From positions 26,889-90,888 of IMG/VR virus record IMGVR_UViG_3300045922_000167: a stretch of DNA of 64,000 bases; one strand, written 5' to 3'. The position numbers and the translations under genes were made by a program. Below the pieces are notes generated by a model, which saw only the letters and a program-made list of their open reading frames with translations, had not been told where the DNA came from and ran no database searches. Origin of the DNA: a virus. This document shows, one piece after another, positions 1 through 64,000 of the stretch (its first letter is position 1; the number at the start of each line of letters is the position of its first letter).

Positions 1-166
1 GATCTAATGGGGCAGGAGCAGCAATAGTACCAGCACCATCTTCAATGATAGTGTTATTTAATTTATCTGGAGATAGTGCAGCAAGTGCAGCTACACCTGG
101 TTTGCTAAGTTGATCTTCAACGTTTACTACAAGAAGATCTAAATACCGTTCTGGTTTGTAAGACAT
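1..166 (-). CDS. 5' part of a probable virion structural protein (runs off window start)
   Basis: ATG at 166, open frame MSYKPERYLDLLVVNVEDQLSKPG... to the edge; A/T-rich start context; lies in the head operon. Confidence 0.6.
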   Translation of the reverse strand, partial: MSYKPERYLDLLVVNVEDQLSKPGVAALAALSPDKLNNTIIEDGAGTIAAPAPLD

Positions 167-253
167 AATGTTATAAGTTATTTATTGTTTAGACGTTATT
201 TATTGTTTAGTTACTAAAAGTTTTTCTGTACTCTTACACTTCACTGAGAGATA

Positions 254-976
254 CTACTCATTCAAAGCGTAATCTAATTGAGCAAAAGATTGAGTTCTTG
301 GGTTTTGTATGTATTCTAATAATTTCAACGTAGCTGTATTAACAATTTCTTGATGTAGATGATCTGGTAATTCACAGTCTTTACTTTCTATTAAACTAAT
401 ACGATTAGGATATCTTAAATAAGTAAAATAGTAAGTTAAAGAATTAAAAACACTTAAAGGATCTTTACCAAAATACATTTCTACAAATTCTTCAGAAAAT
501 AACAACTTTGGTTCTTTAGGAGTAGGCTTCCAAAAAGGATCACTCATTAAAGTAGCAAAGTCATCATGTTGCGTTTGTCTAGGCCAAATACTATAAAACT
601 TTCCTATACAATTTTTATCTTCTACAACAAAATAACTTTTTAAGTAAAACATATATCGTTCAGATAATCTTGAATTATCTGATTTTAACACGTATTTACC
701 TAAAGCTACGTTAGATTCATCTTTAATAAACTTATCAAATGGTATTACATCAGTTACAACTAATGTACGTAGGTCATCAGTTCTTTTCTGATTTTGTTCA
801 AATCCTTTTTTATTAGTATTTGGATTACCATTATAATAAGTTTTAACTACAGTTAATTGAGAATCTGTAAGTATATCGTCTAATTCTTTTGTTTGAAAAG
901 ACGGCACTTGAAAACTAGATACGTTATCAAGTTTTAATCGTAATAAATTGTGCATTTCAAGTGCCGTCATTTTCAA
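254..976 (-). CDS. head-tail ring/adaptor protein (crAss-like)
   Basis: N-term MxAxEMHxxLRLKLDxxSS, GFEQNQKRTDDLRTLV, C-term YLRYP...CELPDHLHQEIVNTA typical of crAss-like ring proteins; downstream of MCP. Confidence 0.65.
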   Translation of the reverse strand: MKMTALEMHNLLRLKLDNVSSFQVPSFQTKELDDILTDSQLTVVKTYYNGNPNTNKKGFEQNQKRTDDLRTLVVTDVIPFDKFIKDESNVALGKYVLKSDNSRLSERYMFYLKSYFVVEDKNCIGKFYSIWPRQTQHDDFATLMSDPFWKPTPKEPKLLFSEEFVEMYFGKDPLSVFNSLTYYFTYLRYPNRISLIESKDCELPDHLHQEIVNTATLKLLEYIQNPRTQSFAQLDYALNE

Positions 977-1945
977 TTAAAAATTAGATAGTTTATTGGC
1001 TTCTAACTCTTTTTTCCAATTATCTACATAAGTAGCATTATTCGGATTACGAATAAACTTAATTAATTCCTCTTCGTTTACGAATCTACGTTCCGAATTA
1101 GAATGTTTAATTTCTCCATCTATTCGTATAAATACGTTATAAAAGAACAATTCAGCTAACAATATTTTATTATCTAAATTTGGATCATTTAGTAACTTTT
1201 CTATTTGGAGCATGTTGGTATCAACTTGCGTATAGAAAAATTGACGTAATTGATCTGGTTCTAATTCTAATACATTCATTTCCATTACAATACCCAGTCG
1301 TTTAATTTCTGAGTCTGTAAAGTTTTTAATTCTGTACTTCAATTCAATCTTAGTTTCTTCTCGATAAAGTTGTTTAGTTACTACAGCTTTTTCATCTACG
1401 ACTTTAAATCGTACATTTTGAGAAAGCATGTCAGCATCAACTTCATCTTCAATAAAAGCAACTAAAGGACTATATTTAAGCAACAAATATTTAATTACAC
1501 TTTCTGGATCACTTTCAGTTACGTACAAATCAACTCCGTTATTCTCTATATTCCAATAGTATGGTGTTTTATCTAAATCTTTAGATTTGTACTTAGTAAA
1601 AAATACATAAGGTTCAGATTCATTATATCTTTCTTTTATGTAGTTTTTAACTATAGGATACAATGGATCTCGTTCCATAGCTAAGTACATACCATTATTA
1701 CCAGGCGCTAACGAAGCCGTAATAGTACAGTATCCTATGAACTTATTAGATACTGGACGTACTTTCAACAATTTATTAAAAGGGTTATTTATTATAGAAG
1801 TGATTCGTTCGCTTGCGGGTCGTAATCCTTGTTCAGCGATACTATCTCTTAATGTAATTGTAGCTTCATTAAACGGTGCATGTTGTACGTCTTCAGACGA
1901 AACAGTTTGGGTGTAAGCTGGTGCTGTAAACGTTGATTTAGCCAT
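977..1945 (-). CDS. conserved crAss-like head-module protein of unknown function
   Basis: 322 aa immediately downstream of MCP; C-term NEEELIKFIRNPNN resembles the conserved gene at this position in crAss-like phages. Confidence 0.5.
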   Translation of the reverse strand: MAKSTFTAPAYTQTVSSEDVQHAPFNEATITLRDSIAEQGLRPASERITSIINNPFNKLLKVRPVSNKFIGYCTITASLAPGNNGMYLAMERDPLYPIVKNYIKERYNESEPYVFFTKYKSKDLDKTPYYWNIENNGVDLYVTESDPESVIKYLLLKYSPLVAFIEDEVDADMLSQNVRFKVVDEKAVVTKQLYREETKIELKYRIKNFTDSEIKRLGIVMEMNVLELEPDQLRQFFYTQVDTNMLQIEKLLNDPNLDNKILLAELFFYNVFIRIDGEIKHSNSERRFVNEEELIKFIRNPNNATYVDNWKKELEANKLSNF

Positions 1946-1977
1946 ATGCGTGTTTAATTAATTAGTTCTTTGTTTTG

Positions 1978-3480
1978 TTAATAGTAAATAGATGGTAAAA
2001 TCATACCAGATGTGTATGGTTGACGCAACACTAACATAGATTCAGTCAAGTGGTGTATTTCCCAACCGTCAACTGAATGTGCAGCGTATGGTAATGCACT
2101 CTTACCACGTGGTTGGTCCATACCTGGAATATAACGTACTATATGTGCTGCATTCTTTTCGTTATCACCACGAGTATACACTTGAAGGTTAGATAAACCA
2201 TTACTTAATGGAGAAGTATCTAAGATAATACCACGATAAGATTCTAATGTTTTACCTGTACGTGGGTGACGTGAATGACCAAACTTAAGTACATTACTCC
2301 ACATCCAGTTTACTTGGAGTTTTAGTTTACAGCCAAATAAACCATGAAATTCCATGTACTCAGCGTAGTCATAAGAATACTTGTTATCTCCTTTATCTTT
2401 AGAGAACTGGTTAAAGTTCAATTTATTTGCAATGACATACCCACGTATAGCATTTACAATTTCTTTGTATAATTCTACACCGCAAATTAAAGTCATTTCA
2501 CGACCATCGTTAGTTTCTGAGTTAGCTAACATAGCGTAAACCATGTCTTGTAACCACTCTACGCTAACCATATTTGAACCAGGTACATAATTGATAATCG
2601 TAGAATATTTTAACTGTTCGATAAGACCAGAACCCATACGTACTGGACGTCCGTCTACGTCATATAAGTGAGTAGAGCCAGTAGCGTCCATTGAAGACTG
2701 ACCGTACAAATAAGCTAATTCAAGCATTTCACGCCATTGGATATCAAACTGGCGCATAGCTTCATATTCCCAAAAACGTTTACTACCACTTTGACCTTTG
2801 AATTCAAGTACGGTTACTTGCATGTCAGCACTACGAGACATACCACGTGCCATACGCATGATAGTAAAGTAGTTCTCAAACGCAGTTGGGTATTGTACGT
2901 AGCTGTAACCTTTGTCAGATAATTCTGGATTAGAGTTGTAGAGTAGCGAAAACTCCGCACCAGGCTGCATATCAAATACTGGGTGAAGACCTTCATTCTT
3001 CTTCAGCATTTGAGCTTTGTAAATGTATTTATTACCACTGCGTTCAGGTTCGCCATAGATGCGGAATTGTCTCTGCATAGGCGACTGAACAATCTGATTT
3101 GGCTTAAAGTAATTGTCTTCAAAAGCAATTTCAAATATCTGACCACCAAATCCGTTAGAGCTAGCGTTAAGTACGCTATTACCATTTGTAGCACGTACGG
3201 GTAAAGAAGTACTACGTACCAAACGACCTAATGGACCTTGAATGAACCATTGTACGCGGTCGTTATTGATTAACGTACCTTTACCTAATGAAGCAGCTCC
3301 AGATACTTTGTTTTTACCAATTGTTAACCCAGTAAGTGGGAATTTGTTTTGGTACATGTACGCCAAAACAGTGTTGATTTCAGGCGCTTTCATCAAATGC
3401 GCCGATAAGTGTTTGTCTTCAGTAAAGTTATCGGTCCATTGAGCGGTACCTACAATCTTACTTTCCATTACATTACTCAT
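1978..3480 (-). CDS. major capsid protein
   Basis: 500 aa after portal and scaffold; motifs NYFTIMR, GRPVRMGSGLIEQL, HPRTGKTLESYR, YIPGM...DGWEIHHLTE as in crAss-like MCPs; biased codon usage. Confidence 0.85.
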   Translation of the reverse strand: MSNVMESKIVGTAQWTDNFTEDKHLSAHLMKAPEINTVLAYMYQNKFPLTGLTIGKNKVSGAASLGKGTLINNDRVQWFIQGPLGRLVRSTSLPVRATNGNSVLNASSNGFGGQIFEIAFEDNYFKPNQIVQSPMQRQFRIYGEPERSGNKYIYKAQMLKKNEGLHPVFDMQPGAEFSLLYNSNPELSDKGYSYVQYPTAFENYFTIMRMARGMSRSADMQVTVLEFKGQSGSKRFWEYEAMRQFDIQWREMLELAYLYGQSSMDATGSTHLYDVDGRPVRMGSGLIEQLKYSTIINYVPGSNMVSVEWLQDMVYAMLANSETNDGREMTLICGVELYKEIVNAIRGYVIANKLNFNQFSKDKGDNKYSYDYAEYMEFHGLFGCKLKLQVNWMWSNVLKFGHSRHPRTGKTLESYRGIILDTSPLSNGLSNLQVYTRGDNEKNAAHIVRYIPGMDQPRGKSALPYAAHSVDGWEIHHLTESMLVLRQPYTSGMILPSIYY

Positions 3481-3496
3481 AGTTATTGTAGTTTAT

Positions 3497-4663
3497 TTAA
3501 AGTGTTATATCGTTTTTATTACTTAGTTTAAGAGGTGCAAAAAACATATCAACTTCATCTACTTCCATACTTTTTAGATTAGTAGGACGATTGGATGATT
3601 TATCTGCGTATTTACCTAAATTAGATATTGATCTAAACATTTCTTTTTTAGTATTTGTCGTTGCAGACTTAGTTAAATCTTTTTTAAGTTTTTCTATATC
3701 CCAATTGTATTTAGCGCCAATCATACTAATAAAAGCTACTTTTGTAGGATCAGACATATCTATATCTATCATACTCTCACCTTCTTCATTAACTGGTTCA
3801 AATACGTATCTGTAGATATTTTCAGCATCTACTTTTGATACGCTTAATCCGTTAATAGCTTTTACTGCATTTAAAGAATTCCAAAAGTTTGTTTGAAAAT
3901 TTTTAGTTCTTTCTTCAAACTCACGTAATTGAGTCTGACGTTGTCTTTCAATTTCATTTATTCTTTCAGCTTCCGCAGCAGCATACTGTTGACGTATTCT
4001 TTCTGCTTGTCGTTCAAGTAATCCCTGTTCGTCTTGAACAGCTATCATAGTTTCAATTTCTTCAGGTGTAATTCCAGGTTGAGTTTGCGCTAACCACATA
4101 CCATAAACTTCTGCATCACTATAATTCTGAAGCGTATTAGTAGCATTTTGCAAACTCATTATAAACTCTTCTTCACTACCACCATTACGTACAAATTGTT
4201 CCATTCGTTGCGCTAAAGAAGAAGCATATCTAGGTGTAGCACTTGTTTCTATAATAGAATCTAAAACTTTGAATATACCTTCTTCATCTCTAATCATGCT
4301 TTCATAGTTATCATCGTCTATTTGAAGACCATAACGTTCCATGATTGCAGGTATAAAAGTTTTATTAGCTATTACATAATCTTCTTCTTCTACTTCGTTA
4401 TTATTATTTTTAGATGAATATGAGTACTCAGTGGTTGATGAAGAGCTTAAAAAATTTTTAGATTTTTCTACTTCTCGTTCTTTCTTTTCATTTTCATCCT
4501 CATCTTCATCATCTAAACGAATATTATCTAATTTAGGAATTGGTTTACTAGGCGTAAATTCATCATCGTCTACTTCTAATAAATCTGCGCCTTGTTTTTG
4601 CGTTAAAGGGGCAAAGAAATCATCATCTTGCTCTTCAACATTATTTTGTACTAATCTTGCCAT
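3497..4663 (-). CDS. capsid scaffolding/assembly protein
   Basis: Acidic N-term and coiled coil, between portal and MCP; FFAPL motif at both ends. Confidence 0.6.
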   Translation of the reverse strand: MARLVQNNVEEQDDDFFAPLTQKQGADLLEVDDDEFTPSKPIPKLDNIRLDDEDEDENEKKEREVEKSKNFLSSSSTTEYSYSSKNNNNEVEEEDYVIANKTFIPAIMERYGLQIDDDNYESMIRDEEGIFKVLDSIIETSATPRYASSLAQRMEQFVRNGGSEEEFIMSLQNATNTLQNYSDAEVYGMWLAQTQPGITPEEIETMIAVQDEQGLLERQAERIRQQYAAAEAERINEIERQRQTQLREFEERTKNFQTNFWNSLNAVKAINGLSVSKVDAENIYRYVFEPVNEEGESMIDIDMSDPTKVAFISMIGAKYNWDIEKLKKDLTKSATTNTKKEMFRSISNLGKYADKSSNRPTNLKSMEVDEVDMFFAPLKLSNKNDITL

Positions 4664-4688
4664 GTTTGTGTTTGTTAATTGTTGTTAA

Positions 4689-4916
4689 TTAAAATCGTAA
4701 TCCACGCTTAGCTTTTAATCTAGCATTAAACGTTCTTGATAACTCAGAACGAATATAACCACCTGTACGCATTTGAGGTGGAGCTTGTTCGATAGGAGCA
4801 CCTTGTTGCATTCCACCTTGTTGGTGCATTTGTAATACTTGGCTAGCTGCTTGTATTAACATTTGTAATTCTTCAGGCGACATTTGTTGTAACGCCTGCA
4901 TCATTTGTTCTTCCAT
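4689..4916 (-). CDS. small Gln-rich virion-associated protein
   Basis: 75 aa, Q/M-rich with MRTGGYI motif and basic C-term; in head operon. Confidence 0.55.
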   Translation of the reverse strand: MEEQMMQALQQMSPEELQMLIQAASQVLQMHQQGGMQQGAPIEQAPPQMRTGGYIRSELSRTFNARLKAKRGLRF

Positions 4917-4952
4917 TTTACGAGTTAATTATGGTAATTTAATTCTGCTAAA

Positions 4953-7349
4953 TTAATCTTCTAATTCTTCATTTTCGTTATCTTCTTCAATTTTTTCTTT
5001 TAATTTTTTCGTATTCTTTTCTAATTTTTTGTTTACTTGTTTATTAATACTATCTTCTTCAGATTGCTTTTCTTTTATTTGTTTAATTGTCTCAGTATAA
5101 TATTGTTGGCGTTCGTTAATTTCCGCAACTATTATTTTCGTTTTGTTATCCTCATTTGTTTTCCAAGTATTAAATTGTATTTCTTTTTCTTTCATTTCTT
5201 TTTCCCAATTAAGTTGTTCTTGCTGTATTTTAGCTTCCATTTCTTGTTGTTTTTGTAACATTTCTTCTTTTCTCTTGAAAATAGCATTCATCTTTTCTTT
5301 CATTCCTGTAATGCTAGTTTCTTGTAAAACTTGTAATATATCAGCTAACGTTACTTGACCTGATTGAACCGACATAGCTATGTATTCGTCAAGTTTTCTT
5401 TGTATTTGAGCTAATCTACTATCATCATCTACATGTACTCCAAAGTCATAAAATGTCATATCACCAGGAAGTATACGTATCATTTTAACATTACCATCTC
5501 CTATCGCATATTGACTTTTATAACCGTACTCATCATAAACTTCTTTAGCTGTATTTAATAATCCAGTTATTACAGATTTTTTAGCTTGTTGATGATGAGC
5601 AAATAAGTACTGAGTAATATAATTAGATTGTTCTCTATTAGATACTGTAGCAGTAGCAGTTTGACCTGGATCATTAGCAGCACCTTGCCGTTCCTTATTA
5701 ACTCCACATAATCTTTCCCATTCTGATAATACATACTGCATTAAAGCTATGTAAACTTCAGCAGATTGACTTAAAGTTAAGTCTACTGTAGTCCATTGGT
5801 TGTACGTACTTGGCATACCAGATTCGCTTATTTGTGTAGTATCTACAAACAAAGCTCCATCTGTGTGAGCATGGTAAAGAATATCCGCAGGAGTCATTCC
5901 CTTAGATGTAGGTATTTGAGCTAAGTCAAGTACTACAAATTTACCTTTAGCTTGAGCTATTGTCATCTCAAGTCTGTACATAAGTATATTGTACAGTATT
6001 TGGTATACTTTTCCGTTATTTACGAAACTAGAAAGAAAGTTATTCTTATTACCTCGCCATATTCCTCTAAATCCTAACTCTACGTCATTAGGATTCATAT
6101 ACTTTCTATTTTGTACTTTTTTAGGACGTATGTATGGATATATACTAGGTCCAATACGAACTCCCTCCCATACTTCATTTAACCATCTTTTCTTCTTTTT
6201 ATCTCCAGGTTTTTCTTCATATTTAGATATATGTTCAAAAGAAGGTACATCTTCTTTAACTTCTTTACCATCGTAATAATATTCACAACTTCCATCTTCA
6301 CGTTCTACTTCAACAACTAATCTTTGTGATACCCATTCTGTACAATGTACTAATACGCTTAATTCGTTATTTTCAATACGGAACATTCCGTTCCAAATTC
6401 CCATAAAATTTGTACTTGCTATTGATCCTCCAGCTGGATACGCATTATTTGGAGAAGTAGCAAAATTCGCTAATTCTTCAACAGCTTCATCATCTAAATC
6501 ATCTCCATATGCTTCCAGTATATCAGACATTGTCATCCATCTATCTTCACATGCCATTAAAGCATCATGGATATATATACTATGTTGAGGTTTAGAACAC
6601 CAGAAATTCGCTGGATTAATTACTCTTAGTACAATATTTTTATCATATACGTCTATTTTATATATTTCTCTAGACGTAATTAAATAATCTAAGAATCCTT
6701 CTGCTGCTTTATATCTAAATTCAGTCTTGTAGTACAAATCGTCTAATAAGTCAGTAGCTAATTTTTCTATAGAAAGTTTACCATTTCCTTTCATGTAGGC
6801 ATTATATTCTTCTATAACACCTTCGTAATTATTTTGTATTTCAATTCCAAACTGTTGTTTAAGTTGTTCAACAGTATTTTTCATATATGCTGCTACTTGA
6901 CCTTGAATTTCAATATTCAATTTCTCATCAGCAACTTCAGGATTAACACCATACGCATAATACGAAAAAGGACGTAATTGTTCTTCACCTACTAGTACAT
7001 CAACTACTGGTTTAATTATATTATAATTACGTAGTTTAGCTGGAAATTGAAATTTCTCTCCTAAAGGTTGCGTTACGTACTTATATTCATCTTGATCAAA
7101 ATCTCCATTGTACAATGAGTACATATATCTAGCAAATAACTTTTCATTTAGATTTAAGTTATTTGACCAAACAGTTGCACTATTTGCAAAACCTATAATA
7201 GCATTTACGCAAGCCTTTTCCCAATCTTCTACACTTCCATATTTATCTATCTTTTGCTTTGTTGTTAACGTCTGAATAGGAAATGATGTAATCGTATAAC
7301 TACTGTCAGTGTTAAACGGATTACCAGATGTACCATATTTAGTAGCCAT
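4953..7349 (-). CDS. portal protein
   Basis: 798 aa next to TerL; FPAKLRNYNIIKPVVDVLVGEE, WLNEVWEGVRIG, CGVNKERQG, C-terminal coiled coil, all typical of crAss-like portals. Confidence 0.88.
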   Translation of the reverse strand: MATKYGTSGNPFNTDSSYTITSFPIQTLTTKQKIDKYGSVEDWEKACVNAIIGFANSATVWSNNLNLNEKLFARYMYSLYNGDFDQDEYKYVTQPLGEKFQFPAKLRNYNIIKPVVDVLVGEEQLRPFSYYAYGVNPEVADEKLNIEIQGQVAAYMKNTVEQLKQQFGIEIQNNYEGVIEEYNAYMKGNGKLSIEKLATDLLDDLYYKTEFRYKAAEGFLDYLITSREIYKIDVYDKNIVLRVINPANFWCSKPQHSIYIHDALMACEDRWMTMSDILEAYGDDLDDEAVEELANFATSPNNAYPAGGSIASTNFMGIWNGMFRIENNELSVLVHCTEWVSQRLVVEVEREDGSCEYYYDGKEVKEDVPSFEHISKYEEKPGDKKKKRWLNEVWEGVRIGPSIYPYIRPKKVQNRKYMNPNDVELGFRGIWRGNKNNFLSSFVNNGKVYQILYNILMYRLEMTIAQAKGKFVVLDLAQIPTSKGMTPADILYHAHTDGALFVDTTQISESGMPSTYNQWTTVDLTLSQSAEVYIALMQYVLSEWERLCGVNKERQGAANDPGQTATATVSNREQSNYITQYLFAHHQQAKKSVITGLLNTAKEVYDEYGYKSQYAIGDGNVKMIRILPGDMTFYDFGVHVDDDSRLAQIQRKLDEYIAMSVQSGQVTLADILQVLQETSITGMKEKMNAIFKRKEEMLQKQQEMEAKIQQEQLNWEKEMKEKEIQFNTWKTNEDNKTKIIVAEINERQQYYTETIKQIKEKQSEEDSINKQVNKKLEKNTKKLKEKIEEDNENEELED

Positions 7350-9630
7350 ACTTAGTCGTATTTTTAATAAATTCCAAATTTAATCTATTAACTAATTCTT
7401 GCCTTGTTTCTGCATCATTTTTTTCTAAAATTTCTGTAACGTAAGGTACTCTTTGCAGTACTCCGTTTACAAATTCAAACCTAGAAAATTCTCTTTGAGA
7501 TGGAGCTATTTGTTGGTATTTCTTTATTTGCTCTAAATGCCATTTGTATAGTAGCGTAATACCAGCTGCCATTACAGCATCAAAGTTCTTTGCAGGATCT
7601 GGATCATATTTCGCTAATTCCGATAATAACTCCACAGAATAAATTTTATCACAATGATCTTCTACGTATGCTTGTAATGTAAGTAGTAACTTTTCCTTAA
7701 TTGGTGTAGTCATCGGAAGACCATAACGTTTAGATCTAATAGCTTTTGAATCAGGTACTATTGATTTAATCAATTGTACGGGTTGTACTATTAGTTTATG
7801 TAGCCAACCATGAAATTGAAATCTTTCGTACATATTATTACCTGAATCTTCATGTAATACTCTGGTATTATAGTAGTTTAATAACTTATAGACGTTGTAA
7901 TAAAATTCATCTTGAGTAGGTGGTCTATCTATATATTCTGCTACGATTGCATTTGAAAACTTATCGTCATCAATTCCAGTAGAGTTTTTAAAAATAAACA
8001 AAGCACCTTTCGAATCAGACGTAGACTGATCATAGTTATACGGATCACATCCAGCTGAATACGTAGTTAGCTCTACATTCTTTACAGGATGTTCGTACAC
8101 TTTGAACTTACCTGTACGACTAGGCACCCAGACGTATTGACCGTTTTCCTCTTTTATATCTCCACGCTGTTCCACTGAGTAATACTCCTTCAACGTCTTT
8201 AGCTTAGATAACTGTTCGTTAATCAAAGCTAAGTTGAACATATTTCCTCTCGTAATTAAGAATGCGTCTTTAGGTACGATAGGACGATACTGAAGTTCCG
8301 AGTACAATACTTTCCTATCAGGTTGCTTAGCTTTCTTTTGTCTTGTTTTTACTAAGTAGTCTAAAGCATCCTTGTAGTTTGTTACTTGAATGATAGTATT
8401 CGTTAATAGTTTATTTAACGCTTCAGTGACTATTAAACTCTTTGGGGTTAAGGCCCCAAGACTCATCCTACTATCATCATTCCTACTACTATCATTCGTA
8501 CTACTAGTACTACCATCATTCGTACTCCTATCATTCGTACTATTATCATTTGTAGTACTTAACTCATTTACGTCATTTTCGTTAGCTAACGATTCCAAAT
8601 TTTGTGCTACGTTAGGAACGTAATTTTCATCCTTAGCGTCTTTGAACTTATACTTCGTTATACATAATGAATTTACGTTATTTGACCTCTTGTTCGTTAG
8701 GAACTCCTTTAACGTTTTAGGACTTTTCTTCTGGTTTATACAATATTGTGCGGGAATGAACACACTAAATCTACCACGTTCTTCTACGTCATTCTCATCT
8801 ACAAACCTACTATCAAACGAAATCAAGTTATAATTGTCTGGATTGTAAAACATCGTACAAAAATCAGCTGTACCTTTCTCCATATCACCACCCGTACCTA
8901 TGATAATCGGTATACCTATCTGGGTATCGCCTGACATCCAACATTCCGTAGACGCATTGTAACATTCAATTAGATTTTTGTGCTTACCAGCTTCCTCAAA
9001 TATGTGAATTCTAGGACGTGTACCGTTAGCTGCCATTACGTTATTAGCGTAATTTCGTATCCAGATGATAGATTGATTACCTCTGATGGATTCTACGCCA
9101 CGTTCGTCCTTTACTTTATATCCAGATACTACCTGTTTGTTCCAATCTTCCTTTATATACTGTTGTTTTAACTCAGGCGGTAAGTCAGATAAGCCTATAC
9201 GTAACTTAGTTACAAAATTCACTAAGTCATTTTCTTCTCCAGCTGATATTAAATTCTGCTGATTCGCAAAAAACGTAAAGATATGAGCTATTTTAGCTGT
9301 CATAGAGTACGTTTTACCTGCACCACGTCCAGTAACTAAGCACATTCCTTTACGTTCTCTAGCTGCTTTAGCTACACATTCAAAAATATACCAATCTAAA
9401 TCACGTAAAGTAGGTAATCCTTTTGTCTTACCAGTCATTTTAGCGTTATCTACTTCCATCATCCAGAAGTTTGTGTAGAAAAATAAGTCTCCTGGGTAGT
9501 GGAAGCCATCTATCGTAATACCGTTCCTACAGTAATCTATTACTTCCTTCCAAAAAGGAAGATATTCAATAGATTCCTTAGGAATCTTAGGCAATCCTTT
9601 ATCCTTAAATTCTGTAAATGAATTAATCAT
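7339..9630 (-). CDS. terL: terminase large subunit (with about 110-aa low-complexity insertion)
   Basis: Walker A GRGAGKTY, Walker B IFEEAG, GTGGDM motif, RNase H-like GCDPY and NFDAV; start moved to ATG 9630 instead of TTG 9681. Confidence 0.9.
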   Translation of the reverse strand: MINSFTEFKDKGLPKIPKESIEYLPFWKEVIDYCRNGITIDGFHYPGDLFFYTNFWMMEVDNAKMTGKTKGLPTLRDLDWYIFECVAKAARERKGMCLVTGRGAGKTYSMTAKIAHIFTFFANQQNLISAGEENDLVNFVTKLRIGLSDLPPELKQQYIKEDWNKQVVSGYKVKDERGVESIRGNQSIIWIRNYANNVMAANGTRPRIHIFEEAGKHKNLIECYNASTECWMSGDTQIGIPIIIGTGGDMEKGTADFCTMFYNPDNYNLISFDSRFVDENDVEERGRFSVFIPAQYCINQKKSPKTLKEFLTNKRSNNVNSLCITKYKFKDAKDENYVPNVAQNLESLANENDVNELSTTNDNSTNDRSTNDGSTSSTNDSSRNDDSRMSLGALTPKSLIVTEALNKLLTNTIIQVTNYKDALDYLVKTRQKKAKQPDRKVLYSELQYRPIVPKDAFLITRGNMFNLALINEQLSKLKTLKEYYSVEQRGDIKEENGQYVWVPSRTGKFKVYEHPVKNVELTTYSAGCDPYNYDQSTSDSKGALFIFKNSTGIDDDKFSNAIVAEYIDRPPTQDEFYYNVYKLLNYYNTRVLHEDSGNNMYERFQFHGWLHKLIVQPVQLIKSIVPDSKAIRSKRYGLPMTTPIKEKLLLTLQAYVEDHCDKIYSVELLSELAKYDPDPAKNFDAVMAAGITLLYKWHLEQIKKYQQIAPSQREFSRFEFVNGVLQRVPYVTEILEKNDAETRQELVNRLNLEFIKNTTKYGY

Positions 9631-9752
9631 AGACGTGTTATTATTACTCAGTGGTGTATGAGAGAGGATTAAAAAAAGCAACAGCGTTCGGTTCGTTCCT
9701 TTCGTAGCTTTTTTTTCTTTTTTCCCCCCTCTAATCTACCACTGAGTACTAG

Positions 9753-10352
9753 TTACTCATTATTTTGCTTTTCTAACATTCCTAATATACCAGATTCTAT
9801 TAACGATAATTCCGCATTACCTCTAGATTTACCTGTTTTCTTATTTTCTACTTCAGCTTTAAGTTTCTTACCTAATTCTATTACTTTATCTAACTTAGTC
9901 ATTACGGTAACTACTGCATCTATGTTTTCCATAGTACATACATTATTATCTAATACCATCTGAATTTCCTCTATTTTCCTAAAGTAGGAATCTACCATTC
10001 GTTGTTCAGGTGTTACAAGTAAAGGTTTAACTATTTCACAAAAAGATTTGTACGTAGGATTCGTCAAGTACTCTTCTAATTTCTGATTATTTTGAAATAG
10101 TATCTTCTTTACTTCGTTACATCTACTTTCGTACGGGTATTTATAATACGGAGAATCTGGATCTTCAGTTAACGCAAAGTACTGAAGTAACTTATATCCA
10201 ATTTCTTTTTGATTCCAAGTAATTGGTTTAGTTATATTAACTTCGTTATCCTTTAATTCTTTAGGTAACGCCAATAACTTGTGAGTTATAGGTAGCAATC
10301 TAAGTTGATACGTTAACTCCGCTTCTTGTGTGTGATTAAATTCAAATATCAT
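9753..10352 (-). CDS. putative terminase small subunit
   Basis: Helical protein directly upstream of terL with C-term KSRGNAELS; ATG 10352 follows a TATATTTG promoter. Confidence 0.45.
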   Translation of the reverse strand: MIFEFNHTQEAELTYQLRLLPITHKLLALPKELKDNEVNITKPITWNQKEIGYKLLQYFALTEDPDSPYYKYPYESRCNEVKKILFQNNQKLEEYLTNPTYKSFCEIVKPLLVTPEQRMVDSYFRKIEEIQMVLDNNVCTMENIDAVVTVMTKLDKVIELGKKLKAEVENKKTGKSRGNAELSLIESGILGMLEKQNNE

Positions 10353-10356
10353 ATTA

Positions 10357-10364
10357 CAAATATA
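10357..10364 (-). promoter_or_regulatory. Bacteroidota-type -7 promoter element (TATATTTG) for the packaging/head operon
   Basis: Matches TAnnTTTG, 4 nt before ATG 10352 (near-leaderless transcript). Confidence 0.65.
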
Positions 10365-10385
10365 CATAAGTAAATGAATTTATGT

Positions 10386-10574
10386 ATACGTCTCCCCGTA
10401 CAGTACCGTCTTTGTATTTACACCCCCGTACTTAAATACTATTATTTACGTCCCCGTAGGGGTAGTACAAAAATTTATTTCTACGTAGGATTACGTTAGC
10501 TTACGTTCCTAACGTAGGATTTCGTAGGATTTCGTAAAAAATGTAATGTACGCAGAAAATGTAATGTACGCAGA
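10386..10574. repeat. repeat cluster at the strand-divergence point (candidate origin, pac site or genome end)
   Basis: CCCCGTA at 10394, 10424, 10452; CGTAGGATT at 10484, 10513, 10523; tandem AAAATGTAATGTACGCAG at 10538 and 10556. Confidence 0.75.
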
Positions 10575-10633
10575 CGGAGGTTGACCCCTTAACAACCTCC
10601 CCCCCGAGCTTTAGCGGTAATTAAAATTAAGGT

Positions 10634-10930
10634 ATGAACCAAGAACCACAACCAAAAGTTGTGTTCAACGTGGAAACCTTGAATAAACTTCTCGCTGTAA
10701 GCGAGAGGTATACTCAAGGCGTTCCCGTGAACGCAGAAGTGGTAATTCGTGGTAGCAGGGGGTTCAAGATGCTGTCTGCGGACGGCATTTTGGCGCTCCC
10801 AGCGCCCACAATGCCACAGGAGATGTTGATCGCAGGGGAGACCCTACCCTGCGTATTTAAGGAAATTGGGGGCACGATTCGTGCCTCCCTTGATGTAGAG
10901 GCAGCACGGGCTGCTACATCAAGCAAGTAG
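10634..10930 (+). CDS. first early gene, hypothetical protein
   Basis: 98 aa, higher GC than the genome, followed by a strong terminator. Confidence 0.7.
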   Translation: MNQEPQPKVVFNVETLNKLLAVSERYTQGVPVNAEVVIRGSRGFKMLSADGILALPAPTMPQEMLIAGETLPCVFKEIGGTIRASLDVEAARAATSSK

Positions 10931-10943
10931 CCCGTGCATTGTC

Positions 10944-10976
10944 AACCCCCCGAGCTTCGGCAAGGGGGGTTTTTAT
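10944..10976 (+). terminator. intrinsic terminator
   Basis: AACCCCCC-loop-GGGGGGTT then T tract. Confidence 0.75.
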
Positions 10977-11158
10977 TGTTAACATCATAACATGTGTTCA
11001 CCACATTCGTTATGATGTTCGTTTTCGTAGCAATTAAAATACATATCATAACATGTATTTTAATTGGCCACCAAACACACGGGATGTGTGTCGTTACTCT
11101 TACGTAAAAGAGAGTTTATGCCAAGTTCACTTAAAACTGGCAATAAAATCTACCATTA

Positions 11159-11488
11159 ATGGCTAGATATTTATTAATCATCGCTGCCATGTTGCTGATA
11201 GTTGCATGCGAGTCGGAGCACGAACTCCGCTTGCGTGAGCTGTCGGCAGTAGCTGACAAGCTGTCAAGTCTCGACAGCGCTGAGTTTCAGACTGAGATTA
11301 CAAATCTCAAGTCCGAAATGTGGCGCTACGAGGCAAAGGCGGAAAGGCTCGACTCTTTGTTCGAGCACACGCCTAATGACAGAGCCAGAGTCGAGCTTAG
11401 AGAAGAAGCTGAAAGGCTTCGTCTCGAAGCCAGCTATTCAAGGTATCTCCTTGATTTAGCTGAGACTCGCTGGGCTATTCGTCAGTAG
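11159..11488 (+). CDS. predicted lipoprotein with coiled coil
   Basis: Signal MARYLLIIAAMLLIVA-C with lipobox-like Cys; helical E/R/L-rich body. Confidence 0.65.
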   Translation: MARYLLIIAAMLLIVACESEHELRLRELSAVADKLSSLDSAEFQTEITNLKSEMWRYEAKAERLDSLFEHTPNDRARVELREEAERLRLEASYSRYLLDLAETRWAIRQ

Positions 11489-11499
11489 CGTAGCAGCGG

Positions 11500-11700
11500 A
11501 GTCCTAACTAAGCCTGAGGGATTCGGGTGAGGGTTAGGTGCAGTGAGCGACCACTGTATAAATCAGAGTCGCAACGGAGCAATGACTCCATCCAACAGCC
11601 CACCACACGTAAGTGTGGTGGTGCGATGTTGGTAGCTCTCAGTGGTAGATGAGAGAGCATAAAAAATTCGTCTCCCAGCGCTGGACTGATTTCCAGTAAT
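11500..11700 (+). ncRNA. candidate structured RNA (multi-hairpin)
   Basis: Stems 11503-08/11533-38, 11547-51/11568-72, 11592-11608/11613-32 with GTAA (GNRA) loop, 11635-40/11653-58; no ORF. Confidence 0.45.
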
Positions 11701-11719
11701 TATTTTTAATTAAAAAAAA

Positions 11720-11914
11720 ATGAAATATATCTTCAAGTCAAACTTTGGGTGCGATGACACGCACCTAACATACGAGAAAGCCCTTGAATACTTAAAAGAA
11801 TGCGGAATAGAAAAGCCGCAAATGGAATTAAAAAATTTGAGGCAAAGAAAAATAAGGTTTATAGCACTAAGCATAAGTGACTTTTTTGGTCACCTTCGCA
11901 ATATAGACGATTAG
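11720..11914 (+). CDS. hypothetical early protein
   Basis: 64 aa, strong A-rich translation-initiation region. Confidence 0.65.
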   Translation: MKYIFKSNFGCDDTHLTYEKALEYLKECGIEKPQMELKNLRQRKIRFIALSISDFFGHLRNIDD

Positions 11915-12120
11915 TAACCGTCTATGTTGCAGGGAGTATTTTAATAGTTTTCACTCTCTAAATCAAGAAAACTATTCAAGGTTGGTGAATGCCCCGCAAG
12001 GGGCTAACCTTGTAAATATCTCACCATCTTGACGTAACGTGCAAGCGTCAAGATTATAAAGCACAACCCTGTATCAGGTTTAGGGGTGTTTACTGGTACA
12101 GGGTTCATCAAAACACCCAT
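11898..12120 (+). ncRNA. candidate structured RNA (five hairpins, last one a pseudoknot)
   Basis: Stems 11898/11930, 11943/11976, 11977/12012 (GCAA loop), 12026/12054, 12065/12105; loop GGGTGTTT complementary to AAACACCC 12111-12118. Confidence 0.5.
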
Positions 12121-12140
12121 TATTTTAATTTTAAAAAAAA

Positions 12141-12419
12141 ATGGAAAAGACAATAAAACTTACTTCAGATGATTTGGTGGAGCTAATCCACCAAACCCAA
12201 ATGGACCTGCACAAACTCCATCTGGGAAAAGTCCTGAAATTGGAAATTATTCCGTTCAAACAGGCTTGCGAAGGCGAAAGGATAGCCTTCGAACCGTACA
12301 AAAGATACGGAAATTCGCTTATTTTATTGACAGAAGTAAACCAAGAAGAGGTCCACCTCACAATAAAAAAGCGAACCAAACTAATTCGCTTGGTGTACGA
12401 GCGAATTATTATAGACTAA
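12141..12419 (+). CDS. hypothetical early protein
   Basis: 92 aa, A-rich start region. Confidence 0.65.
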   Translation: MEKTIKLTSDDLVELIHQTQMDLHKLHLGKVLKLEIIPFKQACEGERIAFEPYKRYGNSLILLTEVNQEEVHLTIKKRTKLIRLVYERIIID

Positions 12420-12499
12420 AATAAAATCAAGTACGTTAATCAGCTCTCGGTACTACCGCAGAATTGATTAACGTGCTTGACGTTTATTTAATTTAACAT

Positions 12500-12703
12500 A
12501 TGCAAACCTTTAGTATAGATTTAACCAAATTCTTGAAGGAATTTGGGATTATTGAAAAAAAAGAAATTGCTGAATTCGAGAATTTCAGCAATTTCTTTTT
12601 TAACTCTATGGCTGGGGATGGTTTTTCCATCTCAAGCCAAAATGAGTTGGAGTCCCAAGTCAAAGCCCTCGTGGCGGCTTGGGCTTATCTGAAGCAACAG
12701 TAA
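12500..12703 (+). CDS. hypothetical early protein
   Basis: 67 aa, followed by a terminator. Confidence 0.6.
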   Translation: MQTFSIDLTKFLKEFGIIEKKEIAEFENFSNFFFNSMAGDGFSISSQNELESQVKALVAAWAYLKQQ

Positions 12704-12705
12704 AA

Positions 12706-12749
12706 AACTACGCTAACAGTGACAGGGTTAGCGTAGTTATATTTTTTTT
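12706..12749 (+). terminator. intrinsic terminator
   Basis: AACTACGCTAAC-loop-GTTAGCGTAGTT then T tract. Confidence 0.65.
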
Positions 12750-12755
12750 ACAGCT

Positions 12756-13067
12756 ATGAAAAAACTGATAAACCTTACTGGACATGACGTAGTCATTAAC
12801 GGTGAGATAATTGAACCTCGATTGAGATTAAGAGTAGAATTTGAAAAAACCTACGTTGACGGCTTATATGTCTTTCAAATTAAAGACAATACGCCTAAAC
12901 AACGTGAGGGTGTGTTATACATAGTTAGCGAAAAATACGCTAGTGTATTTAGGAGAAAAGATATAGTATTTCCAGTCAACCAATTACGTGACATTAACAA
13001 TAAAGTCATAGCGTGTGGGGGATTAGGATACTATAAAAGAATGAGACCAGAAAAAACATCTGGTTGA
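12756..13067 (+). CDS. NL(T)xH-family small protein, paralog 1
   Basis: INLTGH...GVLYIVS...RKD...RDINNKVIAC. Confidence 0.7.
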   Translation: MKKLINLTGHDVVINGEIIEPRLRLRVEFEKTYVDGLYVFQIKDNTPKQREGVLYIVSEKYASVFRRKDIVFPVNQLRDINNKVIACGGLGYYKRMRPEKTSG

Positions 13068-13149
13068 TTATGTTTGATAAATCTCTATCATGCAGAGATG
13101 ATAAATGTATGACGTGTCGGAACAACGAAAGAGTTCTATGTGTTATCTT

Positions 13150-13187
13150 AACCCCTCAACGTAGTGCACGGCGTTGGGGGATTTTTA
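13150..13187 (+). terminator. intrinsic terminator-like hairpin
   Basis: CCCCTCAACG-loop-CGTTGGGGG followed by ATTTTT. Confidence 0.5.
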
Positions 13188-13228
13188 ATCCTCTCTGTGC
13201 AACCACTGAGTGTTAATATCTTATTTCT

Positions 13229-13741
13229 ATGTGTGTAAAGATAAATAACAGATTAAGTTCCTACGAAGCCTACGTTAGGAACGTAAGGAACTTACTAATA
13301 GCTATACTCATCCTGTGTTCTTGTCGCCCATGCGAAAGGAACGTCAGGAACGATGTTATTCCTGTTAGTACTCAGTGTGAGATAAGAGAGATTAAAAATT
13401 TTATAGAATTAAAACATATCCTACAACGTTATGATATACCTTGTCAGGATATGTTCGTGAAAATAGCTATGTACGAAAGTGCATGGTTAAGTAGTAGTTT
13501 ACATGTTACGTACAATAATTCATTCGGTTGGTGTTATACTGAACATGAAGATATTTGTGCTAACGTGTATGGTAGCGCTCATTTTGCTTCTTACGAAAAG
13601 CAATTTGAGTTCATGGTTAAATGGGTTAACTTAAATCCTAAACGTCCCACCGAATCGTGTGAGGACTACTTTAGGAGAAGACATTACAATGTCGTTAACC
13701 CTAATTATTACAACATTTTAAGTAAAATCATAATCAATTAA
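13229..13741 (+). CDS. glucosaminidase/lysozyme-like (GH73-like) protein with N-terminal anchor
   Basis: IAMYESAWLSS...NNSFGW...FASYE...Y...NYY pattern of GH73-type muramidases; hydrophobic LLIAILILCSC segment. Confidence 0.55.
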   Translation: MCVKINNRLSSYEAYVRNVRNLLIAILILCSCRPCERNVRNDVIPVSTQCEIREIKNFIELKHILQRYDIPCQDMFVKIAMYESAWLSSSLHVTYNNSFGWCYTEHEDICANVYGSAHFASYEKQFEFMVKWVNLNPKRPTESCEDYFRRRHYNVVNPNYYNILSKIIIN

Positions 13742-13746
13742 ATAAA

Positions 13747-14085
13747 ATGGAAAATATTCACAAAATAATCAATTTAACTCCCCACGTTATAAACGTGGTG
13801 GAGGATGACAAAATTATATTAACGTTACCACCTAGCGGCACTGTCGCTAGGGTTAAAACCGAAGAGTACGTCATAGGCGTACTCAATAAAACGGTATGTA
13901 TTTATGAGATAGAATTAGAGGAAGTCTACGGACTTCCTGAACCAGAAAAGGACACATTTTACATTGTGTCCTTAATAACGGCACAAAGCTTGAAAGGCGT
14001 CAGAAATGACATTTTAGTCACGCACGGAGCAATCCGTGATAGTAACGGCAATGTAATTGGCTGCAAGGGCTTTGCTCGTGTGTAG
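13747..14085 (+). CDS. NL(T)xH-family small protein, paralog 2
   Basis: INLTPH...LPPSGTVARV...GLPEPEKDTFYIVS...RND...IRDSNGNVIGCKGF. Confidence 0.75.
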   Translation: MENIHKIINLTPHVINVVEDDKIILTLPPSGTVARVKTEEYVIGVLNKTVCIYEIELEEVYGLPEPEKDTFYIVSLITAQSLKGVRNDILVTHGAIRDSNGNVIGCKGFARV

Positions 14086-14104
14086 CCTATATATATGATG
14101 TATA

Positions 14105-14147
14105 AAATAAGCCAAAGGACTTTACGTTCTTTGGCTTATTTGTTTTT
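14105..14147 (+). terminator. intrinsic terminator
   Basis: AAATAAGCCAAAGGAC-loop-GTTCTTTGGCTTATTT plus T tract. Confidence 0.65.
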
Positions 14148-14158
14148 AAAGTGTTAAG

Positions 14159-14311
14159 ATGAAAGAAAACAAAAATAGTAAGTTTTTCAACTTACTTGTG
14201 AAAAAATACCCTAACGTACCCAGGAGTGTACTTAGGTGTATTTACGATTACTCCTATAACATAAAAGAACAATTAATCTTAATTTACAATATTTACAATG
14301 ACAGTCATTAA
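14159..14311 (+). CDS. small hypothetical protein (50 aa, below track cutoff)
   Basis: MKENKNSKFFNLLVKKYP... fills the gap and overlaps the next start. Confidence 0.45.
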   Translation: MKENKNSKFFNLLVKKYPNVPRSVLRCIYDYSYNIKEQLILIYNIYNDSH

Positions 14312-14537
14312 AAAAATTAATTTCAAAAAACAACAAATTGTAGCTTCAAACGTAAGCTACACGTTGTTTGAATACCACAACGAGGTGTGCAACATAATGG
14401 GCGCTGCTGGCTGCCCCAAAGCAGAATTACCAGCGCTTGGTGATGTTGTGTCCTACTTCGATCTATACGAACTATATGGATCGTATGACCCACAAAAATG
14501 TGCAGTAATTTTGTTAAAAAAGAAACTTTACATATAA
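14298..14537 (+). CDS. hypothetical protein
   Basis: 79 aa; stop overlaps next ATG (TAATG). Confidence 0.6.
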   Translation: MTVIKKINFKKQQIVASNVSYTLFEYHNEVCNIMGAAGCPKAELPALGDVVSYFDLYELYGSYDPQKCAVILLKKKLYI

Positions 14538-14749
14538 TGGGTCTGTATCTGTGGAATGTAAAAAAAGAAAACAATACTTACGAAACCAAGTATTGTGATC
14601 TGCGACACATAGTATCCTTAGTAAAAAAGGAACTAATCTTAAAAGCTCAAACCGTTTTAGACGGTGTGATAGTTACAGTAAAACATGAAAATGATGAAAA
14701 CGATGAAAATGATAAATCTACTCCAGCACAACATCAAAATGCTGGATGA
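14537..14749 (+). CDS. hypothetical protein
   Basis: Translationally coupled start ATG 14537 (MGLYLWNV...). Confidence 0.5.
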   Translation: MGLYLWNVKKENNTYETKYCDLRHIVSLVKKELILKAQTVLDGVIVTVKHENDENDENDKSTPAQHQNAG

Positions 14750-15038
14750 AAATCTGCAAATAAGACAAGAAATCCCATCTGAGGGATTAGCATGGGTAGA
14801 GCAACGTTATCTGATTAAAGATAACGTTGCTGGTGTTCCCGTACTTGATGTTGAGTACGGTAATATTAGCGGCCTTCCAGAGCCGCAAGATGGCGTTGTG
14901 TATATCGTTAACGGATTAGTAGCAGCTGTTGCTGCTGCTAGAGGTCGGAATGACGTGTATTCTGTACACGTTCAGAAAAATAATAAGAAGATTATCGGGG
15001 TTAAAAGCCTCGTACTACCGCAAAAACTAATATTTTAA
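14709..15038 (+). CDS. NL(T)xH-family small protein, paralog 3
   Basis: MINLLQH...IPSEGLAWV...GLPEPQDGVVYIVN...RND...KIIGVKSL; exact start (14685-14709) uncertain. Confidence 0.7.
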   Translation: MINLLQHNIKMLDENLQIRQEIPSEGLAWVEQRYLIKDNVAGVPVLDVEYGNISGLPEPQDGVVYIVNGLVAAVAAARGRNDVYSVHVQKNNKKIIGVKSLVLPQKLIF

Positions 15039-15046
15039 TTAATAAC

Positions 15047-17512
15047 ATGTTAAAGTTTAAGAGTAAAAAAGAGGCGTACGAATGGAGACGCCAATACCAG
15101 TCGATCTATTACGAGCATACTGGTAATAAATTTTATACAAAAAACCCCTTACATTCAAGGGGATACGTAGGTATAGAGGTGAGATTTTATGCTCACCATA
15201 GTCACGGATTAAATGTAAGAGGGTTATTCAAAAGTAAAATAGAGGAATGCCCTCTATTGTTTAATAACATTCCCAAAATTGAATTAGATTATAAAGATTT
15301 AGAAATATCTAAATCTTGGAACTTGGAAAGAAACCAATTAAGTATTGGTTTCAATCCAAGACAAATTATTGAATTATTAGAAAACCATCAAATAACTCGA
15401 GATGATCTCGAGTTTTTAATATTCGAGGTAGAAGTAGGAGCTGCGTTCTCTCGAGAATATAGTTTCTATTACAAGGACAAAAGTGAACAAGAATTTGAAG
15501 ATCAAGCAATCAAAGATTTTCAAAACCAATTACCAAAAGCATGTTACAACATGAAACCCATGTTGCTTGCTTTACGTGATACTGACCGTGTAGCTTTATT
15601 TAAAACCCCAGACAGAAATAAGAATGGGGAAAAGAAGAGTTATACTTATATGGAGATATGGCATAACCATTGCCATTTACTCCCTAAAGCTAGCAAAGGG
15701 GAGCTGAGACAATGTAATTATGACCAAATGAATTCTGATGAAAAAGAATTCGTAAATCATGTAAGTAATATTGTAAGTAAAACTTACAACATAGACGAAA
15801 CAAAATCGTCTATAGTAAGGTATGGTAATCGTATATTTAGTATTGCCTTCAAGGTAAATGTTGAAAGCAATCCTAACATACTAGTTCTTGCGGATGATTC
15901 TGCTATGTATAATCATCATAGCTACGATGTATCATTTAACGGTATAACTAAAGCTATGTACAGTCAACATGCTGTACTTAAAGCTGAGTTAGGTAGTCTG
16001 AAAGAACATAACAAAATTTCAGATAGTTTTATTTATGAAGCCTTAATAGGGCAAATTAAAACTAGCTGTTTTAACACACTTAGTAGAATATCTGAGTGTA
16101 AATATCAAGGAAGAGAAAATATCCTAAACTTAAAAGGATATCGTTCCATTGATTACAACCTAGCCAATCATGGAATTGCTATCCCTATGAGAGAAGACAT
16201 AAAAGACGACTTCATAGAAGAAGTCATCAAAAAAGTGTGCTTCTTTTCTTTGAGTAATAAAGCTGCTAGTACGATGTATTTAGCTCCTTACCAAAGAGAA
16301 GGTTATCAGAATTATAAAGTTATTGAAATAGAGGGCAGTAATGCTGTCTTAGGGTTTAAACATCAACCTACGCTTAACAAGAAATTGTTAGCGACAGACA
16401 ATTACAATCCTCTGGTAGACTTAAAAAACAGCGGTATGCTGTTTGACCTGGAGTATAATATAAGTTATTTACCAGATCTATGGTCAATAACTCATTATAT
16501 TATAAACTACTTGGTGAAACCGATATCTTTAAAACATTTTAAGAAAATGTTAAAAAAGGTATCCAACCAATTCAACATAACTAATGTTGATATAATTAAA
16601 GAATTCAACATTGGTAATGTTAATGCAGGTTTAATGTACAAAGCAATGTATTGGCTTTGTATGTTAGAAATACTAAAAGATCAAGACATTAAACCCATAA
16701 GTGTAAGCAGGCTAATAAATGACGTTGAATATTTTGAAGACGTCATAAATTTACCTCGTAATTCAAGCAATTTAGAAATTTATGCTCTAAGTGAAACAAG
16801 TTCAGAAAAACGCAAACAGTTTATTAAAGCTGCGTTTGAAAAAGAACAAGAATCACTTAAAGCAGAGTATGAAAAGTATATTGTACATGCTAGAATCAAA
16901 ATCTTCAACGAAGTTGTAAGACTTCAAGCAAAGAATGATTATAATAGCAGGTATAATGATCCAGTCCTAATTCTTTCCAACGGTAAGAATTTAGAAAAGT
17001 CAAACAATAAGTACAAAATAACCGAAGAAATACAAAAAGCCTATCAGGTGTATTTAGATAAATTTGGTTATTTATTGGAAGGAGAGTACGATATAGAAAC
17101 TTTAATTAATACCCACTACACAAACACTCACAATCCGCTATTAGACCATAACGAGTCTTATACGGATTTAAGTGAAGGTATAAGGTTTCATATTGACTAT
17201 GAGAACAAACGTGCGGTAACATCTAAAGGCATTATCGTAACGTTTGACAAGTTAAGGGAATACATCAAAAGTTTTTCTCAAAACCAGCCTATCGTAACAA
17301 CGTATGGCGTAGGTAAGATTGAGAACAACTATATTGCTATTGGATGCCATTTAATTCATTCCAGCCAAATAAAACATCTGTACGACAACATTCCTGACGT
17401 ACAAAACGTAGAGATCGACTGGAGTTTGTATGAAACGAAGTTCCCTATTCCTACTCTAATGTCTCTTGAAGAGTACATAGAGAGGAATAGTAAATACGCT
17501 AAATTGTTATAG
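15047..17512 (+). CDS. large hypothetical protein
   Basis: 821-aa ORF; C-term VTSKGIIV...IAIGCHLI motif seen in uncharacterised phage proteins. Confidence 0.7.
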   Translation: MLKFKSKKEAYEWRRQYQSIYYEHTGNKFYTKNPLHSRGYVGIEVRFYAHHSHGLNVRGLFKSKIEECPLLFNNIPKIELDYKDLEISKSWNLERNQLSIGFNPRQIIELLENHQITRDDLEFLIFEVEVGAAFSREYSFYYKDKSEQEFEDQAIKDFQNQLPKACYNMKPMLLALRDTDRVALFKTPDRNKNGEKKSYTYMEIWHNHCHLLPKASKGELRQCNYDQMNSDEKEFVNHVSNIVSKTYNIDETKSSIVRYGNRIFSIAFKVNVESNPNILVLADDSAMYNHHSYDVSFNGITKAMYSQHAVLKAELGSLKEHNKISDSFIYEALIGQIKTSCFNTLSRISECKYQGRENILNLKGYRSIDYNLANHGIAIPMREDIKDDFIEEVIKKVCFFSLSNKAASTMYLAPYQREGYQNYKVIEIEGSNAVLGFKHQPTLNKKLLATDNYNPLVDLKNSGMLFDLEYNISYLPDLWSITHYIINYLVKPISLKHFKKMLKKVSNQFNITNVDIIKEFNIGNVNAGLMYKAMYWLCMLEILKDQDIKPISVSRLINDVEYFEDVINLPRNSSNLEIYALSETSSEKRKQFIKAAFEKEQESLKAEYEKYIVHARIKIFNEVVRLQAKNDYNSRYNDPVLILSNGKNLEKSNNKYKITEEIQKAYQVYLDKFGYLLEGEYDIETLINTHYTNTHNPLLDHNESYTDLSEGIRFHIDYENKRAVTSKGIIVTFDKLREYIKSFSQNQPIVTTYGVGKIENNYIAIGCHLIHSSQIKHLYDNIPDVQNVEIDWSLYETKFPIPTLMSLEEYIERNSKYAKLL

Positions 17513-17564
17513 GGTTGTAGTCCTGAGCATGACTTTAAAAGGCTCATTTTTTTATTTTAACAAC

Positions 17565-18110
17565 ATGAAGCATTTAATTTTCCTCCTCTTACTCATCTCA
17601 CTGAGTTCTTGCGGAGTATTAGAAAAACGTTACTATAAAAGCTTAGTAACGTACGACAATTGCCTAAAGGTAGTTAATCCAGTTGTACTGGATATACCTT
17701 GTAAGGATACGATTATTACGCTGCCTACGTACAGTACGTTAATTAACGTACCTTTAAGAGATACGTTTATTGATAATACAATATGGTATCAATTACTAGA
17801 TTCTATTTTTACTTACAAAGATAGCTTAACTGAAGCTAAGTTATTGTATGATAAAACTACTAATAAGTTTAATCTATATGTACGACAACAGGAAAAAGCA
17901 TTTAAGGTAAAAGTAGCTGATGAATTAGCGTTATTAGACCAATACAACAGATTAAAACGTAACTATCAAATTTTATTAAACGATAGGAACGATTTAATCG
18001 CTCAACAAGCAAAAAAAGATGAAAAAAAGCTAACTAATTTAATTTATATAGCTGCTTTCATCTTGTCTTTGCTGATTATAGCTTTTATAACGTTTTACTT
18101 AAAACAATGA
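17565..18110 (+). CDS. lipoprotein with C-terminal TM helix (u-spanin-like architecture)
   Basis: MKHLIFLLLLISLSS-C lipobox; coiled coil; C-term LIYIAAFILSLLIIAFITFYL. Confidence 0.55.
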   Translation: MKHLIFLLLLISLSSCGVLEKRYYKSLVTYDNCLKVVNPVVLDIPCKDTIITLPTYSTLINVPLRDTFIDNTIWYQLLDSIFTYKDSLTEAKLLYDKTTNKFNLYVRQQEKAFKVKVADELALLDQYNRLKRNYQILLNDRNDLIAQQAKKDEKKLTNLIYIAAFILSLLIIAFITFYLKQ

Positions 18111-20161
18111 ATTATTTGATTACAAACACAAAAACGTTATTTGATGAAAATAACGGTTGGAAAATACTAAACGTAATTTCTCAAACAGAAACTACGATTA
18201 GTAGATTAGTAAATGTGTTACAATCTAGTAATATATATTATTTAGATACTGAAACTACTGGATTAGATCCACACCTTAATAGATTACTTTTAGTAACTAT
18301 TAGATCAGGTTACGATACCATAGTAATTGATTTTTCTAATTTAGGAGATAAACAAGAAGCTATTAAAGTCTTGTTAAATTCATATCTAACTAAAGAAGAA
18401 AAAACAATTGTATGGTTTAATGGTAAGTTTGATTACAAGTTTATGTTAAAGAACTTTGGTATTCATTTAACTAATCATTATGATTTGTTTTTAGCTCATA
18501 AAGCTATAACAAATGGGTTAGATGAACCAAATAGTCTTAAGGATGTAGTTAACAAATACTTAGGATTTTATATGGCTAAAGAAGAACGTACTGAATTCCT
18601 AAAGTATGATAAATCAACTTATTTACCTAAGTTATCTCATATACAGTACGCTGCAAAAGATGTAGACGTTCTTGAAGATTTGTACGAAATATTACGTAAG
18701 GAAGTAAGAGACAAAGAATTAACTCAAGTAGTTGATTTAGAAAATTCTGTTATGCCAGCATATGCTTTTATGGAATATACTGGAGTTCCTTTGGATATTA
18801 CGTATTGGCAAGAAAATATTATATCTAAATACCAAGCGTTAGCTGATATATGTTTAGATAATTTAACTAAGATAGCTCTCAGTGACCCTGCACTCTCCAA
18901 ATATAAAATAAAAAATCCTATCGTAAATTTATTTGGAGAACCAGATTACGCTATTTCTAGAAACGGTAAACCTTTAATAAGTAAGGAAGCCATATATCAT
19001 AGCATTAACTGGAATTCTAACCAGCAAGTGTTAGAAATAATGAAAAATGACTATGGTATTGAATGTAGTTACAAAATACAAGGTCAAGTAAAACAAGGCG
19101 TTAATGCCGATGTTTTACTTGCACATTGTAGCGAAGAATTTAAACACTCAGTGAGTGATGGAGACTTAAAAAAAGGTACAGAGACTGCGAGTAGTATATT
19201 TGAATGGTTGTACCTTTTGAAGAAAACTGAGAAGCTCTTGAGAACGTATGGACAAAATCTAATAGACATAATTAACCCAGTTACTAAACGTCTCCATTGT
19301 GAATTTAACCAAATGGGTACAGACACAGGAAGGGTATCTTCAAACAACCCTAACCTTCAAAACTTACCACGTTTGCAAGAATTTCGTTCAGGTATTAGAG
19401 TACATGGAGATGATAAATGGTTGATAACATTAGATTACGATGGTGCTGAATTACGAATCATAGCTGATGGAGCTGAAGAGCCTACTATGATTAGAGCTTT
19501 TAATGACGGTGAGGATGTTCACGCTTTCTTAGCTACTAAAGCCTATGGCGTTACAGTAACTAAGAAAGAAAACAAACATCTAAGAAATAATATGAAGACA
19601 GTGAACTTTGGATTAGCTTATGGGGCTGGTCCGTCTAAGTTTGCTGATATATTTGGTTCAGTAGAAAAAGCTAAAGACTTCTTGGATAACGTTTACTACA
19701 AGAACTTTCCTAAACTTAAAACGTTTTTTAATTCCTTAGCTGAATTCGGTCAAACTAACGGCTACATAACTACTTTTCCTCCAATAAGTAGAAAACGATT
19801 TTTTCCTAATCACGAAGAAATCGTAGAAAAAGCTAAAACGGACAAAGAATATCAAGCTAAGTTAGCTGCGATAGGTAGAGAATCTAAAAATACTCCTATT
19901 CAAGGTACTTCAGCTGATATAATCAAATTAGCTACTGCTACGTTATTTAACGAAATACTACGTAATAATATGTTAAATAACGTTAAAATAATTAACCAAG
20001 TACATGATGAATTAACTATTGAATTAAATGGATATTCATTAGAAGAAGCTAGATCTTTTGCTACTTGGATTAAAGGGGTTATGGTATATGCTGGCTCTTT
20101 ACAAATAAAACATGTCGTTATGGAAGTATCATACGACATAGACAAAATATGGGTTAAATAA
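18107..20161 (+). CDS. polA: family A DNA polymerase with 3'-5' exonuclease
   Basis: Exo I DTETTG, exo III YAAKDV, TGRVSSNNPNLQN, motif A DYDGAELR, motif B KTVNFGLAYG, motif C QVHDE. Confidence 0.95.
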   Translation: MNYLITNTKTLFDENNGWKILNVISQTETTISRLVNVLQSSNIYYLDTETTGLDPHLNRLLLVTIRSGYDTIVIDFSNLGDKQEAIKVLLNSYLTKEEKTIVWFNGKFDYKFMLKNFGIHLTNHYDLFLAHKAITNGLDEPNSLKDVVNKYLGFYMAKEERTEFLKYDKSTYLPKLSHIQYAAKDVDVLEDLYEILRKEVRDKELTQVVDLENSVMPAYAFMEYTGVPLDITYWQENIISKYQALADICLDNLTKIALSDPALSKYKIKNPIVNLFGEPDYAISRNGKPLISKEAIYHSINWNSNQQVLEIMKNDYGIECSYKIQGQVKQGVNADVLLAHCSEEFKHSVSDGDLKKGTETASSIFEWLYLLKKTEKLLRTYGQNLIDIINPVTKRLHCEFNQMGTDTGRVSSNNPNLQNLPRLQEFRSGIRVHGDDKWLITLDYDGAELRIIADGAEEPTMIRAFNDGEDVHAFLATKAYGVTVTKKENKHLRNNMKTVNFGLAYGAGPSKFADIFGSVEKAKDFLDNVYYKNFPKLKTFFNSLAEFGQTNGYITTFPPISRKRFFPNHEEIVEKAKTDKEYQAKLAAIGRESKNTPIQGTSADIIKLATATLFNEILRNNMLNNVKIINQVHDELTIELNGYSLEEARSFATWIKGVMVYAGSLQIKHVVMEVSYDIDKIWVK

Positions 20162-20194
20162 TCAAATTTTTTCAAACATCTAATTTATACAATC

Positions 20195-20713
20195 ATGCAA
20201 GAAACTAGTAAAAACATTATGGACGAAATCTTGAATAGTATTTACAGTCCAAAACCTAAAAATGAACAACAAGATCCTACTACTATTAAAGAGTTACTGG
20301 ATACTTGTTATAAAATGGTGTATAATGAATTAATTCAACATTATACTCCAGATGAATTAAGTAATCTATTTATGTACTTTGTTGTCAGCATTTACAATTA
20401 CAGAGTAAGTGTTAGACATATTTTTAAAAGCGAAGAAGGAGATAAATTAGCTAACGAACTTAGGTTCATTAGCGTAGGATCAGCTTTTACTAAAGTTAAT
20501 GATTATATTAATAAGCTGTCTAATATTAAGCCTTTATTAATAGACTTAGCTACGAACTATGAAGACTTGTACGATTTAGATTCGTATTTCTATGGTACGT
20601 ATCATGTAGTGCATTGTTACAGTATTCAAGATACATTTATTAAAATAATATCTAAATACATTTTTAACGCAATACAAGATAAATTAACTTTTGATAATGA
20701 AAATGACAGGTAA
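20195..20713 (+). CDS. hypothetical protein
   Basis: 172-aa ORF in the operon. Confidence 0.65.
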   Translation: MQETSKNIMDEILNSIYSPKPKNEQQDPTTIKELLDTCYKMVYNELIQHYTPDELSNLFMYFVVSIYNYRVSVRHIFKSEEGDKLANELRFISVGSAFTKVNDYINKLSNIKPLLIDLATNYEDLYDLDSYFYGTYHVVHCYSIQDTFIKIISKYIFNAIQDKLTFDNENDR

Positions 20714-21356
20714 ATTAAAATTCAATCAGTACGTTCCTCTAATGCAGGAACTACTTGCTTCTCCTGTATTTCTTAAGTTTAAACGTTTCAAAGAAACGTT
20801 TGTACGAAGTGTAGAAAATAACGTAGTTTATCTTAACAACGAAGATAACTTAGTAGGTATAGTAACAATAGACTGTAATAACTGTGAACATCCTTTAAGA
20901 GATTATGATATTATAGGTAAGTTTCTTAGCGATGAGATAGATAATCCAACAAAACTATCTGATTTTAAGAAAAGAATAGAAGATGATGAATTTTGTCTTT
21001 TATTACCTGTATATATGTATAATCATGGGGACGTAATGGTGTCAACTTCTCCTTTTGAATGTCAGTTTGACTCAGGTGTATTAGGCTATTGGGTGTTTAC
21101 GCAACAAGAGCTAGATGAACATTTTAAAGGAAATAGGGAAGAAGCTAATAAATACGTAAAACATCGTATTGAAGAATATTCTGAGTATTTACAAGGTAAC
21201 GTCTATACGTTACATACATTTGATCAGGAAACTTTTCAATACGAAGATAGCGTATCAGGCATCTACAATATCAAAAAAGACTTTAGTACAAGTTTTTCCG
21301 AACAATTCGGTGGAAACTGGGAAAAAGAAACCATTAATATTATTTGGGTAATTTAA
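20697..21356 (+). CDS. conserved phage hypothetical protein
   Basis: LPVYMYNHG...FDSGVLG...EEYSEYLQGNVY...DSVSGIY motifs common in phage/MGE proteins. Confidence 0.65.
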   Translation: MKMTGKLKFNQYVPLMQELLASPVFLKFKRFKETFVRSVENNVVYLNNEDNLVGIVTIDCNNCEHPLRDYDIIGKFLSDEIDNPTKLSDFKKRIEDDEFCLLLPVYMYNHGDVMVSTSPFECQFDSGVLGYWVFTQQELDEHFKGNREEANKYVKHRIEEYSEYLQGNVYTLHTFDQETFQYEDSVSGIYNIKKDFSTSFSEQFGGNWEKETINIIWVI

Positions 21357-21365
21357 TGACAAGTA

Positions 21366-22586
21366 ATGACAAGAGATGAACTGCAAATGGAAGCACTTCA
21401 GTCCTGGATAAATTCAGGATGTGTAGGGAACATAATATTACCTACTGGTACAGGTAAAAGTAAATTAGCTCTAATGGCTGCTGGTTCGGTCATAGAGCAT
21501 TTTTATTCTCTCAATATGCTCACTGAGAGTTCGCAAGTATTAATTGTAACAAGTCGTATTAACCTTAAAATAAACGAATTTCCAAATACTATTAAGAAGT
21601 TTGGTTACGAAGCTTGGGCTAAGTACATTAAAATACATTGTCTACAATCAGCTTACAAGTTTTCAGGTAACCATTACTTGTGTATAATAGTAGATGAAGT
21701 ACATAACATGTATGGAACTAATTATACTGCTCTTATTAATAATAATAGCTATTATTATTACCTCGGATTAACAGCTACGTTATCCAAAGAAAAAGAAATT
21801 CATTCTTTGTCACACAACATTCCTATTGTTTACAAAAAGACATTTAATGATGTTGTACGACATAAAATAGTAAATCCAGTTACAGTAATTAACGTAGCAA
21901 TTACGTTAAACGAAACTGAATTAAACGCTTACCAAGAAATTAACTTGGATATAGAAAATCTTGTTGATGCTTTAGTACCTAACGGTACTGCATTTGATGC
22001 GTTAAAATTAGCTACGAAATATTCTAAAGACACAACTAATGAGTTTATGCAAAAGTTAAGTCTTAGATATTTTAAACTAATTAAAGAAAGACTAAGAATA
22101 CTACAATGGGCTGAAAGTAGATACTCGTGTTTACTTTCTATATTATCTAAACATCAAGATGAAAAAATAATAGTATTTACTGGTTCTATTGGTCAGTTAG
22201 AAACATATTACGTTAACGTTACAAACTTAAAAACATTTAAGACTTTTAGGTATCATAGTCAAATGACTAAAAAAGAAAGATTACAAGAATTAGATAAGTT
22301 TGCTAAAGAACCTAAATCTGCTATTATTTTCTCAGCTGAAGCGTTAAATGAGGGTGTCGATATACCTGATTGTAGTGTAGCTATTGTATTATTTGGTACT
22401 ACAAGTCAACTTGTAGATACACAAAGAAAAGGAAGAATTGCACGTTTCGCTGATAACAAAAATGCTATCATGTATAACGTGTATGTAAGTTCTAGCATAG
22501 AACACAAATACGTACTAAATCGCACAAAAGAAAACAAAGAATATTCATCATGGATAACAATGGATCAATTACAAAAATCAACGTAA
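21366..22586 (+). CDS. superfamily 2 (DEAD/ResIII-like) helicase
   Basis: PTGTGKS, DEVH, GLTAT, LNEGVDIPD, QRKGRIAR. Confidence 0.9.
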   Translation: MTRDELQMEALQSWINSGCVGNIILPTGTGKSKLALMAAGSVIEHFYSLNMLTESSQVLIVTSRINLKINEFPNTIKKFGYEAWAKYIKIHCLQSAYKFSGNHYLCIIVDEVHNMYGTNYTALINNNSYYYYLGLTATLSKEKEIHSLSHNIPIVYKKTFNDVVRHKIVNPVTVINVAITLNETELNAYQEINLDIENLVDALVPNGTAFDALKLATKYSKDTTNEFMQKLSLRYFKLIKERLRILQWAESRYSCLLSILSKHQDEKIIVFTGSIGQLETYYVNVTNLKTFKTFRYHSQMTKKERLQELDKFAKEPKSAIIFSAEALNEGVDIPDCSVAIVLFGTTSQLVDTQRKGRIARFADNKNAIMYNVYVSSSIEHKYVLNRTKENKEYSSWITMDQLQKST

Positions 22587-23071
22587 GTCATCTGCATTAT
22601 TGCTTGACTATATTAGCAAGCGGATTACAAACTGACATTCATAATGCTTTAGACCTAATATTAAACTTAAAAAAAGAGTTTGATACTAAAGAAGTAATGT
22701 TAGGATTAAATAATTATGAAAAAGTTAAAGAATATGCTGATAACTATTTTATATTTCAAGATATAGATATATCAGCATATGCTATGTATCACATGTTAGT
22801 AAGAATATATCCTCAGACTACAAGTCAAGGTAGATTACTAATTACAGACTATGAGAAGTGTATAGCATTATTAAATAATATCATTAATAGCGGAACTATA
22901 TTGCCTTTAGAACTTGAAGAAAAATGTAAAAAGTACATAAGATACATGCTAAACACTCCAGGTCAAGAAGTTTACATAAAATCATTATACGAATGGCTTA
23001 AAGGTAAACATTATAATGATGTAATACCTGAAGTAAAACGTTCAGTTTCTGGTTTTGACAATGCCTTGTAA
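22550..23071 (+). CDS. hypothetical replication-associated protein
   Basis: Directly upstream of DnaB-like helicase; YP...YIKSLYEWL C-term resembles phage initiator/loader domains. Confidence 0.45.
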   Translation: MDNNGSITKINVSHLHYCLTILASGLQTDIHNALDLILNLKKEFDTKEVMLGLNNYEKVKEYADNYFIFQDIDISAYAMYHMLVRIYPQTTSQGRLLITDYEKCIALLNNIINSGTILPLELEEKCKKYIRYMLNTPGQEVYIKSLYEWLKGKHYNDVIPEVKRSVSGFDNAL

Positions 23072-24011
23072 ATCTTTACACGAAATATTAACTGATACGT
23101 ACAATTCGTTAACTTACTACCGTTCAGGTAATCCTTATTGCTTTGTAACGAAATTTAACTCACTTAATGATGCTTTAGGTGGAGGTATTGAATTTGGTAC
23201 TACAATGGTGATAGGAGCAAGACCTGGTATGGGCAAGTCAACGATTGTAATGCAGTTAATCTTAGACATTCAAGAAGTAAATCACTTTCCTTTAGAGATT
23301 CATTTCTTGAATTGGGAGATGACTACTAATCAATTGGGTATTAGAGTATTAGCCAATCAAACTAATATGAATATATCCAAGATAAGAAGTTTAGATACGA
23401 TGAGTCTTTATGAAAACGTTAGTACTATTCAAAATAAAATACCAAATAAAATTTACGTAAATGATAATGCAATGACTTTACAAGATTTAGATTCGTATAT
23501 TAGTACTCAGTGTGACCATAGAGAAGAAATAAAAAAACTATTCGTTATAGACCATACACGTTTATTACTTCCATCCGATGAAAGAACAGAAGAAGAAAGG
23601 CTATTCAATCTATGCAGGTATATTAATCATTCGAATAAGTTACATGGAGCATCCTATATTTTGCTTTCTCAATTGAGTAGAGAAAGTGAAAGGGAAAATT
23701 CATCACTTAAGACTGAAGGATACCGAGAGCCTATAATGGCTGATTTGTTCGGAGCATCTGCATTAGAACAATTCGCTCATAGTGTTATTTTGCTTTACGC
23801 TCCTAAGCTAAATGAGCGTGAAACATATCCTATGCACTACAATAACGTTACGTATCAAATACCGACTGATAACTTAATAATCGGTAAGCTCGTAAAAAAT
23901 CGTAATGGTCCAATAGGTAAATTATATTTTGTAACAGAAAGCTCTACTTTTGTAATAAAAGAGTTTGATAAATCAACACTACAAAACCCATTTGAGTTAT
24001 ATGGAAAATAA
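23061..24011 (+). CDS. dnaB: DnaB-like replicative helicase (SF4)
   Basis: GARPGMGKS, WEM, VIDH, LSQLSRE, DLFGASALEQFA, KNRNG. Confidence 0.9.
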   Translation: MPCKSLHEILTDTYNSLTYYRSGNPYCFVTKFNSLNDALGGGIEFGTTMVIGARPGMGKSTIVMQLILDIQEVNHFPLEIHFLNWEMTTNQLGIRVLANQTNMNISKIRSLDTMSLYENVSTIQNKIPNKIYVNDNAMTLQDLDSYISTQCDHREEIKKLFVIDHTRLLLPSDERTEEERLFNLCRYINHSNKLHGASYILLSQLSRESERENSSLKTEGYREPIMADLFGASALEQFAHSVILLYAPKLNERETYPMHYNNVTYQIPTDNLIIGKLVKNRNGPIGKLYFVTESSTFVIKEFDKSTLQNPFELYGK

Positions 24012-24609
24012 TTTAGAGATTATAAGCACCGAACCAAAAGACGTAACTATTTCGTCTAATAGAAAAGAAAGATCTGTAGAATACTACCAATCAGAGTCTG
24101 AGATTCTTCAAGCTCTTATTGATAGTAAAGCATTACCAGCTTGGTGTGATACCAAAGAAAAAGCGTTTGTAATCGCTCAGAAAGCCAAAGAATTAAACAT
24201 TGGTATTATGGCTGCCTTTGACTATCTAATCATGGTACAAGGCAAAATAACGCTAAATGCGAATGGTATTAACTCCTTAATACAAAAAGCTGGTTACGAA
24301 ATTGAGATGGTGTACGACTACGAACCTCAGTTTGATAGCAACGGTGAAGTAATAGATTATATTACTACTATTAATTTGTATATGCCAAGTAAATTAAGAC
24401 CTGGTGTAATCAACAAATACACAGATACTTTTAGATATTCTGATGCCATAAGAGCTGGTATTACTGGTAATCCTACTTGGCAAAAATATCCAAAACAAAT
24501 GATGTTTGCTCGCTGTCTTACAAATTTATGTCGTAGATTTGCACCTAACATACTTGGTGGTTTATATACAAACGAAGAAATCCAATCAATCAATGCCGAA
24601 GAAAAGTAA
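24001..24609 (+). CDS. RecT/Redbeta-like single-strand annealing protein
   Basis: KELNIGIMAA...VQGK...DAIRAG...WQKYPKQMMFARC...GLYTNEEI. Confidence 0.7.
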   Translation: MENNLEIISTEPKDVTISSNRKERSVEYYQSESEILQALIDSKALPAWCDTKEKAFVIAQKAKELNIGIMAAFDYLIMVQGKITLNANGINSLIQKAGYEIEMVYDYEPQFDSNGEVIDYITTINLYMPSKLRPGVINKYTDTFRYSDAIRAGITGNPTWQKYPKQMMFARCLTNLCRRFAPNILGGLYTNEEIQSINAEEK

Positions 24610-24796
24610 TAAACATAGAGTTCCTGTAGCTGTTGTTCGTTTTTCTTTTGAAAAAGAAAATGAAGCAAATTTCGATATAACTTTACAAATTATCGAAGAA
24701 ATAATGTACATGGAATCTATGAAATACGAACCAGATGTATTTGATGATTGGGTCAATCAGGAATTAGAAAAACAAACAACTTCCCACCCTGAGTAG
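24593..24796 (+). CDS. hypothetical protein
   Basis: MPKKSNKH... overlapping upstream stop. Confidence 0.5.
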   Translation: MPKKSNKHRVPVAVVRFSFEKENEANFDITLQIIEEIMYMESMKYEPDVFDDWVNQELEKQTTSHPE

Positions 24797-24846
24797 TTTT
24801 GCTCATTTACTACGCTTACAATCATAAATGAGCATATTCTTCAATT

Positions 24847-24876
24847 ACCCTTGCGTGTTAATGCAAGGGTTTTTTA
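24847..24876 (+). terminator. intrinsic terminator
   Basis: ACCCTTGC-loop-GCAAGGGT plus T tract. Confidence 0.7.
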
Positions 24877-24903
24877 TCTTACAAACCTTAAAGTTTAATT
24901 AAT

Positions 24904-25509
24904 ATGTCAGTATTAAGTAGAAACAGAATTTTAGAAGAGTTAAAAAAAGGTTCTATTGTCATAGAACCTTTTGATATTGAATTGTTAAGTGAAAATAGTT
25001 ATGATGTAACGTTAGGTAATAAACTTAAATTACAAGTATGTAACGATAATTACAAACTTAATATGGAAATAGATTTAGATGATGATAAGTCTATTCCTGA
25101 TATGTACAAACATCAAGATGGTGGACTTTTAATGACGCCTGATATGACAATATTAGGCGTTACGCAGCAATATACCGAAACATACTTATTCTATCCTAAA
25201 ATGGAAGGGAAAAGTAGTTTAGGTAGACAGTTTTTAGGTTCTGTTGATTTAGCTGGTAGCGGAGATATAGGCTTCAAAGGATATTGGACTCTTGAATTAA
25301 CTACCAGACGAAATGTTAGATTATTCACAGGTATGAAAATAGCTCAACTGCTTTATTATACCGTTGATTGTACTGAAAGTGAATTGAAAAGATTTACTGA
25401 AGCTATGAAAAGTAAAAGTAACACAGGTTACTCTAAAAAAGGAATTGATTCTAGATATAACAATAATGAACAAATTCCTATCGAAGCAAGAAAAAACTAC
25501 GATAAGTAG
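24904..25509 (+). CDS. dcd: dCTP deaminase
   Basis: NSYDVTLG, EGKSSLGR, AGSGDIGFKGYWTLE, GMKIAQL. Confidence 0.88.
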   Translation: MSVLSRNRILEELKKGSIVIEPFDIELLSENSYDVTLGNKLKLQVCNDNYKLNMEIDLDDDKSIPDMYKHQDGGLLMTPDMTILGVTQQYTETYLFYPKMEGKSSLGRQFLGSVDLAGSGDIGFKGYWTLELTTRRNVRLFTGMKIAQLLYYTVDCTESELKRFTEAMKSKSNTGYSKKGIDSRYNNNEQIPIEARKNYDK

Positions 25510-25570
25510 TTTGTTATGAAACTAAAATTTTTTTAATTTAGCACTTTATTAACCATTTTATTTAAATATT

Positions 25571-26266
25571 ATGTTTAAACCTATCATCACTCCAAAACTA
25601 AGAAAAAGTACAAAAAAGACTATTTTACCTAATGGTCATTTTGTACTAGGCCTAAAAAACATGAAGTTTAATAAGGCCTTTTTAAGAAACGTTATTCAAA
25701 CTGATGAGAACGTAAAAAATGACCCAGTAGCGTATTTTACTATAGCTAATGGTACACAAGGTACGGTTCTTGTTTGTAATCCTATTATTAATAACCCTGT
25801 TAATTATGTATCTCCAACAGTAGTACGAGATGTTTCTCAGAACTACGAACTAGAAGATACAGACTTAGTGTTATTAATGTCTAAGCAACCATTTGCATTA
25901 ACTACTATGAAGTGTTTTAACATTTCAAGTATTGGTGTATCAAATGGTACTGCTGAAGTTATTGACCAACTTATTGGTAAGTATGGTCGTGAAATTCCTA
26001 CAAGCTCTACTGAAGTAGCACTTCGGGATAGCAATGGGAAACTTCAATTAACGCCAAATAACGAACCTATATTTGTTAAGAAAGCAACGTACAACAAGGC
26101 TGTATTTGAATGCTATGCCGTAGCTGTTGTAACTAGTCAAGTAGACGCTAACGCTAAAAGTCCTATTTACGCTTTGTTATTTAAGTTAGTTGATGCAAGT
26201 CAACCTCAAGACAAAGAAAGAATTAATTTAACTAAAACTTTAAGTGCGTTATCTATTCGTAAATAA
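25571..26266 (+). CDS. hypothetical protein
   Basis: 231-aa ORF followed by a terminator. Confidence 0.7.
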   Translation: MFKPIITPKLRKSTKKTILPNGHFVLGLKNMKFNKAFLRNVIQTDENVKNDPVAYFTIANGTQGTVLVCNPIINNPVNYVSPTVVRDVSQNYELEDTDLVLLMSKQPFALTTMKCFNISSIGVSNGTAEVIDQLIGKYGREIPTSSTEVALRDSNGKLQLTPNNEPIFVKKATYNKAVFECYAVAVVTSQVDANAKSPIYALLFKLVDASQPQDKERINLTKTLSALSIRK

Positions 26267-26295
26267 ATTAATCTTAAATTAGTCATTCACAACTT

Positions 26296-26321
26296 AGGGC
26301 AGCATTACACTGCCCTTTTTT
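26296..26321 (+). terminator. intrinsic terminator
   Basis: AGGGCAG-loop-CTGCCCT plus T tract. Confidence 0.7.
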
Positions 26322-26364
26322 ATACTCTAATCTTTTAATCTTTAACCTTTATATACAAAATTTT

Positions 26365-27057
26365 ATGTCTAATCAAAACTTTTTCGCAGGCTTTGACGCC
26401 AACAAAATTGAGGAACAATCTGTTTCTATGGTTCCAGGTTTGTACAACAATATTATCGTAGATAATATTCGTTTGTACCCAGCTAAGGATGGTACGTTGA
26501 ATAACGGTGCTAGCATCAAGCTAGTATTTTACCGTTACAATGCAGATGGTATTAAGGAGAAAGCGTATGGTACGTTATGGTTGTTTGCTAAGAACCGTAA
26601 GACACAGCAACCTGAACCTAACAGTTCGCAAGTGTTATCTGTAATAGGTAACTTACTATTACTTATAGGCTTTGACGCTAACAAGGTAACTGAAGAGGTA
26701 CGTAAGTGTACGAATTGGGAAGAGTACGTTAAGTTAATTAATGGATTTATTGATTCGTTACCTGAAGACAGACGTTTAATTCAGCTGTTAGTAATGAACG
26801 CTTATTCTGATAATGAAAAGCGTTATGTAAGACCTGAGGTTAACGTTAACAAGCCTTTCTGTGCGAAGAATAACTCTCAAGAGACTTTACATTTTGATGA
26901 GAGTAAGTTAGTTGCGCCAATTACTACATCTACGGTAGTATTACCACAAGCTGGTAAAGGTATATTACCTACAATGCCTGGTATTCCTAAGCCTGCTGCA
27001 ATACCATCTATGCCAATAATGCCAAAACCTCTTGGAAATACTGGTGAAAGTAAGTAA
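26365..27057 (+). CDS. putative ssDNA-binding protein
   Basis: F...PGLY N-term like DUF669-type phage SSBs; Pro-rich tail; biased codons; replication module. Confidence 0.4.
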   Translation: MSNQNFFAGFDANKIEEQSVSMVPGLYNNIIVDNIRLYPAKDGTLNNGASIKLVFYRYNADGIKEKAYGTLWLFAKNRKTQQPEPNSSQVLSVIGNLLLLIGFDANKVTEEVRKCTNWEEYVKLINGFIDSLPEDRRLIQLLVMNAYSDNEKRYVRPEVNVNKPFCAKNNSQETLHFDESKLVAPITTSTVVLPQAGKGILPTMPGIPKPAAIPSMPIMPKPLGNTGESK

Positions 27058-27140
27058 ATTTGCTACTCGTTTTACCATAATAGTTTTTGTCCATAATTTT
27101 AGAATGAAAGCATAAAGTCGTGATGATTTTAAGGCTTAGC

Positions 27141-27175
27141 CTCCCCTTGATTAACTTCAAGGGGAGTTATTTTTT
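27141..27175 (+). terminator. intrinsic terminator
   Basis: CTCCCCTTGA-loop-TCAAGGGGAG plus T-rich tract. Confidence 0.7.
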
Positions 27176-27236
27176 AATGTTATTATTTACTAAGATACAC
27201 TACGCCGTAGTGCAGCGAGTCGCTACCGCTGAGGAC

Positions 27237-27268
27237 AGGGCAGGATTAATTTCCTGCCCTTTTATTTA
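27237..27268 (+). terminator. second terminator-like hairpin
   Basis: AGGGCAGGA-loop-TCCTGCCCT plus T tract. Confidence 0.6.
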
Positions 27269-27297
27269 TTTTCTTTTAACCTTAAACTATTTTAGTT

Positions 27298-27606
27298 ATG
27301 TACATATTAAAAGACATTACACCTGGAAGTTCGTTTAATAACTTTCCTAAATCAGGTAAGCAATTTCGTAGCTTACGTGATATTAAAAAGTACTTTGATG
27401 ATTCTGAATGTGTTTACGTAGTTGAAGAAATGACTAGTGATTTTGAACCTTCAGACTACTTGATTACAGTATCGTCTGGTGATTGTAAATATAGCGGTAT
27501 GTCATTCAAGGCTATATATAACGTAGATGACTTTGATGATGACTTTGGAGAAGAAGACTATTTAGATTTTGACTATGATAATTACGATGCTGAACATCCT
27601 TATTAA
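27298..27606 (+). CDS. acidic hypothetical protein
   Basis: 102 aa with D/E/Y/F-rich C-term. Confidence 0.65.
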   Translation: MYILKDITPGSSFNNFPKSGKQFRSLRDIKKYFDDSECVYVVEEMTSDFEPSDYLITVSSGDCKYSGMSFKAIYNVDDFDDDFGEEDYLDFDYDNYDAEHPY

Positions 27607-27617
27607 TTATATCCAAA

Positions 27618-27917
27618 ATGAGACATTTAACTAACGAAGAGTTAACTAGTATTGTAACGAATTTATTCGAGAATTCAGAAATAGAATCTTATTACTTGTA
27701 TTATGATTTTTCTCCTTATGATGATGATGACTTAGTTTTACCAGAAGGGTTACCAATAAGTATTATAGGCTGTACTAAGTACATTAACGAATCTATTATT
27801 TTACTTGCCTCTCCTACTGAGGAGTACGTTTACACCAACAAATGGGGAGTAGAAGTAACCTTAGATGAAGTATTGGAACTTACTACAGACTATATTGGTG
27901 TTAAAGATGACAATTAG
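27618..27917 (+). CDS. acidic hypothetical protein
   Basis: 99 aa, D/E-rich. Confidence 0.65.
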   Translation: MRHLTNEELTSIVTNLFENSEIESYYLYYDFSPYDDDDLVLPEGLPISIIGCTKYINESIILLASPTEEYVYTNKWGVEVTLDEVLELTTDYIGVKDDN

Positions 27918-27919
27918 TT

Positions 27920-29011
27920 ATGACCGATGAATCTCTAACAGAACAAAAGTTATTTGACGCTGTTACTGAGCTAGAGATATTTAGTTTCGTAATGGGTGTT
28001 GATGTTGTTGTAGGAAAGGCTTATTCATCTCCTTTACGTATAGACATACACCCATCATTTTATATATTTAATTCTGTACGTGGTAGTAATAAACTTATGT
28101 GGAAAGACCACAGTACAGGTGAGTCTGGTAATGTATTTAAGCTCATTGCGTTACTGCATGGGCTTAAATACCCAGATTCGCTTAGATGGGTTAATAGGGA
28201 GATGGGTATAGGTTTACCTGATGACTACATAGATATTTCCGAAAAAGGGTACGCACGTAACGTTCCTAAACGTATTTTTTCTCCTTCTTCATTACCCACT
28301 GAGTACTCACAGAAAGTTAATTCCGTTAAGGAATTTAAATTCGTATATAGATTCTGGGAAATGTACGACTTTGATTATTGGAGTCAATATTGCATCACAC
28401 CAGAAACTCTTACGTTTTATCACGTCAATGCAGTAGATCAAGTTTGGATGAATGACAAGTTCCTATTTAGAAGTACTAAATACGAACCTGTTTATAATTA
28501 TGTATTCGTAAACGAAGTAGACAATACTTTAAGGTATAAAATCTATAAACCTTTAAGTCATAGATCTAGAAAATGGTTAAGTAATTGTAATGTAGATGTT
28601 TTACCTGGATACATACAATTATTATATTTGCAACAGAATGGATACGTATTCGATTCTAATTCATTTCTAGTTATTACAAAGTCTTTGAAAGATACTATGG
28701 TATTACATGAATTAGGTATACTATCTATATCAGTTAATAGTGAAACTTCTGGTATTCCTAAATATCATTTAGAAAATATTATGAAGCTTGGTATTAATAA
28801 ATTTCTAATATTGTACGATAATGACGAAGCTGGAAGATCAAACGCATTAAAATTATCTCAGCAATATTCTATACCAGCCATAGAAATACCTGAAGAATAT
28901 CAAGTAAAAGACATTTCAGATTTAATTAAATATTATGGAAAGAACACGACAAAAGAATTTACGCAATACTTCAAAGAATACGCAGGTTACCCTAGATTAC
29001 AATTACGATAA
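27920..29011 (+). CDS. DnaG-like primase
   Basis: SPLRIDIHPSF...WKDHSTGESG Zn-ribbon-like N-term; VITKSLKD; TOPRIM YDNDEAG; KDISD. Confidence 0.85.
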   Translation: MTDESLTEQKLFDAVTELEIFSFVMGVDVVVGKAYSSPLRIDIHPSFYIFNSVRGSNKLMWKDHSTGESGNVFKLIALLHGLKYPDSLRWVNREMGIGLPDDYIDISEKGYARNVPKRIFSPSSLPTEYSQKVNSVKEFKFVYRFWEMYDFDYWSQYCITPETLTFYHVNAVDQVWMNDKFLFRSTKYEPVYNYVFVNEVDNTLRYKIYKPLSHRSRKWLSNCNVDVLPGYIQLLYLQQNGYVFDSNSFLVITKSLKDTMVLHELGILSISVNSETSGIPKYHLENIMKLGINKFLILYDNDEAGRSNALKLSQQYSIPAIEIPEEYQVKDISDLIKYYGKNTTKEFTQYFKEYAGYPRLQLR

Positions 29012-29636
29012 AAGTTTATTTCAAATTAGCTATGTATGTAGAAAAATAGACGATAAAAAAACAAGTATATTTTTTATTATTAATAACTTTCCTATGTGGT
29101 TTGTATTAAGTAAAAAACAAAAAGCTAAGTACAAACCAATTGTAGAAGTATTAGAAGACGGTAGTACAAAACTAGAATACAAACTAGCTAATGCTAACAA
29201 AGTAAATAAACCTAAGTATTGTAAGTTTAATATGCAGCAATTGTATTCAGGTAATTTACATTATAGTGTTAGAGCTAAAATAGTAAAAGAACTTCACGAT
29301 TTGCTAATGCCTACACTAAGACAAGCTGCCAAAGAATTTCCTAAGTTTAATTCAGGAAGGTTTCATATTGAATACACTATGAATCAAATTCCTAACGCAG
29401 CTTCCGTAAGATTAAATAACGAAACTTATACGTACAATACACAGGAAAATAAATCTCGTTGGGATTTGTTTAATACAATAACGCCTTGGATTAAAGTATT
29501 TGAAGATTGTTTGGTGGAATCAAATATACTACCAGACGATTCAGTAAAATTCTTAGTTCAAACAACATATAATTATAATTCAATTAACAGATTAGACAAA
29601 CGCTTTTTATCAGTAACTTTAACACATATATCATAA
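28935..29636 (+). CDS. RusA-like Holliday junction resolvase
   Basis: WDLFN...WIKVFEDCL...ILPDDSV matches the RusA D-x-x-N/K-x-x-x-D/DD pattern. Confidence 0.55.
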   Translation: MERTRQKNLRNTSKNTQVTLDYNYDKSLFQISYVCRKIDDKKTSIFFIINNFPMWFVLSKKQKAKYKPIVEVLEDGSTKLEYKLANANKVNKPKYCKFNMQQLYSGNLHYSVRAKIVKELHDLLMPTLRQAAKEFPKFNSGRFHIEYTMNQIPNAASVRLNNETYTYNTQENKSRWDLFNTITPWIKVFEDCLVESNILPDDSVKFLVQTTYNYNSINRLDKRFLSVTLTHIS

Positions 29637-29637
29637 C

Positions 29638-30693
29638 ATGGAACAAAACATAGAAATCTCATTTGATGTTGATGATTTGTACGATGAGCAGTATTTCGCA
29701 CATCCTAACATTTCGTCATCAGATTTAACTATCTTCAGAGAAGGTGGTTTAACTAACTTCATTTACAAGAAGTATTATAAGAAAACTAATTTAGATACCG
29801 AGTCATTAACTTTAGGTTCGTTAGTACATTGTTTAATACTAGAACCTCAAAAGTTTAATGACAGGTATTACATAATTAGTGGACAAAAGCCGATATCGTT
29901 TAATCAAGAAAAGTTCGCAAGTTTAGTAGCAGGCGGTATGGACGTAATTGAAGCCTATACTAACAGCTATTCTGTTAAAGGAAAGTCTGAAACTAAGATT
30001 AAAGAAGAAGCTGATAAGCTGGCTATGGATTTATTAGCTTATATACAATCTTTATCTCAAGCGCAAGGTAAAATAGTAATAAGCCAAGAGCTATCTTCAT
30101 TAGCTATATCTATGTATAACGAAGGGTATTTAAGACATCCTTGGATACAACAAAATGTAATAAATGCTTGTGGTTGTAGAGGAGATGTAGTACATGTAGA
30201 ACGAGCTGTGTTTTGGGATTGTCCTGTTACGTTAGTACCGCTTAAAGCTAAAATTGATAAGTTAATTATTAACGATAGGTCAAGAACAATTACTGTGTTA
30301 GATTTTAAGACTACTAAAAACGCTGGATTTGGATTCTTAGAATCAATTGAGAAATATCATTATGTGCAACAAGCTGCGTTTTATACGAAAGCATTAAAAG
30401 AATCTAACTTATTGAATGAAGATGAAAAAACGTATAGTATGAGTTATTATCTTATTCCAATTCAATCATCAGAACCAATTCATGCTAATGTTGTACAAAT
30501 ACATAATGATAGTATTCAATATGAAATTGCAAAAATAAACAACACATTAACTCAGTTACAGTCAAAAGGAAATATTCGTATATTTATTAACGAAATATTA
30601 AATAATCCAGAAGATAAACCTGAGTTTAGTACTCTACCTCTTATAGGTTCTGATAATGATGTAAAGGTTTATAATTATGGAGAATATATTTAA
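29638..30693 (+). CDS. PD-(D/E)XK exonuclease (RecE/ExoVIII-like)
   Basis: ISSSDL, GSLVHCLILEP, KAKIDKL...LDFKTT, YVQQAAFY. Confidence 0.85.
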   Translation: MEQNIEISFDVDDLYDEQYFAHPNISSSDLTIFREGGLTNFIYKKYYKKTNLDTESLTLGSLVHCLILEPQKFNDRYYIISGQKPISFNQEKFASLVAGGMDVIEAYTNSYSVKGKSETKIKEEADKLAMDLLAYIQSLSQAQGKIVISQELSSLAISMYNEGYLRHPWIQQNVINACGCRGDVVHVERAVFWDCPVTLVPLKAKIDKLIINDRSRTITVLDFKTTKNAGFGFLESIEKYHYVQQAAFYTKALKESNLLNEDEKTYSMSYYLIPIQSSEPIHANVVQIHNDSIQYEIAKINNTLTQLQSKGNIRIFINEILNNPEDKPEFSTLPLIGSDNDVKVYNYGEYI

Positions 30694-31108
30694 GCTTTAT
30701 GATGAGTTCTTTGCACAGTTCAAACCTTATTTAAATGGCGATGTTTGTTTACTTTTTCCTTACAGATTTATATTAGTTACGTACGAAAAAGAAAATATTA
30801 CGCATAAAGCATCTGTATTATTAGGTTATTTTGATGCCAAAGCTGATAATATTTGCAGACTTCAAGTAATATCTCAAGTAGAGTATACAGATGATAGGGA
30901 ATTAGATATACAAGCAGTTGCTTACATCTTATTAACCCTTCTACGTAAAACTGTTTTCGTAGAAGGGTTTAAATTTTTCGCTAAAATGAACTTGCAATTC
31001 GGTGGAGACGAAGATGACTACCTATATAATCTTTGTTTCTCTATACCAGCCACTGAGTTAGAGCGTTATACGCTATTTTACAGTTACACATTTCAACCTG
31101 AAGGTTAA
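30677..31108 (+). CDS. hypothetical protein
   Basis: 143-aa ORF in the operon. Confidence 0.6.
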   Translation: MENIFKLYDEFFAQFKPYLNGDVCLLFPYRFILVTYEKENITHKASVLLGYFDAKADNICRLQVISQVEYTDDRELDIQAVAYILLTLLRKTVFVEGFKFFAKMNLQFGGDEDDYLYNLCFSIPATELERYTLFYSYTFQPEG

Positions 31109-31402
31109 ATGGAAAATTACATTATACTAATTACAAGTAATACAACTGGAAAAGATAATGAATGGAATACACAATACCATAAACTACCATTCAGTTGTAT
31201 TGAGGAAGCATATAAAGAAGCTGAACGTTTGTGCAAAGAATTAAACAATACGTCAAATTACGAAAGACTTATTGTAGATTGTTTTGTGACAAGCGAAAAG
31301 GCTTTAGAACATACTTTTAAGTGTAACAAGTTTGGTGAGTACTACTATACAGTAATCTTACCAGCAACCCTTAGACATATGAACCGATTAAAACCTATTT
31401 AA
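31109..31402 (+). CDS. hypothetical protein
   Basis: 97-aa ORF abutting the upstream stop. Confidence 0.6.
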   Translation: MENYIILITSNTTGKDNEWNTQYHKLPFSCIEEAYKEAERLCKELNNTSNYERLIVDCFVTSEKALEHTFKCNKFGEYYYTVILPATLRHMNRLKPI

Positions 31403-31406
31403 AACT

Positions 31407-31994
31407 ATGTATATAATGCAAAGAACTTTAAAAGACTTCAAGAAGCCAACGGCTTCTGATGATCATCCAAATTACGTAGAAGACTACGATTGGACAGCAT
31501 TTGCTACTTCTCCGTTAGTGGAATGGACGCCTGAATTAGTAGAGAGCTATGTAGATATAGCTCCATACTGGTTTTATGGATTATTAGAACTGTTCTTTTA
31601 TACAAAATCTAATAATAAAGATTTAATAGCAGCTGCAAAAAAATGTAAAATAATTAAAAATAAAAGAGTTAATTACTTAAGTTATTTAATTAACGAAGTA
31701 ATAAAAGAAGTTAAAGAAAACTATAAACCTAATCAAGAAGATGAAGAAACTTATCTTAATGATTTAATACATGACGTAGTAGACAGAAACATGCCTATAT
31801 ACTTTGAAACTACTTTAAGTTGTGTACAAAACTTAGACATACAGTATTTACGAGATACTGAATTACATGGTAATGGTAAGTCTCTTATTGATATGATAAA
31901 CGCATGTATTTCAGAGCAGATAGTTAATGAAACTCAAGACGCAATTGAGTCGTGGAAGAAAAATTCAAAATTTAATATAAGCAATCTTTCATAA
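31407..31994 (+). CDS. protein with C-terminal Ocr-like (T7 gp0.3) DNA-mimic domain
   Basis: VKEN...LNDLIHDVVDRNMPIY...DTEL...KSLIDMINACISEQI aligns by eye with Ocr LKEN...LHDAIHMAADNAVPHY...DSGL...KDVIRILQARIYEQL. Confidence 0.6.
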   Translation: MYIMQRTLKDFKKPTASDDHPNYVEDYDWTAFATSPLVEWTPELVESYVDIAPYWFYGLLELFFYTKSNNKDLIAAAKKCKIIKNKRVNYLSYLINEVIKEVKENYKPNQEDEETYLNDLIHDVVDRNMPIYFETTLSCVQNLDIQYLRDTELHGNGKSLIDMINACISEQIVNETQDAIESWKKNSKFNISNLS

Positions 31995-32004
31995 TTTAAA
32001 AGCT

Positions 32005-32769
32005 ATGGGTACTTCAAATAAATTTACAGAAGTTCAAGTTAATGAGCTTAAAAAAAGACACGAATATTTTAAAAAAAAATATTCGATGAAAGGTGATAAA
32101 ATAGAACGTCTTAGATTATTCGCAGAAGATGAAGAAGTATGTTTTGTATATTTTATTGATGATTTTTGTACAAAATATGTAGTAAAAAAAGCTAAAATTA
32201 GTAAGGTAGAAGAAGCTACATATGGAATATCTAGCACTTATTATAGTTACACCGTAGATTTAGGTTCAAATTTTCATTTTACTTTTGTTGATTATAATTC
32301 TGATATTTATTACTTAGTAGGTAAAAATGAAGATATTATTGCAAGATATCTTACTAAGTATTTAAAACCTTATAACTTAGCTGTTTATTATGAATCTGAT
32401 AACGAAGAAAACAAAGTTTTCGTTATATCAGAAATTGTTGAAGAAAAATTAATAAAACAAAATAATAAAAAACTAATAGGAGTAAAAGATGATGAAAGCA
32501 AGCTAAAGTACACACTAATTCCACACGAAGTAGTTACAGCTTTAGCTAAAGTATTTCATTACGGAGCTACTAAATATCAACCAGATAACTGGAAGCACAT
32601 AGAAGATAAACATAGAATATTAGATGCTCTTTGGAGACATTTAATAGCCTATCTATCAGGTGAGGAAATTGATCAAGAGTCTGGCTTACCACACATAGAT
32701 CATTTACTTACAAATGCTGCGATGTTATCGTATTTTCACACTAATAACAAGAAAGAACAACATGATTGA
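32005..32769 (+). CDS. dATP/dGTP diphosphohydrolase-domain (DUF5664) fusion protein
   Basis: GVKDDESKLKYTLIP...YGATKY..DNW...LWRHL...DQESGLPHIDH. Confidence 0.8.
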   Translation: MGTSNKFTEVQVNELKKRHEYFKKKYSMKGDKIERLRLFAEDEEVCFVYFIDDFCTKYVVKKAKISKVEEATYGISSTYYSYTVDLGSNFHFTFVDYNSDIYYLVGKNEDIIARYLTKYLKPYNLAVYYESDNEENKVFVISEIVEEKLIKQNNKKLIGVKDDESKLKYTLIPHEVVTALAKVFHYGATKYQPDNWKHIEDKHRILDALWRHLIAYLSGEEIDQESGLPHIDHLLTNAAMLSYFHTNNKKEQHD

Positions 32770-34264
32770 TTACTCAGAATATCACGAAGAAGACGTATTT
32801 GATTACGTTGAAGAAGAAAACGTAGAGTCAGCTAATAAAGCTGAATACGCAAAAGATCCTTACTACATATTAGAATGTAGAAGAGAAGATATTATCTATA
32901 CAGATGATCAACAAAATACATTAATAGACATAGCTAAACATATTAAAAAGTTTAGCGAAGAATATGAAGAAATTGATGATTTACCAAATAAGTATTTACT
33001 TGTAGAAGGTTTCGCTGGTACAGGTAAAACTACAATAATTGAGAACATCATCAATTATATTAATTATTTGATGGATTTTAGTCCAGTGGTACTAACACCT
33101 ACCAACAAGGCTGGAGTCGTTTTACAAGAGAAATTAAGAGGAATTGAGGGTACTTATGAACTAAGTACCCTTCATTCCAAAATCTATGGGGGTCCTACGG
33201 TAGATAATAAATGGATACCTAAACAAGAGATAATTAAGAACGAGGTTATCTTAATTGACGAATGTTCGATGGTAGATACTCAAGTACTTAACGACCTTTT
33301 AAGTTTGGCTACAAGTAATTGCTTGATTATTATGTTCGGTGATAGCTTCCAGCTAGAACCAGTAGGCGAGAATCCTAATTTATTTACACGTCAAGACTTT
33401 TGGGCTGCTCATTACAAACTAACTCAAGTACGTAGGCAATCGGTAAGTGAGCTACTTAACGTATGTACAGATGTTAGATTAAATAATTCAATGACTGTAA
33501 AGTCTGAATTTTTAGATAATACAATAAGCTATATAGAAAGAATTGATACTTTTACTGAAGCCTACATACAAGCATTGCAGCTAAACGCTGATGCTATGTA
33601 TTTACTATTCAATAATCAAAGTAGGGTAATGTTAAATAACTACGTTAGAGAAAGATTAGGATATACCTCATATGTAGAAGATGGAGAAAAGCTCATATCC
33701 ATAGCAAACAGTTCTTCCTACGGAGACTTTATAGCGAACGGTGAGATAGTAAGAACTTCATATGTAGAAGTAGAAAATATGGAAGTGTTGTCTAAAGCCT
33801 TAGCTGAGATTAAAGTATTTACTCTCAGTGGTCTAGAAGAAAACAAAAAAACTACTGCGGTATTTAGGTTCTTAGCAATTAAAGGTACTGTACATTTATG
33901 TCTAATATTTCCTGATTTAGAGTTATCTTCGTTGCCTCATCAAGTACTTAATAGATGGATTAAAGATAATCCAGACGATGAATTCACTAAGTATTTAATT
34001 AGTATTCGTGCAGTAGCTAACAGTAAGTATGGATTATTTTTAATAAAGGAAGTAGTTATATTAACGTATACTTACGCTATTACTGTACATAAAGCACAAG
34101 GTAGTCAATTTGAATTTGTATGGATTAATACGAATGAAGTACCTAAATCTCCTTATCGTTGGTTTTATACTGCTCTTACAAGAGCTACTAAGAAAGTTTA
34201 CTTACATGGAAATAATATTAAAGTAATTAGAGATAACTTATTTACAAATGAATTACAACGTTGA
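32762..34264 (+). CDS. Dda/RecD-like SF1B helicase
   Basis: GFAGTGKT, PTNKA, IDECSMV, GDSFQLEPV, LTQVRRQ, YAITVHKAQGSQF, YTALTRA. Confidence 0.9.
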   Translation: MIDYSEYHEEDVFDYVEEENVESANKAEYAKDPYYILECRREDIIYTDDQQNTLIDIAKHIKKFSEEYEEIDDLPNKYLLVEGFAGTGKTTIIENIINYINYLMDFSPVVLTPTNKAGVVLQEKLRGIEGTYELSTLHSKIYGGPTVDNKWIPKQEIIKNEVILIDECSMVDTQVLNDLLSLATSNCLIIMFGDSFQLEPVGENPNLFTRQDFWAAHYKLTQVRRQSVSELLNVCTDVRLNNSMTVKSEFLDNTISYIERIDTFTEAYIQALQLNADAMYLLFNNQSRVMLNNYVRERLGYTSYVEDGEKLISIANSSSYGDFIANGEIVRTSYVEVENMEVLSKALAEIKVFTLSGLEENKKTTAVFRFLAIKGTVHLCLIFPDLELSSLPHQVLNRWIKDNPDDEFTKYLISIRAVANSKYGLFLIKEVVILTYTYAITVHKAQGSQFEFVWINTNEVPKSPYRWFYTALTRATKKVYLHGNNIKVIRDNLFTNELQR

Positions 34265-35102
34265 ATTACTTAAAGCTACGTTACCTGCTTCGCAAGAAGC
34301 AGGTAACGCTTATAATATTCTAATTTCAATGAAGCTAACGTATCCGTTATGTATTCATTCAGAGTTTATGACGTATCGTAGGTTTGCACGTAATAGCGCT
34401 AGCTTACGTGCTATACCTACAAAAAAATTAATAGATATGGTACGTCAATATCCTTTTATACCTAAGTTTACTAAGAATCAAAAAGGAATGGAATCTAACG
34501 CATTACTCAGTGAGCAATTGGAAGCAGAAAATATTTGGCTAAAAGGACGTGACGAAGCTATTAAAACAGCTGAGAAATTAGATGCGTTAGGTGTAGCTAA
34601 ACAAGATGTAAATAGAGTATTAGCTCCTTACTTGTGGAATACTATAATAGCTACTGCTCCGTTCTTTGATTGGCTTCATTTACTTAACCAACGTCTAAAA
34701 CCTGATGCAGATCCTAAGTTCCAAGAATTGGCGTTACATATTAAAGATGCCTTAAGGTCATTTACGTTAGAACGAAGTAACTTTCATTATCCTTTTGGTA
34801 GGTTTGGTAATAAAGTACACGATACTATCGTACGTAACGTAGCTGCTTGCGCTAGGATTAGTTATCTAAGTAGAGGTGAGTTTACGTTAGAACAAGACCA
34901 AGAACTTTATGATCGTTTGTTATCTAATGGTCATTGGTCTCCGTTTGATCACATAGCGGAATTTAACGAATCAGAATCTAACGATAGTATTTGGAAATAC
35001 TGGATACCATATCGTAATAGACTACCTCAATGGGAATCATATAAAACAATTGGTATATACATAGAATCAATCGATCACAATATAAACATATCCATGCTAT
35101 GA
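34248..35102 (+). CDS. thyX: FAD-dependent thymidylate synthase
   Basis: HSEFMTYRRFARNSASLRAIP, KQDVNRVLAP, ACARISY, GHWSPFDH. Confidence 0.8.
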   Translation: MNYNVELLKATLPASQEAGNAYNILISMKLTYPLCIHSEFMTYRRFARNSASLRAIPTKKLIDMVRQYPFIPKFTKNQKGMESNALLSEQLEAENIWLKGRDEAIKTAEKLDALGVAKQDVNRVLAPYLWNTIIATAPFFDWLHLLNQRLKPDADPKFQELALHIKDALRSFTLERSNFHYPFGRFGNKVHDTIVRNVAACARISYLSRGEFTLEQDQELYDRLLSNGHWSPFDHIAEFNESESNDSIWKYWIPYRNRLPQWESYKTIGIYIESIDHNINISML

Positions 35103-35536
35103 TAGAATACATAAACAACGTACAAACCGATAACTCACAAGAAGATGAGTTACGTGTACAAAAAATGCTAAAAGCTAAAAAACCTAAAAAAATACCTAAA
35201 AAATACGATCCTATCTATATTAAGTACATCATTCAGTATTTCGGTGGATGGCAAAGACGTACAACAGGTAGATATAATACTATTATTAGAAGTTTTTTAA
35301 GTTTATATTACAAACATTGTGGGTACAATAATACGGATATAGCGTATGAATTAATGTGTGATGTTACTACTGTACGTGATAGATTAAAAACAATACATAC
35401 GGATTATCATGTTAACAAAATAAAAGATATTGTTAACTTTTTAGATTTACACCCAGAACTAAAAGAGACGTTAGATTGTTATGTAGATGAATTAAAAAGA
35501 AAACAAGAAAAAAGATTAAAAAAGAACGAAAGTTAA
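35099..35536 (+). CDS. putative helix-turn-helix DNA-binding protein
   Basis: GYNNTDIAYELMCDVTTVRDRL HTH-like segment. Confidence 0.5.
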   Translation: MIEYINNVQTDNSQEDELRVQKMLKAKKPKKIPKKYDPIYIKYIIQYFGGWQRRTTGRYNTIIRSFLSLYYKHCGYNNTDIAYELMCDVTTVRDRLKTIHTDYHVNKIKDIVNFLDLHPELKETLDCYVDELKRKQEKRLKKNES

Positions 35537-35546
35537 GGTTAAAAGT

Positions 35547-35582
35547 AAAGGCTATTAGGGTAACACCTAATAGCCTTTTTTT
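35547..35582. terminator. bidirectional terminator between convergent modules
   Basis: AAAGGCTATTAGG-loop-CCTAATAGCCTTT. Confidence 0.8.
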
Positions 35583-35621
35583 AGTTAACACACTCTCACT
35601 GAGTGTTAATATTAACATAGG

Positions 35622-36119
35622 TTAGTTTGCTTCTACTTTGTAAAAAAATTTATGATATAAAATATCTTTAGGGTTTACTTTCCACCAGTTAGGAATATTG
35701 TACAATAAAGCTACGTATTCAGAACAAAATAGTTTACGTTGATCATTTCTACTTCTTGTAGGTTCTATCCATTTACCAGTTAGTAAGTAAATAGGATAAT
35801 ATACAAATAAGCTAAGAAAATCGTATTTACTTCCTAAATAAAAGTTAGCTTTAATAGCAAAGTCTCTTTCAATAATTGGATGTATACAGCGTAACACTAC
35901 GTATTCTTTGTTTTTTAATCTTTCTTCAACAGGTACAGCTATTATTCCTTTTTCATCAGCCTCATTTAAAAATAGTCTACCCCAGTTACTTACTATCACA
36001 CCTACGTGATTATATCTTGTGTTTAAAAATAGTCTAATAAATACTGGTATCCAAGTAAGTGGTTTCGTAATCTTAAATTTGGTATGAAACAAGATTACAT
36101 CACCTGTTTTAAGTTCCAT
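35622..36119 (-). CDS. permuted papain-like (YaeF/YiiX, NlpC/P60) enzyme
   Basis: GDVILF...YNHVGV...LGSKYDF...FCSEYV (His before Cys). Confidence 0.8.
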   Translation of the reverse strand: MELKTGDVILFHTKFKITKPLTWIPVFIRLFLNTRYNHVGVIVSNWGRLFLNEADEKGIIAVPVEERLKNKEYVVLRCIHPIIERDFAIKANFYLGSKYDFLSLFVYYPIYLLTGKWIEPTRSRNDQRKLFCSEYVALLYNIPNWWKVNPKDILYHKFFYKVEAN

Positions 36120-36120
36120 A

Positions 36121-37881
36121 TTATCTATATCTAGTTGCGTCAGGTTGGCTAATATATCTTTGTTGCATCATCTTGTCTTTTAAGAATCGCTGTGCTTGTG
36201 AAGAGTTTGCTGCTGTTGGTGGTAACGCACCCATTTGTCTCATTCTGTATCTATCCATAGCAGCTTTTTCAGCTTGCATTTTATTCCATTGTGCTTGTCT
36301 TGCTTTAGCACCAGTAACCGTAGCATCACCCGCAGTAATAGGACTAGTTGCCATTAACACACCTCCAGTAACTGGATTAAATCTAGTAGCTGTTCGTAAA
36401 CCAGCTGATACGCCTCCTTTAAGTGTAGAACCTACGGTTCTTGCCGTTCTTAACGCATTACTTGTAGCTCCAGGAAATCTACTAGATACATCACCATACA
36501 TATCTATTATATCTACAAAATCAGCAATAGCTTGACTTATTCTATCATAGTTAATTGATCCAGGCGATTCACTCTCTTCGTTATTATTACTTCCAGCTGC
36601 ATACGCACCAGCTGCGCCACCAAGTAACATTAGTCCAGCTAATCCACCTATTTTTATTGACTTATTGTTAATAAGGTTTTCATGTTTTTTTATAACTTCT
36701 TTATATTTTGAAAAATCAGTTTCGTTGGCTCTTGGGGCTGCGTCTGCTAATTCGTCTATTATTTTATCTGCTATGCTTTGGTTTTTACTATTTTTAATTA
36801 TTTCATTGCGAAGTTTTATTTTAAAGTCTTTTAAATCGTAATCATTTAAACTTTCTATAGGATTTGAATTATAAAGTACTTTAACTGACTTAGGATTATT
36901 AGTTTGAGTATTTATATTAGCATTAAGAGTAGGTGTAGGCGTTGATGTAGGTGTAGGCTTAGTTACATTAGTATTAGGGGTAGTAGCAGACGTAGTAGTA
37001 GGAGTAACATTAGGAGTAGCTGCAGAAGCAACATTATTAGGTAAGTTAGTAGCATTAGGTGTATTAGCAACTGGTGTAGGCGTAGGTGTCGGTGTAGTAG
37101 AAGTAGTTACAGTAGGTTTAGAAGAAGTACTTTGCGAAATAGACGGATTGGTACTTTTTCCAGATATTTTTCTAACTAATGGAGGTAAAACATATTTGCT
37201 AAAACCCCATCCAGCTCCAATAGTCCCTCCAACTATTCCAGCTTGCGCTAAAATAGATAACCAATCATTATTATCTTCTTCACTTTTATTAGTAATTTTT
37301 GGTAAAGTGTTAACTTTATCATTAGTTTGTTTATTTACAACATTTAAAGTATCAGATTTATTAACTTTTTCCGCAGTATTAGAAACTTCGGTTGTTGTAG
37401 GTTGATAATTAGCTATAACAGAAGGAGACTGGACGTTGTTAAATTGTGCATTAGGATTTATAGAACGATAGGCAGCTAAATCTCTTTCAAAAGAATTAGG
37501 ACCATAAAACTGATCGTAAAATCTTTTGTTAAATTCTAAATAACGCTCACCTTGTTCTAATATAGCGTTTAGCCTATCTATTCTAGTTTTATTACCGTAT
37601 CTACCAACTCTTGCTTCATTTAAGTAATCTGGCATTGTAGGTGGTGTACTCACACTAGCTGCACCATCTCCTGAACCACCAGCAAAAATATTATAAGACT
37701 GTTTTGAAGTTACTTCTTCCCCTGGCTCTCCAAATAAAGCAGACAAAGCTTCTAATTCAGCTCTCTGACGTTCCATTTCATTTTGTCTTTCTTGCATTTT
37801 TTGATATAAAGGAAGACCTCCAGGATTATAATACTGAATAGGATTATATCTTCTGCTATCTTTATTACCGTTAATTATCAT
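36121..37881 (-). CDS. virion cargo/ejection-like protein
   Basis: YNPGG N-term motif, Thr/Pro linker, several Gly-rich hydrophobic helices. Confidence 0.5.
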   Translation of the reverse strand: MIINGNKDSRRYNPIQYYNPGGLPLYQKMQERQNEMERQRAELEALSALFGEPGEEVTSKQSYNIFAGGSGDGAASVSTPPTMPDYLNEARVGRYGNKTRIDRLNAILEQGERYLEFNKRFYDQFYGPNSFERDLAAYRSINPNAQFNNVQSPSVIANYQPTTTEVSNTAEKVNKSDTLNVVNKQTNDKVNTLPKITNKSEEDNNDWLSILAQAGIVGGTIGAGWGFSKYVLPPLVRKISGKSTNPSISQSTSSKPTVTTSTTPTPTPTPVANTPNATNLPNNVASAATPNVTPTTTSATTPNTNVTKPTPTSTPTPTLNANINTQTNNPKSVKVLYNSNPIESLNDYDLKDFKIKLRNEIIKNSKNQSIADKIIDELADAAPRANETDFSKYKEVIKKHENLINNKSIKIGGLAGLMLLGGAAGAYAAGSNNNEESESPGSINYDRISQAIADFVDIIDMYGDVSSRFPGATSNALRTARTVGSTLKGGVSAGLRTATRFNPVTGGVLMATSPITAGDATVTGAKARQAQWNKMQAEKAAMDRYRMRQMGALPPTAANSSQAQRFLKDKMMQQRYISQPDATRYR

Positions 37882-37893
37882 AGTAATTAAATT

Positions 37894-38862
37894 TTATTTG
37901 AGGTCGAGATATTTTAAATATATATTTGGATTACGTAAACTATCTAATACTTCTTTTCTTCTTTCTTCAGATGAATATACAACTCCTGGTATTCGTTCTC
38001 CAGTTTTTTTATTAATAAAATAACTACTATCAGGATTAAAAATAGATGCAAGTCTATGTTCTTTAAATCCAAAACCTCCTTTATCTATTGGTAATGTTTC
38101 TGCAAAAAAATCATCAGCTATTTTTAATTTTTTTATTCTTTCTGGTGCATTTGCAGGTAATTGTTTCATACGAGTATTAATTGATCCTTTAAGCGCTTTA
38201 TCAGCACTTAAGTCTTTTATTATATTTTTATCTACTTCAGATTTTTTAAGATTATTTGTAACTGAAACAAGTTGTTGATTTTTTACTTCATGCTTTGTTT
38301 GATCTATATCTAGTGGTATTGTACCTTTGAATTTAAGTAACCATGAATTTATTACTGGTGCAACATATGTTGGTTGTCCTGATTCTGTGATATCTTCTGT
38401 AAGAGTTACACTTGAGTATGATAATGGAGTAATTTCTGACCACTCTCTAGGTTCATTGTTTTTTTCTTTATTTTTACTAATTGGAAAAGTTTTAAGTCTT
38501 GATATATTTTCTTTACTAGTTAACTGTTTCCAAGTAGTATCAGCTGGTGCAGTGTAGGGTTTAATTGTTTGTATAGGTACTGGTTCTAATCTTTTACTAG
38601 TAGCTTTTAATGTAGTTGGTCTTGCTTGATTAGTCCACATATCTATTAAATTAGTACCTCCTTCAGGATTTACTACATCGTAAAGCTCTCCTTTTTTGTC
38701 TATGTATTGGTTATTATTAATATATGTATATCCTTGTTTTTCATATTGTTGATGTTGTTTATTAAATCTAGGATCTTTATTTAAATCAGTTTTTTTACCA
38801 GTAGGTGGATCAGTTTTTACACCATATCGTCCCAAAATCATTCGTTGTGTTATTTTACCCAT
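37894..38862 (-). CDS. hypothetical virion-associated protein
   Basis: 322 aa, basic, in the late operon. Confidence 0.55.
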   Translation of the reverse strand: MGKITQRMILGRYGVKTDPPTGKKTDLNKDPRFNKQHQQYEKQGYTYINNNQYIDKKGELYDVVNPEGGTNLIDMWTNQARPTTLKATSKRLEPVPIQTIKPYTAPADTTWKQLTSKENISRLKTFPISKNKEKNNEPREWSEITPLSYSSVTLTEDITESGQPTYVAPVINSWLLKFKGTIPLDIDQTKHEVKNQQLVSVTNNLKKSEVDKNIIKDLSADKALKGSINTRMKQLPANAPERIKKLKIADDFFAETLPIDKGGFGFKEHRLASIFNPDSSYFINKKTGERIPGVVYSSEERRKEVLDSLRNPNIYLKYLDLK

Positions 38863-38873
38863 AGTAATAAAAA

Positions 38874-39575
38874 TTAATAATAACCGTCTTTCATTATAGT
38901 AATTAATTTATCAGAAATTTGCTGTAAAGTCAATACGTAAGGAGTAAAGTTTTCTTCTAAGAATCCGTTGTTTTCGTAACTGGTATTTGCAGCTGAAGTA
39001 AGATAATCAAATAATCCTTCTACCCCATCTGATGCTTTATCTTCAACTCCTTGTACATATTTTATATTAAGTAAATACGTTTTATCTATTAGCTTAATAC
39101 AATCACCAATTGGTAAATTACTAAAGACAAACGGTCTTGCAGCTTTTATTCTTTGGTCTCTTGCTTCTTGAGATAATAAATCAAAGTTTATTGAAATATT
39201 TGCTCTATCTAAAGGATTCGTTACCGTAGCTATGAATAAAGTTAGAGGTACTTTGTTTGGTAGGTAGTAACAAGCTAAATATTTTTCTTGTTCGGTTAAC
39301 GTATCCCATCCAGACCAATCTACCCCTACTATTGGTGCTACTAAAGCCCATATTTCTCTACGTAATGATTTCCAGTCCTTACATCCAAACTGACCTTCTA
39401 CATACTTCCAGTAGTTATGCCAGTTTTCTATGCTACTTACGTCTTGATAGTCAGTAGGTGGTGTTTGGTTATCTAATAGAGCTACAAAAGCTAATCTATT
39501 ATTTATTTGTTCTGGTGTATATGCGACAGATAAATCTACTAGTTGATTATCTATTAGTAATTGGTATAGTTTCAT
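38874..39575 (-). CDS. hypothetical protein
   Basis: 233-aa globular ORF. Confidence 0.65.
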   Translation of the reverse strand: MKLYQLLIDNQLVDLSVAYTPEQINNRLAFVALLDNQTPPTDYQDVSSIENWHNYWKYVEGQFGCKDWKSLRREIWALVAPIVGVDWSGWDTLTEQEKYLACYYLPNKVPLTLFIATVTNPLDRANISINFDLLSQEARDQRIKAARPFVFSNLPIGDCIKLIDKTYLLNIKYVQGVEDKASDGVEGLFDYLTSAANTSYENNGFLEENFTPYVLTLQQISDKLITIMKDGYY

Positions 39576-39576
39576 A

Positions 39577-42342
39577 TTATTTTAATTTAGAATTTCTATA
39601 TCCTTCATCTAATTTTTTTCTTAATTGATCTTTAGAATATGGAGATTTATATGTGCTTATTGGTTGGTACGCTTCTTCATATTCTTTTGTTTTACTATCA
39701 AAAGTTATATTATCTTTTGCATAAAACTGATCATATAAACGTTTATCAGAATCTCTTTGATTTGATTGTAAAATAGCTAAATATCTACTTTCAGGTGTAC
39801 GACCAGATTGTGTTAAAGCAAAAGGATCTATATTAGTTTCTGGTGTTATTTTAAATCTAGATATATAATCCGATACTTCTGTACCTCTATGTAAGTAAGG
39901 TCTAAACTTATCTATTTTTTTAATACGTTCTATATTTTCTATTTTTTCTGGTTGATTTAAATAATTATAGTTAAAATCTTGATTATTTTTGTATTGAGTT
40001 AAAAAATTATAATGTTCTGGACTAAATCCATTTACATCTCTTAATGGTGTTTTGTATCTTTTAAGTTTAAAAGCGTTTATAATTTTTTGTAACGCATTTA
40101 CTTTATATCTTGGTTGTGTTGTTGTAGGTTCATTAATAGAACTAGTTTTATTTACTTTTTCTGGAAAACTTTCGTAATTAAATTCTTGTAAGAAATTAAT
40201 ATTATCTTCTGGTGAAACGTAAGTTGTAGGTTTTGTTATATTAGTTTCTTGATTAGGATTATTTACAACTTCTGGTGTAATGTTTGATTGTACACTTGTA
40301 TTTTTATTTGGATTTTTATTAGCTACACCAACGTAATTTGATTGATTTATTTTACTATTATTAACTGATGGAATTTTTATAGCTGTTTCTAATGATATGT
40401 CTTTTCTATAAGGTGTTGATGTTTCTGGTGTATTAGAATAATTTACTGCACCCATTGGTAGTGTACCCATACCTTGTTCAGTTATTGGTTTTAATCTTGA
40501 ATTAACAGTTTGGTTACTTTTTGTGCTTTCAACACCAGTTACATAATTTGGAGATTTAATTATTGAATTTACATCTAAATTTAATGTTGTAGACGGTTTA
40601 GATGGAGATACGAACGACTCGGTTATATTACCTGCTAATCCTTTGTCTTGATTTTTTAACAGTAATGATTTAATTAATAAATTTTTACTAGGTTCTGAGT
40701 AATATGGATTAGTAGTAGGAACATTATAGTTTCCTTGATTAGCATTGTTTAAAGAAGCGGTAGTAGATGGTGTTGGCGTATTGTACAAAGGGCTTGCAGC
40801 GTTAACTGAAGACTCAGTGAGTGTATTGGGTCTATAAAAAATTGAAGATGAACCATCGTAACTTCCGCCTGCAAATATGTTTAGTACTTTACTTAATGGG
40901 TTTTCTTGGAGTGTAGGTTTTATTGTAGGATGTGCTGTGCTTGAGTTTTGAATAGGTGCTTGAGTACTTTGTGCAACAGCTTCTTGTTGTTGATTGTAAA
41001 CAGGAGAGTTAAAAGGTTTATTTTCTATTTTTTCAGGTTTTGGTATATCTAGTTTAGGAAAATTTAGTGAAGTTGAACTTGGAATAACCTTAGGTTTTAT
41101 TGTAGAAATTGGGCTAACCAAATTTGGTAATGTTGTAGCTGTTGATGTTGTTGGGGTATTTAGATTTTTTACAGTTGTTTCTTCATTTTTAGTACTAATT
41201 TGATTGTCTGGGTTAATAAAACTATTGTTATTGTTACTTTTTATATCAGTTGACTTATTATTTTTATCTTCTTCGTCAGCAACCGCTTCCATAGTTGTAA
41301 GATGCTCATCGTCTTCATATATATAATATCCAGTATTATTTGGGTTAGGAATAACTTTTGAATATTTATTTTCTTTTGTGTTGTAATAAAGTTCAGTATC
41401 TTCTCCTAGCTCACTTTTTAATTTTTTTTTAAGTTCATTAATTCCTTCCGTTATACTTTCTGACCTTTCATCATATAGTACGTCAACAGTTTTAATTCTT
41501 TTTGATTTATCTTTTTCTTTACGGTCTACGTACGATAACTGAAATTTAAATTTTTTATTTTTTTTTGTATCGTTATCTTTTGGTGTATTTAGTGTTCTTT
41601 CTTTATTATCCTTATTTATTTTTAATTTTACAAATTTATACCCATCTGGATTTGGGTCGTATTCTGAATAGTCGTAATTATCAGCAGGTGGCTGTTTTGC
41701 TCCGCCATACTCACGAGGATCAAATACATAATAATTATCTTCCTTCACAAGATAAGGTACTCTTGTAACATAGTCATAATGATGATCGTTTTGGTCGGAG
41801 TAAATAAATTTATCGGAATAAGTAAATTTCTCGGGAAAAGCACCAAATTTATCTTTTACTTCTTTTTTAGCCTTATCAAATGCTTTTTTTATAGAATCTA
41901 ATTCATAAGGATCAAATTCTACGTCAATTACGCCTTTTTCGTTATTTACGTGAAAAGTATACTTAAAGATTTTATTTTTACTGTTTTCTTTATTTTCTTT
42001 GTTATTTGTATTATTTAAATTTTTTGTGTTTTCCAAGCCCAATGGATTAGGATAAGTATAAAATTTTTTATCATATAATTGATTAAATCTTTGTACGTCT
42101 TCATCTGTTAAATTTTGTTTTTTGTATATATCCCTTAATTCTTTAAGAACAGATGGAGAATAAGTAGCTTGATATAATTTATTATTAAAAAAGTTATCAT
42201 CGTTAAATTTAGAAATATCTTCAGCTGTTAATTTTTTACGAATTAACTTTTCAAATAGGTCACCAAAATTAGATTTAGTACCACCGTTAATCTTACCACC
42301 ATCTTGGTATTTTAGCATGTTGAAGAACAATGGGCGTTTCAT
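39577..42342 (-). CDS. virion cargo-like low-complexity protein
   Basis: KYQDGG N-term motif; N/T/P-rich; shares NIFAGGS and RTPESRxLAIL modules with neighbours. Confidence 0.55.
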   Translation of the reverse strand: MKRPLFFNMLKYQDGGKINGGTKSNFGDLFEKLIRKKLTAEDISKFNDDNFFNNKLYQATYSPSVLKELRDIYKKQNLTDEDVQRFNQLYDKKFYTYPNPLGLENTKNLNNTNNKENKENSKNKIFKYTFHVNNEKGVIDVEFDPYELDSIKKAFDKAKKEVKDKFGAFPEKFTYSDKFIYSDQNDHHYDYVTRVPYLVKEDNYYVFDPREYGGAKQPPADNYDYSEYDPNPDGYKFVKLKINKDNKERTLNTPKDNDTKKNKKFKFQLSYVDRKEKDKSKRIKTVDVLYDERSESITEGINELKKKLKSELGEDTELYYNTKENKYSKVIPNPNNTGYYIYEDDEHLTTMEAVADEEDKNNKSTDIKSNNNNSFINPDNQISTKNEETTVKNLNTPTTSTATTLPNLVSPISTIKPKVIPSSTSLNFPKLDIPKPEKIENKPFNSPVYNQQQEAVAQSTQAPIQNSSTAHPTIKPTLQENPLSKVLNIFAGGSYDGSSSIFYRPNTLTESSVNAASPLYNTPTPSTTASLNNANQGNYNVPTTNPYYSEPSKNLLIKSLLLKNQDKGLAGNITESFVSPSKPSTTLNLDVNSIIKSPNYVTGVESTKSNQTVNSRLKPITEQGMGTLPMGAVNYSNTPETSTPYRKDISLETAIKIPSVNNSKINQSNYVGVANKNPNKNTSVQSNITPEVVNNPNQETNITKPTTYVSPEDNINFLQEFNYESFPEKVNKTSSINEPTTTQPRYKVNALQKIINAFKLKRYKTPLRDVNGFSPEHYNFLTQYKNNQDFNYNYLNQPEKIENIERIKKIDKFRPYLHRGTEVSDYISRFKITPETNIDPFALTQSGRTPESRYLAILQSNQRDSDKRLYDQFYAKDNITFDSKTKEYEEAYQPISTYKSPYSKDQLRKKLDEGYRNSKLK

Positions 42343-43617
42343 TTATGCTTTTTTTATTAATTCGTCTACTATATCTTTGTAAAATTTGTAAGTTCCTTTA
42401 CCATACAACTTTTCAAACATTTTAATATCATTAGGATTTTCTCCTTGATTTAAAATTGCTAAAAATCTAGATTCTGGTGTTCTAGAATGTTGTGGTATAG
42501 TATCTGGAGCAGTTTTTGTATAGTCAATACCACTTTTAAAAGGATTAAATCCAGTTGCTGATTGTAATTTGTTGTAATCTATTTTTGGCGTTGTAGGTTT
42601 TGTAGTGTTAGCTATAATTGGAGTTTGTGGTTTTTCGGGTAGTCGTTGTGGGTTTTTAACTGATGGTTTTGTAGTTGGTTGTATTTGTCCTGATGTATTT
42701 TTTTTATATCCTTGTAATACATCATTTATTAACATTTGCGGATATGCAAAATCAGGTATTCTTGTATTATAGCTATTATCAAATTGATTATCTTGTATTA
42801 TATTTTGCATTGAATTCAATTCATGTGCTAAAATTTCTTCTTTTGTAGGTTCGTATGCAGGTACAGGTTGCGGTCCGTATAGTTTTTTTGCTAATTCTTC
42901 GTCAAATAAATGTGGATAATATTTACGCATTAATTGCTCTCTATGAGCATCACTTGTGACTACATGTGTTATTTGGTCTGGTCCAAATTTTTCCTCCATT
43001 GGGTAGGTAACTCTACTTATTTCTTCAGCTGGTGGTTTTTTATACGTTACATTATGAGGCCCTTTTGTTTGATACTTACCTGTATAAGGATTATAATATA
43101 AATTAGGATCCTTAAAATTAACGTTTGATCGAAGCGCATCATAATCTCTAAAAGACATACTTCTTCTTATTCTTTCCTTTCTTCTATTCTCTACAACAGG
43201 ATCTTTAAATTGTATTACAACATATTTATCTTTATAAATAGTTCTATTTTTGTCGTGTGGGTCAAAAAAAGGCAATTTGAAATATATATCACGTGGTTGA
43301 TATCCTAATTTAACATTAGGATTATCAGAAGATCCAGAAAAGGTCTCTAGAATATCAGGATAAAAAAATGAAGCTCTCCACTGTCTTACGTCTTTTGGAT
43401 CTTGCATTCTAACAAATGTTTCCCACTCTTTATCAGTTATAGGTTTTAGTAAAGACTGTGAAGGTTTTACCCATTTTGGGTTATACCATCTATGAAAATA
43501 AGCGTGACTATAAGGATTAATTGGTATTTCATGTGGTTCTAAAGGCTTATTCAAATAATCTACTTTTGGGTTACGTTTTCCAGTAGATCCAGAAGGGTTA
43601 CTATTTTTGTTATCCAT
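42343..43617 (-). CDS. virion cargo-like protein
   Basis: C-term SRTPESRFLAILNQGE module shared with 39577-42342. Confidence 0.55.
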   Translation of the reverse strand: MDNKNSNPSGSTGKRNPKVDYLNKPLEPHEIPINPYSHAYFHRWYNPKWVKPSQSLLKPITDKEWETFVRMQDPKDVRQWRASFFYPDILETFSGSSDNPNVKLGYQPRDIYFKLPFFDPHDKNRTIYKDKYVVIQFKDPVVENRRKERIRRSMSFRDYDALRSNVNFKDPNLYYNPYTGKYQTKGPHNVTYKKPPAEEISRVTYPMEEKFGPDQITHVVTSDAHREQLMRKYYPHLFDEELAKKLYGPQPVPAYEPTKEEILAHELNSMQNIIQDNQFDNSYNTRIPDFAYPQMLINDVLQGYKKNTSGQIQPTTKPSVKNPQRLPEKPQTPIIANTTKPTTPKIDYNKLQSATGFNPFKSGIDYTKTAPDTIPQHSRTPESRFLAILNQGENPNDIKMFEKLYGKGTYKFYKDIVDELIKKA

Positions 43618-43624
43618 AACGTTA

Positions 43625-44266
43625 TTATTTAAAATCTGAATATTTAAGTAATGTATAAGTAAAAGAATTTCCTAATCCATTTGCTACTTGTAGTTCACAA
43701 GCCTTAATTATTTGATCAAATATACGTGGATTTTGAACTACTTGACAGCCTGCACTCCAATTATCTACAAATTCAAACTCTTGCGAGCTATGTGCTCTAT
43801 GAAAGTTAAGTCCGTATAATCCAGTACTTACTTTACTTTCATCTATGTCAATTAATCCATTCCAGTTATTGTCTCTATAACATGTAATAGGTCTAACTTG
43901 AATAAGTGCTTTATGTCTAAAGTTACCTGTACCATGCCAACCTAATTGATATACGCCTTTGTATTGTCCTGGTTTTACTATCGCTGCTCCAGTCATTTTT
44001 ACGTAATCTGAAAAAGGAGTAGTTAAATAATACTTACCAGGATCTGTTGTACCTCTACCTTTAATTACGTTATACTCAGTGGCAGTGGTGCTACTTTTAA
44101 AAAAACAATAAAAATAGTCATCAAATCTATTATCCTGAGGGTTTATATCGTTACGTATCCCTACAAGATTAATATTGTAAGGCGGTAAATCAAATACAAG
44201 ATAGCCTTTGTCTTTCATAACATTGGCTATCTTGTATGTTGGTATTATAGCTATAGGGTACATCAT
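43625..44266 (-). CDS. putative endolysin, L,D-transpeptidase (YkuD)-like peptidase
   Basis: GLNFHRA...WSAGCQV His/Ser-x-Gly-Cys motif; TTDPG; close to holin. Confidence 0.6.
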   Translation of the reverse strand: MMYPIAIIPTYKIANVMKDKGYLVFDLPPYNINLVGIRNDINPQDNRFDDYFYCFFKSSTTATEYNVIKGRGTTDPGKYYLTTPFSDYVKMTGAAIVKPGQYKGVYQLGWHGTGNFRHKALIQVRPITCYRDNNWNGLIDIDESKVSTGLYGLNFHRAHSSQEFEFVDNWSAGCQVVQNPRIFDQIIKACELQVANGLGNSFTYTLLKYSDFK

Positions 44267-44267
44267 A

Positions 44268-45395
44268 CTACACAACTGTTAAGCCTATTAATTGAACGTT
44301 ACGTACTCTAAAAGAACCACCGTTACCTCTAGCTGAAATAGTAACAGTACTACCTCCTATAGCGAAACCAAAGTTTATAATCTGCATGTGTGTAAATTGT
44401 CTCCAAACACTATCGTTAGGAAAATTTAGACTTTCGTACATAATAGGATTACTTCCTGGAGGAGGGTTATTAATAATATTGCTTACATTTACTATTAATG
44501 ATAAATTCCTATTTGCTCCAGGTGAAACTTGTCTAGCCTCAAAAGAAAGTATAAGAACAGTAGGTAAAGAAGTTACATTAAAACCTAAAGGATTAGCTAC
44601 TAAAGTAAATACACCTGTACCTATGTCAGATAAATTCCCTTCAAACGTTACTGGAGCAAAAGATGATATTACATTAAAATTAGATAAAGGTGTTTGCCAT
44701 ACTACGTTACCTAAGTTATTTGTAGTTAAGACTTGTCCTGATGTACCTGGAGTTATACTCAGTGGGTTGGATGTAGTACCAGAACCTGAAAGAGGAGTAG
44801 TAGTATTTACATTTAATTCTAACGGTAATGAAGGTGTACCATTGCCTGATAATCCCCCACCTGGAGCTATTTGTACTTGACCGTTACCAGTCTCATCAGC
44901 ACCCCATTGTACTACACCGCCTATTGTCTTTAGTACTTGCCCATCGCTACCTGGCTCTATGTATAAAGGATTAGTAAACGTACCTAAACCTTGTAAAGGG
45001 CCTAGAACATATTGATTGAGTATGAGTGGATTAGTTGGCGTACCTAAGCCTATTAATCCGTTATTAGCGTCTTCAAAGAGTATTCCTGCTTCACCAGGAG
45101 GTCCTTGCGGTCCCTGAGGTCCAGGAGGACCATCATTTCCTGGAGGTCCTTGCAGTCCAGGAAGTCCTTGAATACCTTGAGGACCTTGAGGTCCAGCAGG
45201 TCCAGGCGGTCCTGGATCTCCCTGTGGTCCTTGTGGTCCTTGTGGACCAGGAGGTCCTACACCACCTCCACCTTGTTCTAACGCTGAGCTTATGTAATGA
45301 AATAACTTAATTAATACATTACGCTCAGGTGTATTAAAGGATGCAAGTTCGTAGGCTTCAGACTTAATCTTTCTTATTAGATCTTGTAAATTCAT
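44268..45395 (-). CDS. collagen-repeat fibre protein
   Basis: About 20 G-x-y triplets (GPQGPPG), GQVLxT..G.V.W repeats, beta-rich C-terminal domain. Confidence 0.8.
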
Positions 45396-45927
45396 CTTTT
45401 AATTCTTTAGCTTGTTCGTTTTGTAACTCTTCAAAATCTTTTCTCTCTTTCTCTCTCTCCACTGAGTCTTTCTTATACAAATCTATTTTACTTGTAAGAA
45501 ACCTAGCTAGTTTATTATCTATATATCCAAGTAACGAAAGATTTACTATAAACGAAATCATCAGTATAACTACAATAGGAACAAATACAGCACCTGGTAG
45601 CCAAGCTAAGTAATCATTTCCTTTGCTAAATTGAAAGGATAACGTTAGCAGAATAGTATAAGCAAGTAACTTCTTAACTATTCTAAGTACTTTACGTGTT
45701 TCATAAATACCTTGCTTCCAAGCGTACATACTACCCGTAATAAAATCACATACTATTAACGCAATTAGCGTATAGTAATGCCCAGATGGAGACCAAACAT
45801 ATAAATCTATTTGGTCATTTAACCAATAAAAGAATCCACCTAGTATAGCAGCTAAGCTATCTATAAGTAGCCAATTTTTTCTATGGAATCCAAAAATTAT
45901 GTCTAATTCTTCGTATAGGTATTTCAT
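45364..45927 (-). CDS. holin
   Basis: 3-4 TM segments, DFITG motif, [11 protein letters not shown], charged C-tail (phage holin 4-like). Confidence 0.7.
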
Positions 45928-45929
45928 AT

Positions 45930-46967
45930 TTAATCTAAATAAATAATTCCAGGTAGTTTGTAGCTATCAGGTATTTTTTTAATACTACCGTTTTCATTAA
46001 AAGAATTTTGAATTTCTTTAACTTTATCAGTTAATTTAAAACTCATACGTTTTTGAGTATCAGGAGCTTCTTGAAAAGATAATACTTGGTCTCTATTACC
46101 TAAATTTACAACGCAATAATTTTTACCATCTGTGCATTCTAATGCTCTAGTTACTTGAAAAGAATGTAAAATTAATTCTACTACTTTTTTATTTTTCGTG
46201 CTTGGATTAAGCTTTAGCAAAGATAAAGCACGTGATAAATCTTTCTCTACAACATCAACAATAGTTTCTTCACCTACAAATAATTGAACAGTTAAACCTT
46301 TAACATCAGATATTTTAGGAAAAGATTTTACTGTTTCGTAATTCATAGTTAAAAATCCATATTGCGAATTATCGTCTAATTTTAAAGAATATAATACGCT
46401 TACACTTAAAGAAAAATAACAAGTAGGCGGTTTTAAATTAGACAATTGTTTCTTTTGGTTATAACTAAATACAAACTCAGCATTACGATAGCTGTCTGTA
46501 AACGGTCTATAAGAAATATTACTTGCTTCTATTAATTGACAAGGACTTAAAGTACTAGTTAAAGGTGTAGCTTTAAATTCTGTAGTTACAGGAAGTATAT
46601 TAGCAACTAAAACTTGAGGATCAGCACAGCCAATAGCTTCTACTTTAAATCTTTCTTGAACTTTATAAAGAAAAACTGGACTAACCAGACCTTCAAATAC
46701 ATCTACTAAAATAGTATAATTATTAGGTAATAATCCTTTAACTACACTATTTATAGTAGTTGTTGTTTGCGTTCTATTATAGGTTACTTGAAAAGTTAAA
46801 CCAGGAATTTCAGCATTATTTTCATTAACAACACGAACTCTTGCTGTTAATGTAGGGCTGCTATTATCTTTAAAAACAAATTGAAGTTCTCCTTTATTTC
46901 TTATGGAGTTGCTGTTGCCAAAACAAGAAGCATTTTTTACGGTTTTAGATATAAGTTCAAAAGCCAT
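45930..46967 (-). CDS. tail-region protein with degenerate SprB-like repeat
   Basis: ASCFG...GELQF...GLLPNNYTILV. Confidence 0.5.
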   Translation of the reverse strand: MAFELISKTVKNASCFGNSNSIRNKGELQFVFKDNSSPTLTARVRVVNENNAEIPGLTFQVTYNRTQTTTTINSVVKGLLPNNYTILVDVFEGLVSPVFLYKVQERFKVEAIGCADPQVLVANILPVTTEFKATPLTSTLSPCQLIEASNISYRPFTDSYRNAEFVFSYNQKKQLSNLKPPTCYFSLSVSVLYSLKLDDNSQYGFLTMNYETVKSFPKISDVKGLTVQLFVGEETIVDVVEKDLSRALSLLKLNPSTKNKKVVELILHSFQVTRALECTDGKNYCVVNLGNRDQVLSFQEAPDTQKRMSFKLTDKVKEIQNSFNENGSIKKIPDSYKLPGIIYLD

Positions 46968-46998
46968 AGTATTATTTAATTTAAGGTTTATTTAATAA

Positions 46999-47397
46999 TT
47001 AGTTGTTACAAGTTTCACAAGTGTGTTTATATCTACATACTTCAAAGCATTTGTATATACATGTAATATCCATACCTGCACATAAAAATAACTTTCTAAT
47101 ACATTCAAGTTCGTTACATTTAATATAACATTCGTTATCTTCAGGATTTAACTTTTTTTGAACGTATTGCAAATATAGTAAATTAGTTAAATGAGTCATT
47201 ACTAACGAATAGTGTTGAGCTTGTACTCCTACAACATCGTTATTGTGTTTTTTAACTTCAAATATTTTATTATTTAATTCTTTTTGATAGTTCCATGTAC
47301 CAGATATAGCACAAGCATACACCCTACGTATATCTGGTATAGGTTCAATACACGTATTAAATTTACATAAATCTATTGCGTATCTTTTTATTTCCAT
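46999..47397 (-). CDS. Cys-rich helical tail-region protein
   Basis: 132 aa with many Cys; resembles the C-term helical module of 56383-58467. Confidence 0.55.
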   Translation of the reverse strand: MEIKRYAIDLCKFNTCIEPIPDIRRVYACAISGTWNYQKELNNKIFEVKKHNNDVVGVQAQHYSLVMTHLTNLLYLQYVQKKLNPEDNECYIKCNELECIRKLFLCAGMDITCIYKCFEVCRYKHTCETCNN

Positions 47398-48176
47398 TAT
47401 AACGATGTAGTTAAATAAAGTATTCTATTACAATTTGTACCACAACTTACTCTTAAAAAAATATCAAAAGTATGACCACCGCTACCAAAATCATTTAAAT
47501 TGATAGTAGAGACGTTGTTTGCTGTAAAATAAGCTGCAGCATTTTGATTCTGACATACAGAATCTTGGTTTAATATCCACCAAAAATAAGTTGGATTCTG
47601 ACATCCATTAAATCCTGATAAACTTACATTACTACCATTTTCAATTAGTTGACCTTGAATACTACATGGGCAATCATTTAACGGTACATTAATTACAGGT
47701 GCACAATCAGGACAAGGAGGACAAGGTGGTATAGTTGGACAAGGAGGACAGCTTGGACATGGAGGGCAATTAACAACAGGCGGTGGGCATGTATTATTTA
47801 TAACTGATGGGGGACATTCTGGACAAGCAGGACATTCTGGACAATTACAAGGAGGGCATTCAAATTTTTGACAATTACACTCAACTACAAATGTTTCAGA
47901 TTTAACACAATCATATGTATCATCTCCATTCTTATCTATTTGTATCCTAATAATGTAAGCCCCTGGAGCTAAATCATTTCTTTTAAGACTAAAACTTTTT
48001 TTATTTCCTACTGTTATAGGATTAACATTTGTTTGCTCAACATCATTTATGTACACTTTTATGTTCTCTGAGCTTGAACACGCATCGTATACAAATACAA
48101 GCTCACCATCATTATTACATGTTGGTTGTCCATTTTGAGGATAGTTACAAGTTGTATGTTTTATACTTAAACCCAT
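47397..48176 (-). CDS. Cys/Pro-repeat protein with SprB-like N-terminal domain
   Basis: TCNNDGEL...DLAPGAYIIRI; (CPxCP)n tract. Confidence 0.6.
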   Translation of the reverse strand: MGLSIKHTTCNYPQNGQPTCNNDGELVFVYDACSSSENIKVYINDVEQTNVNPITVGNKKSFSLKRNDLAPGAYIIRIQIDKNGDDTYDCVKSETFVVECNCQKFECPPCNCPECPACPECPPSVINNTCPPPVVNCPPCPSCPPCPTIPPCPPCPDCAPVINVPLNDCPCSIQGQLIENGSNVSLSGFNGCQNPTYFWWILNQDSVCQNQNAAAYFTANNVSTINLNDFGSGGHTFDIFLRVSCGTNCNRILYLTTSL

Positions 48177-48186
48177 AGTTACAATA

Positions 48187-48211
48187 AAAAGGGGAGACTT
48201 GCTCCCCTTTT
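48187..48211 (-). terminator. terminator hairpin
   Basis: AAAAGGGGAG-loop-CTCCCCTTTT. Confidence 0.65.
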
Positions 48212-48230
48212 ATGCGCGGTTATGATTTTG

Positions 48231-50189
48231 TTATCCTACATTTACTACTTTTAATTCTTGTGGACATGGTATATCTACACAGAAATTAATAACACATTCA
48301 CATTTTCTAGAAACTAAGTTATTATCTGTTAATTGACCAGCTTCGTCATTAATAACTTGCTCAGTTACTATTGATAGCTCGTAGCAGTATTTTCCTGAAC
48401 ATAAATTAGAAAACAAACCTAATTCAATTAGTTGAGTAAATAAACTATGCCATTTGTTATTAATTTGATTCCACGTACCTAAAATTTTAGGAGTTATTAA
48501 AGGACCTGGATTTCTAAAATTGCTAGGATGTTCTGTAAGTCTAACTAAAAATTGAGATTGTAAAGACGGGTGTAGATTGTAAAGTCCACATAATTCTGGT
48601 CTATTTTGATAATTAGGTAGTAAAGTATTCTCATTTGGGGTAGTAAAATTTATACCATTAGTACTAAACTCAAAAGTTTGTAAATTTGGACTAACCCTTT
48701 CTGCGTATATAAGTCTGTTGAATTTATTGTAATACTCTATTCTAGTAATATAACTATCACAACAGTTTATACAACTAGCCTCACTTGGAATTAACTGAAT
48801 ATAATTAATTTGCCTATCTTCAAAAGCGTTAAAAAATCTATCGTCTTCTCTTAGTTCATTAACTACTTGAATATCGCGACTTTGATAAAATTCAGTTGTA
48901 GTACCTACTGCTTCAGGCGAATGTTTATTGTTGTCAGCTACTCTTTTTATAGGACAACCAAATTTGTCAAATACTTGTACTTTCCAAGCAAATGGAATAT
49001 CATTACTGCTATTTTGCTCATTAATTGCACATGTGTTCATCTTAATAGAATAACCACAAGACTCATCACATTTTGCACTTAAAGGTTTAATAGCTTTAGT
49101 AACAGCTTTGTTAGTTTCAGTATCTATTACAAACGCATTTACCGAATAAGGTGCATAAAAATTATTTTCTCCTATTAACGAAACGTTAATAAATCCATCA
49201 CAATTTGATTTACCGCAACTAAAGCTACCTGGATGAATAGCCACAGTGTACTCTGGTTTAATAAATTGATTTGTATTTACTTCTCCTATTTTTATAGGAT
49301 CGCAATTATCTTGCCTAACCCAAATATCGTATCTAAATTTAGCACCACCAGGACCAGCCCAAGAATCAAACGGTAAATCTGTGTTTGTAGCAGTTTCAAC
49401 TAATGTAAAGTTGCCTGTATTTTTTACTTGGAAAAAATTATTAGGTACTGTGTTTGATCCATCATAAAAATTCCCATTGTTAAATACTGTTGGTGCAGTT
49501 GTATTATTAAAAATATTTGTAATAGAAGCCAAATCAAAATTAGGATCTTCTACAACGTCTGCACCTCTTAGTAAATATCTAAACCTATTCCCATACCCTT
49601 CTGCATGTATTTTTACGTTTATTATTTTATTATTACAATCCCCGCTTAGTTCAATGTCATAAGAAGTTTTTATGGCGCTTAAGTCTTTTATTTCAAACTC
49701 ATAAGAATCAACACAAGCATTAGGTGTAACATCTGAAGCTAAATACAATTTATATTTACCAGGAGGCACTTGGTTAAACGTATAAGTAGTAAATGGTACA
49801 TGTTGTACATCATTGATAGTACTAACAACATCAAAACCAATGCCTTGAATGTACACTAATGGGTAAGTATTATTATCCCAAGCTGTTTGGGTGTCACTTA
49901 ATCCATTATTACCTAAATTAGGAGTAACTACTACAGATTCTAATGGTGCGGGGTATACTGGACCAAACTCGTGCCATCCTGGGTTAGGAAAAATTCTTTC
50001 TAATCTGTAACCAAATCTAAAATGACGATCTAAGTATCTTGGTGGGTTTTGTAAATTATTTGGATTACCTAATTTTGGTAATTTACATGGGTATATACCA
50101 AAAGAAAAAGAACCACCAGCACCTGGACAATATTGATGAGTAACCCGTATAGGGTTATTCTTATTACTTTTATCTATTTTGCAGCTCAT
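48231..50189 (-). CDS. SprB-like repeat, Cys-rich tail/fibre protein (paralog of 50216-52195)
   Basis: NPIRVT..CPG; PGKYKLYL; FSCGKSNCDG; NCCD; NLCSGKYCYEL. Confidence 0.65.
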   Translation of the reverse strand: MSCKIDKSNKNNPIRVTHQYCPGAGGSFSFGIYPCKLPKLGNPNNLQNPPRYLDRHFRFGYRLERIFPNPGWHEFGPVYPAPLESVVVTPNLGNNGLSDTQTAWDNNTYPLVYIQGIGFDVVSTINDVQHVPFTTYTFNQVPPGKYKLYLASDVTPNACVDSYEFEIKDLSAIKTSYDIELSGDCNNKIINVKIHAEGYGNRFRYLLRGADVVEDPNFDLASITNIFNNTTAPTVFNNGNFYDGSNTVPNNFFQVKNTGNFTLVETATNTDLPFDSWAGPGGAKFRYDIWVRQDNCDPIKIGEVNTNQFIKPEYTVAIHPGSFSCGKSNCDGFINVSLIGENNFYAPYSVNAFVIDTETNKAVTKAIKPLSAKCDESCGYSIKMNTCAINEQNSSNDIPFAWKVQVFDKFGCPIKRVADNNKHSPEAVGTTTEFYQSRDIQVVNELREDDRFFNAFEDRQINYIQLIPSEASCINCCDSYITRIEYYNKFNRLIYAERVSPNLQTFEFSTNGINFTTPNENTLLPNYQNRPELCGLYNLHPSLQSQFLVRLTEHPSNFRNPGPLITPKILGTWNQINNKWHSLFTQLIELGLFSNLCSGKYCYELSIVTEQVINDEAGQLTDNNLVSRKCECVINFCVDIPCPQELKVVNVG

Positions 50190-50215
50190 GTGGATAAATC
50201 TTAATAGTTAAGAAA

Positions 50216-52195
50216 TTAAATAATATTTACTGGTGTTGGGCAAGCTATTTCTACACAAAATTGCACTACACAACTACATTCTCTAATAGTATGCTGTTGA
50301 TTGTTATTAGACCCTAAACCAGAAATTGACGCTCCTCGAGAACTAACAGATAATTCATAGCAATATTTTCCTGGACACAAATTCATAAATAGTCCGTTAT
50401 TTCTTAATTGTTGAAATAAAGAAGTTGTATTTGTAGTTCTTATTCTGTTTAATACAATAGAATTAGGACCTTTGTAACCACTTGGATGCTCTATAACTCT
50501 AATTAAAAAATTAGGGGCGTTATTGATAGCTGTAGTTACGTCATCTATACCGCAAAGTTCTATTTGATTAGCAATATTAGACTCAGGAAGAAATCCGTCA
50601 CTCCACACATCTGGTGTTGTTGAGTACCTGTATCCTGGTGTAGGAAGATAACGAAACTGTTCTGCTACTATAAGATTTTTATATTTATCAAAATAGTGCA
50701 TTTCCAATATCTCACCATCACAGCAATCGGGACAGTTAGTTAACGATGGTACTAATCTAATGTAATCAATTTGATTTTTATGTCTAGGATTAAACCATGA
50801 AGCATGTACTTGTTGTTCTATATTTCCATTGTTATTTGCATCTCTTGTCCAAAAATTTGGAAAGTAAGTATGCGAGTTTTGAGTATTTATGTTTGCTGGA
50901 GAATGATCAGTATTATTAGGATTTCTATTAACTGGACATCCAAATTTGTCATAAACATTTACTACATACCTATATGGAAATGAAGCATTAGTAGCTACTG
51001 TACTTTCTAATGCACATATTGGAATTTGTACAAAAAAGCCACAACTTGCATCACAAGAAGAACTTTTTGATATTACATTTTGGCTATTATTAAATATTTC
51101 GTTAGTAGCTCCTGGAGAATTAGATTCTGGTTTTATGTGTACCGAGTAAGGTGCAAACGCATTACTAGCTCCTTCTAATTGAACATTTACATACCCATCA
51201 CAATTACTTACACCGCAAGAAAAAGTAGATGGTACCATAGTTACTGTATAAGTAGGTTGAACAAATTCTGCTGTGTTTATAATACCTACTTTAACATAAT
51301 TATTTTGTGAATCAGGGCAAACTGATTTCTTAGGTCTAATCCATACTTCGTAACCAAATTTAGATCCATCAGGACCATCCCAAGAATCAAATGGTAATTG
51401 ATCAGGTTCATTACCAATAGTAAACTGGTTAGTACCCTTCCATTGCATTATATTTTGAGATGTAGGCGTAACACCATTAAAAAAAACACCATTCGTAATT
51501 ATTGTATTTTGGTTGGCATCTACAAAAAGATTAGGTACTTGATTGAATGGAAAATTACCTCCGTTTATATCTACACCACGTAACGCATAATCAAACACAC
51601 CACCGCTACCTTCCGCATTAATTGTTACATTTATAGTTTTACCATCGCATTGTTCTGAAACGTTTATATCTAACCAAGCATTTATAGCAGATTTGTCTTT
51701 TATTTCAAATTCATAAACTTCAACACAAGATTCAGCTTCTATATCTCTTAAAGTTAGTCGATATCTACCTGCTGTTAAATTAGGAAAACATAAATTAAAC
51801 GTATTTACAGTAACATTTGAATGACCTGAGGTATTCCAATGAATTCTATCATACGTTGTATTATCAACTGGATTAGGATCAGGATCAGCTAAAATTAAGT
51901 ACTGAGGAGTTCCACTAAGAGAACCACCTGCTTGTACAAGTGGACCGAAAGGATATGCAGTAATAACACCTTCGTTAGTACCAGTAGGTGCTGTGTAAGA
52001 AATTAAGTTAGTAATATCTATACGTGATAACTCTCCGTTAGCGTTGATTCTAGATAAATTTATATCTAATGTAATATTATTATTACGCCTACAACCTATC
52101 CAAGTAAAACACGCTTTTCCCAGAGTACCTGGGCATAAAATATCGGTAACCCGTATAGGGTTTGTTTTTTCTAAAGCATTTGCGGCACAGCTCAT
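50216..52195 (-). CDS. SprB-like repeat, Cys-rich tail/fibre protein
   Basis: MSC...NPIRVTDILCPG; NLTAGRYRLTLRD; FSCGVSNCDG; NLCPGKYCYEL; start moved to ATG 52195. Confidence 0.65.
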   Translation of the reverse strand: MSCAANALEKTNPIRVTDILCPGTLGKACFTWIGCRRNNNITLDINLSRINANGELSRIDITNLISYTAPTGTNEGVITAYPFGPLVQAGGSLSGTPQYLILADPDPNPVDNTTYDRIHWNTSGHSNVTVNTFNLCFPNLTAGRYRLTLRDIEAESCVEVYEFEIKDKSAINAWLDINVSEQCDGKTINVTINAEGSGGVFDYALRGVDINGGNFPFNQVPNLFVDANQNTIITNGVFFNGVTPTSQNIMQWKGTNQFTIGNEPDQLPFDSWDGPDGSKFGYEVWIRPKKSVCPDSQNNYVKVGIINTAEFVQPTYTVTMVPSTFSCGVSNCDGYVNVQLEGASNAFAPYSVHIKPESNSPGATNEIFNNSQNVISKSSSCDASCGFFVQIPICALESTVATNASFPYRYVVNVYDKFGCPVNRNPNNTDHSPANINTQNSHTYFPNFWTRDANNNGNIEQQVHASWFNPRHKNQIDYIRLVPSLTNCPDCCDGEILEMHYFDKYKNLIVAEQFRYLPTPGYRYSTTPDVWSDGFLPESNIANQIELCGIDDVTTAINNAPNFLIRVIEHPSGYKGPNSIVLNRIRTTNTTSLFQQLRNNGLFMNLCPGKYCYELSVSSRGASISGLGSNNNQQHTIRECSCVVQFCVEIACPTPVNII

Positions 52196-52384
52196 ATGTT
52201 TATTTTTTAATAGGTGGGTATTTAACTTGGTTAGAACCGTTTTGGCAACCACAAAATATTATTCCGATGTTATTTAGCTTTGTCATATTTTACGTGATTT
52301 TTATTTTTTTCAGATTTACCATAAATTACTAAAGCATATCTATTAAACCCAATGTTGGTTTTATTATTTTCAATTTTTATATTA

Positions 52385-52415
52385 ATTGTGGATGTAGGTT
52401 GACTACATCCACAAT
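52385..52415 (-). terminator. 13-bp hairpin downstream of 52478-53743
   Basis: ATTGTGGATGTAG-GTTGA-CTACATCCACAAT. Confidence 0.45.
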
Positions 52416-52477
52416 CATTAGCAGCTTTCATTTCATTATAAATTTTGTGGAGGTGGAAGCATTGGAGCTTCTACCCT

Positions 52478-53743
52478 TCAGTTAATCTGAATTCCAGGTG
52501 TTTTAAGAATACCTACTTTAAATTCTTTGTAACACCCACAACCATCTTCTATACGTACTGTGTAATTACCTGGTTTTAATAATTCAGCTTCCCAAGTATG
52601 AGGACCCTCACCAGCGTAAATTAACGGAGTAGGAATAATCTGACCTTCAGGAGCTTGAACTATACCTACGGTGTAATCACCACCGCAACCACCTCCAATA
52701 TTACTAATTTGAATAGAACCATCACAACATTCAGAGCAGCTAACTGCGTTGTTTGCTGTAACTACACCAGTTAATTCTGTACCTCCAGCTAATACCACAG
52801 TATCTGAACCGTTTGGTACGGCTTTACAACCATCTGCGTCATATACTTCAATTTTATAACCATTGGCATCTGATGCACACAAATTTTTAAAAGTATATGA
52901 GGTTTGACAATTATCATCGTCACAGTCATTACTAGCAGCAAATGGTGAACCATCTGCTTTGTTACCTGTTAAAATAAATTTGTAAGGAGCAGAGCCAAAC
53001 CCAGAAACTACTACACCTATTTCCCCATCACATATACCAAAACAAGATGGATCTGTTTTAGATAAAATAAATTTTAAGCTTACTGGGTATTCTACGTCTA
53101 CTGTGTAACCAGGATTAGTTGTGTTTTGAATATTAGGCGTTACAGCGTTTTCTTGGTACCAGCAACCATTTGCATCTTGTACATACACATGATATTTACG
53201 ATTCGCACCAGTATCTGAAGCAGGTCGTACAGGAATATTTGTAAAAATACCAGTACTATTACTAAAGTAAGTTTCCCAAGGTGCTCCGTCTGTTTCGTTA
53301 CTACGAATAAAATACTTATATGGTGGTACTCCACCTGCTGCTTCTACAATTACTGTTGCGTTACCTGTACATTTAGCAATAGATACATCAGTACTAATTG
53401 TAATAGATTCAGGTTCAATAATAGTAAATTCAGTTGTTTTGGCACATTCGCCATTAGCATCCCAAATAATTACAGTGTAAGTATCTGGTCCTAACTCTCC
53501 CCAAGTAAAAATACCATTAGACTGAAATCCTATGGCGTTAGGGTCAGGTGGAGTACCAGTACCTATTGCATTACCAGTAGTTGGAGTACCCAAATTAGGA
53601 ATTACAGTACCACTGCTATTTCTGATTAATATCCAGATTCGAGCCGCCCCCATACCAGGTGCTGGAACTGGGCTATTAATAGAAATAGTAAATGTACCGT
53701 TAGGTGGTGTTTGATTAAAACATGAAACATTAGTAGTAGCCAT
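52478..53743 (-). CDS. SprB-repeat protein (about 4 repeats)
   Basis: VSCF...NGTFTI...YTVIIWDANG; AGGVPPYKY...VQDANGC; PSCFGICDGEI; VSCSECCDGSI...PGNYTVRIEDGCGC. Confidence 0.75.
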   Translation of the reverse strand: MATTNVSCFNQTPPNGTFTISINSPVPAPGMGAARIWILIRNSSGTVIPNLGTPTTGNAIGTGTPPDPNAIGFQSNGIFTWGELGPDTYTVIIWDANGECAKTTEFTIIEPESITISTDVSIAKCTGNATVIVEAAGGVPPYKYFIRSNETDGAPWETYFSNSTGIFTNIPVRPASDTGANRKYHVYVQDANGCWYQENAVTPNIQNTTNPGYTVDVEYPVSLKFILSKTDPSCFGICDGEIGVVVSGFGSAPYKFILTGNKADGSPFAASNDCDDDNCQTSYTFKNLCASDANGYKIEVYDADGCKAVPNGSDTVVLAGGTELTGVVTANNAVSCSECCDGSIQISNIGGGCGGDYTVGIVQAPEGQIIPTPLIYAGEGPHTWEAELLKPGNYTVRIEDGCGCYKEFKVGILKTPGIQIN

Positions 53744-53746
53744 TGT

Positions 53747-55024
53747 TTAAATATTAAATGTTAGTATATGAGGTTTAACTTGAAAAGCAGTAGAAGTAGA
53801 GCAACAATTACAATCTTTTATCCATAGTCTGTATAAACCCTCAGTGAAAGTGTCTATATAAAAAGGATTAGTAGGTAATTCTTCATACTCATCCATTATA
53901 GGATCTATTTTATATTTATATCCCGTAGGTGAATTATCACAATCTTTGCATCTCTCACTACCACCAGTAACTACTATTTCTACTGTAATTTTATCTGTAC
54001 AACTAGGACATTCTGGTGGTAGTACATTAACAACTGCGCTTAACTCGCTTGCTTCTAATATAGTATATGTGCAAGTACTTTTACACCCCACAGGCGAAGT
54101 TATCGTTAAGTTGTAAGTTCCTGGTTCTAAATTAGTTATGTCTTTATCGTTGGAAATGAATCCATTAGGTCCAGTCCAACGAAAGGAAGGATTTTCTCCG
54201 TAGTTAAGTATTGGATTTAATGTAATAGTACCATCTTTCTTTTGGTAGCAACTTTCGTGAGAAATAACACCACCACAAGGCGGAATTAAAGGATTTGGTA
54301 CTACAATAGTAAAAGGAGATACGTTATTATTCGCATCTCTAATTTGTATTATGTATATACCAGGACGTAAAGTAGTAGAATATTCTGTGTTACTACCCAC
54401 AGTAGTTACTGAACTTACGTAAAGATAACCTGGAGGTGGTGTTATAGGCGTTATATTACTTAATAAATCTTTAGGTTGAACATAAATAGGTGGACAACAC
54501 GATACTAATTCTTTGTAAGGAAGGGTAACTAATGAAGAAGGTGATATTGAAGTAGTAAGCGTTGCACAACATCCAGCTATGTTTTTATCCACCATTAATG
54601 TTATTATAGGACTTGGTAAAGAAACATCGTCTACAAACAATATAGACATAGGTTTGTATCCTAATGCTATTAACGCTGGGTTAGTAACGTTTTCTATATA
54701 TGACTTTAACGCTAAAGCGAAGTCCCTACCAGTAGCGTAACTAGCAGTTGGATGTGGTGCAAATTGACCTAAGTTTAATTCAGGAAAGTATTTTATCGCA
54801 CCACAATCTATACGTATACCACCTGTTATTGTATCTGGTGGTGTAGGTGTTTCTACTTTGAATATAAAAGAAGTATAATTCTCATCACATGCTGTTACAG
54901 GATTTAACGATGATTGTACATATATTTCATATGTATAAGGAGGAGAACCACCAAACGGACCAAGAAAAGTCAATATCCCTAAATCATTAGGACATCTTGG
55001 AGTACTTAATTTTAACTCAGCCAT
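53747..55024 (-). CDS. SprB-repeat protein
   Basis: HESCYQKKDGTITL...FRWTGPNGF...DITNLEPGTYNLTITSPVGC is a canonical SprB-like repeat. Confidence 0.75.
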   Translation of the reverse strand: MAELKLSTPRCPNDLGILTFLGPFGGSPPYTYEIYVQSSLNPVTACDENYTSFIFKVETPTPPDTITGGIRIDCGAIKYFPELNLGQFAPHPTASYATGRDFALALKSYIENVTNPALIALGYKPMSILFVDDVSLPSPIITLMVDKNIAGCCATLTTSISPSSLVTLPYKELVSCCPPIYVQPKDLLSNITPITPPPGYLYVSSVTTVGSNTEYSTTLRPGIYIIQIRDANNNVSPFTIVVPNPLIPPCGGVISHESCYQKKDGTITLNPILNYGENPSFRWTGPNGFISNDKDITNLEPGTYNLTITSPVGCKSTCTYTILEASELSAVVNVLPPECPSCTDKITVEIVVTGGSERCKDCDNSPTGYKYKIDPIMDEYEELPTNPFYIDTFTEGLYRLWIKDCNCCSTSTAFQVKPHILTFNI

Positions 55025-55025
55025 T

Positions 55026-56405
55026 TTACTTACAAGGTTTGTCTTTAATTACGTCAGGACCAAAAGTAATACCAAAACACTCGTATTTATATAAACCGCA
55101 TGGTAGGTTATTCTTTACCACATAATCAACATATAAAGAAAACTTTTTAAGTTCTTCTTGTTGAAATAACAAAATATTTTGGCTTCTAATTATATTATCA
55201 CGAACTTCTCCAAAATATTTTATACAAGCAGCTGATTGATTAGTTACACGTAGAGAATCTAATGTTTCTTGTATTTGTTTTATGTTAGCATTAACAGTTG
55301 CATTCGAAAGAAATGCTTCTTTTGCAGTTTCAAAAGTTTCAGCAGTATTTACTACAATAACTGCTTCTTTAACTACTTTAAGACTATTTCCATACTCACG
55401 TACAAAATCATTATATTGATTAGCAGCATTAGATTCTTTAATAGCATTAAATACCGTATTTGTAGATATTACTACGTTTTTATTTGGTGTTGGGGAAGTA
55501 GGGTTTAATACACTACTAATTGGGGTTAGTATTGTCGTTAAATTAAACCCATCAGCAAGTCTTAATAAAACAGGTTCATCAGACACAATAGGTTGTATTT
55601 TTTGAGTTACTTTAATCCATTTAGAACAAGTTTGATTAAGACCATCCGTTACTTCTACGTATATCCATCCCCAACTTTGGTTAGGTACAAATTTTAATGC
55701 TACTGTGTTTAGCGTTTTATCTCCTGATATAAGAACTGGATTTTGTGGAGGTTTTGGAGAAGATGATACAGCTGGTGGAGGTAGATCAAAATTAGTAGTA
55801 GCTAACTTAGCTGAAAAGGCTGTATCCTCAGGGTCATACCATTTAATGGTATAAGGTGGATACCCATATACAGGTTTTATAGTTAGTTTTGGTGAGTTAA
55901 TGGTTACGTAACTATCACCTGTAATAGGTGGTCTATCGTAAGGTAGTGTTTCGTAGTACTCAGTGTTAGTATTTGCGTAATTTATTGATGGATGATTTAT
56001 ATTGTAGCCAACAGGACGTTGAGTTAAGTATCTTTGTATATTATCCTCTGCCACTGAGTACACCATACAAGACATAGGTACGTAAGCAGATACAGAAAAC
56101 GTAGCTACCCATTGGCATTCACCATCTTTTTTATTTGATATTAATATACTATATCCAGTACCTATTGGATACGTCTCTTCTGCACCTGTGTCAGTTGTAC
56201 CTTCTAATCCAGTAGACCATTGATAGTAATACGTTCTACTATTGTTAGCGAATTTTAATATGACCTTTGCTGGTTGATTATTTAATGAAGGTTGTGCTTC
56301 AATTGTAAATTCAGGTTTTATCCTATTACAATCTAAACCAGAAGGTTCTCGAAATTCACTAGGTTCTAAGTCTGGGCAGCAACTATTTAATGAAAATGGA
56401 TCCAT
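55026..56405 (-). CDS. tail-region protein with degenerate SprB/Ig-like repeats and helical C-term
   Basis: YYYQWSTG; GYPPYTIKW...VEVTDG. Confidence 0.55.
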   Translation of the reverse strand: MDPFSLNSCCPDLEPSEFREPSGLDCNRIKPEFTIEAQPSLNNQPAKVILKFANNSRTYYYQWSTGLEGTTDTGAEETYPIGTGYSILISNKKDGECQWVATFSVSAYVPMSCMVYSVAEDNIQRYLTQRPVGYNINHPSINYANTNTEYYETLPYDRPPITGDSYVTINSPKLTIKPVYGYPPYTIKWYDPEDTAFSAKLATTNFDLPPPAVSSSPKPPQNPVLISGDKTLNTVALKFVPNQSWGWIYVEVTDGLNQTCSKWIKVTQKIQPIVSDEPVLLRLADGFNLTTILTPISSVLNPTSPTPNKNVVISTNTVFNAIKESNAANQYNDFVREYGNSLKVVKEAVIVVNTAETFETAKEAFLSNATVNANIKQIQETLDSLRVTNQSAACIKYFGEVRDNIIRSQNILLFQQEELKKFSLYVDYVVKNNLPCGLYKYECFGITFGPDVIKDKPCK

Positions 56406-58467
56406 TGTTATTCGAGCTATTACAAGTTATATACGATTTAGATTTAGGTATAGGTGTAATACCACAACCATTACATAGGTCAACCATGCGTTTAATTCCT
56501 ATTTGAGTTTCACGTAGGAATTGCAAATACTTATCATCAAAGTAAAATCCACCATTTGTACCATTTTCATACAATAAAATGTTAGTAACGAAATTACTTG
56601 CAGCTATTAAGTACTGGTTTAATTTATGAAATTCAGCTTCATTAACTATATGATTTTCTTGTTGACTACAAGGATCTGGACATGGTACACATAAAGATTT
56701 CGTTAACATTTCTTTGTAGCATCTTAATACAGTACAGAATTCATACAATACTAATTTTCTGTTTATAACTATTACTTCCTTACCTGTAATTGGTTGTATA
56801 TAAGACACTACGTAGCTTACTATATAAACATTATCTATTGGTAAGTCTATGTTAAAACTAGAATTACCTGAGTAGTTTTCAATAATTAATGTATTTATTA
56901 ACTGTTCGTCTGGAGTAAATACTTTTATTTCTACTTTACAGTTATCAACGTAACTTTGAACATCAGATAGTAAAAACTTTCTACAATCCGTACGACTCAG
57001 TGAGACTGAGTCGCCTACATAAACTTCTAAGCAATCAATACACGTTCCGCAACAATTAGAAACTTCTATACATACAGTATGTTTACCTTGTTCTTTAAAT
57101 ACGTAATTTAAGGGAACGTTAGAAGCGTTTGTTCTTGGTATAGTTTCTACTACACCACTAGGACTTGTTACTTTATATACAGTAGATAATTGAGGATTAT
57201 TTAATTCAGGACAACAAGTAACTTTAGGTGCGGTTACAGAAATAGGTTGAATTAAAGCGCTAGTATAATTTTTATCTTTATTTAATAGTTCAAATCCTAT
57301 ATAAATATTTTTTGGATTTAACGAAGCTGCATAACTTGGTTTTAATAAAGCAGTATTATAATTGTCAGCAAAGCTTAAATTTGGTCTTGGTGTTATGTTA
57401 GATTTATCTATTTTTTCTAAGTTAGGGTCACAATCTAAGCAAGTAAATACTTGTCTTGGTAGCGTTATTCGCATTTTGCGTTCCCTAGTTGCTGGGTTTA
57501 TAATATCTGGTTCAGAAATGTCATCTATAATTATTCCAGGTATTAAGTTTAAACTGGCTTTTATTGTTTCATAAATATGGTAAGTATTAGCTACTGCGTT
57601 TGCGTCACTAATAGGAACGTCAGGAAAATAATAAGGTTGATAATTAATTACGGTATTTCCACAAACACTAATACCAAAATAAAGTTTATACGCTATGTTA
57701 TTTAAACTGTTCCAAATACTACTAGATTTAATAGTTAAATCAAGTACTATGGCTGAATCATCCATAGTACAATTATCTACTGCTGCACAATTTACATTGT
57801 CATGTTTTATATTAGGTATTATTTTCTGGGTAGAATTTACAGGTACACAAATAGTATTTACTTCAGCTTCGTTACAACAAACATTATTTTTTTGAAATGA
57901 AATAGACGCTTTAGGTAATGGATCTTCAACAGTAATTACTTTACTCGTTTGTACTGTACCTAAATCGTTACTTACTATTTGAGTTATTAACTGATTGCCA
58001 GAAGCTGGTAAGTTTACAGTAACAGATTCTTGATTTACAAATTCTCCTGGATATGCAGGTTGTACTAAATAGCTAACACGCATAAAAGAAGAATTTTGCG
58101 TGTTATAGATTCTAATTGTAAGACTACAAGGATCACGTATAACGTAAAATGAACTAACTATATTAGGTTGATTTTGAACGTAATTTTGATAAACAACCCA
58201 ATTAAAGTCATTAAGTACAAAACTATTCCCACTAACAGGACAAGGTATAAATACTTGACGATTTATGTATATGTTCGAGTTGTGGGATATACGAATGACA
58301 TAAGACACACCACATTGTATGTCTAACCCTTGCAATGTGTAACTACCTGTAACACCTGAAGTAGTAGAGTCTATTAGCGTTCCGTTAATAGTCAATAATT
58401 CAACCGTACATGGGACTGGATTGTTTAGCTCATTTAAAACAGATCCATTGATTATTAGGTTAGACAT
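56383..58467 (-). CDS. Ig/PKD-like multi-domain Cys-rich tail protein
   Basis: INGSVLNE...TTS.VTGSYTL (carboxypeptidase-regulatory-like); YVFKEQGKHTVCIEVSNCCG (PKD-like). Confidence 0.55.
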   Translation of the reverse strand: MSNLIINGSVLNELNNPVPCTVELLTINGTLIDSTTSGVTGSYTLQGLDIQCGVSYVIRISHNSNIYINRQVFIPCPVSGNSFVLNDFNWVVYQNYVQNQPNIVSSFYVIRDPCSLTIRIYNTQNSSFMRVSYLVQPAYPGEFVNQESVTVNLPASGNQLITQIVSNDLGTVQTSKVITVEDPLPKASISFQKNNVCCNEAEVNTICVPVNSTQKIIPNIKHDNVNCAAVDNCTMDDSAIVLDLTIKSSSIWNSLNNIAYKLYFGISVCGNTVINYQPYYFPDVPISDANAVANTYHIYETIKASLNLIPGIIIDDISEPDIINPATRERKMRITLPRQVFTCLDCDPNLEKIDKSNITPRPNLSFADNYNTALLKPSYAASLNPKNIYIGFELLNKDKNYTSALIQPISVTAPKVTCCPELNNPQLSTVYKVTSPSGVVETIPRTNASNVPLNYVFKEQGKHTVCIEVSNCCGTCIDCLEVYVGDSVSLSRTDCRKFLLSDVQSYVDNCKVEIKVFTPDEQLINTLIIENYSGNSSFNIDLPIDNVYIVSYVVSYIQPITGKEVIVINRKLVLYEFCTVLRCYKEMLTKSLCVPCPDPCSQQENHIVNEAEFHKLNQYLIAASNFVTNILLYENGTNGGFYFDDKYLQFLRETQIGIKRMVDLCNGCGITPIPKSKSYITCNSSNNNGSIFIK

Positions 58468-58496
58468 ACTCAGTGGTAAATGAGATAATAGAAAAA

Positions 58497-58504
58497 CAAA
58501 TATA
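58497..58504 (-). promoter_or_regulatory. Bacteroidota-type -7 promoter element (TATATTTG)
   Basis: TAnnTTTG about 30 nt upstream of ATG 58467. Confidence 0.55.
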
Positions 58505-58509
58505 CGTTA

Positions 58510-58785
58510 TCAGTTGTCGTTTTTTACGTTAGCTTCATCATTTATAGCTAACCATTTGTCAATAGGGCATTTTTGGTTTTTCCATTTAGCCTTACTTTCA
58601 AGCACACACTTACAGACACCACATATAGCGGTATCTAATACAGGTAAATGTTCAATCTTATCACACGAGTTACAGGTATTCAACCTTTCTTCGTATACAG
58701 CTTCACTAACGTATTCTGCGTTAGTAGCTACGTCTTTAAGCAGCTGAGTAAAACTCGCTAAGGATTTTTTAATGTCAAAGTTCAT
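58510..58785 (-). CDS. small Cys-rich (DUF6171-like) protein
   Basis: YEERLNTCNSC...CGVCKC...KCPIDKW. Confidence 0.65.
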   Translation of the reverse strand: MNFDIKKSLASFTQLLKDVATNAEYVSEAVYEERLNTCNSCDKIEHLPVLDTAICGVCKCVLESKAKWKNQKCPIDKWLAINDEANVKNDN

Positions 58786-58807
58786 AATTTGTAATATTTA
58801 AATTGTA

Positions 58808-61800
58808 CTACTCTTCGTTTGTATCAGACTTTTTCTTTTTACTGTTTAAATCTTCATCTTGTAGTATAGGTTTTAATATAGACCTAGCAGGTAATACTTG
58901 AACTAAATGTTGAATATTATCTCTCTCAATAGATTTCTTCAAAGAGTGAATAATTTGACCAAAATAAGAAAAAGCGACAGGTGTTGCTTGATTTCCTAAA
59001 CCAATAAAATCTTCAGGATCATACCCAAAACCTACCTCAGCTTTTAATCCTTTCATTAAATTTTTAAGTAGTATGTTTTCTTCCTCATCATCATCATCAC
59101 TTTTACTTGTCATCCAAAATACAATTAAAGCAAACAATCCTACATTCATACTAAACTTATACAAGTTATAATATTGATATTTAGTTAAAGGTTTTCTATC
59201 ATCTGTATGTAATCCACGAATTCTTCTTATTAGCTCTACTATATTATGTAACATAGGTAATTGTGTTACAGCATCATAAATTGAAGCAATTTGACCTTCT
59301 TTTATTTCTATGTTATATAGATATTCAATTTCACCTTCAATTTCTTTTTCGATTAGCTTAGCACTATTTAAATCTAAGTGAGCAGGTCTTATCAGTGCGT
59401 TTAATGCAGGTACTAACCATTTTTTCATTGCAGATACATATCTAAAGAAAGCATGTTTTACGGCAGCAGATTGGTCGTCTAATCTTTGCGTACCATGTAA
59501 TCTTCCTAAGTTAGTAGTTATTCTGGTTACGTCTTGAGAGTTTAATCCGTAATGACTTAATAACCCTTGTTTAGATTGAATAGAAAAGTTGTATGACTTA
59601 TCTCTTGCATTTCTGAATTGAGGATCTTGAGATCTTCCATTACCAGTAAATACTAAAGCACCATCTTTAAATTCATAATCATCCCATATATTTTCATGCT
59701 TTAAGGCAGCAATCATATATGCTGGTTGTACAACCAAATCAAAGTAATGGTTTAGTACAAACAACCAGTTTAGATTTATTTTATTATCTATATTTCTTTC
59801 TTTAGCAGCTGTTAGCAATTTGTAATCAAAAGATACACCTATTATTTTAGCTAATTCCACAGTTTTATTAGTCTCACCAGTAAATATATATTTTAACATA
59901 TCTCTTACTGCAATAGTTTTAGCTTCAGCATATTCTGATGCAGTAAATACTAATCTATCTTTAGTACCTACATATGCGAAATGATCTGTATCGCCGTATC
60001 CAGCTAACTTTTCAGCCACAGATGTAGATATATTATAATATATACCAGTTAGTAAGTTTTTAACAGCATTAACAGGGTTACCACCAAGAAAAGAACTAAT
60101 ACCAGCTATAGTAGTTATACGTAAAAATTTATCAATTCCTTCGTCTACTCTTTGCGCTAAAGATTTTCCAGAAGAATCTATTTTTTCAGAACCAAACAGT
60201 TGTAAAGTACTTTGATAAGCTGTTTCTTTAAAGTGTACGCTAATTAAGTCTTGAACGTACTCTCTAAAGTTTTTAAATATTGGGTTACCATTTATATCTT
60301 TTTCTAAATTGAACACAATACCAACAGCTTCATACAAGTTTGCAATAGGTTGTAAATGTATTTTGTGTACGGCTCTACCTACAAACGCATCAAAAATATC
60401 TGCTACGTTTCTATCGTACATATCTAAGTTGTCATTTTCTTTAGCACTTAGATAAAACAACGGTATCTGAGACCCAGCTTCTTCATCGTAATAACCTATG
60501 TTATGTGCATTACCAAATCCTACATTAATTATATTAGAAATTACGTTCTTTTTATATTTTTTTGGTGCAAAAGATGGAACTAAATGTTCTGCTTTAAGAC
60601 CTTTTAATTTACCCCCTATAGAAATAGTTGATACATTACCATTTATGGTAAACTGAATAGGTTTATCCTCTTTAAGTCCTTGCAATACACTTGTTATAAA
60701 TTTATGGTATTCTTGCTGAGCTGGAGACCAAGTAGCTATAATATCAGGATCAGTTTCAAATTCAAGTAACTTAACACCGTTAGAAACTTTCCACATAAAG
60801 TCAGTTAAAGCTACGCCATAGTCTTCTCCATATTTAATAAATTTAGCGTTTTCTGAAGTCTTGTATTCTTGCTCTAAGTTTTTTAGAAGTTTTACATGAG
60901 CATTTTTTATCGTACTTAAAACACTATTTCTTTGTAATTCAGCATTTACTTTTCTTTGAGATAATTGTTGAATTACAGCGTTATCAACTACTTTTGGATC
61001 AAGTAATTTAGACCAAAAACTAATGTCTAGTCTGCTGGCAGTTCTAACTTTTCTAGACTGCCCTGCATCCATTTCTACAAACTTACCAGTTTTTGGGTTA
61101 TATACCACATTGTCATTTAATATTTTAAATAACTCTTTATGTAATCTTGTGTAGTAAGCTAAATCTGAGCTATGATCATGTAAAGAATGTGCTAAACTAT
61201 TTATAGTTGCTGTGGTTTTATGTAATAAATCTGTAAGTAATTCAGTTAATAGTTGTGGGGTTTTATCTTCGTCTTTACTTTGATTATAAAGTTTAACTAC
61301 CTCAGCAATTTCAGGATTCATATTAAAAAAAGATAAAGAACTTAGATTATCTTTTTTTAATGCAATAAGCGCAGTATCAAGATTTATTGATTCTATATTA
61401 AAACTTACTTGTTTTTCACTTTCATGGAATGCTATAATACCTATATCGTTAAATAAAAGATCTGGATTAGCTTCTTTCATTTCTGTAGCTAAAGACGCTA
61501 AATCAAGACTTACTAAATTATGTATTGTTAATGGTATGTTAGTATTTCCAATTACACCATCAATTAATAAATCATTAGCAGAAGAAGATTCTAATAACGT
61601 ACTATATAAAGAAACAGTACCATTTTTAAAAGTTATTTTAATTATACTTCCTTCCGTATCATTAACTGTATTAATTAACTCTACTGAACTAATTTCAGAA
61701 TCGTAATTTCTGTAAGAAATAGATTCTAATAGTTTTTGTCGTTTATCAGAATTTAAGAAATTATTTAAATTAAAACTTTTTATTTCTAAAACTTTATTTA

Positions 61801-64000
61801 AACTTTCTGATAGCTGAAGACTATTTGTTGATTCTTCATTTTCAGTAGGTACTGGTACATTATTTAATTCTACCGAAATATTAGATGTAGGATATAAAAT
61901 ACTTTCAACAATAGCAGAGTTTAAATTAGAAGAATTCAAACCGCTTGTTAAGTAAGTCATTATAGTACTTGAAGAAAAATTGTTCTTAACTATAGTTCGT
62001 ACACGGTTGTCTATTATTTTCCTAAAGTCTGTAATGTTAGTTATTTTAGCTGTTTTACCTAAATGTACTGGTATATTTAATTTTGGTACCATTTGAACTT
62101 TGCTGCTAAAATAATTAACAGTAGAACCATTAGCAAACATAGCATCTGCTCCTTTCATGTAGCTTACCTCTACGTTGTAGCTAGCTTTTCTATTTACTGA
62201 TGGTCTTGCAATAGGCTTTTCTTTTAATATAGCTTTAGCTAACCCATCAGCGAATTCTTCTAATGTCAAATCTTCTGCATTATACTCATCCCAAAAGTTA
62301 TTGTAGCTTTTATATCCAAACTTGTTAAATAAATCCTTAAAGAAATTCCAAACAGACTTAACTATTCTCAGTATAAACTTGTCAGATTTATTTTCTAGTA
62401 AATACTCTTTCACTGAGTCATCCTGCACAGCAAAAAAGCCAATAGCAGTTACCATAGCTTCTTCTACTTGTGCTTCATAAGTCAGTTCGCTATAATTTTC
62501 TTGAACTGTTTTAAAAAAGTTAGTTGTAACTACTTGAGAAGCTAACTTTTCATAAAGTTTAGGATTCAGATTTTTTAAAGAATCAACAACTACGTGAGCT
62601 ACTTCATGTATAGGAGTTTCTAAAGATACAGTATCTGAGTTTAAATAAATAACACCTTCTTTTCTAGAATATAATCCTTTTACATTAGGATTGTAATTAT
62701 GTTTTAGTAAATAGTCTGTATCTACTGTAACAATAAGAACTCCAGGTATTAACTTATTTAACTTTTCAGATAGTTTTTGTAGCTGAACTTTGTTTATTTC
62801 TGGATCTCTAAAAGTCTCATCTACAAATATTTTTTGTGCAGATGTTTCTTTTTGATTTTCTTTAGATTTTTCTTTTTCTTTATTTTTAGCTTGTTCTTCT
62901 TTACCGTTATGATAAGCTAAACCTTTTCCTTTATATTTAGGATTTCTAAATATTGCATCTTTAATATCTTTAAAAGTCTTTTTAGTATAAGTAGCTCCTT
63001 CTTTGTAACTATAATTAAAAAGACCAGTTTCAAATGTTGCAAATTGAGAAGCAAAATCTTCTAAATACTCGTCTTTAAATCTGTCTCCTTCAAACGCAAT
63101 TTTTTTACCTTCTTCTAAAATAGTAGATAAAAACTCTGCGTATTCACCATGAAAGAATTTAGTAAAATTAGTTTGTTGTAAACTAGTACCTTGAGTTAAA
63201 ATACCATAGTAATATAAAGCTTTAGGAAAATTATCAAGAACATAAAGTTGTTTTTCAGTTAACTCATTTCTTAAGTCTAAATATTTTGGGTCTTCATTTG
63301 TTCTTAAATCATCAAGCTTTTCTTTAAGAGATTCAATACTAGCAGCTATAATATTTTCATTTGCCTTACTACGAATTTTACTCTTAAAAATAAATATATC
63401 TTGTCTGTTAAATTCTTTGTTAAAATCAGAATCTAATTTTTGTAAATTGTTTAAGAAGTAATTACCTAAATTTAAATCTTTTAATTTATTTATAACTACT
63501 TCTACGTTATGTAAAAAGTTACCTTCACCATGAGTTTCACCAAAATCGTTTACGTCTTTATTTTGTACTAAACTAATTAGATAATTATTTATTGATGAAA
63601 TATATCTATGATCAAATTTAGCACCTATACCATGTTTAACTTTTACATTTAAGTTTCCTAAAGCTTCTATTACTCTTCCGTAAGTATTAGAATTTGGTAT
63701 CACTTTACCATCTTTAATTTCATTTTTACCAAATACCCATAATTCTTGTAATGGTAATAACGAATCCATCATACCAGCTAACATTTCTGCATATTCTGGA
63801 GTTTTTATTGGCATTTCTTTACCATCTATTATAGTAGGAGTAACTTCATGTTTACCTGTTTTTGGGTTATAAGTTATTTCACCAAAAATAATTTTAAATA
63901 TTTTAGATAATTGTGGGTTTTCAATTAAAATTTTATTGTATTTTTCTATCATTTTTATTTGATCTGTATAACTAGGGGAATACCCATTAGTTAAAGAGAA
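58808..64000 (-). CDS. giant virion/ejection polyvalent protein with zincin HEXXH domain (5'-truncated by window)
   Basis: Frame is open from 63952 to the window edge; GVIYLN...TPIHEVAH...EEAMV metallopeptidase-like motif; helical C-term with a hydrophobic segment. Confidence 0.7.
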   Translation of the reverse strand, partial: FSLTNGYSPSYTDQIKMIEKYNKILIENPQLSKIFKIIFGEITYNPKTGKHEVTPTIIDGKEMPIKTPEYAEMLAGMMDSLLPLQELWVFGKNEIKDGKVIPNSNTYGRVIEALGNLNVKVKHGIGAKFDHRYISSINNYLISLVQNKDVNDFGETHGEGNFLHNVEVVINKLKDLNLGNYFLNNLQKLDSDFNKEFNRQDIFIFKSKIRSKANENIIAASIESLKEKLDDLRTNEDPKYLDLRNELTEKQLYVLDNFPKALYYYGILTQGTSLQQTNFTKFFHGEYAEFLSTILEEGKKIAFEGDRFKDEYLEDFASQFATFETGLFNYSYKEGATYTKKTFKDIKDAIFRNPKYKGKGLAYHNGKEEQAKNKEKEKSKENQKETSAQKIFVDETFRDPEINKVQLQKLSEKLNKLIPGVLIVTVDTDYLLKHNYNPNVKGLYSRKEGVIYLNSDTVSLETPIHEVAHVVVDSLKNLNPKLYEKLASQVVTTNFFKTVQENYSELTYEAQVEEAMVTAIGFFAVQDDSVKEYLLENKSDKFILRIVKSVWNFFKDLFNKFGYKSYNNFWDEYNAEDLTLEEFADGLAKAILKEKPIARPSVNRKASYNVEVSYMKGADAMFANGSTVNYFSSKVQMVPKLNIPVHLGKTAKITNITDFRKIIDNRVRTIVKNNFSSSTIMTYLTSGLNSSNLNSAIVESILYPTSNISVELNNVPVPTENEESTNSLQLSESLNKVLEIKSFNLNNFLNSDKRQKLLESISYRNYDSEISSVELINTVNDTEGSIIKITFKNGTVSLYSTLLESSSANDLLIDGVIGNTNIPLTIHNLVSLDLASLATEMKEANPDLLFNDIGIIAFHESEKQVSFNIESINLDTALIALKKDNLSSLSFFNMNPEIAEVVKLYNQSKDEDKTPQLLTELLTDLLHKTTATINSLAHSLHDHSSDLAYYTRLHKELFKILNDNVVYNPKTGKFVEMDAGQSRKVRTASRLDISFWSKLLDPKVVDNAVIQQLSQRKVNAELQRNSVLSTIKNAHVKLLKNLEQEYKTSENAKFIKYGEDYGVALTDFMWKVSNGVKLLEFETDPDIIATWSPAQQEYHKFITSVLQGLKEDKPIQFTINGNVSTISIGGKLKGLKAEHLVPSFAPKKYKKNVISNIINVGFGNAHNIGYYDEEAGSQIPLFYLSAKENDNLDMYDRNVADIFDAFVGRAVHKIHLQPIANLYEAVGIVFNLEKDINGNPIFKNFREYVQDLISVHFKETAYQSTLQLFGSEKIDSSGKSLAQRVDEGIDKFLRITTIAGISSFLGGNPVNAVKNLLTGIYYNISTSVAEKLAGYGDTDHFAYVGTKDRLVFTASEYAEAKTIAVRDMLKYIFTGETNKTVELAKIIGVSFDYKLLTAAKERNIDNKINLNWLFVLNHYFDLVVQPAYMIAALKHENIWDDYEFKDGALVFTGNGRSQDPQFRNARDKSYNFSIQSKQGLLSHYGLNSQDVTRITTNLGRLHGTQRLDDQSAAVKHAFFRYVSAMKKWLVPALNALIRPAHLDLNSAKLIEKEIEGEIEYLYNIEIKEGQIASIYDAVTQLPMLHNIVELIRRIRGLHTDDRKPLTKYQYYNLYKFSMNVGLFALIVFWMTSKSDDDDEEENILLKNLMKGLKAEVGFGYDPEDFIGLGNQATPVAFSYFGQIIHSLKKSIERDNIQHLVQVLPARSILKPILQDEDLNSKKKKSDTNEE

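Follow-up and report, generated by a model that had tools for sequence, protein, structure and literature searches.

The DnaG primase of Escherichia coli prefers the template trinucleotide CTG and T7 gp4 recognises GTC-based pentamers; to our knowledge, known DnaG-family primases read trinucleotides or at most pentanucleotides (T7), never a heptamer with a 20-nt flank. In cluster A mycobacteriophages, stoperators mostly lie between genes and share the orientation of transcription, IHF-type footprints cover about 35 bp, and the DNA metabolism of crAss-like phages is, as far as we know, almost unstudied. The NrS-1 PrimPol, which is an AEP, needs the template 5'-TTTGGTTA-3' or GTG and initiates mostly on the base immediately 5' of this site; ORF904 of pRN1 likewise starts outside its GTG (PMC8718748). 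Among the phages with nick sites, tf has the consensus TACT/RTGMC with 14 sites and almost no near-variants, the phiKMV consensus is bipartite (CGAC-N5-CCTA/CTCCGG), and the T5 consensus R/GCGCRGG needs extra context (PMC3517423). The lambdoid phage LLS carries 23 Chi sites, one per 1.86 kb (PMC12315714). A phage genome is commonly viewed as a string of genes; in the uncultured hot-spring crAss-like phage described here (genome of 90.8 kb, assembling as a circle, 31% GC), a second, DNA-level code lies over about 20 unrelated genes.

The window analysed is a stretch of 64,000 nt of this genome. A preliminary description had listed 28 copies of CACTGAG in it, 12 on the plus and 16 on the minus strand; every coordinate was exact, and the enrichment it proposed was confirmed, with 3.41 +/- 1.78 copies expected and a maximum of 9 in 100 dinucleotide shuffles. 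The whole circular genome holds 34 copies, one per about 2.7 kb, where about 3 are expected by chance, and CACTGAG is its most over-represented 7-mer (z=17 against an order-2 Markov model and 6.9 against the maximal-order one). Against the 34 observed, codon-preserving nulls gave 7.4 +/- 1.5 copies when synonymous codons were shuffled and 6.9 +/- 1.3 when codons were permuted, both figures containing about 6 intergenic copies left untouched by shuffling. Since the excess survives synonymous shuffling, frames and orientations are mixed, and the sites occupy variable protein segments without insertion, the earlier view that this is selection at the DNA level and not a peptide motif holds. Our results demonstrate that the CACTGAG signal reflects genuine selection acting on the phage DNA. 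The code is superimposed at measurable codon and amino-acid cost, which argues that something essential reads the signal.

CACTGAG is the invariant core of an asymmetric signal of about 35 nt, present in about 27 full copies in genes on both strands. In order, the composite consists of TTTTT at -21 to -17, a T at -15 in most copies, a spacer rich in C and T and depleted of G, a pyrimidine at -1, CACTGAG, and T-R-Y-T-A; in the window a T or A follows the core directly in 27 of 28 copies, as first noticed. The CTCTC-like upstream tract noted at that time is real as a G-poor pyrimidine spacer, and the strongest feature of the flank, the strictly phased T5 run, had been missed. T occupies -19 in 32 of the 34 exact cores, and at least four T at -21 to -17 are found in 27 of 34, compared with 5.8% of the background and 5 of 68 one-mismatch cores; the latter lack the flank. 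Of the strict form TTTTT-N16-CACTGAG the window has 12 copies, where 0.03 would be expected. Position -1 is C in 17, T in 14, A in 3 and G in none of the 34 cores (pyrimidine in 31). G makes up 53 of 714 bases over -21 to -1 (7% vs 16% in the background) and C is doubled, so that the flank is strongly strand-asymmetric. The motif strands of 10 sites, folded as single-stranded DNA, gave minimum free energies of 0 to -4.6 kcal/mol, i.e., they are unstructured and share no common fold.

About 80% of the sites lie inside genes, half of those antisense (window coordinates throughout; fractions give the number of T in the T-run). Full sites in the sense orientation are located on the plus strand at 17578..17612 (4/5, near the 5' end of gene 17529-18110), 21500..21534 (5/5, helicase gene 21366-22586), 28276..28310 (5/5, the primase linker FSPSSLPTEYS) and 31030..31064 (4/5, gene 30677-31108), and on the minus strand at 4420..4454 (5/5, gene 3497-4663), 40806..40840 (5/5, gene 39577-42342), 44068..44102 (4/5, gene 43625-44275) and 56989..57023 (4/5, gene 56383-58467). 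Antisense full sites on the plus strand are those at 8152..8186 (4/5, TerL), 45439..45473 (4/5, holin gene), 56031..56065 (4/5, gene 55026-56405) and 62390..62424 (4/5, giant virion-protein ORF), and on the minus strand those at 13364..13398 (5/5, glucosaminidase-like gene), 19140..19174 (5/5, family-A DNA polymerase), 23499..23533 (4/5, DnaB-like helicase), 33817..33851 (5/5, Dda-like SF1 helicase) and 34499..34533 (4/5, ThyX). The site at 11631..11665 (minus, 5/5) falls in an ORF-poor, GC-richer early region. Weak T-runs of 3/5 accompany three minus-strand cores, at 18871..18905 (antisense in the DNA polymerase), 44751..44785 (sense in a tail-fibre gene) and 53833..53867 (followed by G, doubtful), and the orphan core at 55952..55986 (minus, 1/5) is probably a chance copy.

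The intergenic excess first proposed was also recovered: about 5-7 sites lie between genes or shortly before a start codon, in a genome that is 3.5% non-coding. The plus-strand sites 221..255 (5/5, antisense to the flanking minus-strand genes), 9719..9753 (5/5, 93 nt from the opposite-strand site at 9647) and 35576..35610 (5/5, between convergent genes) are intergenic, as is 58462..58496 (minus, 5/5), whose core ends 1 nt before the ATG of gene 56383-58467. The site at 9640..9674 (minus, 4/5) lies 16 nt ahead of the ATG (9630) with which TerL probably starts (called protein 7339-9630) and that at 13183..13217 (plus, 4/5) 18 nt upstream of the ATG of gene 13229-13741. In all, four intergenic sites stand 1-20 nt upstream of start codons in direct orientation. 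The TerL site aligns without gaps with 25 homologues and replaces a variable linker (residues ~497-510) without insertion. In-frame mobile insertions of the RPE or MITE type were rejected on this gap-free alignment and because the spacers differ between copies.

The full sites of the whole genome (n=27) are divided into 13 on the plus and 14 on the minus strand, one per about 6.7 kb per strand. Their orientation alternates in 22 of 27 transitions (p=0.0027), and the spacing on each strand is more even than chance (CV 0.71 vs 0.92 under label permutation, p=0.0014), whereas spacing regardless of strand is random (p=0.39); the alternation and evenness tests were picked after the data had been looked at. 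The sites were originally taken to be orientation-independent, which is not borne out, because strand assignment is non-random and the flank asymmetric; a strand-blind nucleoid or decoy binding site is disfavoured for the same reasons. Alternation, evenness and flank asymmetry together point to a reader that distinguishes the strands, for example the machinery of replication, of nicking or of recombination. The initial distinction from stoperators and classical Chi stands in that the sites have no relation to the direction of transcription. Stoperators and crAss-like middle/late promoters are likewise dispersed, asymmetric 13-35 bp sites in tens of copies, but stoperators follow transcription orientation. 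The promoters are also oriented with transcription, and mostly intergenic (10.1101/2020.03.07.982082).

Our preferred reading, which we hold only tentatively, is that the 35-nt element is a strand-specific, single-strand start site for the phage's own DnaG-type primase. The phage encodes a DnaG/Toprim-type primase at 27920..29011 (plus; DNA primase match phrog_12622, E=4.7e-35; Toprim_2), whose N-terminal 'zinc-binding' region has no cysteines, and a DnaB-like replicative helicase at 23055..24011 (plus; PF03796, E=1.6e-29), presumably its partner; PolA and RecT-like, PD-(D/E)XK nuclease and RusA-like recombination genes are also present. The signal would be read on single-stranded phage DNA during replication by the primase working with this helicase. 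The invariant CACTGAG, at the 3' side of the template, would be the recognition word, and synthesis would probably start at this word or immediately 5' of it. The first template base would then be the pyrimidine at -1, which in the model gives the primer a purine as its first nucleotide; the composition at -1 is consistent with this and goes no further. The rest of the primer would be copied from the G-free tract, rich in C and T, and would thus be free of C and rich in purines; on a pyrimidine template such a primer would form an unusually stable hybrid, helpful to a genome of 31% GC in a hot spring. In a phage with such recombination genes, forks may cross the genome either way, in which case each strand would need its own evenly spread sites, and the orientations would alternate.

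The comparison with the template sites of NrS-1, pRN1 ORF904, T7 gp4 and E. coli DnaG supports the primase reading in several respects. Those words are read on a single-stranded template, which the unstructured, G-depleted motif strand suits, and are needed on both strands, as is seen in the even 13/14 distribution; the core contains CTG and a primase gene is present. There, the start of synthesis is at the word or immediately 5' to it (PMC8718748), which fits the pyrimidine at -1. On the other hand, the signal in this phage (invariant 7-nt core, phased flank of 20 nt free of G, T-run) is far longer than any DnaG-family site described, and its word is visibly selected genome-wide. Several points count against the primase reading. 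The long-word precedent, NrS-1, is an AEP PrimPol, yet the phage enzyme is of the Toprim type, and no AEP was found in this phage; the 821-aa orphan adjoining PolA has no detectable family. Nothing in the model explains the T5 run, and if the role were replication alone the giant ORF would not be expected to run short of sites, yet it holds 2 where 6.1 are expected (p=0.04). The site density per strand is sparse for Okazaki initiation, so ordinary priming would have to occur elsewhere as well. The broader proposal, in which the phage has its own Okazaki or primer start-site code (heptamer, purine start, G-free tract and T-run) that is spread evenly along each strand and recognised by a DnaG-type primase lacking zinc, is possible but doubtful. 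Such a code would adapt a phage with an AT-rich genome to high temperature by making its priming dependable, and it would be the first lagging-strand initiation system to be defined by sequence across a whole genome. If the primase is indeed the reader, lagging-strand initiation can be hard-wired by sequence, and a handle on crAss-like phage replication is at hand.

Other readers of the strand asymmetry are less probable. A phage nickase cutting the motif strand at each site, with alternating strands, is an unlikely explanation, although it has parallels in the localized single-strand interruptions of T5, of tf and of phiKMV-like phages: their consensuses are exact, asymmetric and lineage-specific, with tens of copies scattered through genes and few near-variants (PMC3517423), and the composite here is bipartite, like the phiKMV site, and lineage-private, its core invariant and its one-mismatch cores without full sites. 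Every described case, however, involves one strand only (PMC3517423), whereas both strands are used here (13 plus and 14 minus full sites; 12 and 16 cores in the window). The only nuclease candidate is the PD-(D/E)XK recombination nuclease, with no HNH or other nuclease candidate found in the phage; opposite-strand neighbours as close as 93 and 167 bp would be fragile in a hot spring, and this model gives no function to the pyrimidine at -1 or to the G-free tract. Equal use of both strands weighs in the same way on the idea that the word is a 'self' tag like Chi, recognised by a RecBCD/AddAB-type enzyme of the host or by a helicase-nuclease of the phage, which we regard as very improbable. The exact, short, over-represented word has a density like that of Chi-rich lambdoid phages such as LLS and MD8, in which the words, about one per 2 kb, have also been accumulated by selection inside genes. 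Both orientations would be explained if the genome, which assembles as a circle, were circularly permuted with ends anywhere, and evenness on each strand is what protection from both directions requires. But Chi-rich phages lack Rec modules and carry the host's word overwhelmingly in one orientation (PMC12315714), while this phage has a Rec module of its own. Chi words are not known to have a phased flank of 20 nt, whereas here 27 of 34 cores come with a phased T-run and a G-poor spacer, and the full composite showed no enrichment in any of the 401 Bacteroidota genomes sampled. If the sites proved to be two-strand nicks or a self-tag, either system would gain a new form.

Reading of the site as duplex DNA appears improbable as well. 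An architectural or regulatory phage protein of the kind first suggested, possibly an asymmetric dimer, could contact A-tract and core on one helix face, as the centres of T-run and core are about 22 bp (two helical turns) apart, weak dyad symmetry exists about +7|+8 (2.74 vs 1.98 of 8, z=3.8), the extent of about 35 bp resembles IHF-type footprints, and orphan phage proteins offer many candidates. Such a protein does not predict spacing that is random strand-blind but non-random strand-aware, and total intolerance of core mismatches would be unusual for it. No sigma or HTH family was detected among the phage proteins, the HTH candidates proposed earlier had no family match, and the only IHF/HU match (E=0.02) was to a doubtful ORF, whose Cys-rich 92-aa neighbour is unrelated. 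The least probable of these explanations is that the sites are compact promoters in reverse complement (TA-CTCAGTG with a purine start), from which a phage RNA polymerase would make short purine-rich RNAs serving as replication primers or antisense RNAs. The sites are promoter-sized and strongly conserved, their transcripts would start with a purine at the putative +1 and at first be poor in C, and the four sites just upstream of start codons would suit such a role; the virion RNA polymerase of phi14:2 transcribes single-stranded DNA from promoters that are unknown (10.1101/2020.03.07.982082). Against this, most sites are intragenic and half of those antisense, no sigma factor is encoded, and in phi14:2 the early transcripts have no common motif, while the middle/late promoters of crAss-like phages resemble sigma70 promoters and lie between genes in sense orientation (10.1101/2020.03.07.982082).

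The signal is private to this phage lineage, as would be expected of a co-evolving enzyme and site under the primase reading. It was absent from 80 distant crAss-like loci and was found nowhere else in all of IMG/VR. In the 401 sampled Bacteroidota genomes the composite reached at most 5 copies per genome, equal to the reversed control, and the hundreds to thousands of copies of a USS/DUS-type host word were likewise not seen for the composite in this sample. This exact private word is a practical marker for tracking the phage lineage in hot-spring metagenomes. Among strain variants, a single T->C event was found in 314 instances of motif codons against about 6-7 expected, in a test that is at the protein level only, of low power and with non-independent samples. 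The sole change is a Ser->Pro replacement in the pyrimidine tract of the primase-linker site, and the site in the glucosaminidase-like gene kept 12 of 12 motif codons in variants that are 11-13% diverged.

No other 7-mer comes close to CACTGAG in over-representation across the whole genome, which holds 34 copies, and the feature to which it belongs is real and strongly selected. The 28 copies that the preliminary description had located by eye in the window (12 on the plus strand and 16 on the minus strand) were all exact, as compared to 3.4 +/- 1.8 expected, and the excess survived codon-preserving nulls: synonymous shuffling within genes gave 7.4 +/- 1.5 copies and codon permutation gave 6.9 +/- 1.3, against the 34 present, and both figures include about 6 intergenic copies that shuffling leaves untouched. 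Neither protein sequence nor codon usage thus explains the excess. Sites lie in all reading frames, about half of them sense and half antisense, and about 6 fall within the non-coding 3.5% of the genome. About 3 of the 34 copies are expected by chance, and two cores, at 55959 and 53840, have the look of chance copies.

The flank carries information as well, as had been supposed from the CTCTC-like tracts upstream of many cores, and an alignment of all 34 copies was informative from -21 to +13 (-1 being the base 5' of the core). It begins with a T-run, TTTTT at -21 to -17 (T at -19 in 32 of 34 copies), after which position -16 is unconstrained and -15 is T in 23 of 34; in the spacer G falls to 7% against a background of 16% and C is doubled, position -1 is C in 17 copies, T in 14, A in three and G in none, and after the invariant heptamer come T (25/34), R, Y, T (24/34) and A. 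A phased T-run with at least four T in five accompanies 27 of the 34 exact cores as compared to 5.8% of random positions, and among cores with one mismatch it was found in 5 of 68, which is the background rate. Of the strict composite TTTTT-N16-CACTGAG the window has 12 copies, where 0.03 would be expected. There is also a weak mirror of the core about +7|+8 (z=3.8). As single strands the sites are nearly unstructured and share no common fold, and the Rfam search of the window gave no family match; since half of the sites are moreover antisense, an RNA element was ruled out, and so was a CTCTC/GAG hairpin, which varies from site to site.

The element had been described as orientation-independent, and this was not borne out. 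In arrangement tests that were all devised post hoc, after inspection of the data, the strand alternated in 22 of the 27 circular transitions between full sites (exact cores with at least four T in the T-run; permutation p=0.0027) and in 24 of 34 when all copies were taken (p=0.023); spacing was indistinguishable from random when strand was ignored (CV 0.90, p=0.39) and more even when each strand was taken by itself (CV 0.71 vs 0.92 under permutation of strand labels, p=0.0014); and the giant virion-protein ORF was short of sites, as 2 of the 27 full sites lie in it where 6.1 would be expected (p=0.04). In each of the three closest pairs (93, 93 and 167 bp) the two sites are on opposite strands, and site orientation has no relation to transcription. 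The two pairs of cores at 9647/9746 and 55959/56058 have the same start-to-start distance, exactly 93 nt, but this is probably a coincidence because they have no other sequence in common and member 55959 lacks the T-run.

The window spans bases 26,889-90,888 of an IMG/VR virus record made up of one contig, whose ends overlap exactly over 127 bp, so that the assembly closes into a circle of 90,761 bp; GC content is about 31%. The metagenomes behind it were sampled from hot springs or microbial mats, PHROG places the terminase, portal and major capsid proteins in crAss-type families, and translation with table 11 gives clean gene blocks over 96% of the DNA. Once the assembler overlap is removed, a stop-free frame of 6,821 codons spans the circular junction (window 58808-64000 into genome 1-15375), so the 5'-open ORF at the window end and the 15.4-kb ORF at the genome start are probably one gene of about 20.4 kb. 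The region 10400-13200, where the gene blocks diverge, has few ORFs, a GC content of 39% vs 31%, three motif sites and strong hairpins, such as ccaccacac-ttac-gtgtggtgg just downstream of site 11638, and could serve as an origin or in early control.

The antisense site in TerL (residues about 497-510) lies in a variable linker that aligns without gaps to 25 homologues, and the spacer sequence varies between copies, from which it follows that the sites were written independently by substitution rather than spread as a mobile insertion. The alignment of the DNA polymerase to solved structures begins just past site 19147 and is therefore uninformative on insertion there. By eye, the spacer bears what we take to be a loose likeness to a transposase mosaic end. 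A sequencing-adaptor artefact was ruled out because the spacers vary and lie in frame, and the residues encoded are found again in variants that were assembled independently.

The nearest portal protein to that of the phage among 5.8 billion proteins has 34% identity, a single-protein portal scan of IMG/VR found no relative, and crAss-like contigs within bacterial assemblies are just as distant. The DNA search of GenBank phages matched only a collagen-like repeat (45085-45260) within the tail-fibre gene 44268-45395, the sole stretch of the 8 kb searched with such likeness, to tail fibres of Liberibacter, Flavobacterium and Kosakonia phages (70-84%). Eighty distant crAss-like IMG/VR loci contain 29 cores in 954 kb, one tenth of the density found here, nor do they carry a comparable word themselves; AGGGTCT, found in three of them (L039, L043 and L048), was ruled out as an analogous word, being a codon effect that lies on one strand and has no flank. 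Among the 58 loci of at least 12 kb none yielded a convincing private word on both strands; the only borderline candidate was GGAGTAG in locus L022 (4700-16936; 10 copies, 5+/5-, in 18 kb vs 1.1 expected), where a number of codon-like words show similar enrichment. With a G-free-spacer pattern, an exhaustive scan of IMG/VR gave 16 single matches on 16 contigs as compared to 4 in this genome, and in 401 evenly drawn Bacteroidota genomes the composite occurred at most 5 times each, no more than a reversed-pattern control. The signal therefore appears private to this phage lineage.

Strain variants are present on short JGI/IMG and Logan contigs and were compared as proteins, with 231 substitutions in 11,087 aligned residues. 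Motif codons showed one event in 314 instances as compared to about 6-7 expected at per-variant rates, namely Ser to Pro (T to C) in the pyrimidine tract of site 28297, and core codons showed none in 75 as compared to 1.6 expected on the same basis; all 12 motif codons were intact in the variants that had diverged most (11-13% in gene 13229 and 6% in TerL). This pattern fits purifying selection, at low power and with samples that are not independent.

No described family accounts for the signal, which falls within the known framework of dispersed, lineage-specific recognition words in phage DNA, and its function we infer from sequence features. The exact core, the strand-asymmetric, unstructured and G-free flank, the pyrimidine at -1, the strand-aware spacing and the privacy to the lineage point to a reader that works on a single strand and needs a site on each strand at intervals, such as replication, nicking or recombination machinery. 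The same features speak against a gene-expression signal and against the strand-blind duplex binder proposed in the preliminary description; a duplex-binding protein is quite unlikely, and primer or antisense promoters are the least probable of the readings considered.

We tentatively rank first the possibility that the sites are primer starts, in which the pyrimidine at -1 would give the purine start used by primases and a primer copied from the flank would be rich in purines. The primase of phage NrS-1 shows that a template word of 8 nt can be required, with synthesis beginning at the first base 5' of that word (PMC8718748), but that enzyme is an AEP whereas the one encoded here is of the Toprim type; the sites are also sparse for primer starts, one per about 6.7 kb per strand, and the T-run has no assigned role in such a reading. 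Nick sites would share exactness and privacy with the signal, although all described cases lie on one strand only (PMC3517423), and we regard them as unlikely. Site density would suit a Chi-like tag, but the flank, the presence of both orientations and the Rec module that the phage carries speak against one (PMC12315714), and we regard it as very unlikely.

The replication module encodes a family-A polymerase, a DnaB-like helicase (23055-24011), a Dda-like SF1 helicase, a DnaG/Toprim-type primase (27920-29011; phrog_12622, E=5e-35), a RecT-like annealase, a PD-(D/E)XK nuclease and a RusA-like resolvase. The N-terminal part of the primase (27920-28220) keeps the outline of a zinc ribbon (HPSF..., WKDHSTGESGNVF) without cysteines, and the absence of the zinc-binding residues makes its template-reading domain atypical. 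Directly upstream of the polymerase lies an 821-aa orphan (15047-17512). Among 5.8 billion proteins it has a single homologue, a strain variant with 96% identity; with no relative in Pfam, PHROG, PDB or the ESM Atlas, it was set aside as a PrimPol. IHF/HU was likewise set aside as reader, with no convincing match in the genome. The searches for sigma-70, HNH, N6/N4 or C5 methyltransferase and PurZ found none in the genome; on the lack of PurZ and of the methyltransferases, a base-modified (Z) genome and a methylation-linked site were rejected, and there is no evidence for a 2-aminoadenine genome. In Pfam, residues 96-175 of the protein at 31407-31994 resemble the DNA mimic Ocr only weakly (E=0.0037) and short of the cut-off. 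The nucleotide-metabolism set consists of a dCTP deaminase-like protein (24904-25509), a protein with a MazZ-like dATP/dGTP diphosphohydrolase domain (32005-32769; PF18909, E=5e-28) and ThyX (34248-35102), and dNTP-pool editing of some kind is likely.

Follow-up and report, generated by a model that had tools for sequence, protein, structure and literature searches.

Three Crn4-family paralogues in a crAss-like phage, a candidate set of proteins against cyclic-oligoadenylate immunity

The locus and its variation between strains

The DNA analysed here, a window of 64,000 nucleotides (positions 26,889 to 90,888 of IMG/VR record IMGVR_UViG_3300045922_000167), forms part of the 90,888-bp (~91-kb) genome of a crAss-like phage from hot-spring microbial mats, and terminal repeats flank the phage genome that contains it. 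Three small plus-strand open reading frames (ORFs), here called P1, P2 and P3, lie at the head of the plus-strand block of replication genes, beside a divergent intergenic region. The initial annotation had grouped them as divergent paralogues, and indeed all three are real ORFs with a family similarity far beyond chance. The features of the region are the following.

12706..12745, plus strand: terminator-like hairpin with T-run, read in the sequence, directly 5' of P1 and bounding the P1 cassette
12756..13067, plus strand: P1, Crn4-family paralogue by sequence, 103 amino acids
13153..13180, plus strand: terminator-like hairpin 3' of P1, 10 pairs and a T-run
13229..13741, plus strand: glucosaminidase-like ORF of 170 amino acids with a lipoprotein-like N-terminus, outside the Crn4 family
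13747..14085, plus strand: P2, paralogue of canonical Crn4b type by sequence and model, 112 amino acids
14105..14141, plus strand: terminator-like hairpin 3' of P2, 16 pairs and a T-run
14685..15038, plus strand: P3, paralogue of predicted Crn4 fold, 109-117 amino acids by start choice

The glucosaminidase-like ORF matches PF01832 (E 2.9e-7, 31.6 bits with a cut-off of 30.2), and since only 5 nt separate its stop from the start of P2, the two are probably co-transcribed. P3 lies ~620 nt beyond P2, and its stop is followed after 8 nt by an ORF of 821 amino acids. Since the stretch 14685-14709 contains several ATGs in frame, the start of P3 is ambiguous, one at 14694-14709 being favoured by the usual N-terminus of the family. 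Searches of the small neighbouring ORFs against Pfam returned no family, and neighbouring ORFs found no match in PHROG. Early expression of the trio is plausible from the position of the genes. A scan for sigma-70-type promoters gave 27 where 27.9 were expected, i.e. chance level, as is expected of a Bacteroidota-type or phage-RNAP system. A search of the phage for a SMODS cyclase found none, and there is thus no sign of phage-internal signalling; the corresponding SAVED search gave zero matches but was uninformative, since the control genomes were also silent.

The region is furthermore variable. Single cassettes are exchanged or missing in contigs of other strains, the P2 slot included: in place of the hairpin upstream of P1 they have 16 other letters (joint 12694 to 12745), and in some strains, one of them represented by a 5.6-kb contig, 706 other letters occupy the P2 slot while P3 is retained. 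A 30-mer from the loose end of this 706-nt replacement was absent from viral_contigs and metagenome_contigs, and a scan of metagenome_contigs with the neighbour protein was likewise empty. A 20-kb megablast query of GenBank phages gave no relative, a word search with P3 returned itself as the sole homologue, and IMG/VR scans with P1, P2, P3 and the 821-residue neighbour found no near relatives except one 35% match for P3. The terminator-like hairpins that bound each gene, the cassette swaps and the atypical GC content of the region are what one expects of accessory or counter-defence genes.

Family membership and residues of the three proteins

Crn4 was first described in 2025 (Chi et al. 2025, PMC12830947), as small arm-swapped dimers that cleave cyclic oligoadenylates independently of metal to linear products with a 2',3'-cyclic phosphate. 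The catalytic His and Arg are contributed by different monomers (H15/R112 in Crn4a, H17/R103 in Crn4b), and the fold, which consists of β-strand pairs, one short helix and an extended β-hairpin arm, is unlike other solved folds. The R112A mutation abolishes Crn4a activity while T13A, at a conserved Thr two positions ahead of the His, leaves some, and Crn4b cleaves cA3 and cA4, not cA6, which Crn4a also cleaves (PMC12830947). The resemblance to Crn4 proposed in the initial annotation rested on small size, an N-terminal catalytic His, a C-terminal Arg and homologues in mobile elements, traits that agree with the published description (PMC12830947).

Several searches show that P1, P2 and P3 are members of this ring-nuclease family, and specifically of Crn4b type. 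Within the trio, BLASTP gave E-values of 3e-10 (P2-P3), 3e-6 (P1-P2) and 3e-3 (P1-P3). A family profile built exclusively from homologues outside the window and searched against the 507 six-frame ORFs of the whole genome recovered P2 (E 4e-40), P3 (E 1e-23) and P1 (E 2e-15), the next best ORF having an E-value of 2, and the 90,888-bp genome accordingly holds exactly three copies. The resemblance likewise extends to the solved proteins, since phmmer against PDB sequences matched P2 to 9r7b (1.8e-9) and 9sma (9e-4) and P1 to 9r7b (8e-8). The corresponding match of P3 is weak (0.042), so that its membership is secured by the external profile. Identity of the trio to Crn4b is 27-29%. Foldseek with the AlphaFold2 monomer models of P2 (pLDDT 95.4) and P3 (pLDDT 95.9) found 9r7b at E 5e-11 and TM 0.81 and at E 1.2e-6 and TM 0.71, respectively, and all significant PDB entries were Crn4. 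Both models contain the long β-hairpin, formed by strands 35-46 and 50-61 in P2 and by strands 29-40 and 43-54 in P3. The structural comparison suggested earlier therefore came out in favour of Crn4, while its other candidates, AcrIII-1, Acb and Tad, found no family match: Pfam gave no family at E <= 1 for any of the three, and the only PHROG matches were phrog_30542 and phrog_21731, both unnamed families.

The N-terminal motif is common to all three as had been noted (INLTGH in P1, INLTPH in P2, INLLQH in P3), its His (P1 His10, P2 His13, P3 His7) aligning with the invariant His column of the family. Of the further shared motifs claimed, YIVS/YIVS/YIVN and R-x-D are found in all three, but GLPEP just in P2 and P3, P1 having NTPKQ instead. 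The absence of the C-terminal Arg-Asp from the third copy is borne out, VQK in P3 standing against LRD in P1 and IRD in P2.

By residues and model P2 is a canonical Crn4b-type protein, with Thr11, His13, Arg35, Ser75, Arg86/Asp88 and tip Arg97, and it is predicted to be the conventional ring nuclease of the trio. P1 keeps Thr8, His10, the RKD Arg and the tip Arg and is probably enzymatically active, but its β-hairpin arm is truncated: the His-to-Pro distance is 37, compared with 44-75 in 259 other domains, which makes this arm the shortest in the sample compared. The ESM-Atlas model of P1 (pLDDT 0.82) has TIR-SAVED(-Crn4) clusters among its neighbours (TM 0.72).

P3 retains the predicted fold and arm, His7, GLPEP and Arg80/Asp82 (numbered from 14709), and yet five near-invariant residues have been replaced, namely Thr by Leu, Pro by Gln, Arg35 by Trp (GLAWV), Ser75 by Asn and the tip Arg by Gln. 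HMMER and MAFFT agree in placing Gln89, not Lys, in the Arg column of P3, within a tip loop that is 2 residues shorter and rich in Lys (Lys90, Lys93 and Lys94). Judged from these alignments P3 is a non-standard member that cannot use the canonical Arg.

Crn4b (Hyphomicrobiales bacterium, PDB 9r7b) is hence the closest point of reference, with a length of 114-128 residues against 103-117 in the trio, the same fold, an NLTPH-type N-terminus with the catalytic His, R-x-D and, as regards P1 and P2, a VRD-type tip Arg. It also belongs to the short-arm (b) subgroup, the one already known from phages and plasmids. The trio differs in being phage-borne, away from a CRISPR locus and present as three paralogues per genome, in the P1 arm being ~14 residues shorter, and in P3 being devoid of the catalytic Arg and Thr. 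Crn4a (Actinomyces procaprae, PDB 9sma and 9qs9) is of the same family, with His/Arg-in-trans catalysis and weaker though significant matches, but its hairpin is ~10 residues longer, it cleaves cA6, it triggers type II Panoptes and it is tied to type III-D loci with Csm6-2/CorA.

The wider family and the status of P3

The family is large, comprising ~12,000 clusters at 50% identity, well above the CRISPR-linked set, and at least 223 IMG/VR contigs carry it as judged by one motif alone, compared with 11 published phages. Crn4 is thus far commoner than published. In a motif scan of genome_contigs, 21 of 60 matches were true homologues, single-copy per locus, from Bacillota, CPR bacteria, archaea and others. 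The Bacteroidota matches of that scan were chance motif matches and not Crn4. As for copy number, 49 of 50 other Crn4-bearing viral records hold one copy and the remaining record two, which makes the trio unusual.

The size of the family leaves room for other roles, and it could be argued that the trio is not concerned with counter-defence but serves phage metabolism by processing linear oligoadenylates, RNA 3' ends or other nucleotides. Crn4a does slowly cleave a poly(A) 12-mer in vitro, but the authors judged this physiologically doubtful (PMC12830947), the Crn4 fold encloses cyclic ligands, and the genes are surrounded by variable accessory cassettes and do not belong to a metabolic operon. 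We regard a metabolic role as very improbable.

The catalytic residues are strongly conserved. Thr is kept in 180 of 182 domains surveyed and in 80 of 80 viral ones, and Thr, Pro, Arg35 and Ser75 are each kept in at least 172 of 182. A non-basic residue at the Arg position was found in none of 80 viral and none of 161 other single-domain homologues. Among the best 171 family matches, loss of His or Arg is confined to 10 unannotated tandem two-domain Crn4-Crn4 proteins (P0027-P0031, P0034, P0042, P0069, P0080 and P0118), and nine of these ten keep exactly one trans His-Arg pair, both sites being lost in P0080. Single-domain Crn4 proteins in other words always keep the site, whereas tandem fusions almost always keep exactly one. 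Neither the tandem fusions nor their one-site rule are found in the Crn4 literature examined.

One reading of P3 is that each of the three proteins acts as a homodimeric ring nuclease with a substrate range of its own, a Lys of the P3 tip loop standing in for Arg. Of 80 viral homologues, 4 that are otherwise canonical show Lys in the Arg column, and in P3 Lys90 directly follows Gln89, with Lys93 and Lys94 nearby, so that P3 may still be active. The fact that the long-arm Crn4a cuts cA6 and the shorter-arm Crn4b does not suggests that arm length may tune ring size, and the arm of P1 is shorter still. However, the aligned residue in P3 is Gln, and four further positions, each of them kept nearly throughout the family, have changed as well. 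Activity of all three in this form is a reading of some weight, but on balance we think it unlikely.

Alternatively, P3 could be a non-catalytic sponge, a homodimer enclosing cyclic oligoadenylate in the Crn4 cavity without cutting it, alongside two nucleases. It has neither the Arg, the mutation of which kills Crn4a, nor the Thr, yet it keeps fold, arm, His and the adenine-stacking Arg80, and the tandem fusion P0080 offers a precedent for the loss of both sites. Stoichiometric binding however seems redundant where the same family already supplies two catalytic enzymes, and the replacements of Arg35 by Trp and of Ser75 by Asn affect positions that may belong to the ligand surface. A sponge is in our opinion rather unlikely.

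It may also be that P2 alone matters and that P1 and P3 have no function of their own, being duplicates in drift or remnants of cassette exchange. The branches of P1 (4.1) and P3 (2.9) are very long compared with a median of 0.84, and cassettes are in flux between strains in this region. Against this, both ORFs are intact and yield confident models, every catalytic residue is kept in P1, and P3 is present in contigs of 4 of 4 other sequencing runs, even where the P2 slot has been replaced. Decay is thus an improbable explanation. The AU test allows a clade of P1, P2 and P3 (p-AU 0.525), though with long branches in play the tree does not settle where the three copies come from.

Our preferred reading is that P3 pairs with P2 or P1 into an asymmetric dimer with one active site. 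The finding that nine of ten tandem fusions keep one trans His-Arg pair makes such a heterodimer plausible, and the likeness between P3 and the fusions is one of one-sided catalytic loss, domain 1 of P0027 for example keeping its His while its tip Arg is Leu. The fusions hold both domains in one chain, whereas P3 is encoded by its own gene. The earlier suggestion that the paralogues may differ in specificity or form heterodimers draws indirect support from the truncated arm of P1, the remodelled site of P3 and the one-site pattern of the fusions. By this analogy P3 would be the unlinked equivalent of a degenerate tandem-fusion half, forming a heterodimer with P2 or P1 that has a single His-Arg site, predicted to combine the His of P3 with the Arg of its partner and not the reverse, but we put this forward quite tentatively and with considerable doubt. 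The retention of P3 in strains with a replaced P2 slot would speak against P2 and P3 being obligate partners, unless the 706 letters themselves encode a Crn4.

A possible role against cyclic-oligoadenylate immunity

Homologues of Crn4b occur in 11 phages, for which an anti-CRISPR and possibly an anti-CBASS role has been proposed (PMC12830947). The genes of the trio lie in a phage with terminal repeats, outside any type III CRISPR locus and without fusion to an effector, in keeping with the Crn4b group of phages and plasmids and not with that of CRISPR loci, and we consider it likely from sequences and models that they constitute a Crn4 counter-defence set against cyclic-oligoadenylate immunity, with one unconventional member, P3. 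Most likely the three proteins would be made early, as gene position suggests, from separate hairpin-bounded cassettes, and would destroy cA3 and cA4, possibly also cA6, made by host type III CRISPR Cas10 or a cA3-type CBASS, with the proposed consequence that effectors activated by cyclic oligoadenylate never fire. P2 would serve as the conventional enzyme, and P1 would be active as well, its much shorter lid or arm pointing to a different ring-size preference.

The proposed role has a counterpart in AcrIII-1/Crn2 (DUF1874), a viral enzyme, small and dimeric, that needs no metal, uses a His as general acid and destroys cyclic oligoadenylate against type III CRISPR, but its fold and sequence are unrelated to the trio and AcrIII-1 is specific for cA4. 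TSR1 (TIR-SAVED-Crn4; bioRxiv 10.64898/2026.09.16.751991) has a dimerising Crn4 domain by which cA3 is degraded, and TIR-SAVED clusters neighbour the P1 model, but the Crn4 domain of TSR1 self-limits a host effector whereas the trio is stand-alone and viral.

A single genome thus provides a natural panel of a canonical, a minimal-arm and an Arg-less Crn4, from which one could learn how substrate range depends on the length of the arm and on the composite His-Arg site, and whether nucleases, heterodimers or sponges are used together by phages against this type of immunity. The contrast between single-domain and tandem proteins is furthermore a testable structural rule for Crn4. If P3 is indeed the unlinked equivalent of a fusion half, the family would repeatedly evolve one-site pseudo-dimers, possibly for ligands that lack twofold symmetry, cA3 for instance, or for controlled single cuts, and the three genes would give the phage both homo- and heterodimers with which to cover several signals.

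Kinship and family assignment of the three paralogues

The initial annotation had proposed three NL(T)xH paralogues, and the corresponding open reading frames are indeed present at the positions it gave:

P1: 12756-13067, + strand, 103 aa
P2: 13747-14085, + strand, 112 aa
P3: 14685 or 14709 to 15038, + strand, 109-117 aa depending on the start chosen

They align over their full length with pairwise identities of 26-31% (BLASTP E 3e-10 for P2-P3, 3e-6 for P1-P2 and 3e-3 for P1-P3), and the N-terminal I-N-L-x-x-H, the Pro of the GLPEP region, Y-I-V and R-x-D are invariant. A family profile made only from proteins outside the window retrieved P2 (E 4e-40), P3 (1e-23) and P1 (2e-15) from the 507 six-frame ORFs of the complete genome, and since no other of these ORFs scored below E 2, the set comprises exactly three genes.

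No Pfam model matches P1, P2 or P3, and in PHROGs they match two unnamed families. The resemblance to Crn4, a small ring nuclease of cyclic oligoadenylates, that had been proposed for them is borne out by both sequence and fold. Among sequences of solved structures P2 matches Crn4b (9r7b; E 1.8e-9), Crn4a (9e-4) and Crn4a-H15A (0.011), and P1 and P3 match Crn4b with E 8e-8 and 0.042, respectively. Furthermore, AlphaFold2 models of P2 and P3 (pLDDT 95.4 and 95.9) have only Crn4 entries as fold matches in the PDB, with TM-scores to 9r7b of 0.81 and 0.71 and the next matches at E near 1; the ESM Atlas model of P1 has viral clusters of about 100 aa and TIR-SAVED clusters (TM 0.72) as neighbours, TIR-SAVED being a published Crn4 fusion type. 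Crn4 is a small arm-swapped homodimer of a fold not seen before, with conserved residues T13, H15 and R112 (H17 and R103 are the Crn4b equivalents), in which H15A and R112A but not T13A abolish activity and in which the His and Arg of each active site are donated by different subunits (PMC12830947). Together with these published facts the matches confirm the proposed resemblance, and P1-P3 clearly belong to the published Crn4 family.

The 90,888-bp IMG/VR virus record (window, bases 26889-90888) bears direct terminal repeats and encodes a major head protein, a large portal, a large terminase, a family-A DNA polymerase and helicases. The terminase shares 28-33% identity with crAss-like phage terminases and also has relatives in Flavobacterium and Cellulophaga phages. 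DNA of this phage is found in hot-spring and microbial-mat metagenomes, and no close relatives were found in GenBank phages, IMG/VR or JGI metagenomes.

Single copies and tandem fusions across the family

Phage Crn4b homologues were reported from 11 of ~28,000 phages (PMC12830947). The Crn4 family is much larger than published: our exhaustive profile search gave 12,014 clusters at 50% identity (E <= 1e-3), and one motif alone picked out 223 IMG/VR contigs. Crn4 is single-copy in 20/20 GenBank phage records with a homologue and in 80/80 IMG/VR loci within 6 kb either side. When 50 viral records bearing Crn4, of which 20 are at least 90% complete, were searched in full, 49 had one copy and one had two, both canonical. 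None of the 80 single viral copies deviates at Thr or His, and the tip position of the C-terminal hairpin holds Arg in 76, Lys in four and a non-basic residue in none. The four with Lys (L036, L047, L072 and L081 from IMG/VR; IKD or VKS) are otherwise canonical, which suggests that Lys can serve at the catalytic Arg position.

Among the 150 best representatives there are ten tandem Crn4-Crn4 proteins of two domains (P0027-P0031, P0034, P0042, P0069, P0080 and P0118). In each of them one domain is missing a catalytic residue, and the losses are complementary. In P0029, P0031, P0034 and P0069 domain 1 keeps His and lacks both Arg, and in domain 2 an Arg takes the place of His and both Arg are kept; in P0028, P0030, P0042 and P0118 the sole loss is the His of one domain; and in P0027, a very recent duplication, the tip Arg of domain 1 is Leu. 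Because His and Arg work in trans, exactly one complete site remains in nine of the ten, and none in P0080. Every single-domain protein among the 171 best search matches keeps Thr, His and both Arg, and the difference in catalytic loss (10/10 versus 0/161) has a Fisher probability of ~2e-16, although kinship leaves perhaps six or seven independent lineages. With 35 and 18 members in the P0029 and P0069 clusters, on contigs reaching 302 kb, these fusions are not assembly artefacts. Both groups also carry an extra N-terminal domain of ~230-260 aa without a Pfam match.

The Crn4 paper mentions no tandem forms, heterodimers or paralogues (PMC12830947). New here are the three-member Crn4 set, the occurrence of minimal-arm and Arg-less variants together in one crAss-like phage, and the one-site rule of tandem Crn4-Crn4 fusions.

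Active-site residues and arms of P1, P2 and P3

Family positions in the three paralogues
Position: P2; P1; P3
Thr before His: Thr11 kept; kept; Leu
Catalytic His: His13; His10; His7
Pro of NLTPH: kept; Gly; Gln
Arg of VAR motif: Arg35; kept; Trp
Ser of IVS motif: Ser75; kept; Asn
R-x-D: Arg86/Asp88; kept; Arg80/Asp82
Tip Arg: Arg97; kept (LRD); Gln89
His-to-Pro distance: 51; 37; 50

P2 has all near-invariant family residues, reaches at most 50% identity with outside homologues and is predicted to be a standard Crn4 enzyme. P1 keeps the catalytic residues, but neither PSGTVAR nor GLPEP is found in it. In 259 other domains, a sample biased to high scorers, His and Pro lie 44-75 apart (median 51) and in P1 only 37, so that its arm and lid portion falls short by about 14 residues; the ESM Atlas does contain P1-like viral clusters of 102-103 aa. 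Since Crn4a cleaves cA3, cA4 and cA6 and the shorter-armed Crn4b only cA3 and cA4 (PMC12830947), P1 is by analogy probably an active enzyme whose ring-size preference differs.

In P3, HMMER and MAFFT alike place Gln89 in the Arg column, and the hairpin tip is two residues shorter where the catalytic Arg is expected. Lys90, Lys93 and Lys94 are present there, and P3 might be active through one of them, a conceivable reading which we find doubtful. The defect is of the same one-sided kind as in the tandem proteins, yet it lies in a separate gene, and it is therefore a reasonable hypothesis, if a rather unlikely one, that P3 forms a heterodimer with P2 or P1, which would have one intact site (P3-His and partner-Arg) and one crippled site. 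P3 retains the fold, the full-length arm, the His, GLPEP and Arg80/Asp82; a sponge of this build, binding without the tip Arg, is an unlikely reading as well. That P3 is a decaying copy seems quite improbable.

A variable locus and its proposed function

P1-P3 open the + strand block that runs on into the DNA polymerase and helicases, and they lie 2-4.5 kb from the divergent intergenic region dividing this block from the terminase-side genes. Hairpins with T-runs flank P1 on both sides and a 16-bp hairpin lies 3' of P2; between 9600 and 17600 there are 22 terminator-like hairpins against 4.6 +/- 1.9 expected from shuffled sequence (~5x), many of them between small early ORFs. A glucosaminidase-like ORF (13229-13741; PF01832, barely over cut-off) with a lipoprotein-like N-terminus ends 5 nt before P2, and its location between P1 and P2 in a presumed early region is odd for a cell-wall hydrolase. 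An 821-aa ORF (15047-17512) begins 8 nt after P3, ahead of the DNA polymerase; it matches nothing in Pfam or PHROGs, and a pattern search of IMG/VR and JGI metagenomes gave no relative.

The genome has 31.5% GC, P2 and P3 have 41%, and the upstream small ORFs 10634-10930 and 11159-11488, for which no family match was found, have 52% and 50% and are probably recently acquired cassettes. The former is absent from contigs of three other same-habitat runs (joint 10618->10919). In same-habitat contigs, furthermore, the P2 slot (13721-14092) is swapped for 706 other letters in two runs, and a 224-nt P2-P3 stretch (14290-14515) is swapped for 218, P3 and the 821-aa gene being retained in both cases; one short contig may join the two flanks of P1, weakly, as one flank has only 30 letters. 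All three Crn4 genes are kept in other runs. Accessory and counter-defence regions typically show cassette flux of this kind.

In the divergent intergenic region, short direct repeats at 10480-10580 (GTAGGATTTC x2, AAATGTAATGTACGCAGA x2), with extra units in strain contigs, may mark an origin or regulatory region. Before ORFs 11720 and 12141, at 11690-11722 and 12117-12143, an AT-rich leader recurs nearly unchanged (TTAATT(T)TAAAAAAAA, then ATG), perhaps a promoter or translation signal common to both.

We consider it likely in general terms that P1-P3 are made early and remove the cyclic oligoadenylates of type III CRISPR Cas10 or cA3-type CBASS. The proteins would be produced early in infection, a timing suggested by gene position, and arm-mediated dimers would enclose the ring, which an in-line 2'-OH attack would cut with His as general acid and Arg steadying the phosphate, so that cA3/cA4, and perhaps cA6, would be gone before effector activation. 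For phage Crn4b an anti-CRISPR and possibly anti-CBASS role was proposed by its authors (PMC12830947). As a complication for phages, Crn4 sets off the cA3-guarded type II Panoptes system by its activity (PMC13577387), and there, speculatively, Crn4 variants with altered binding or cutting might matter.
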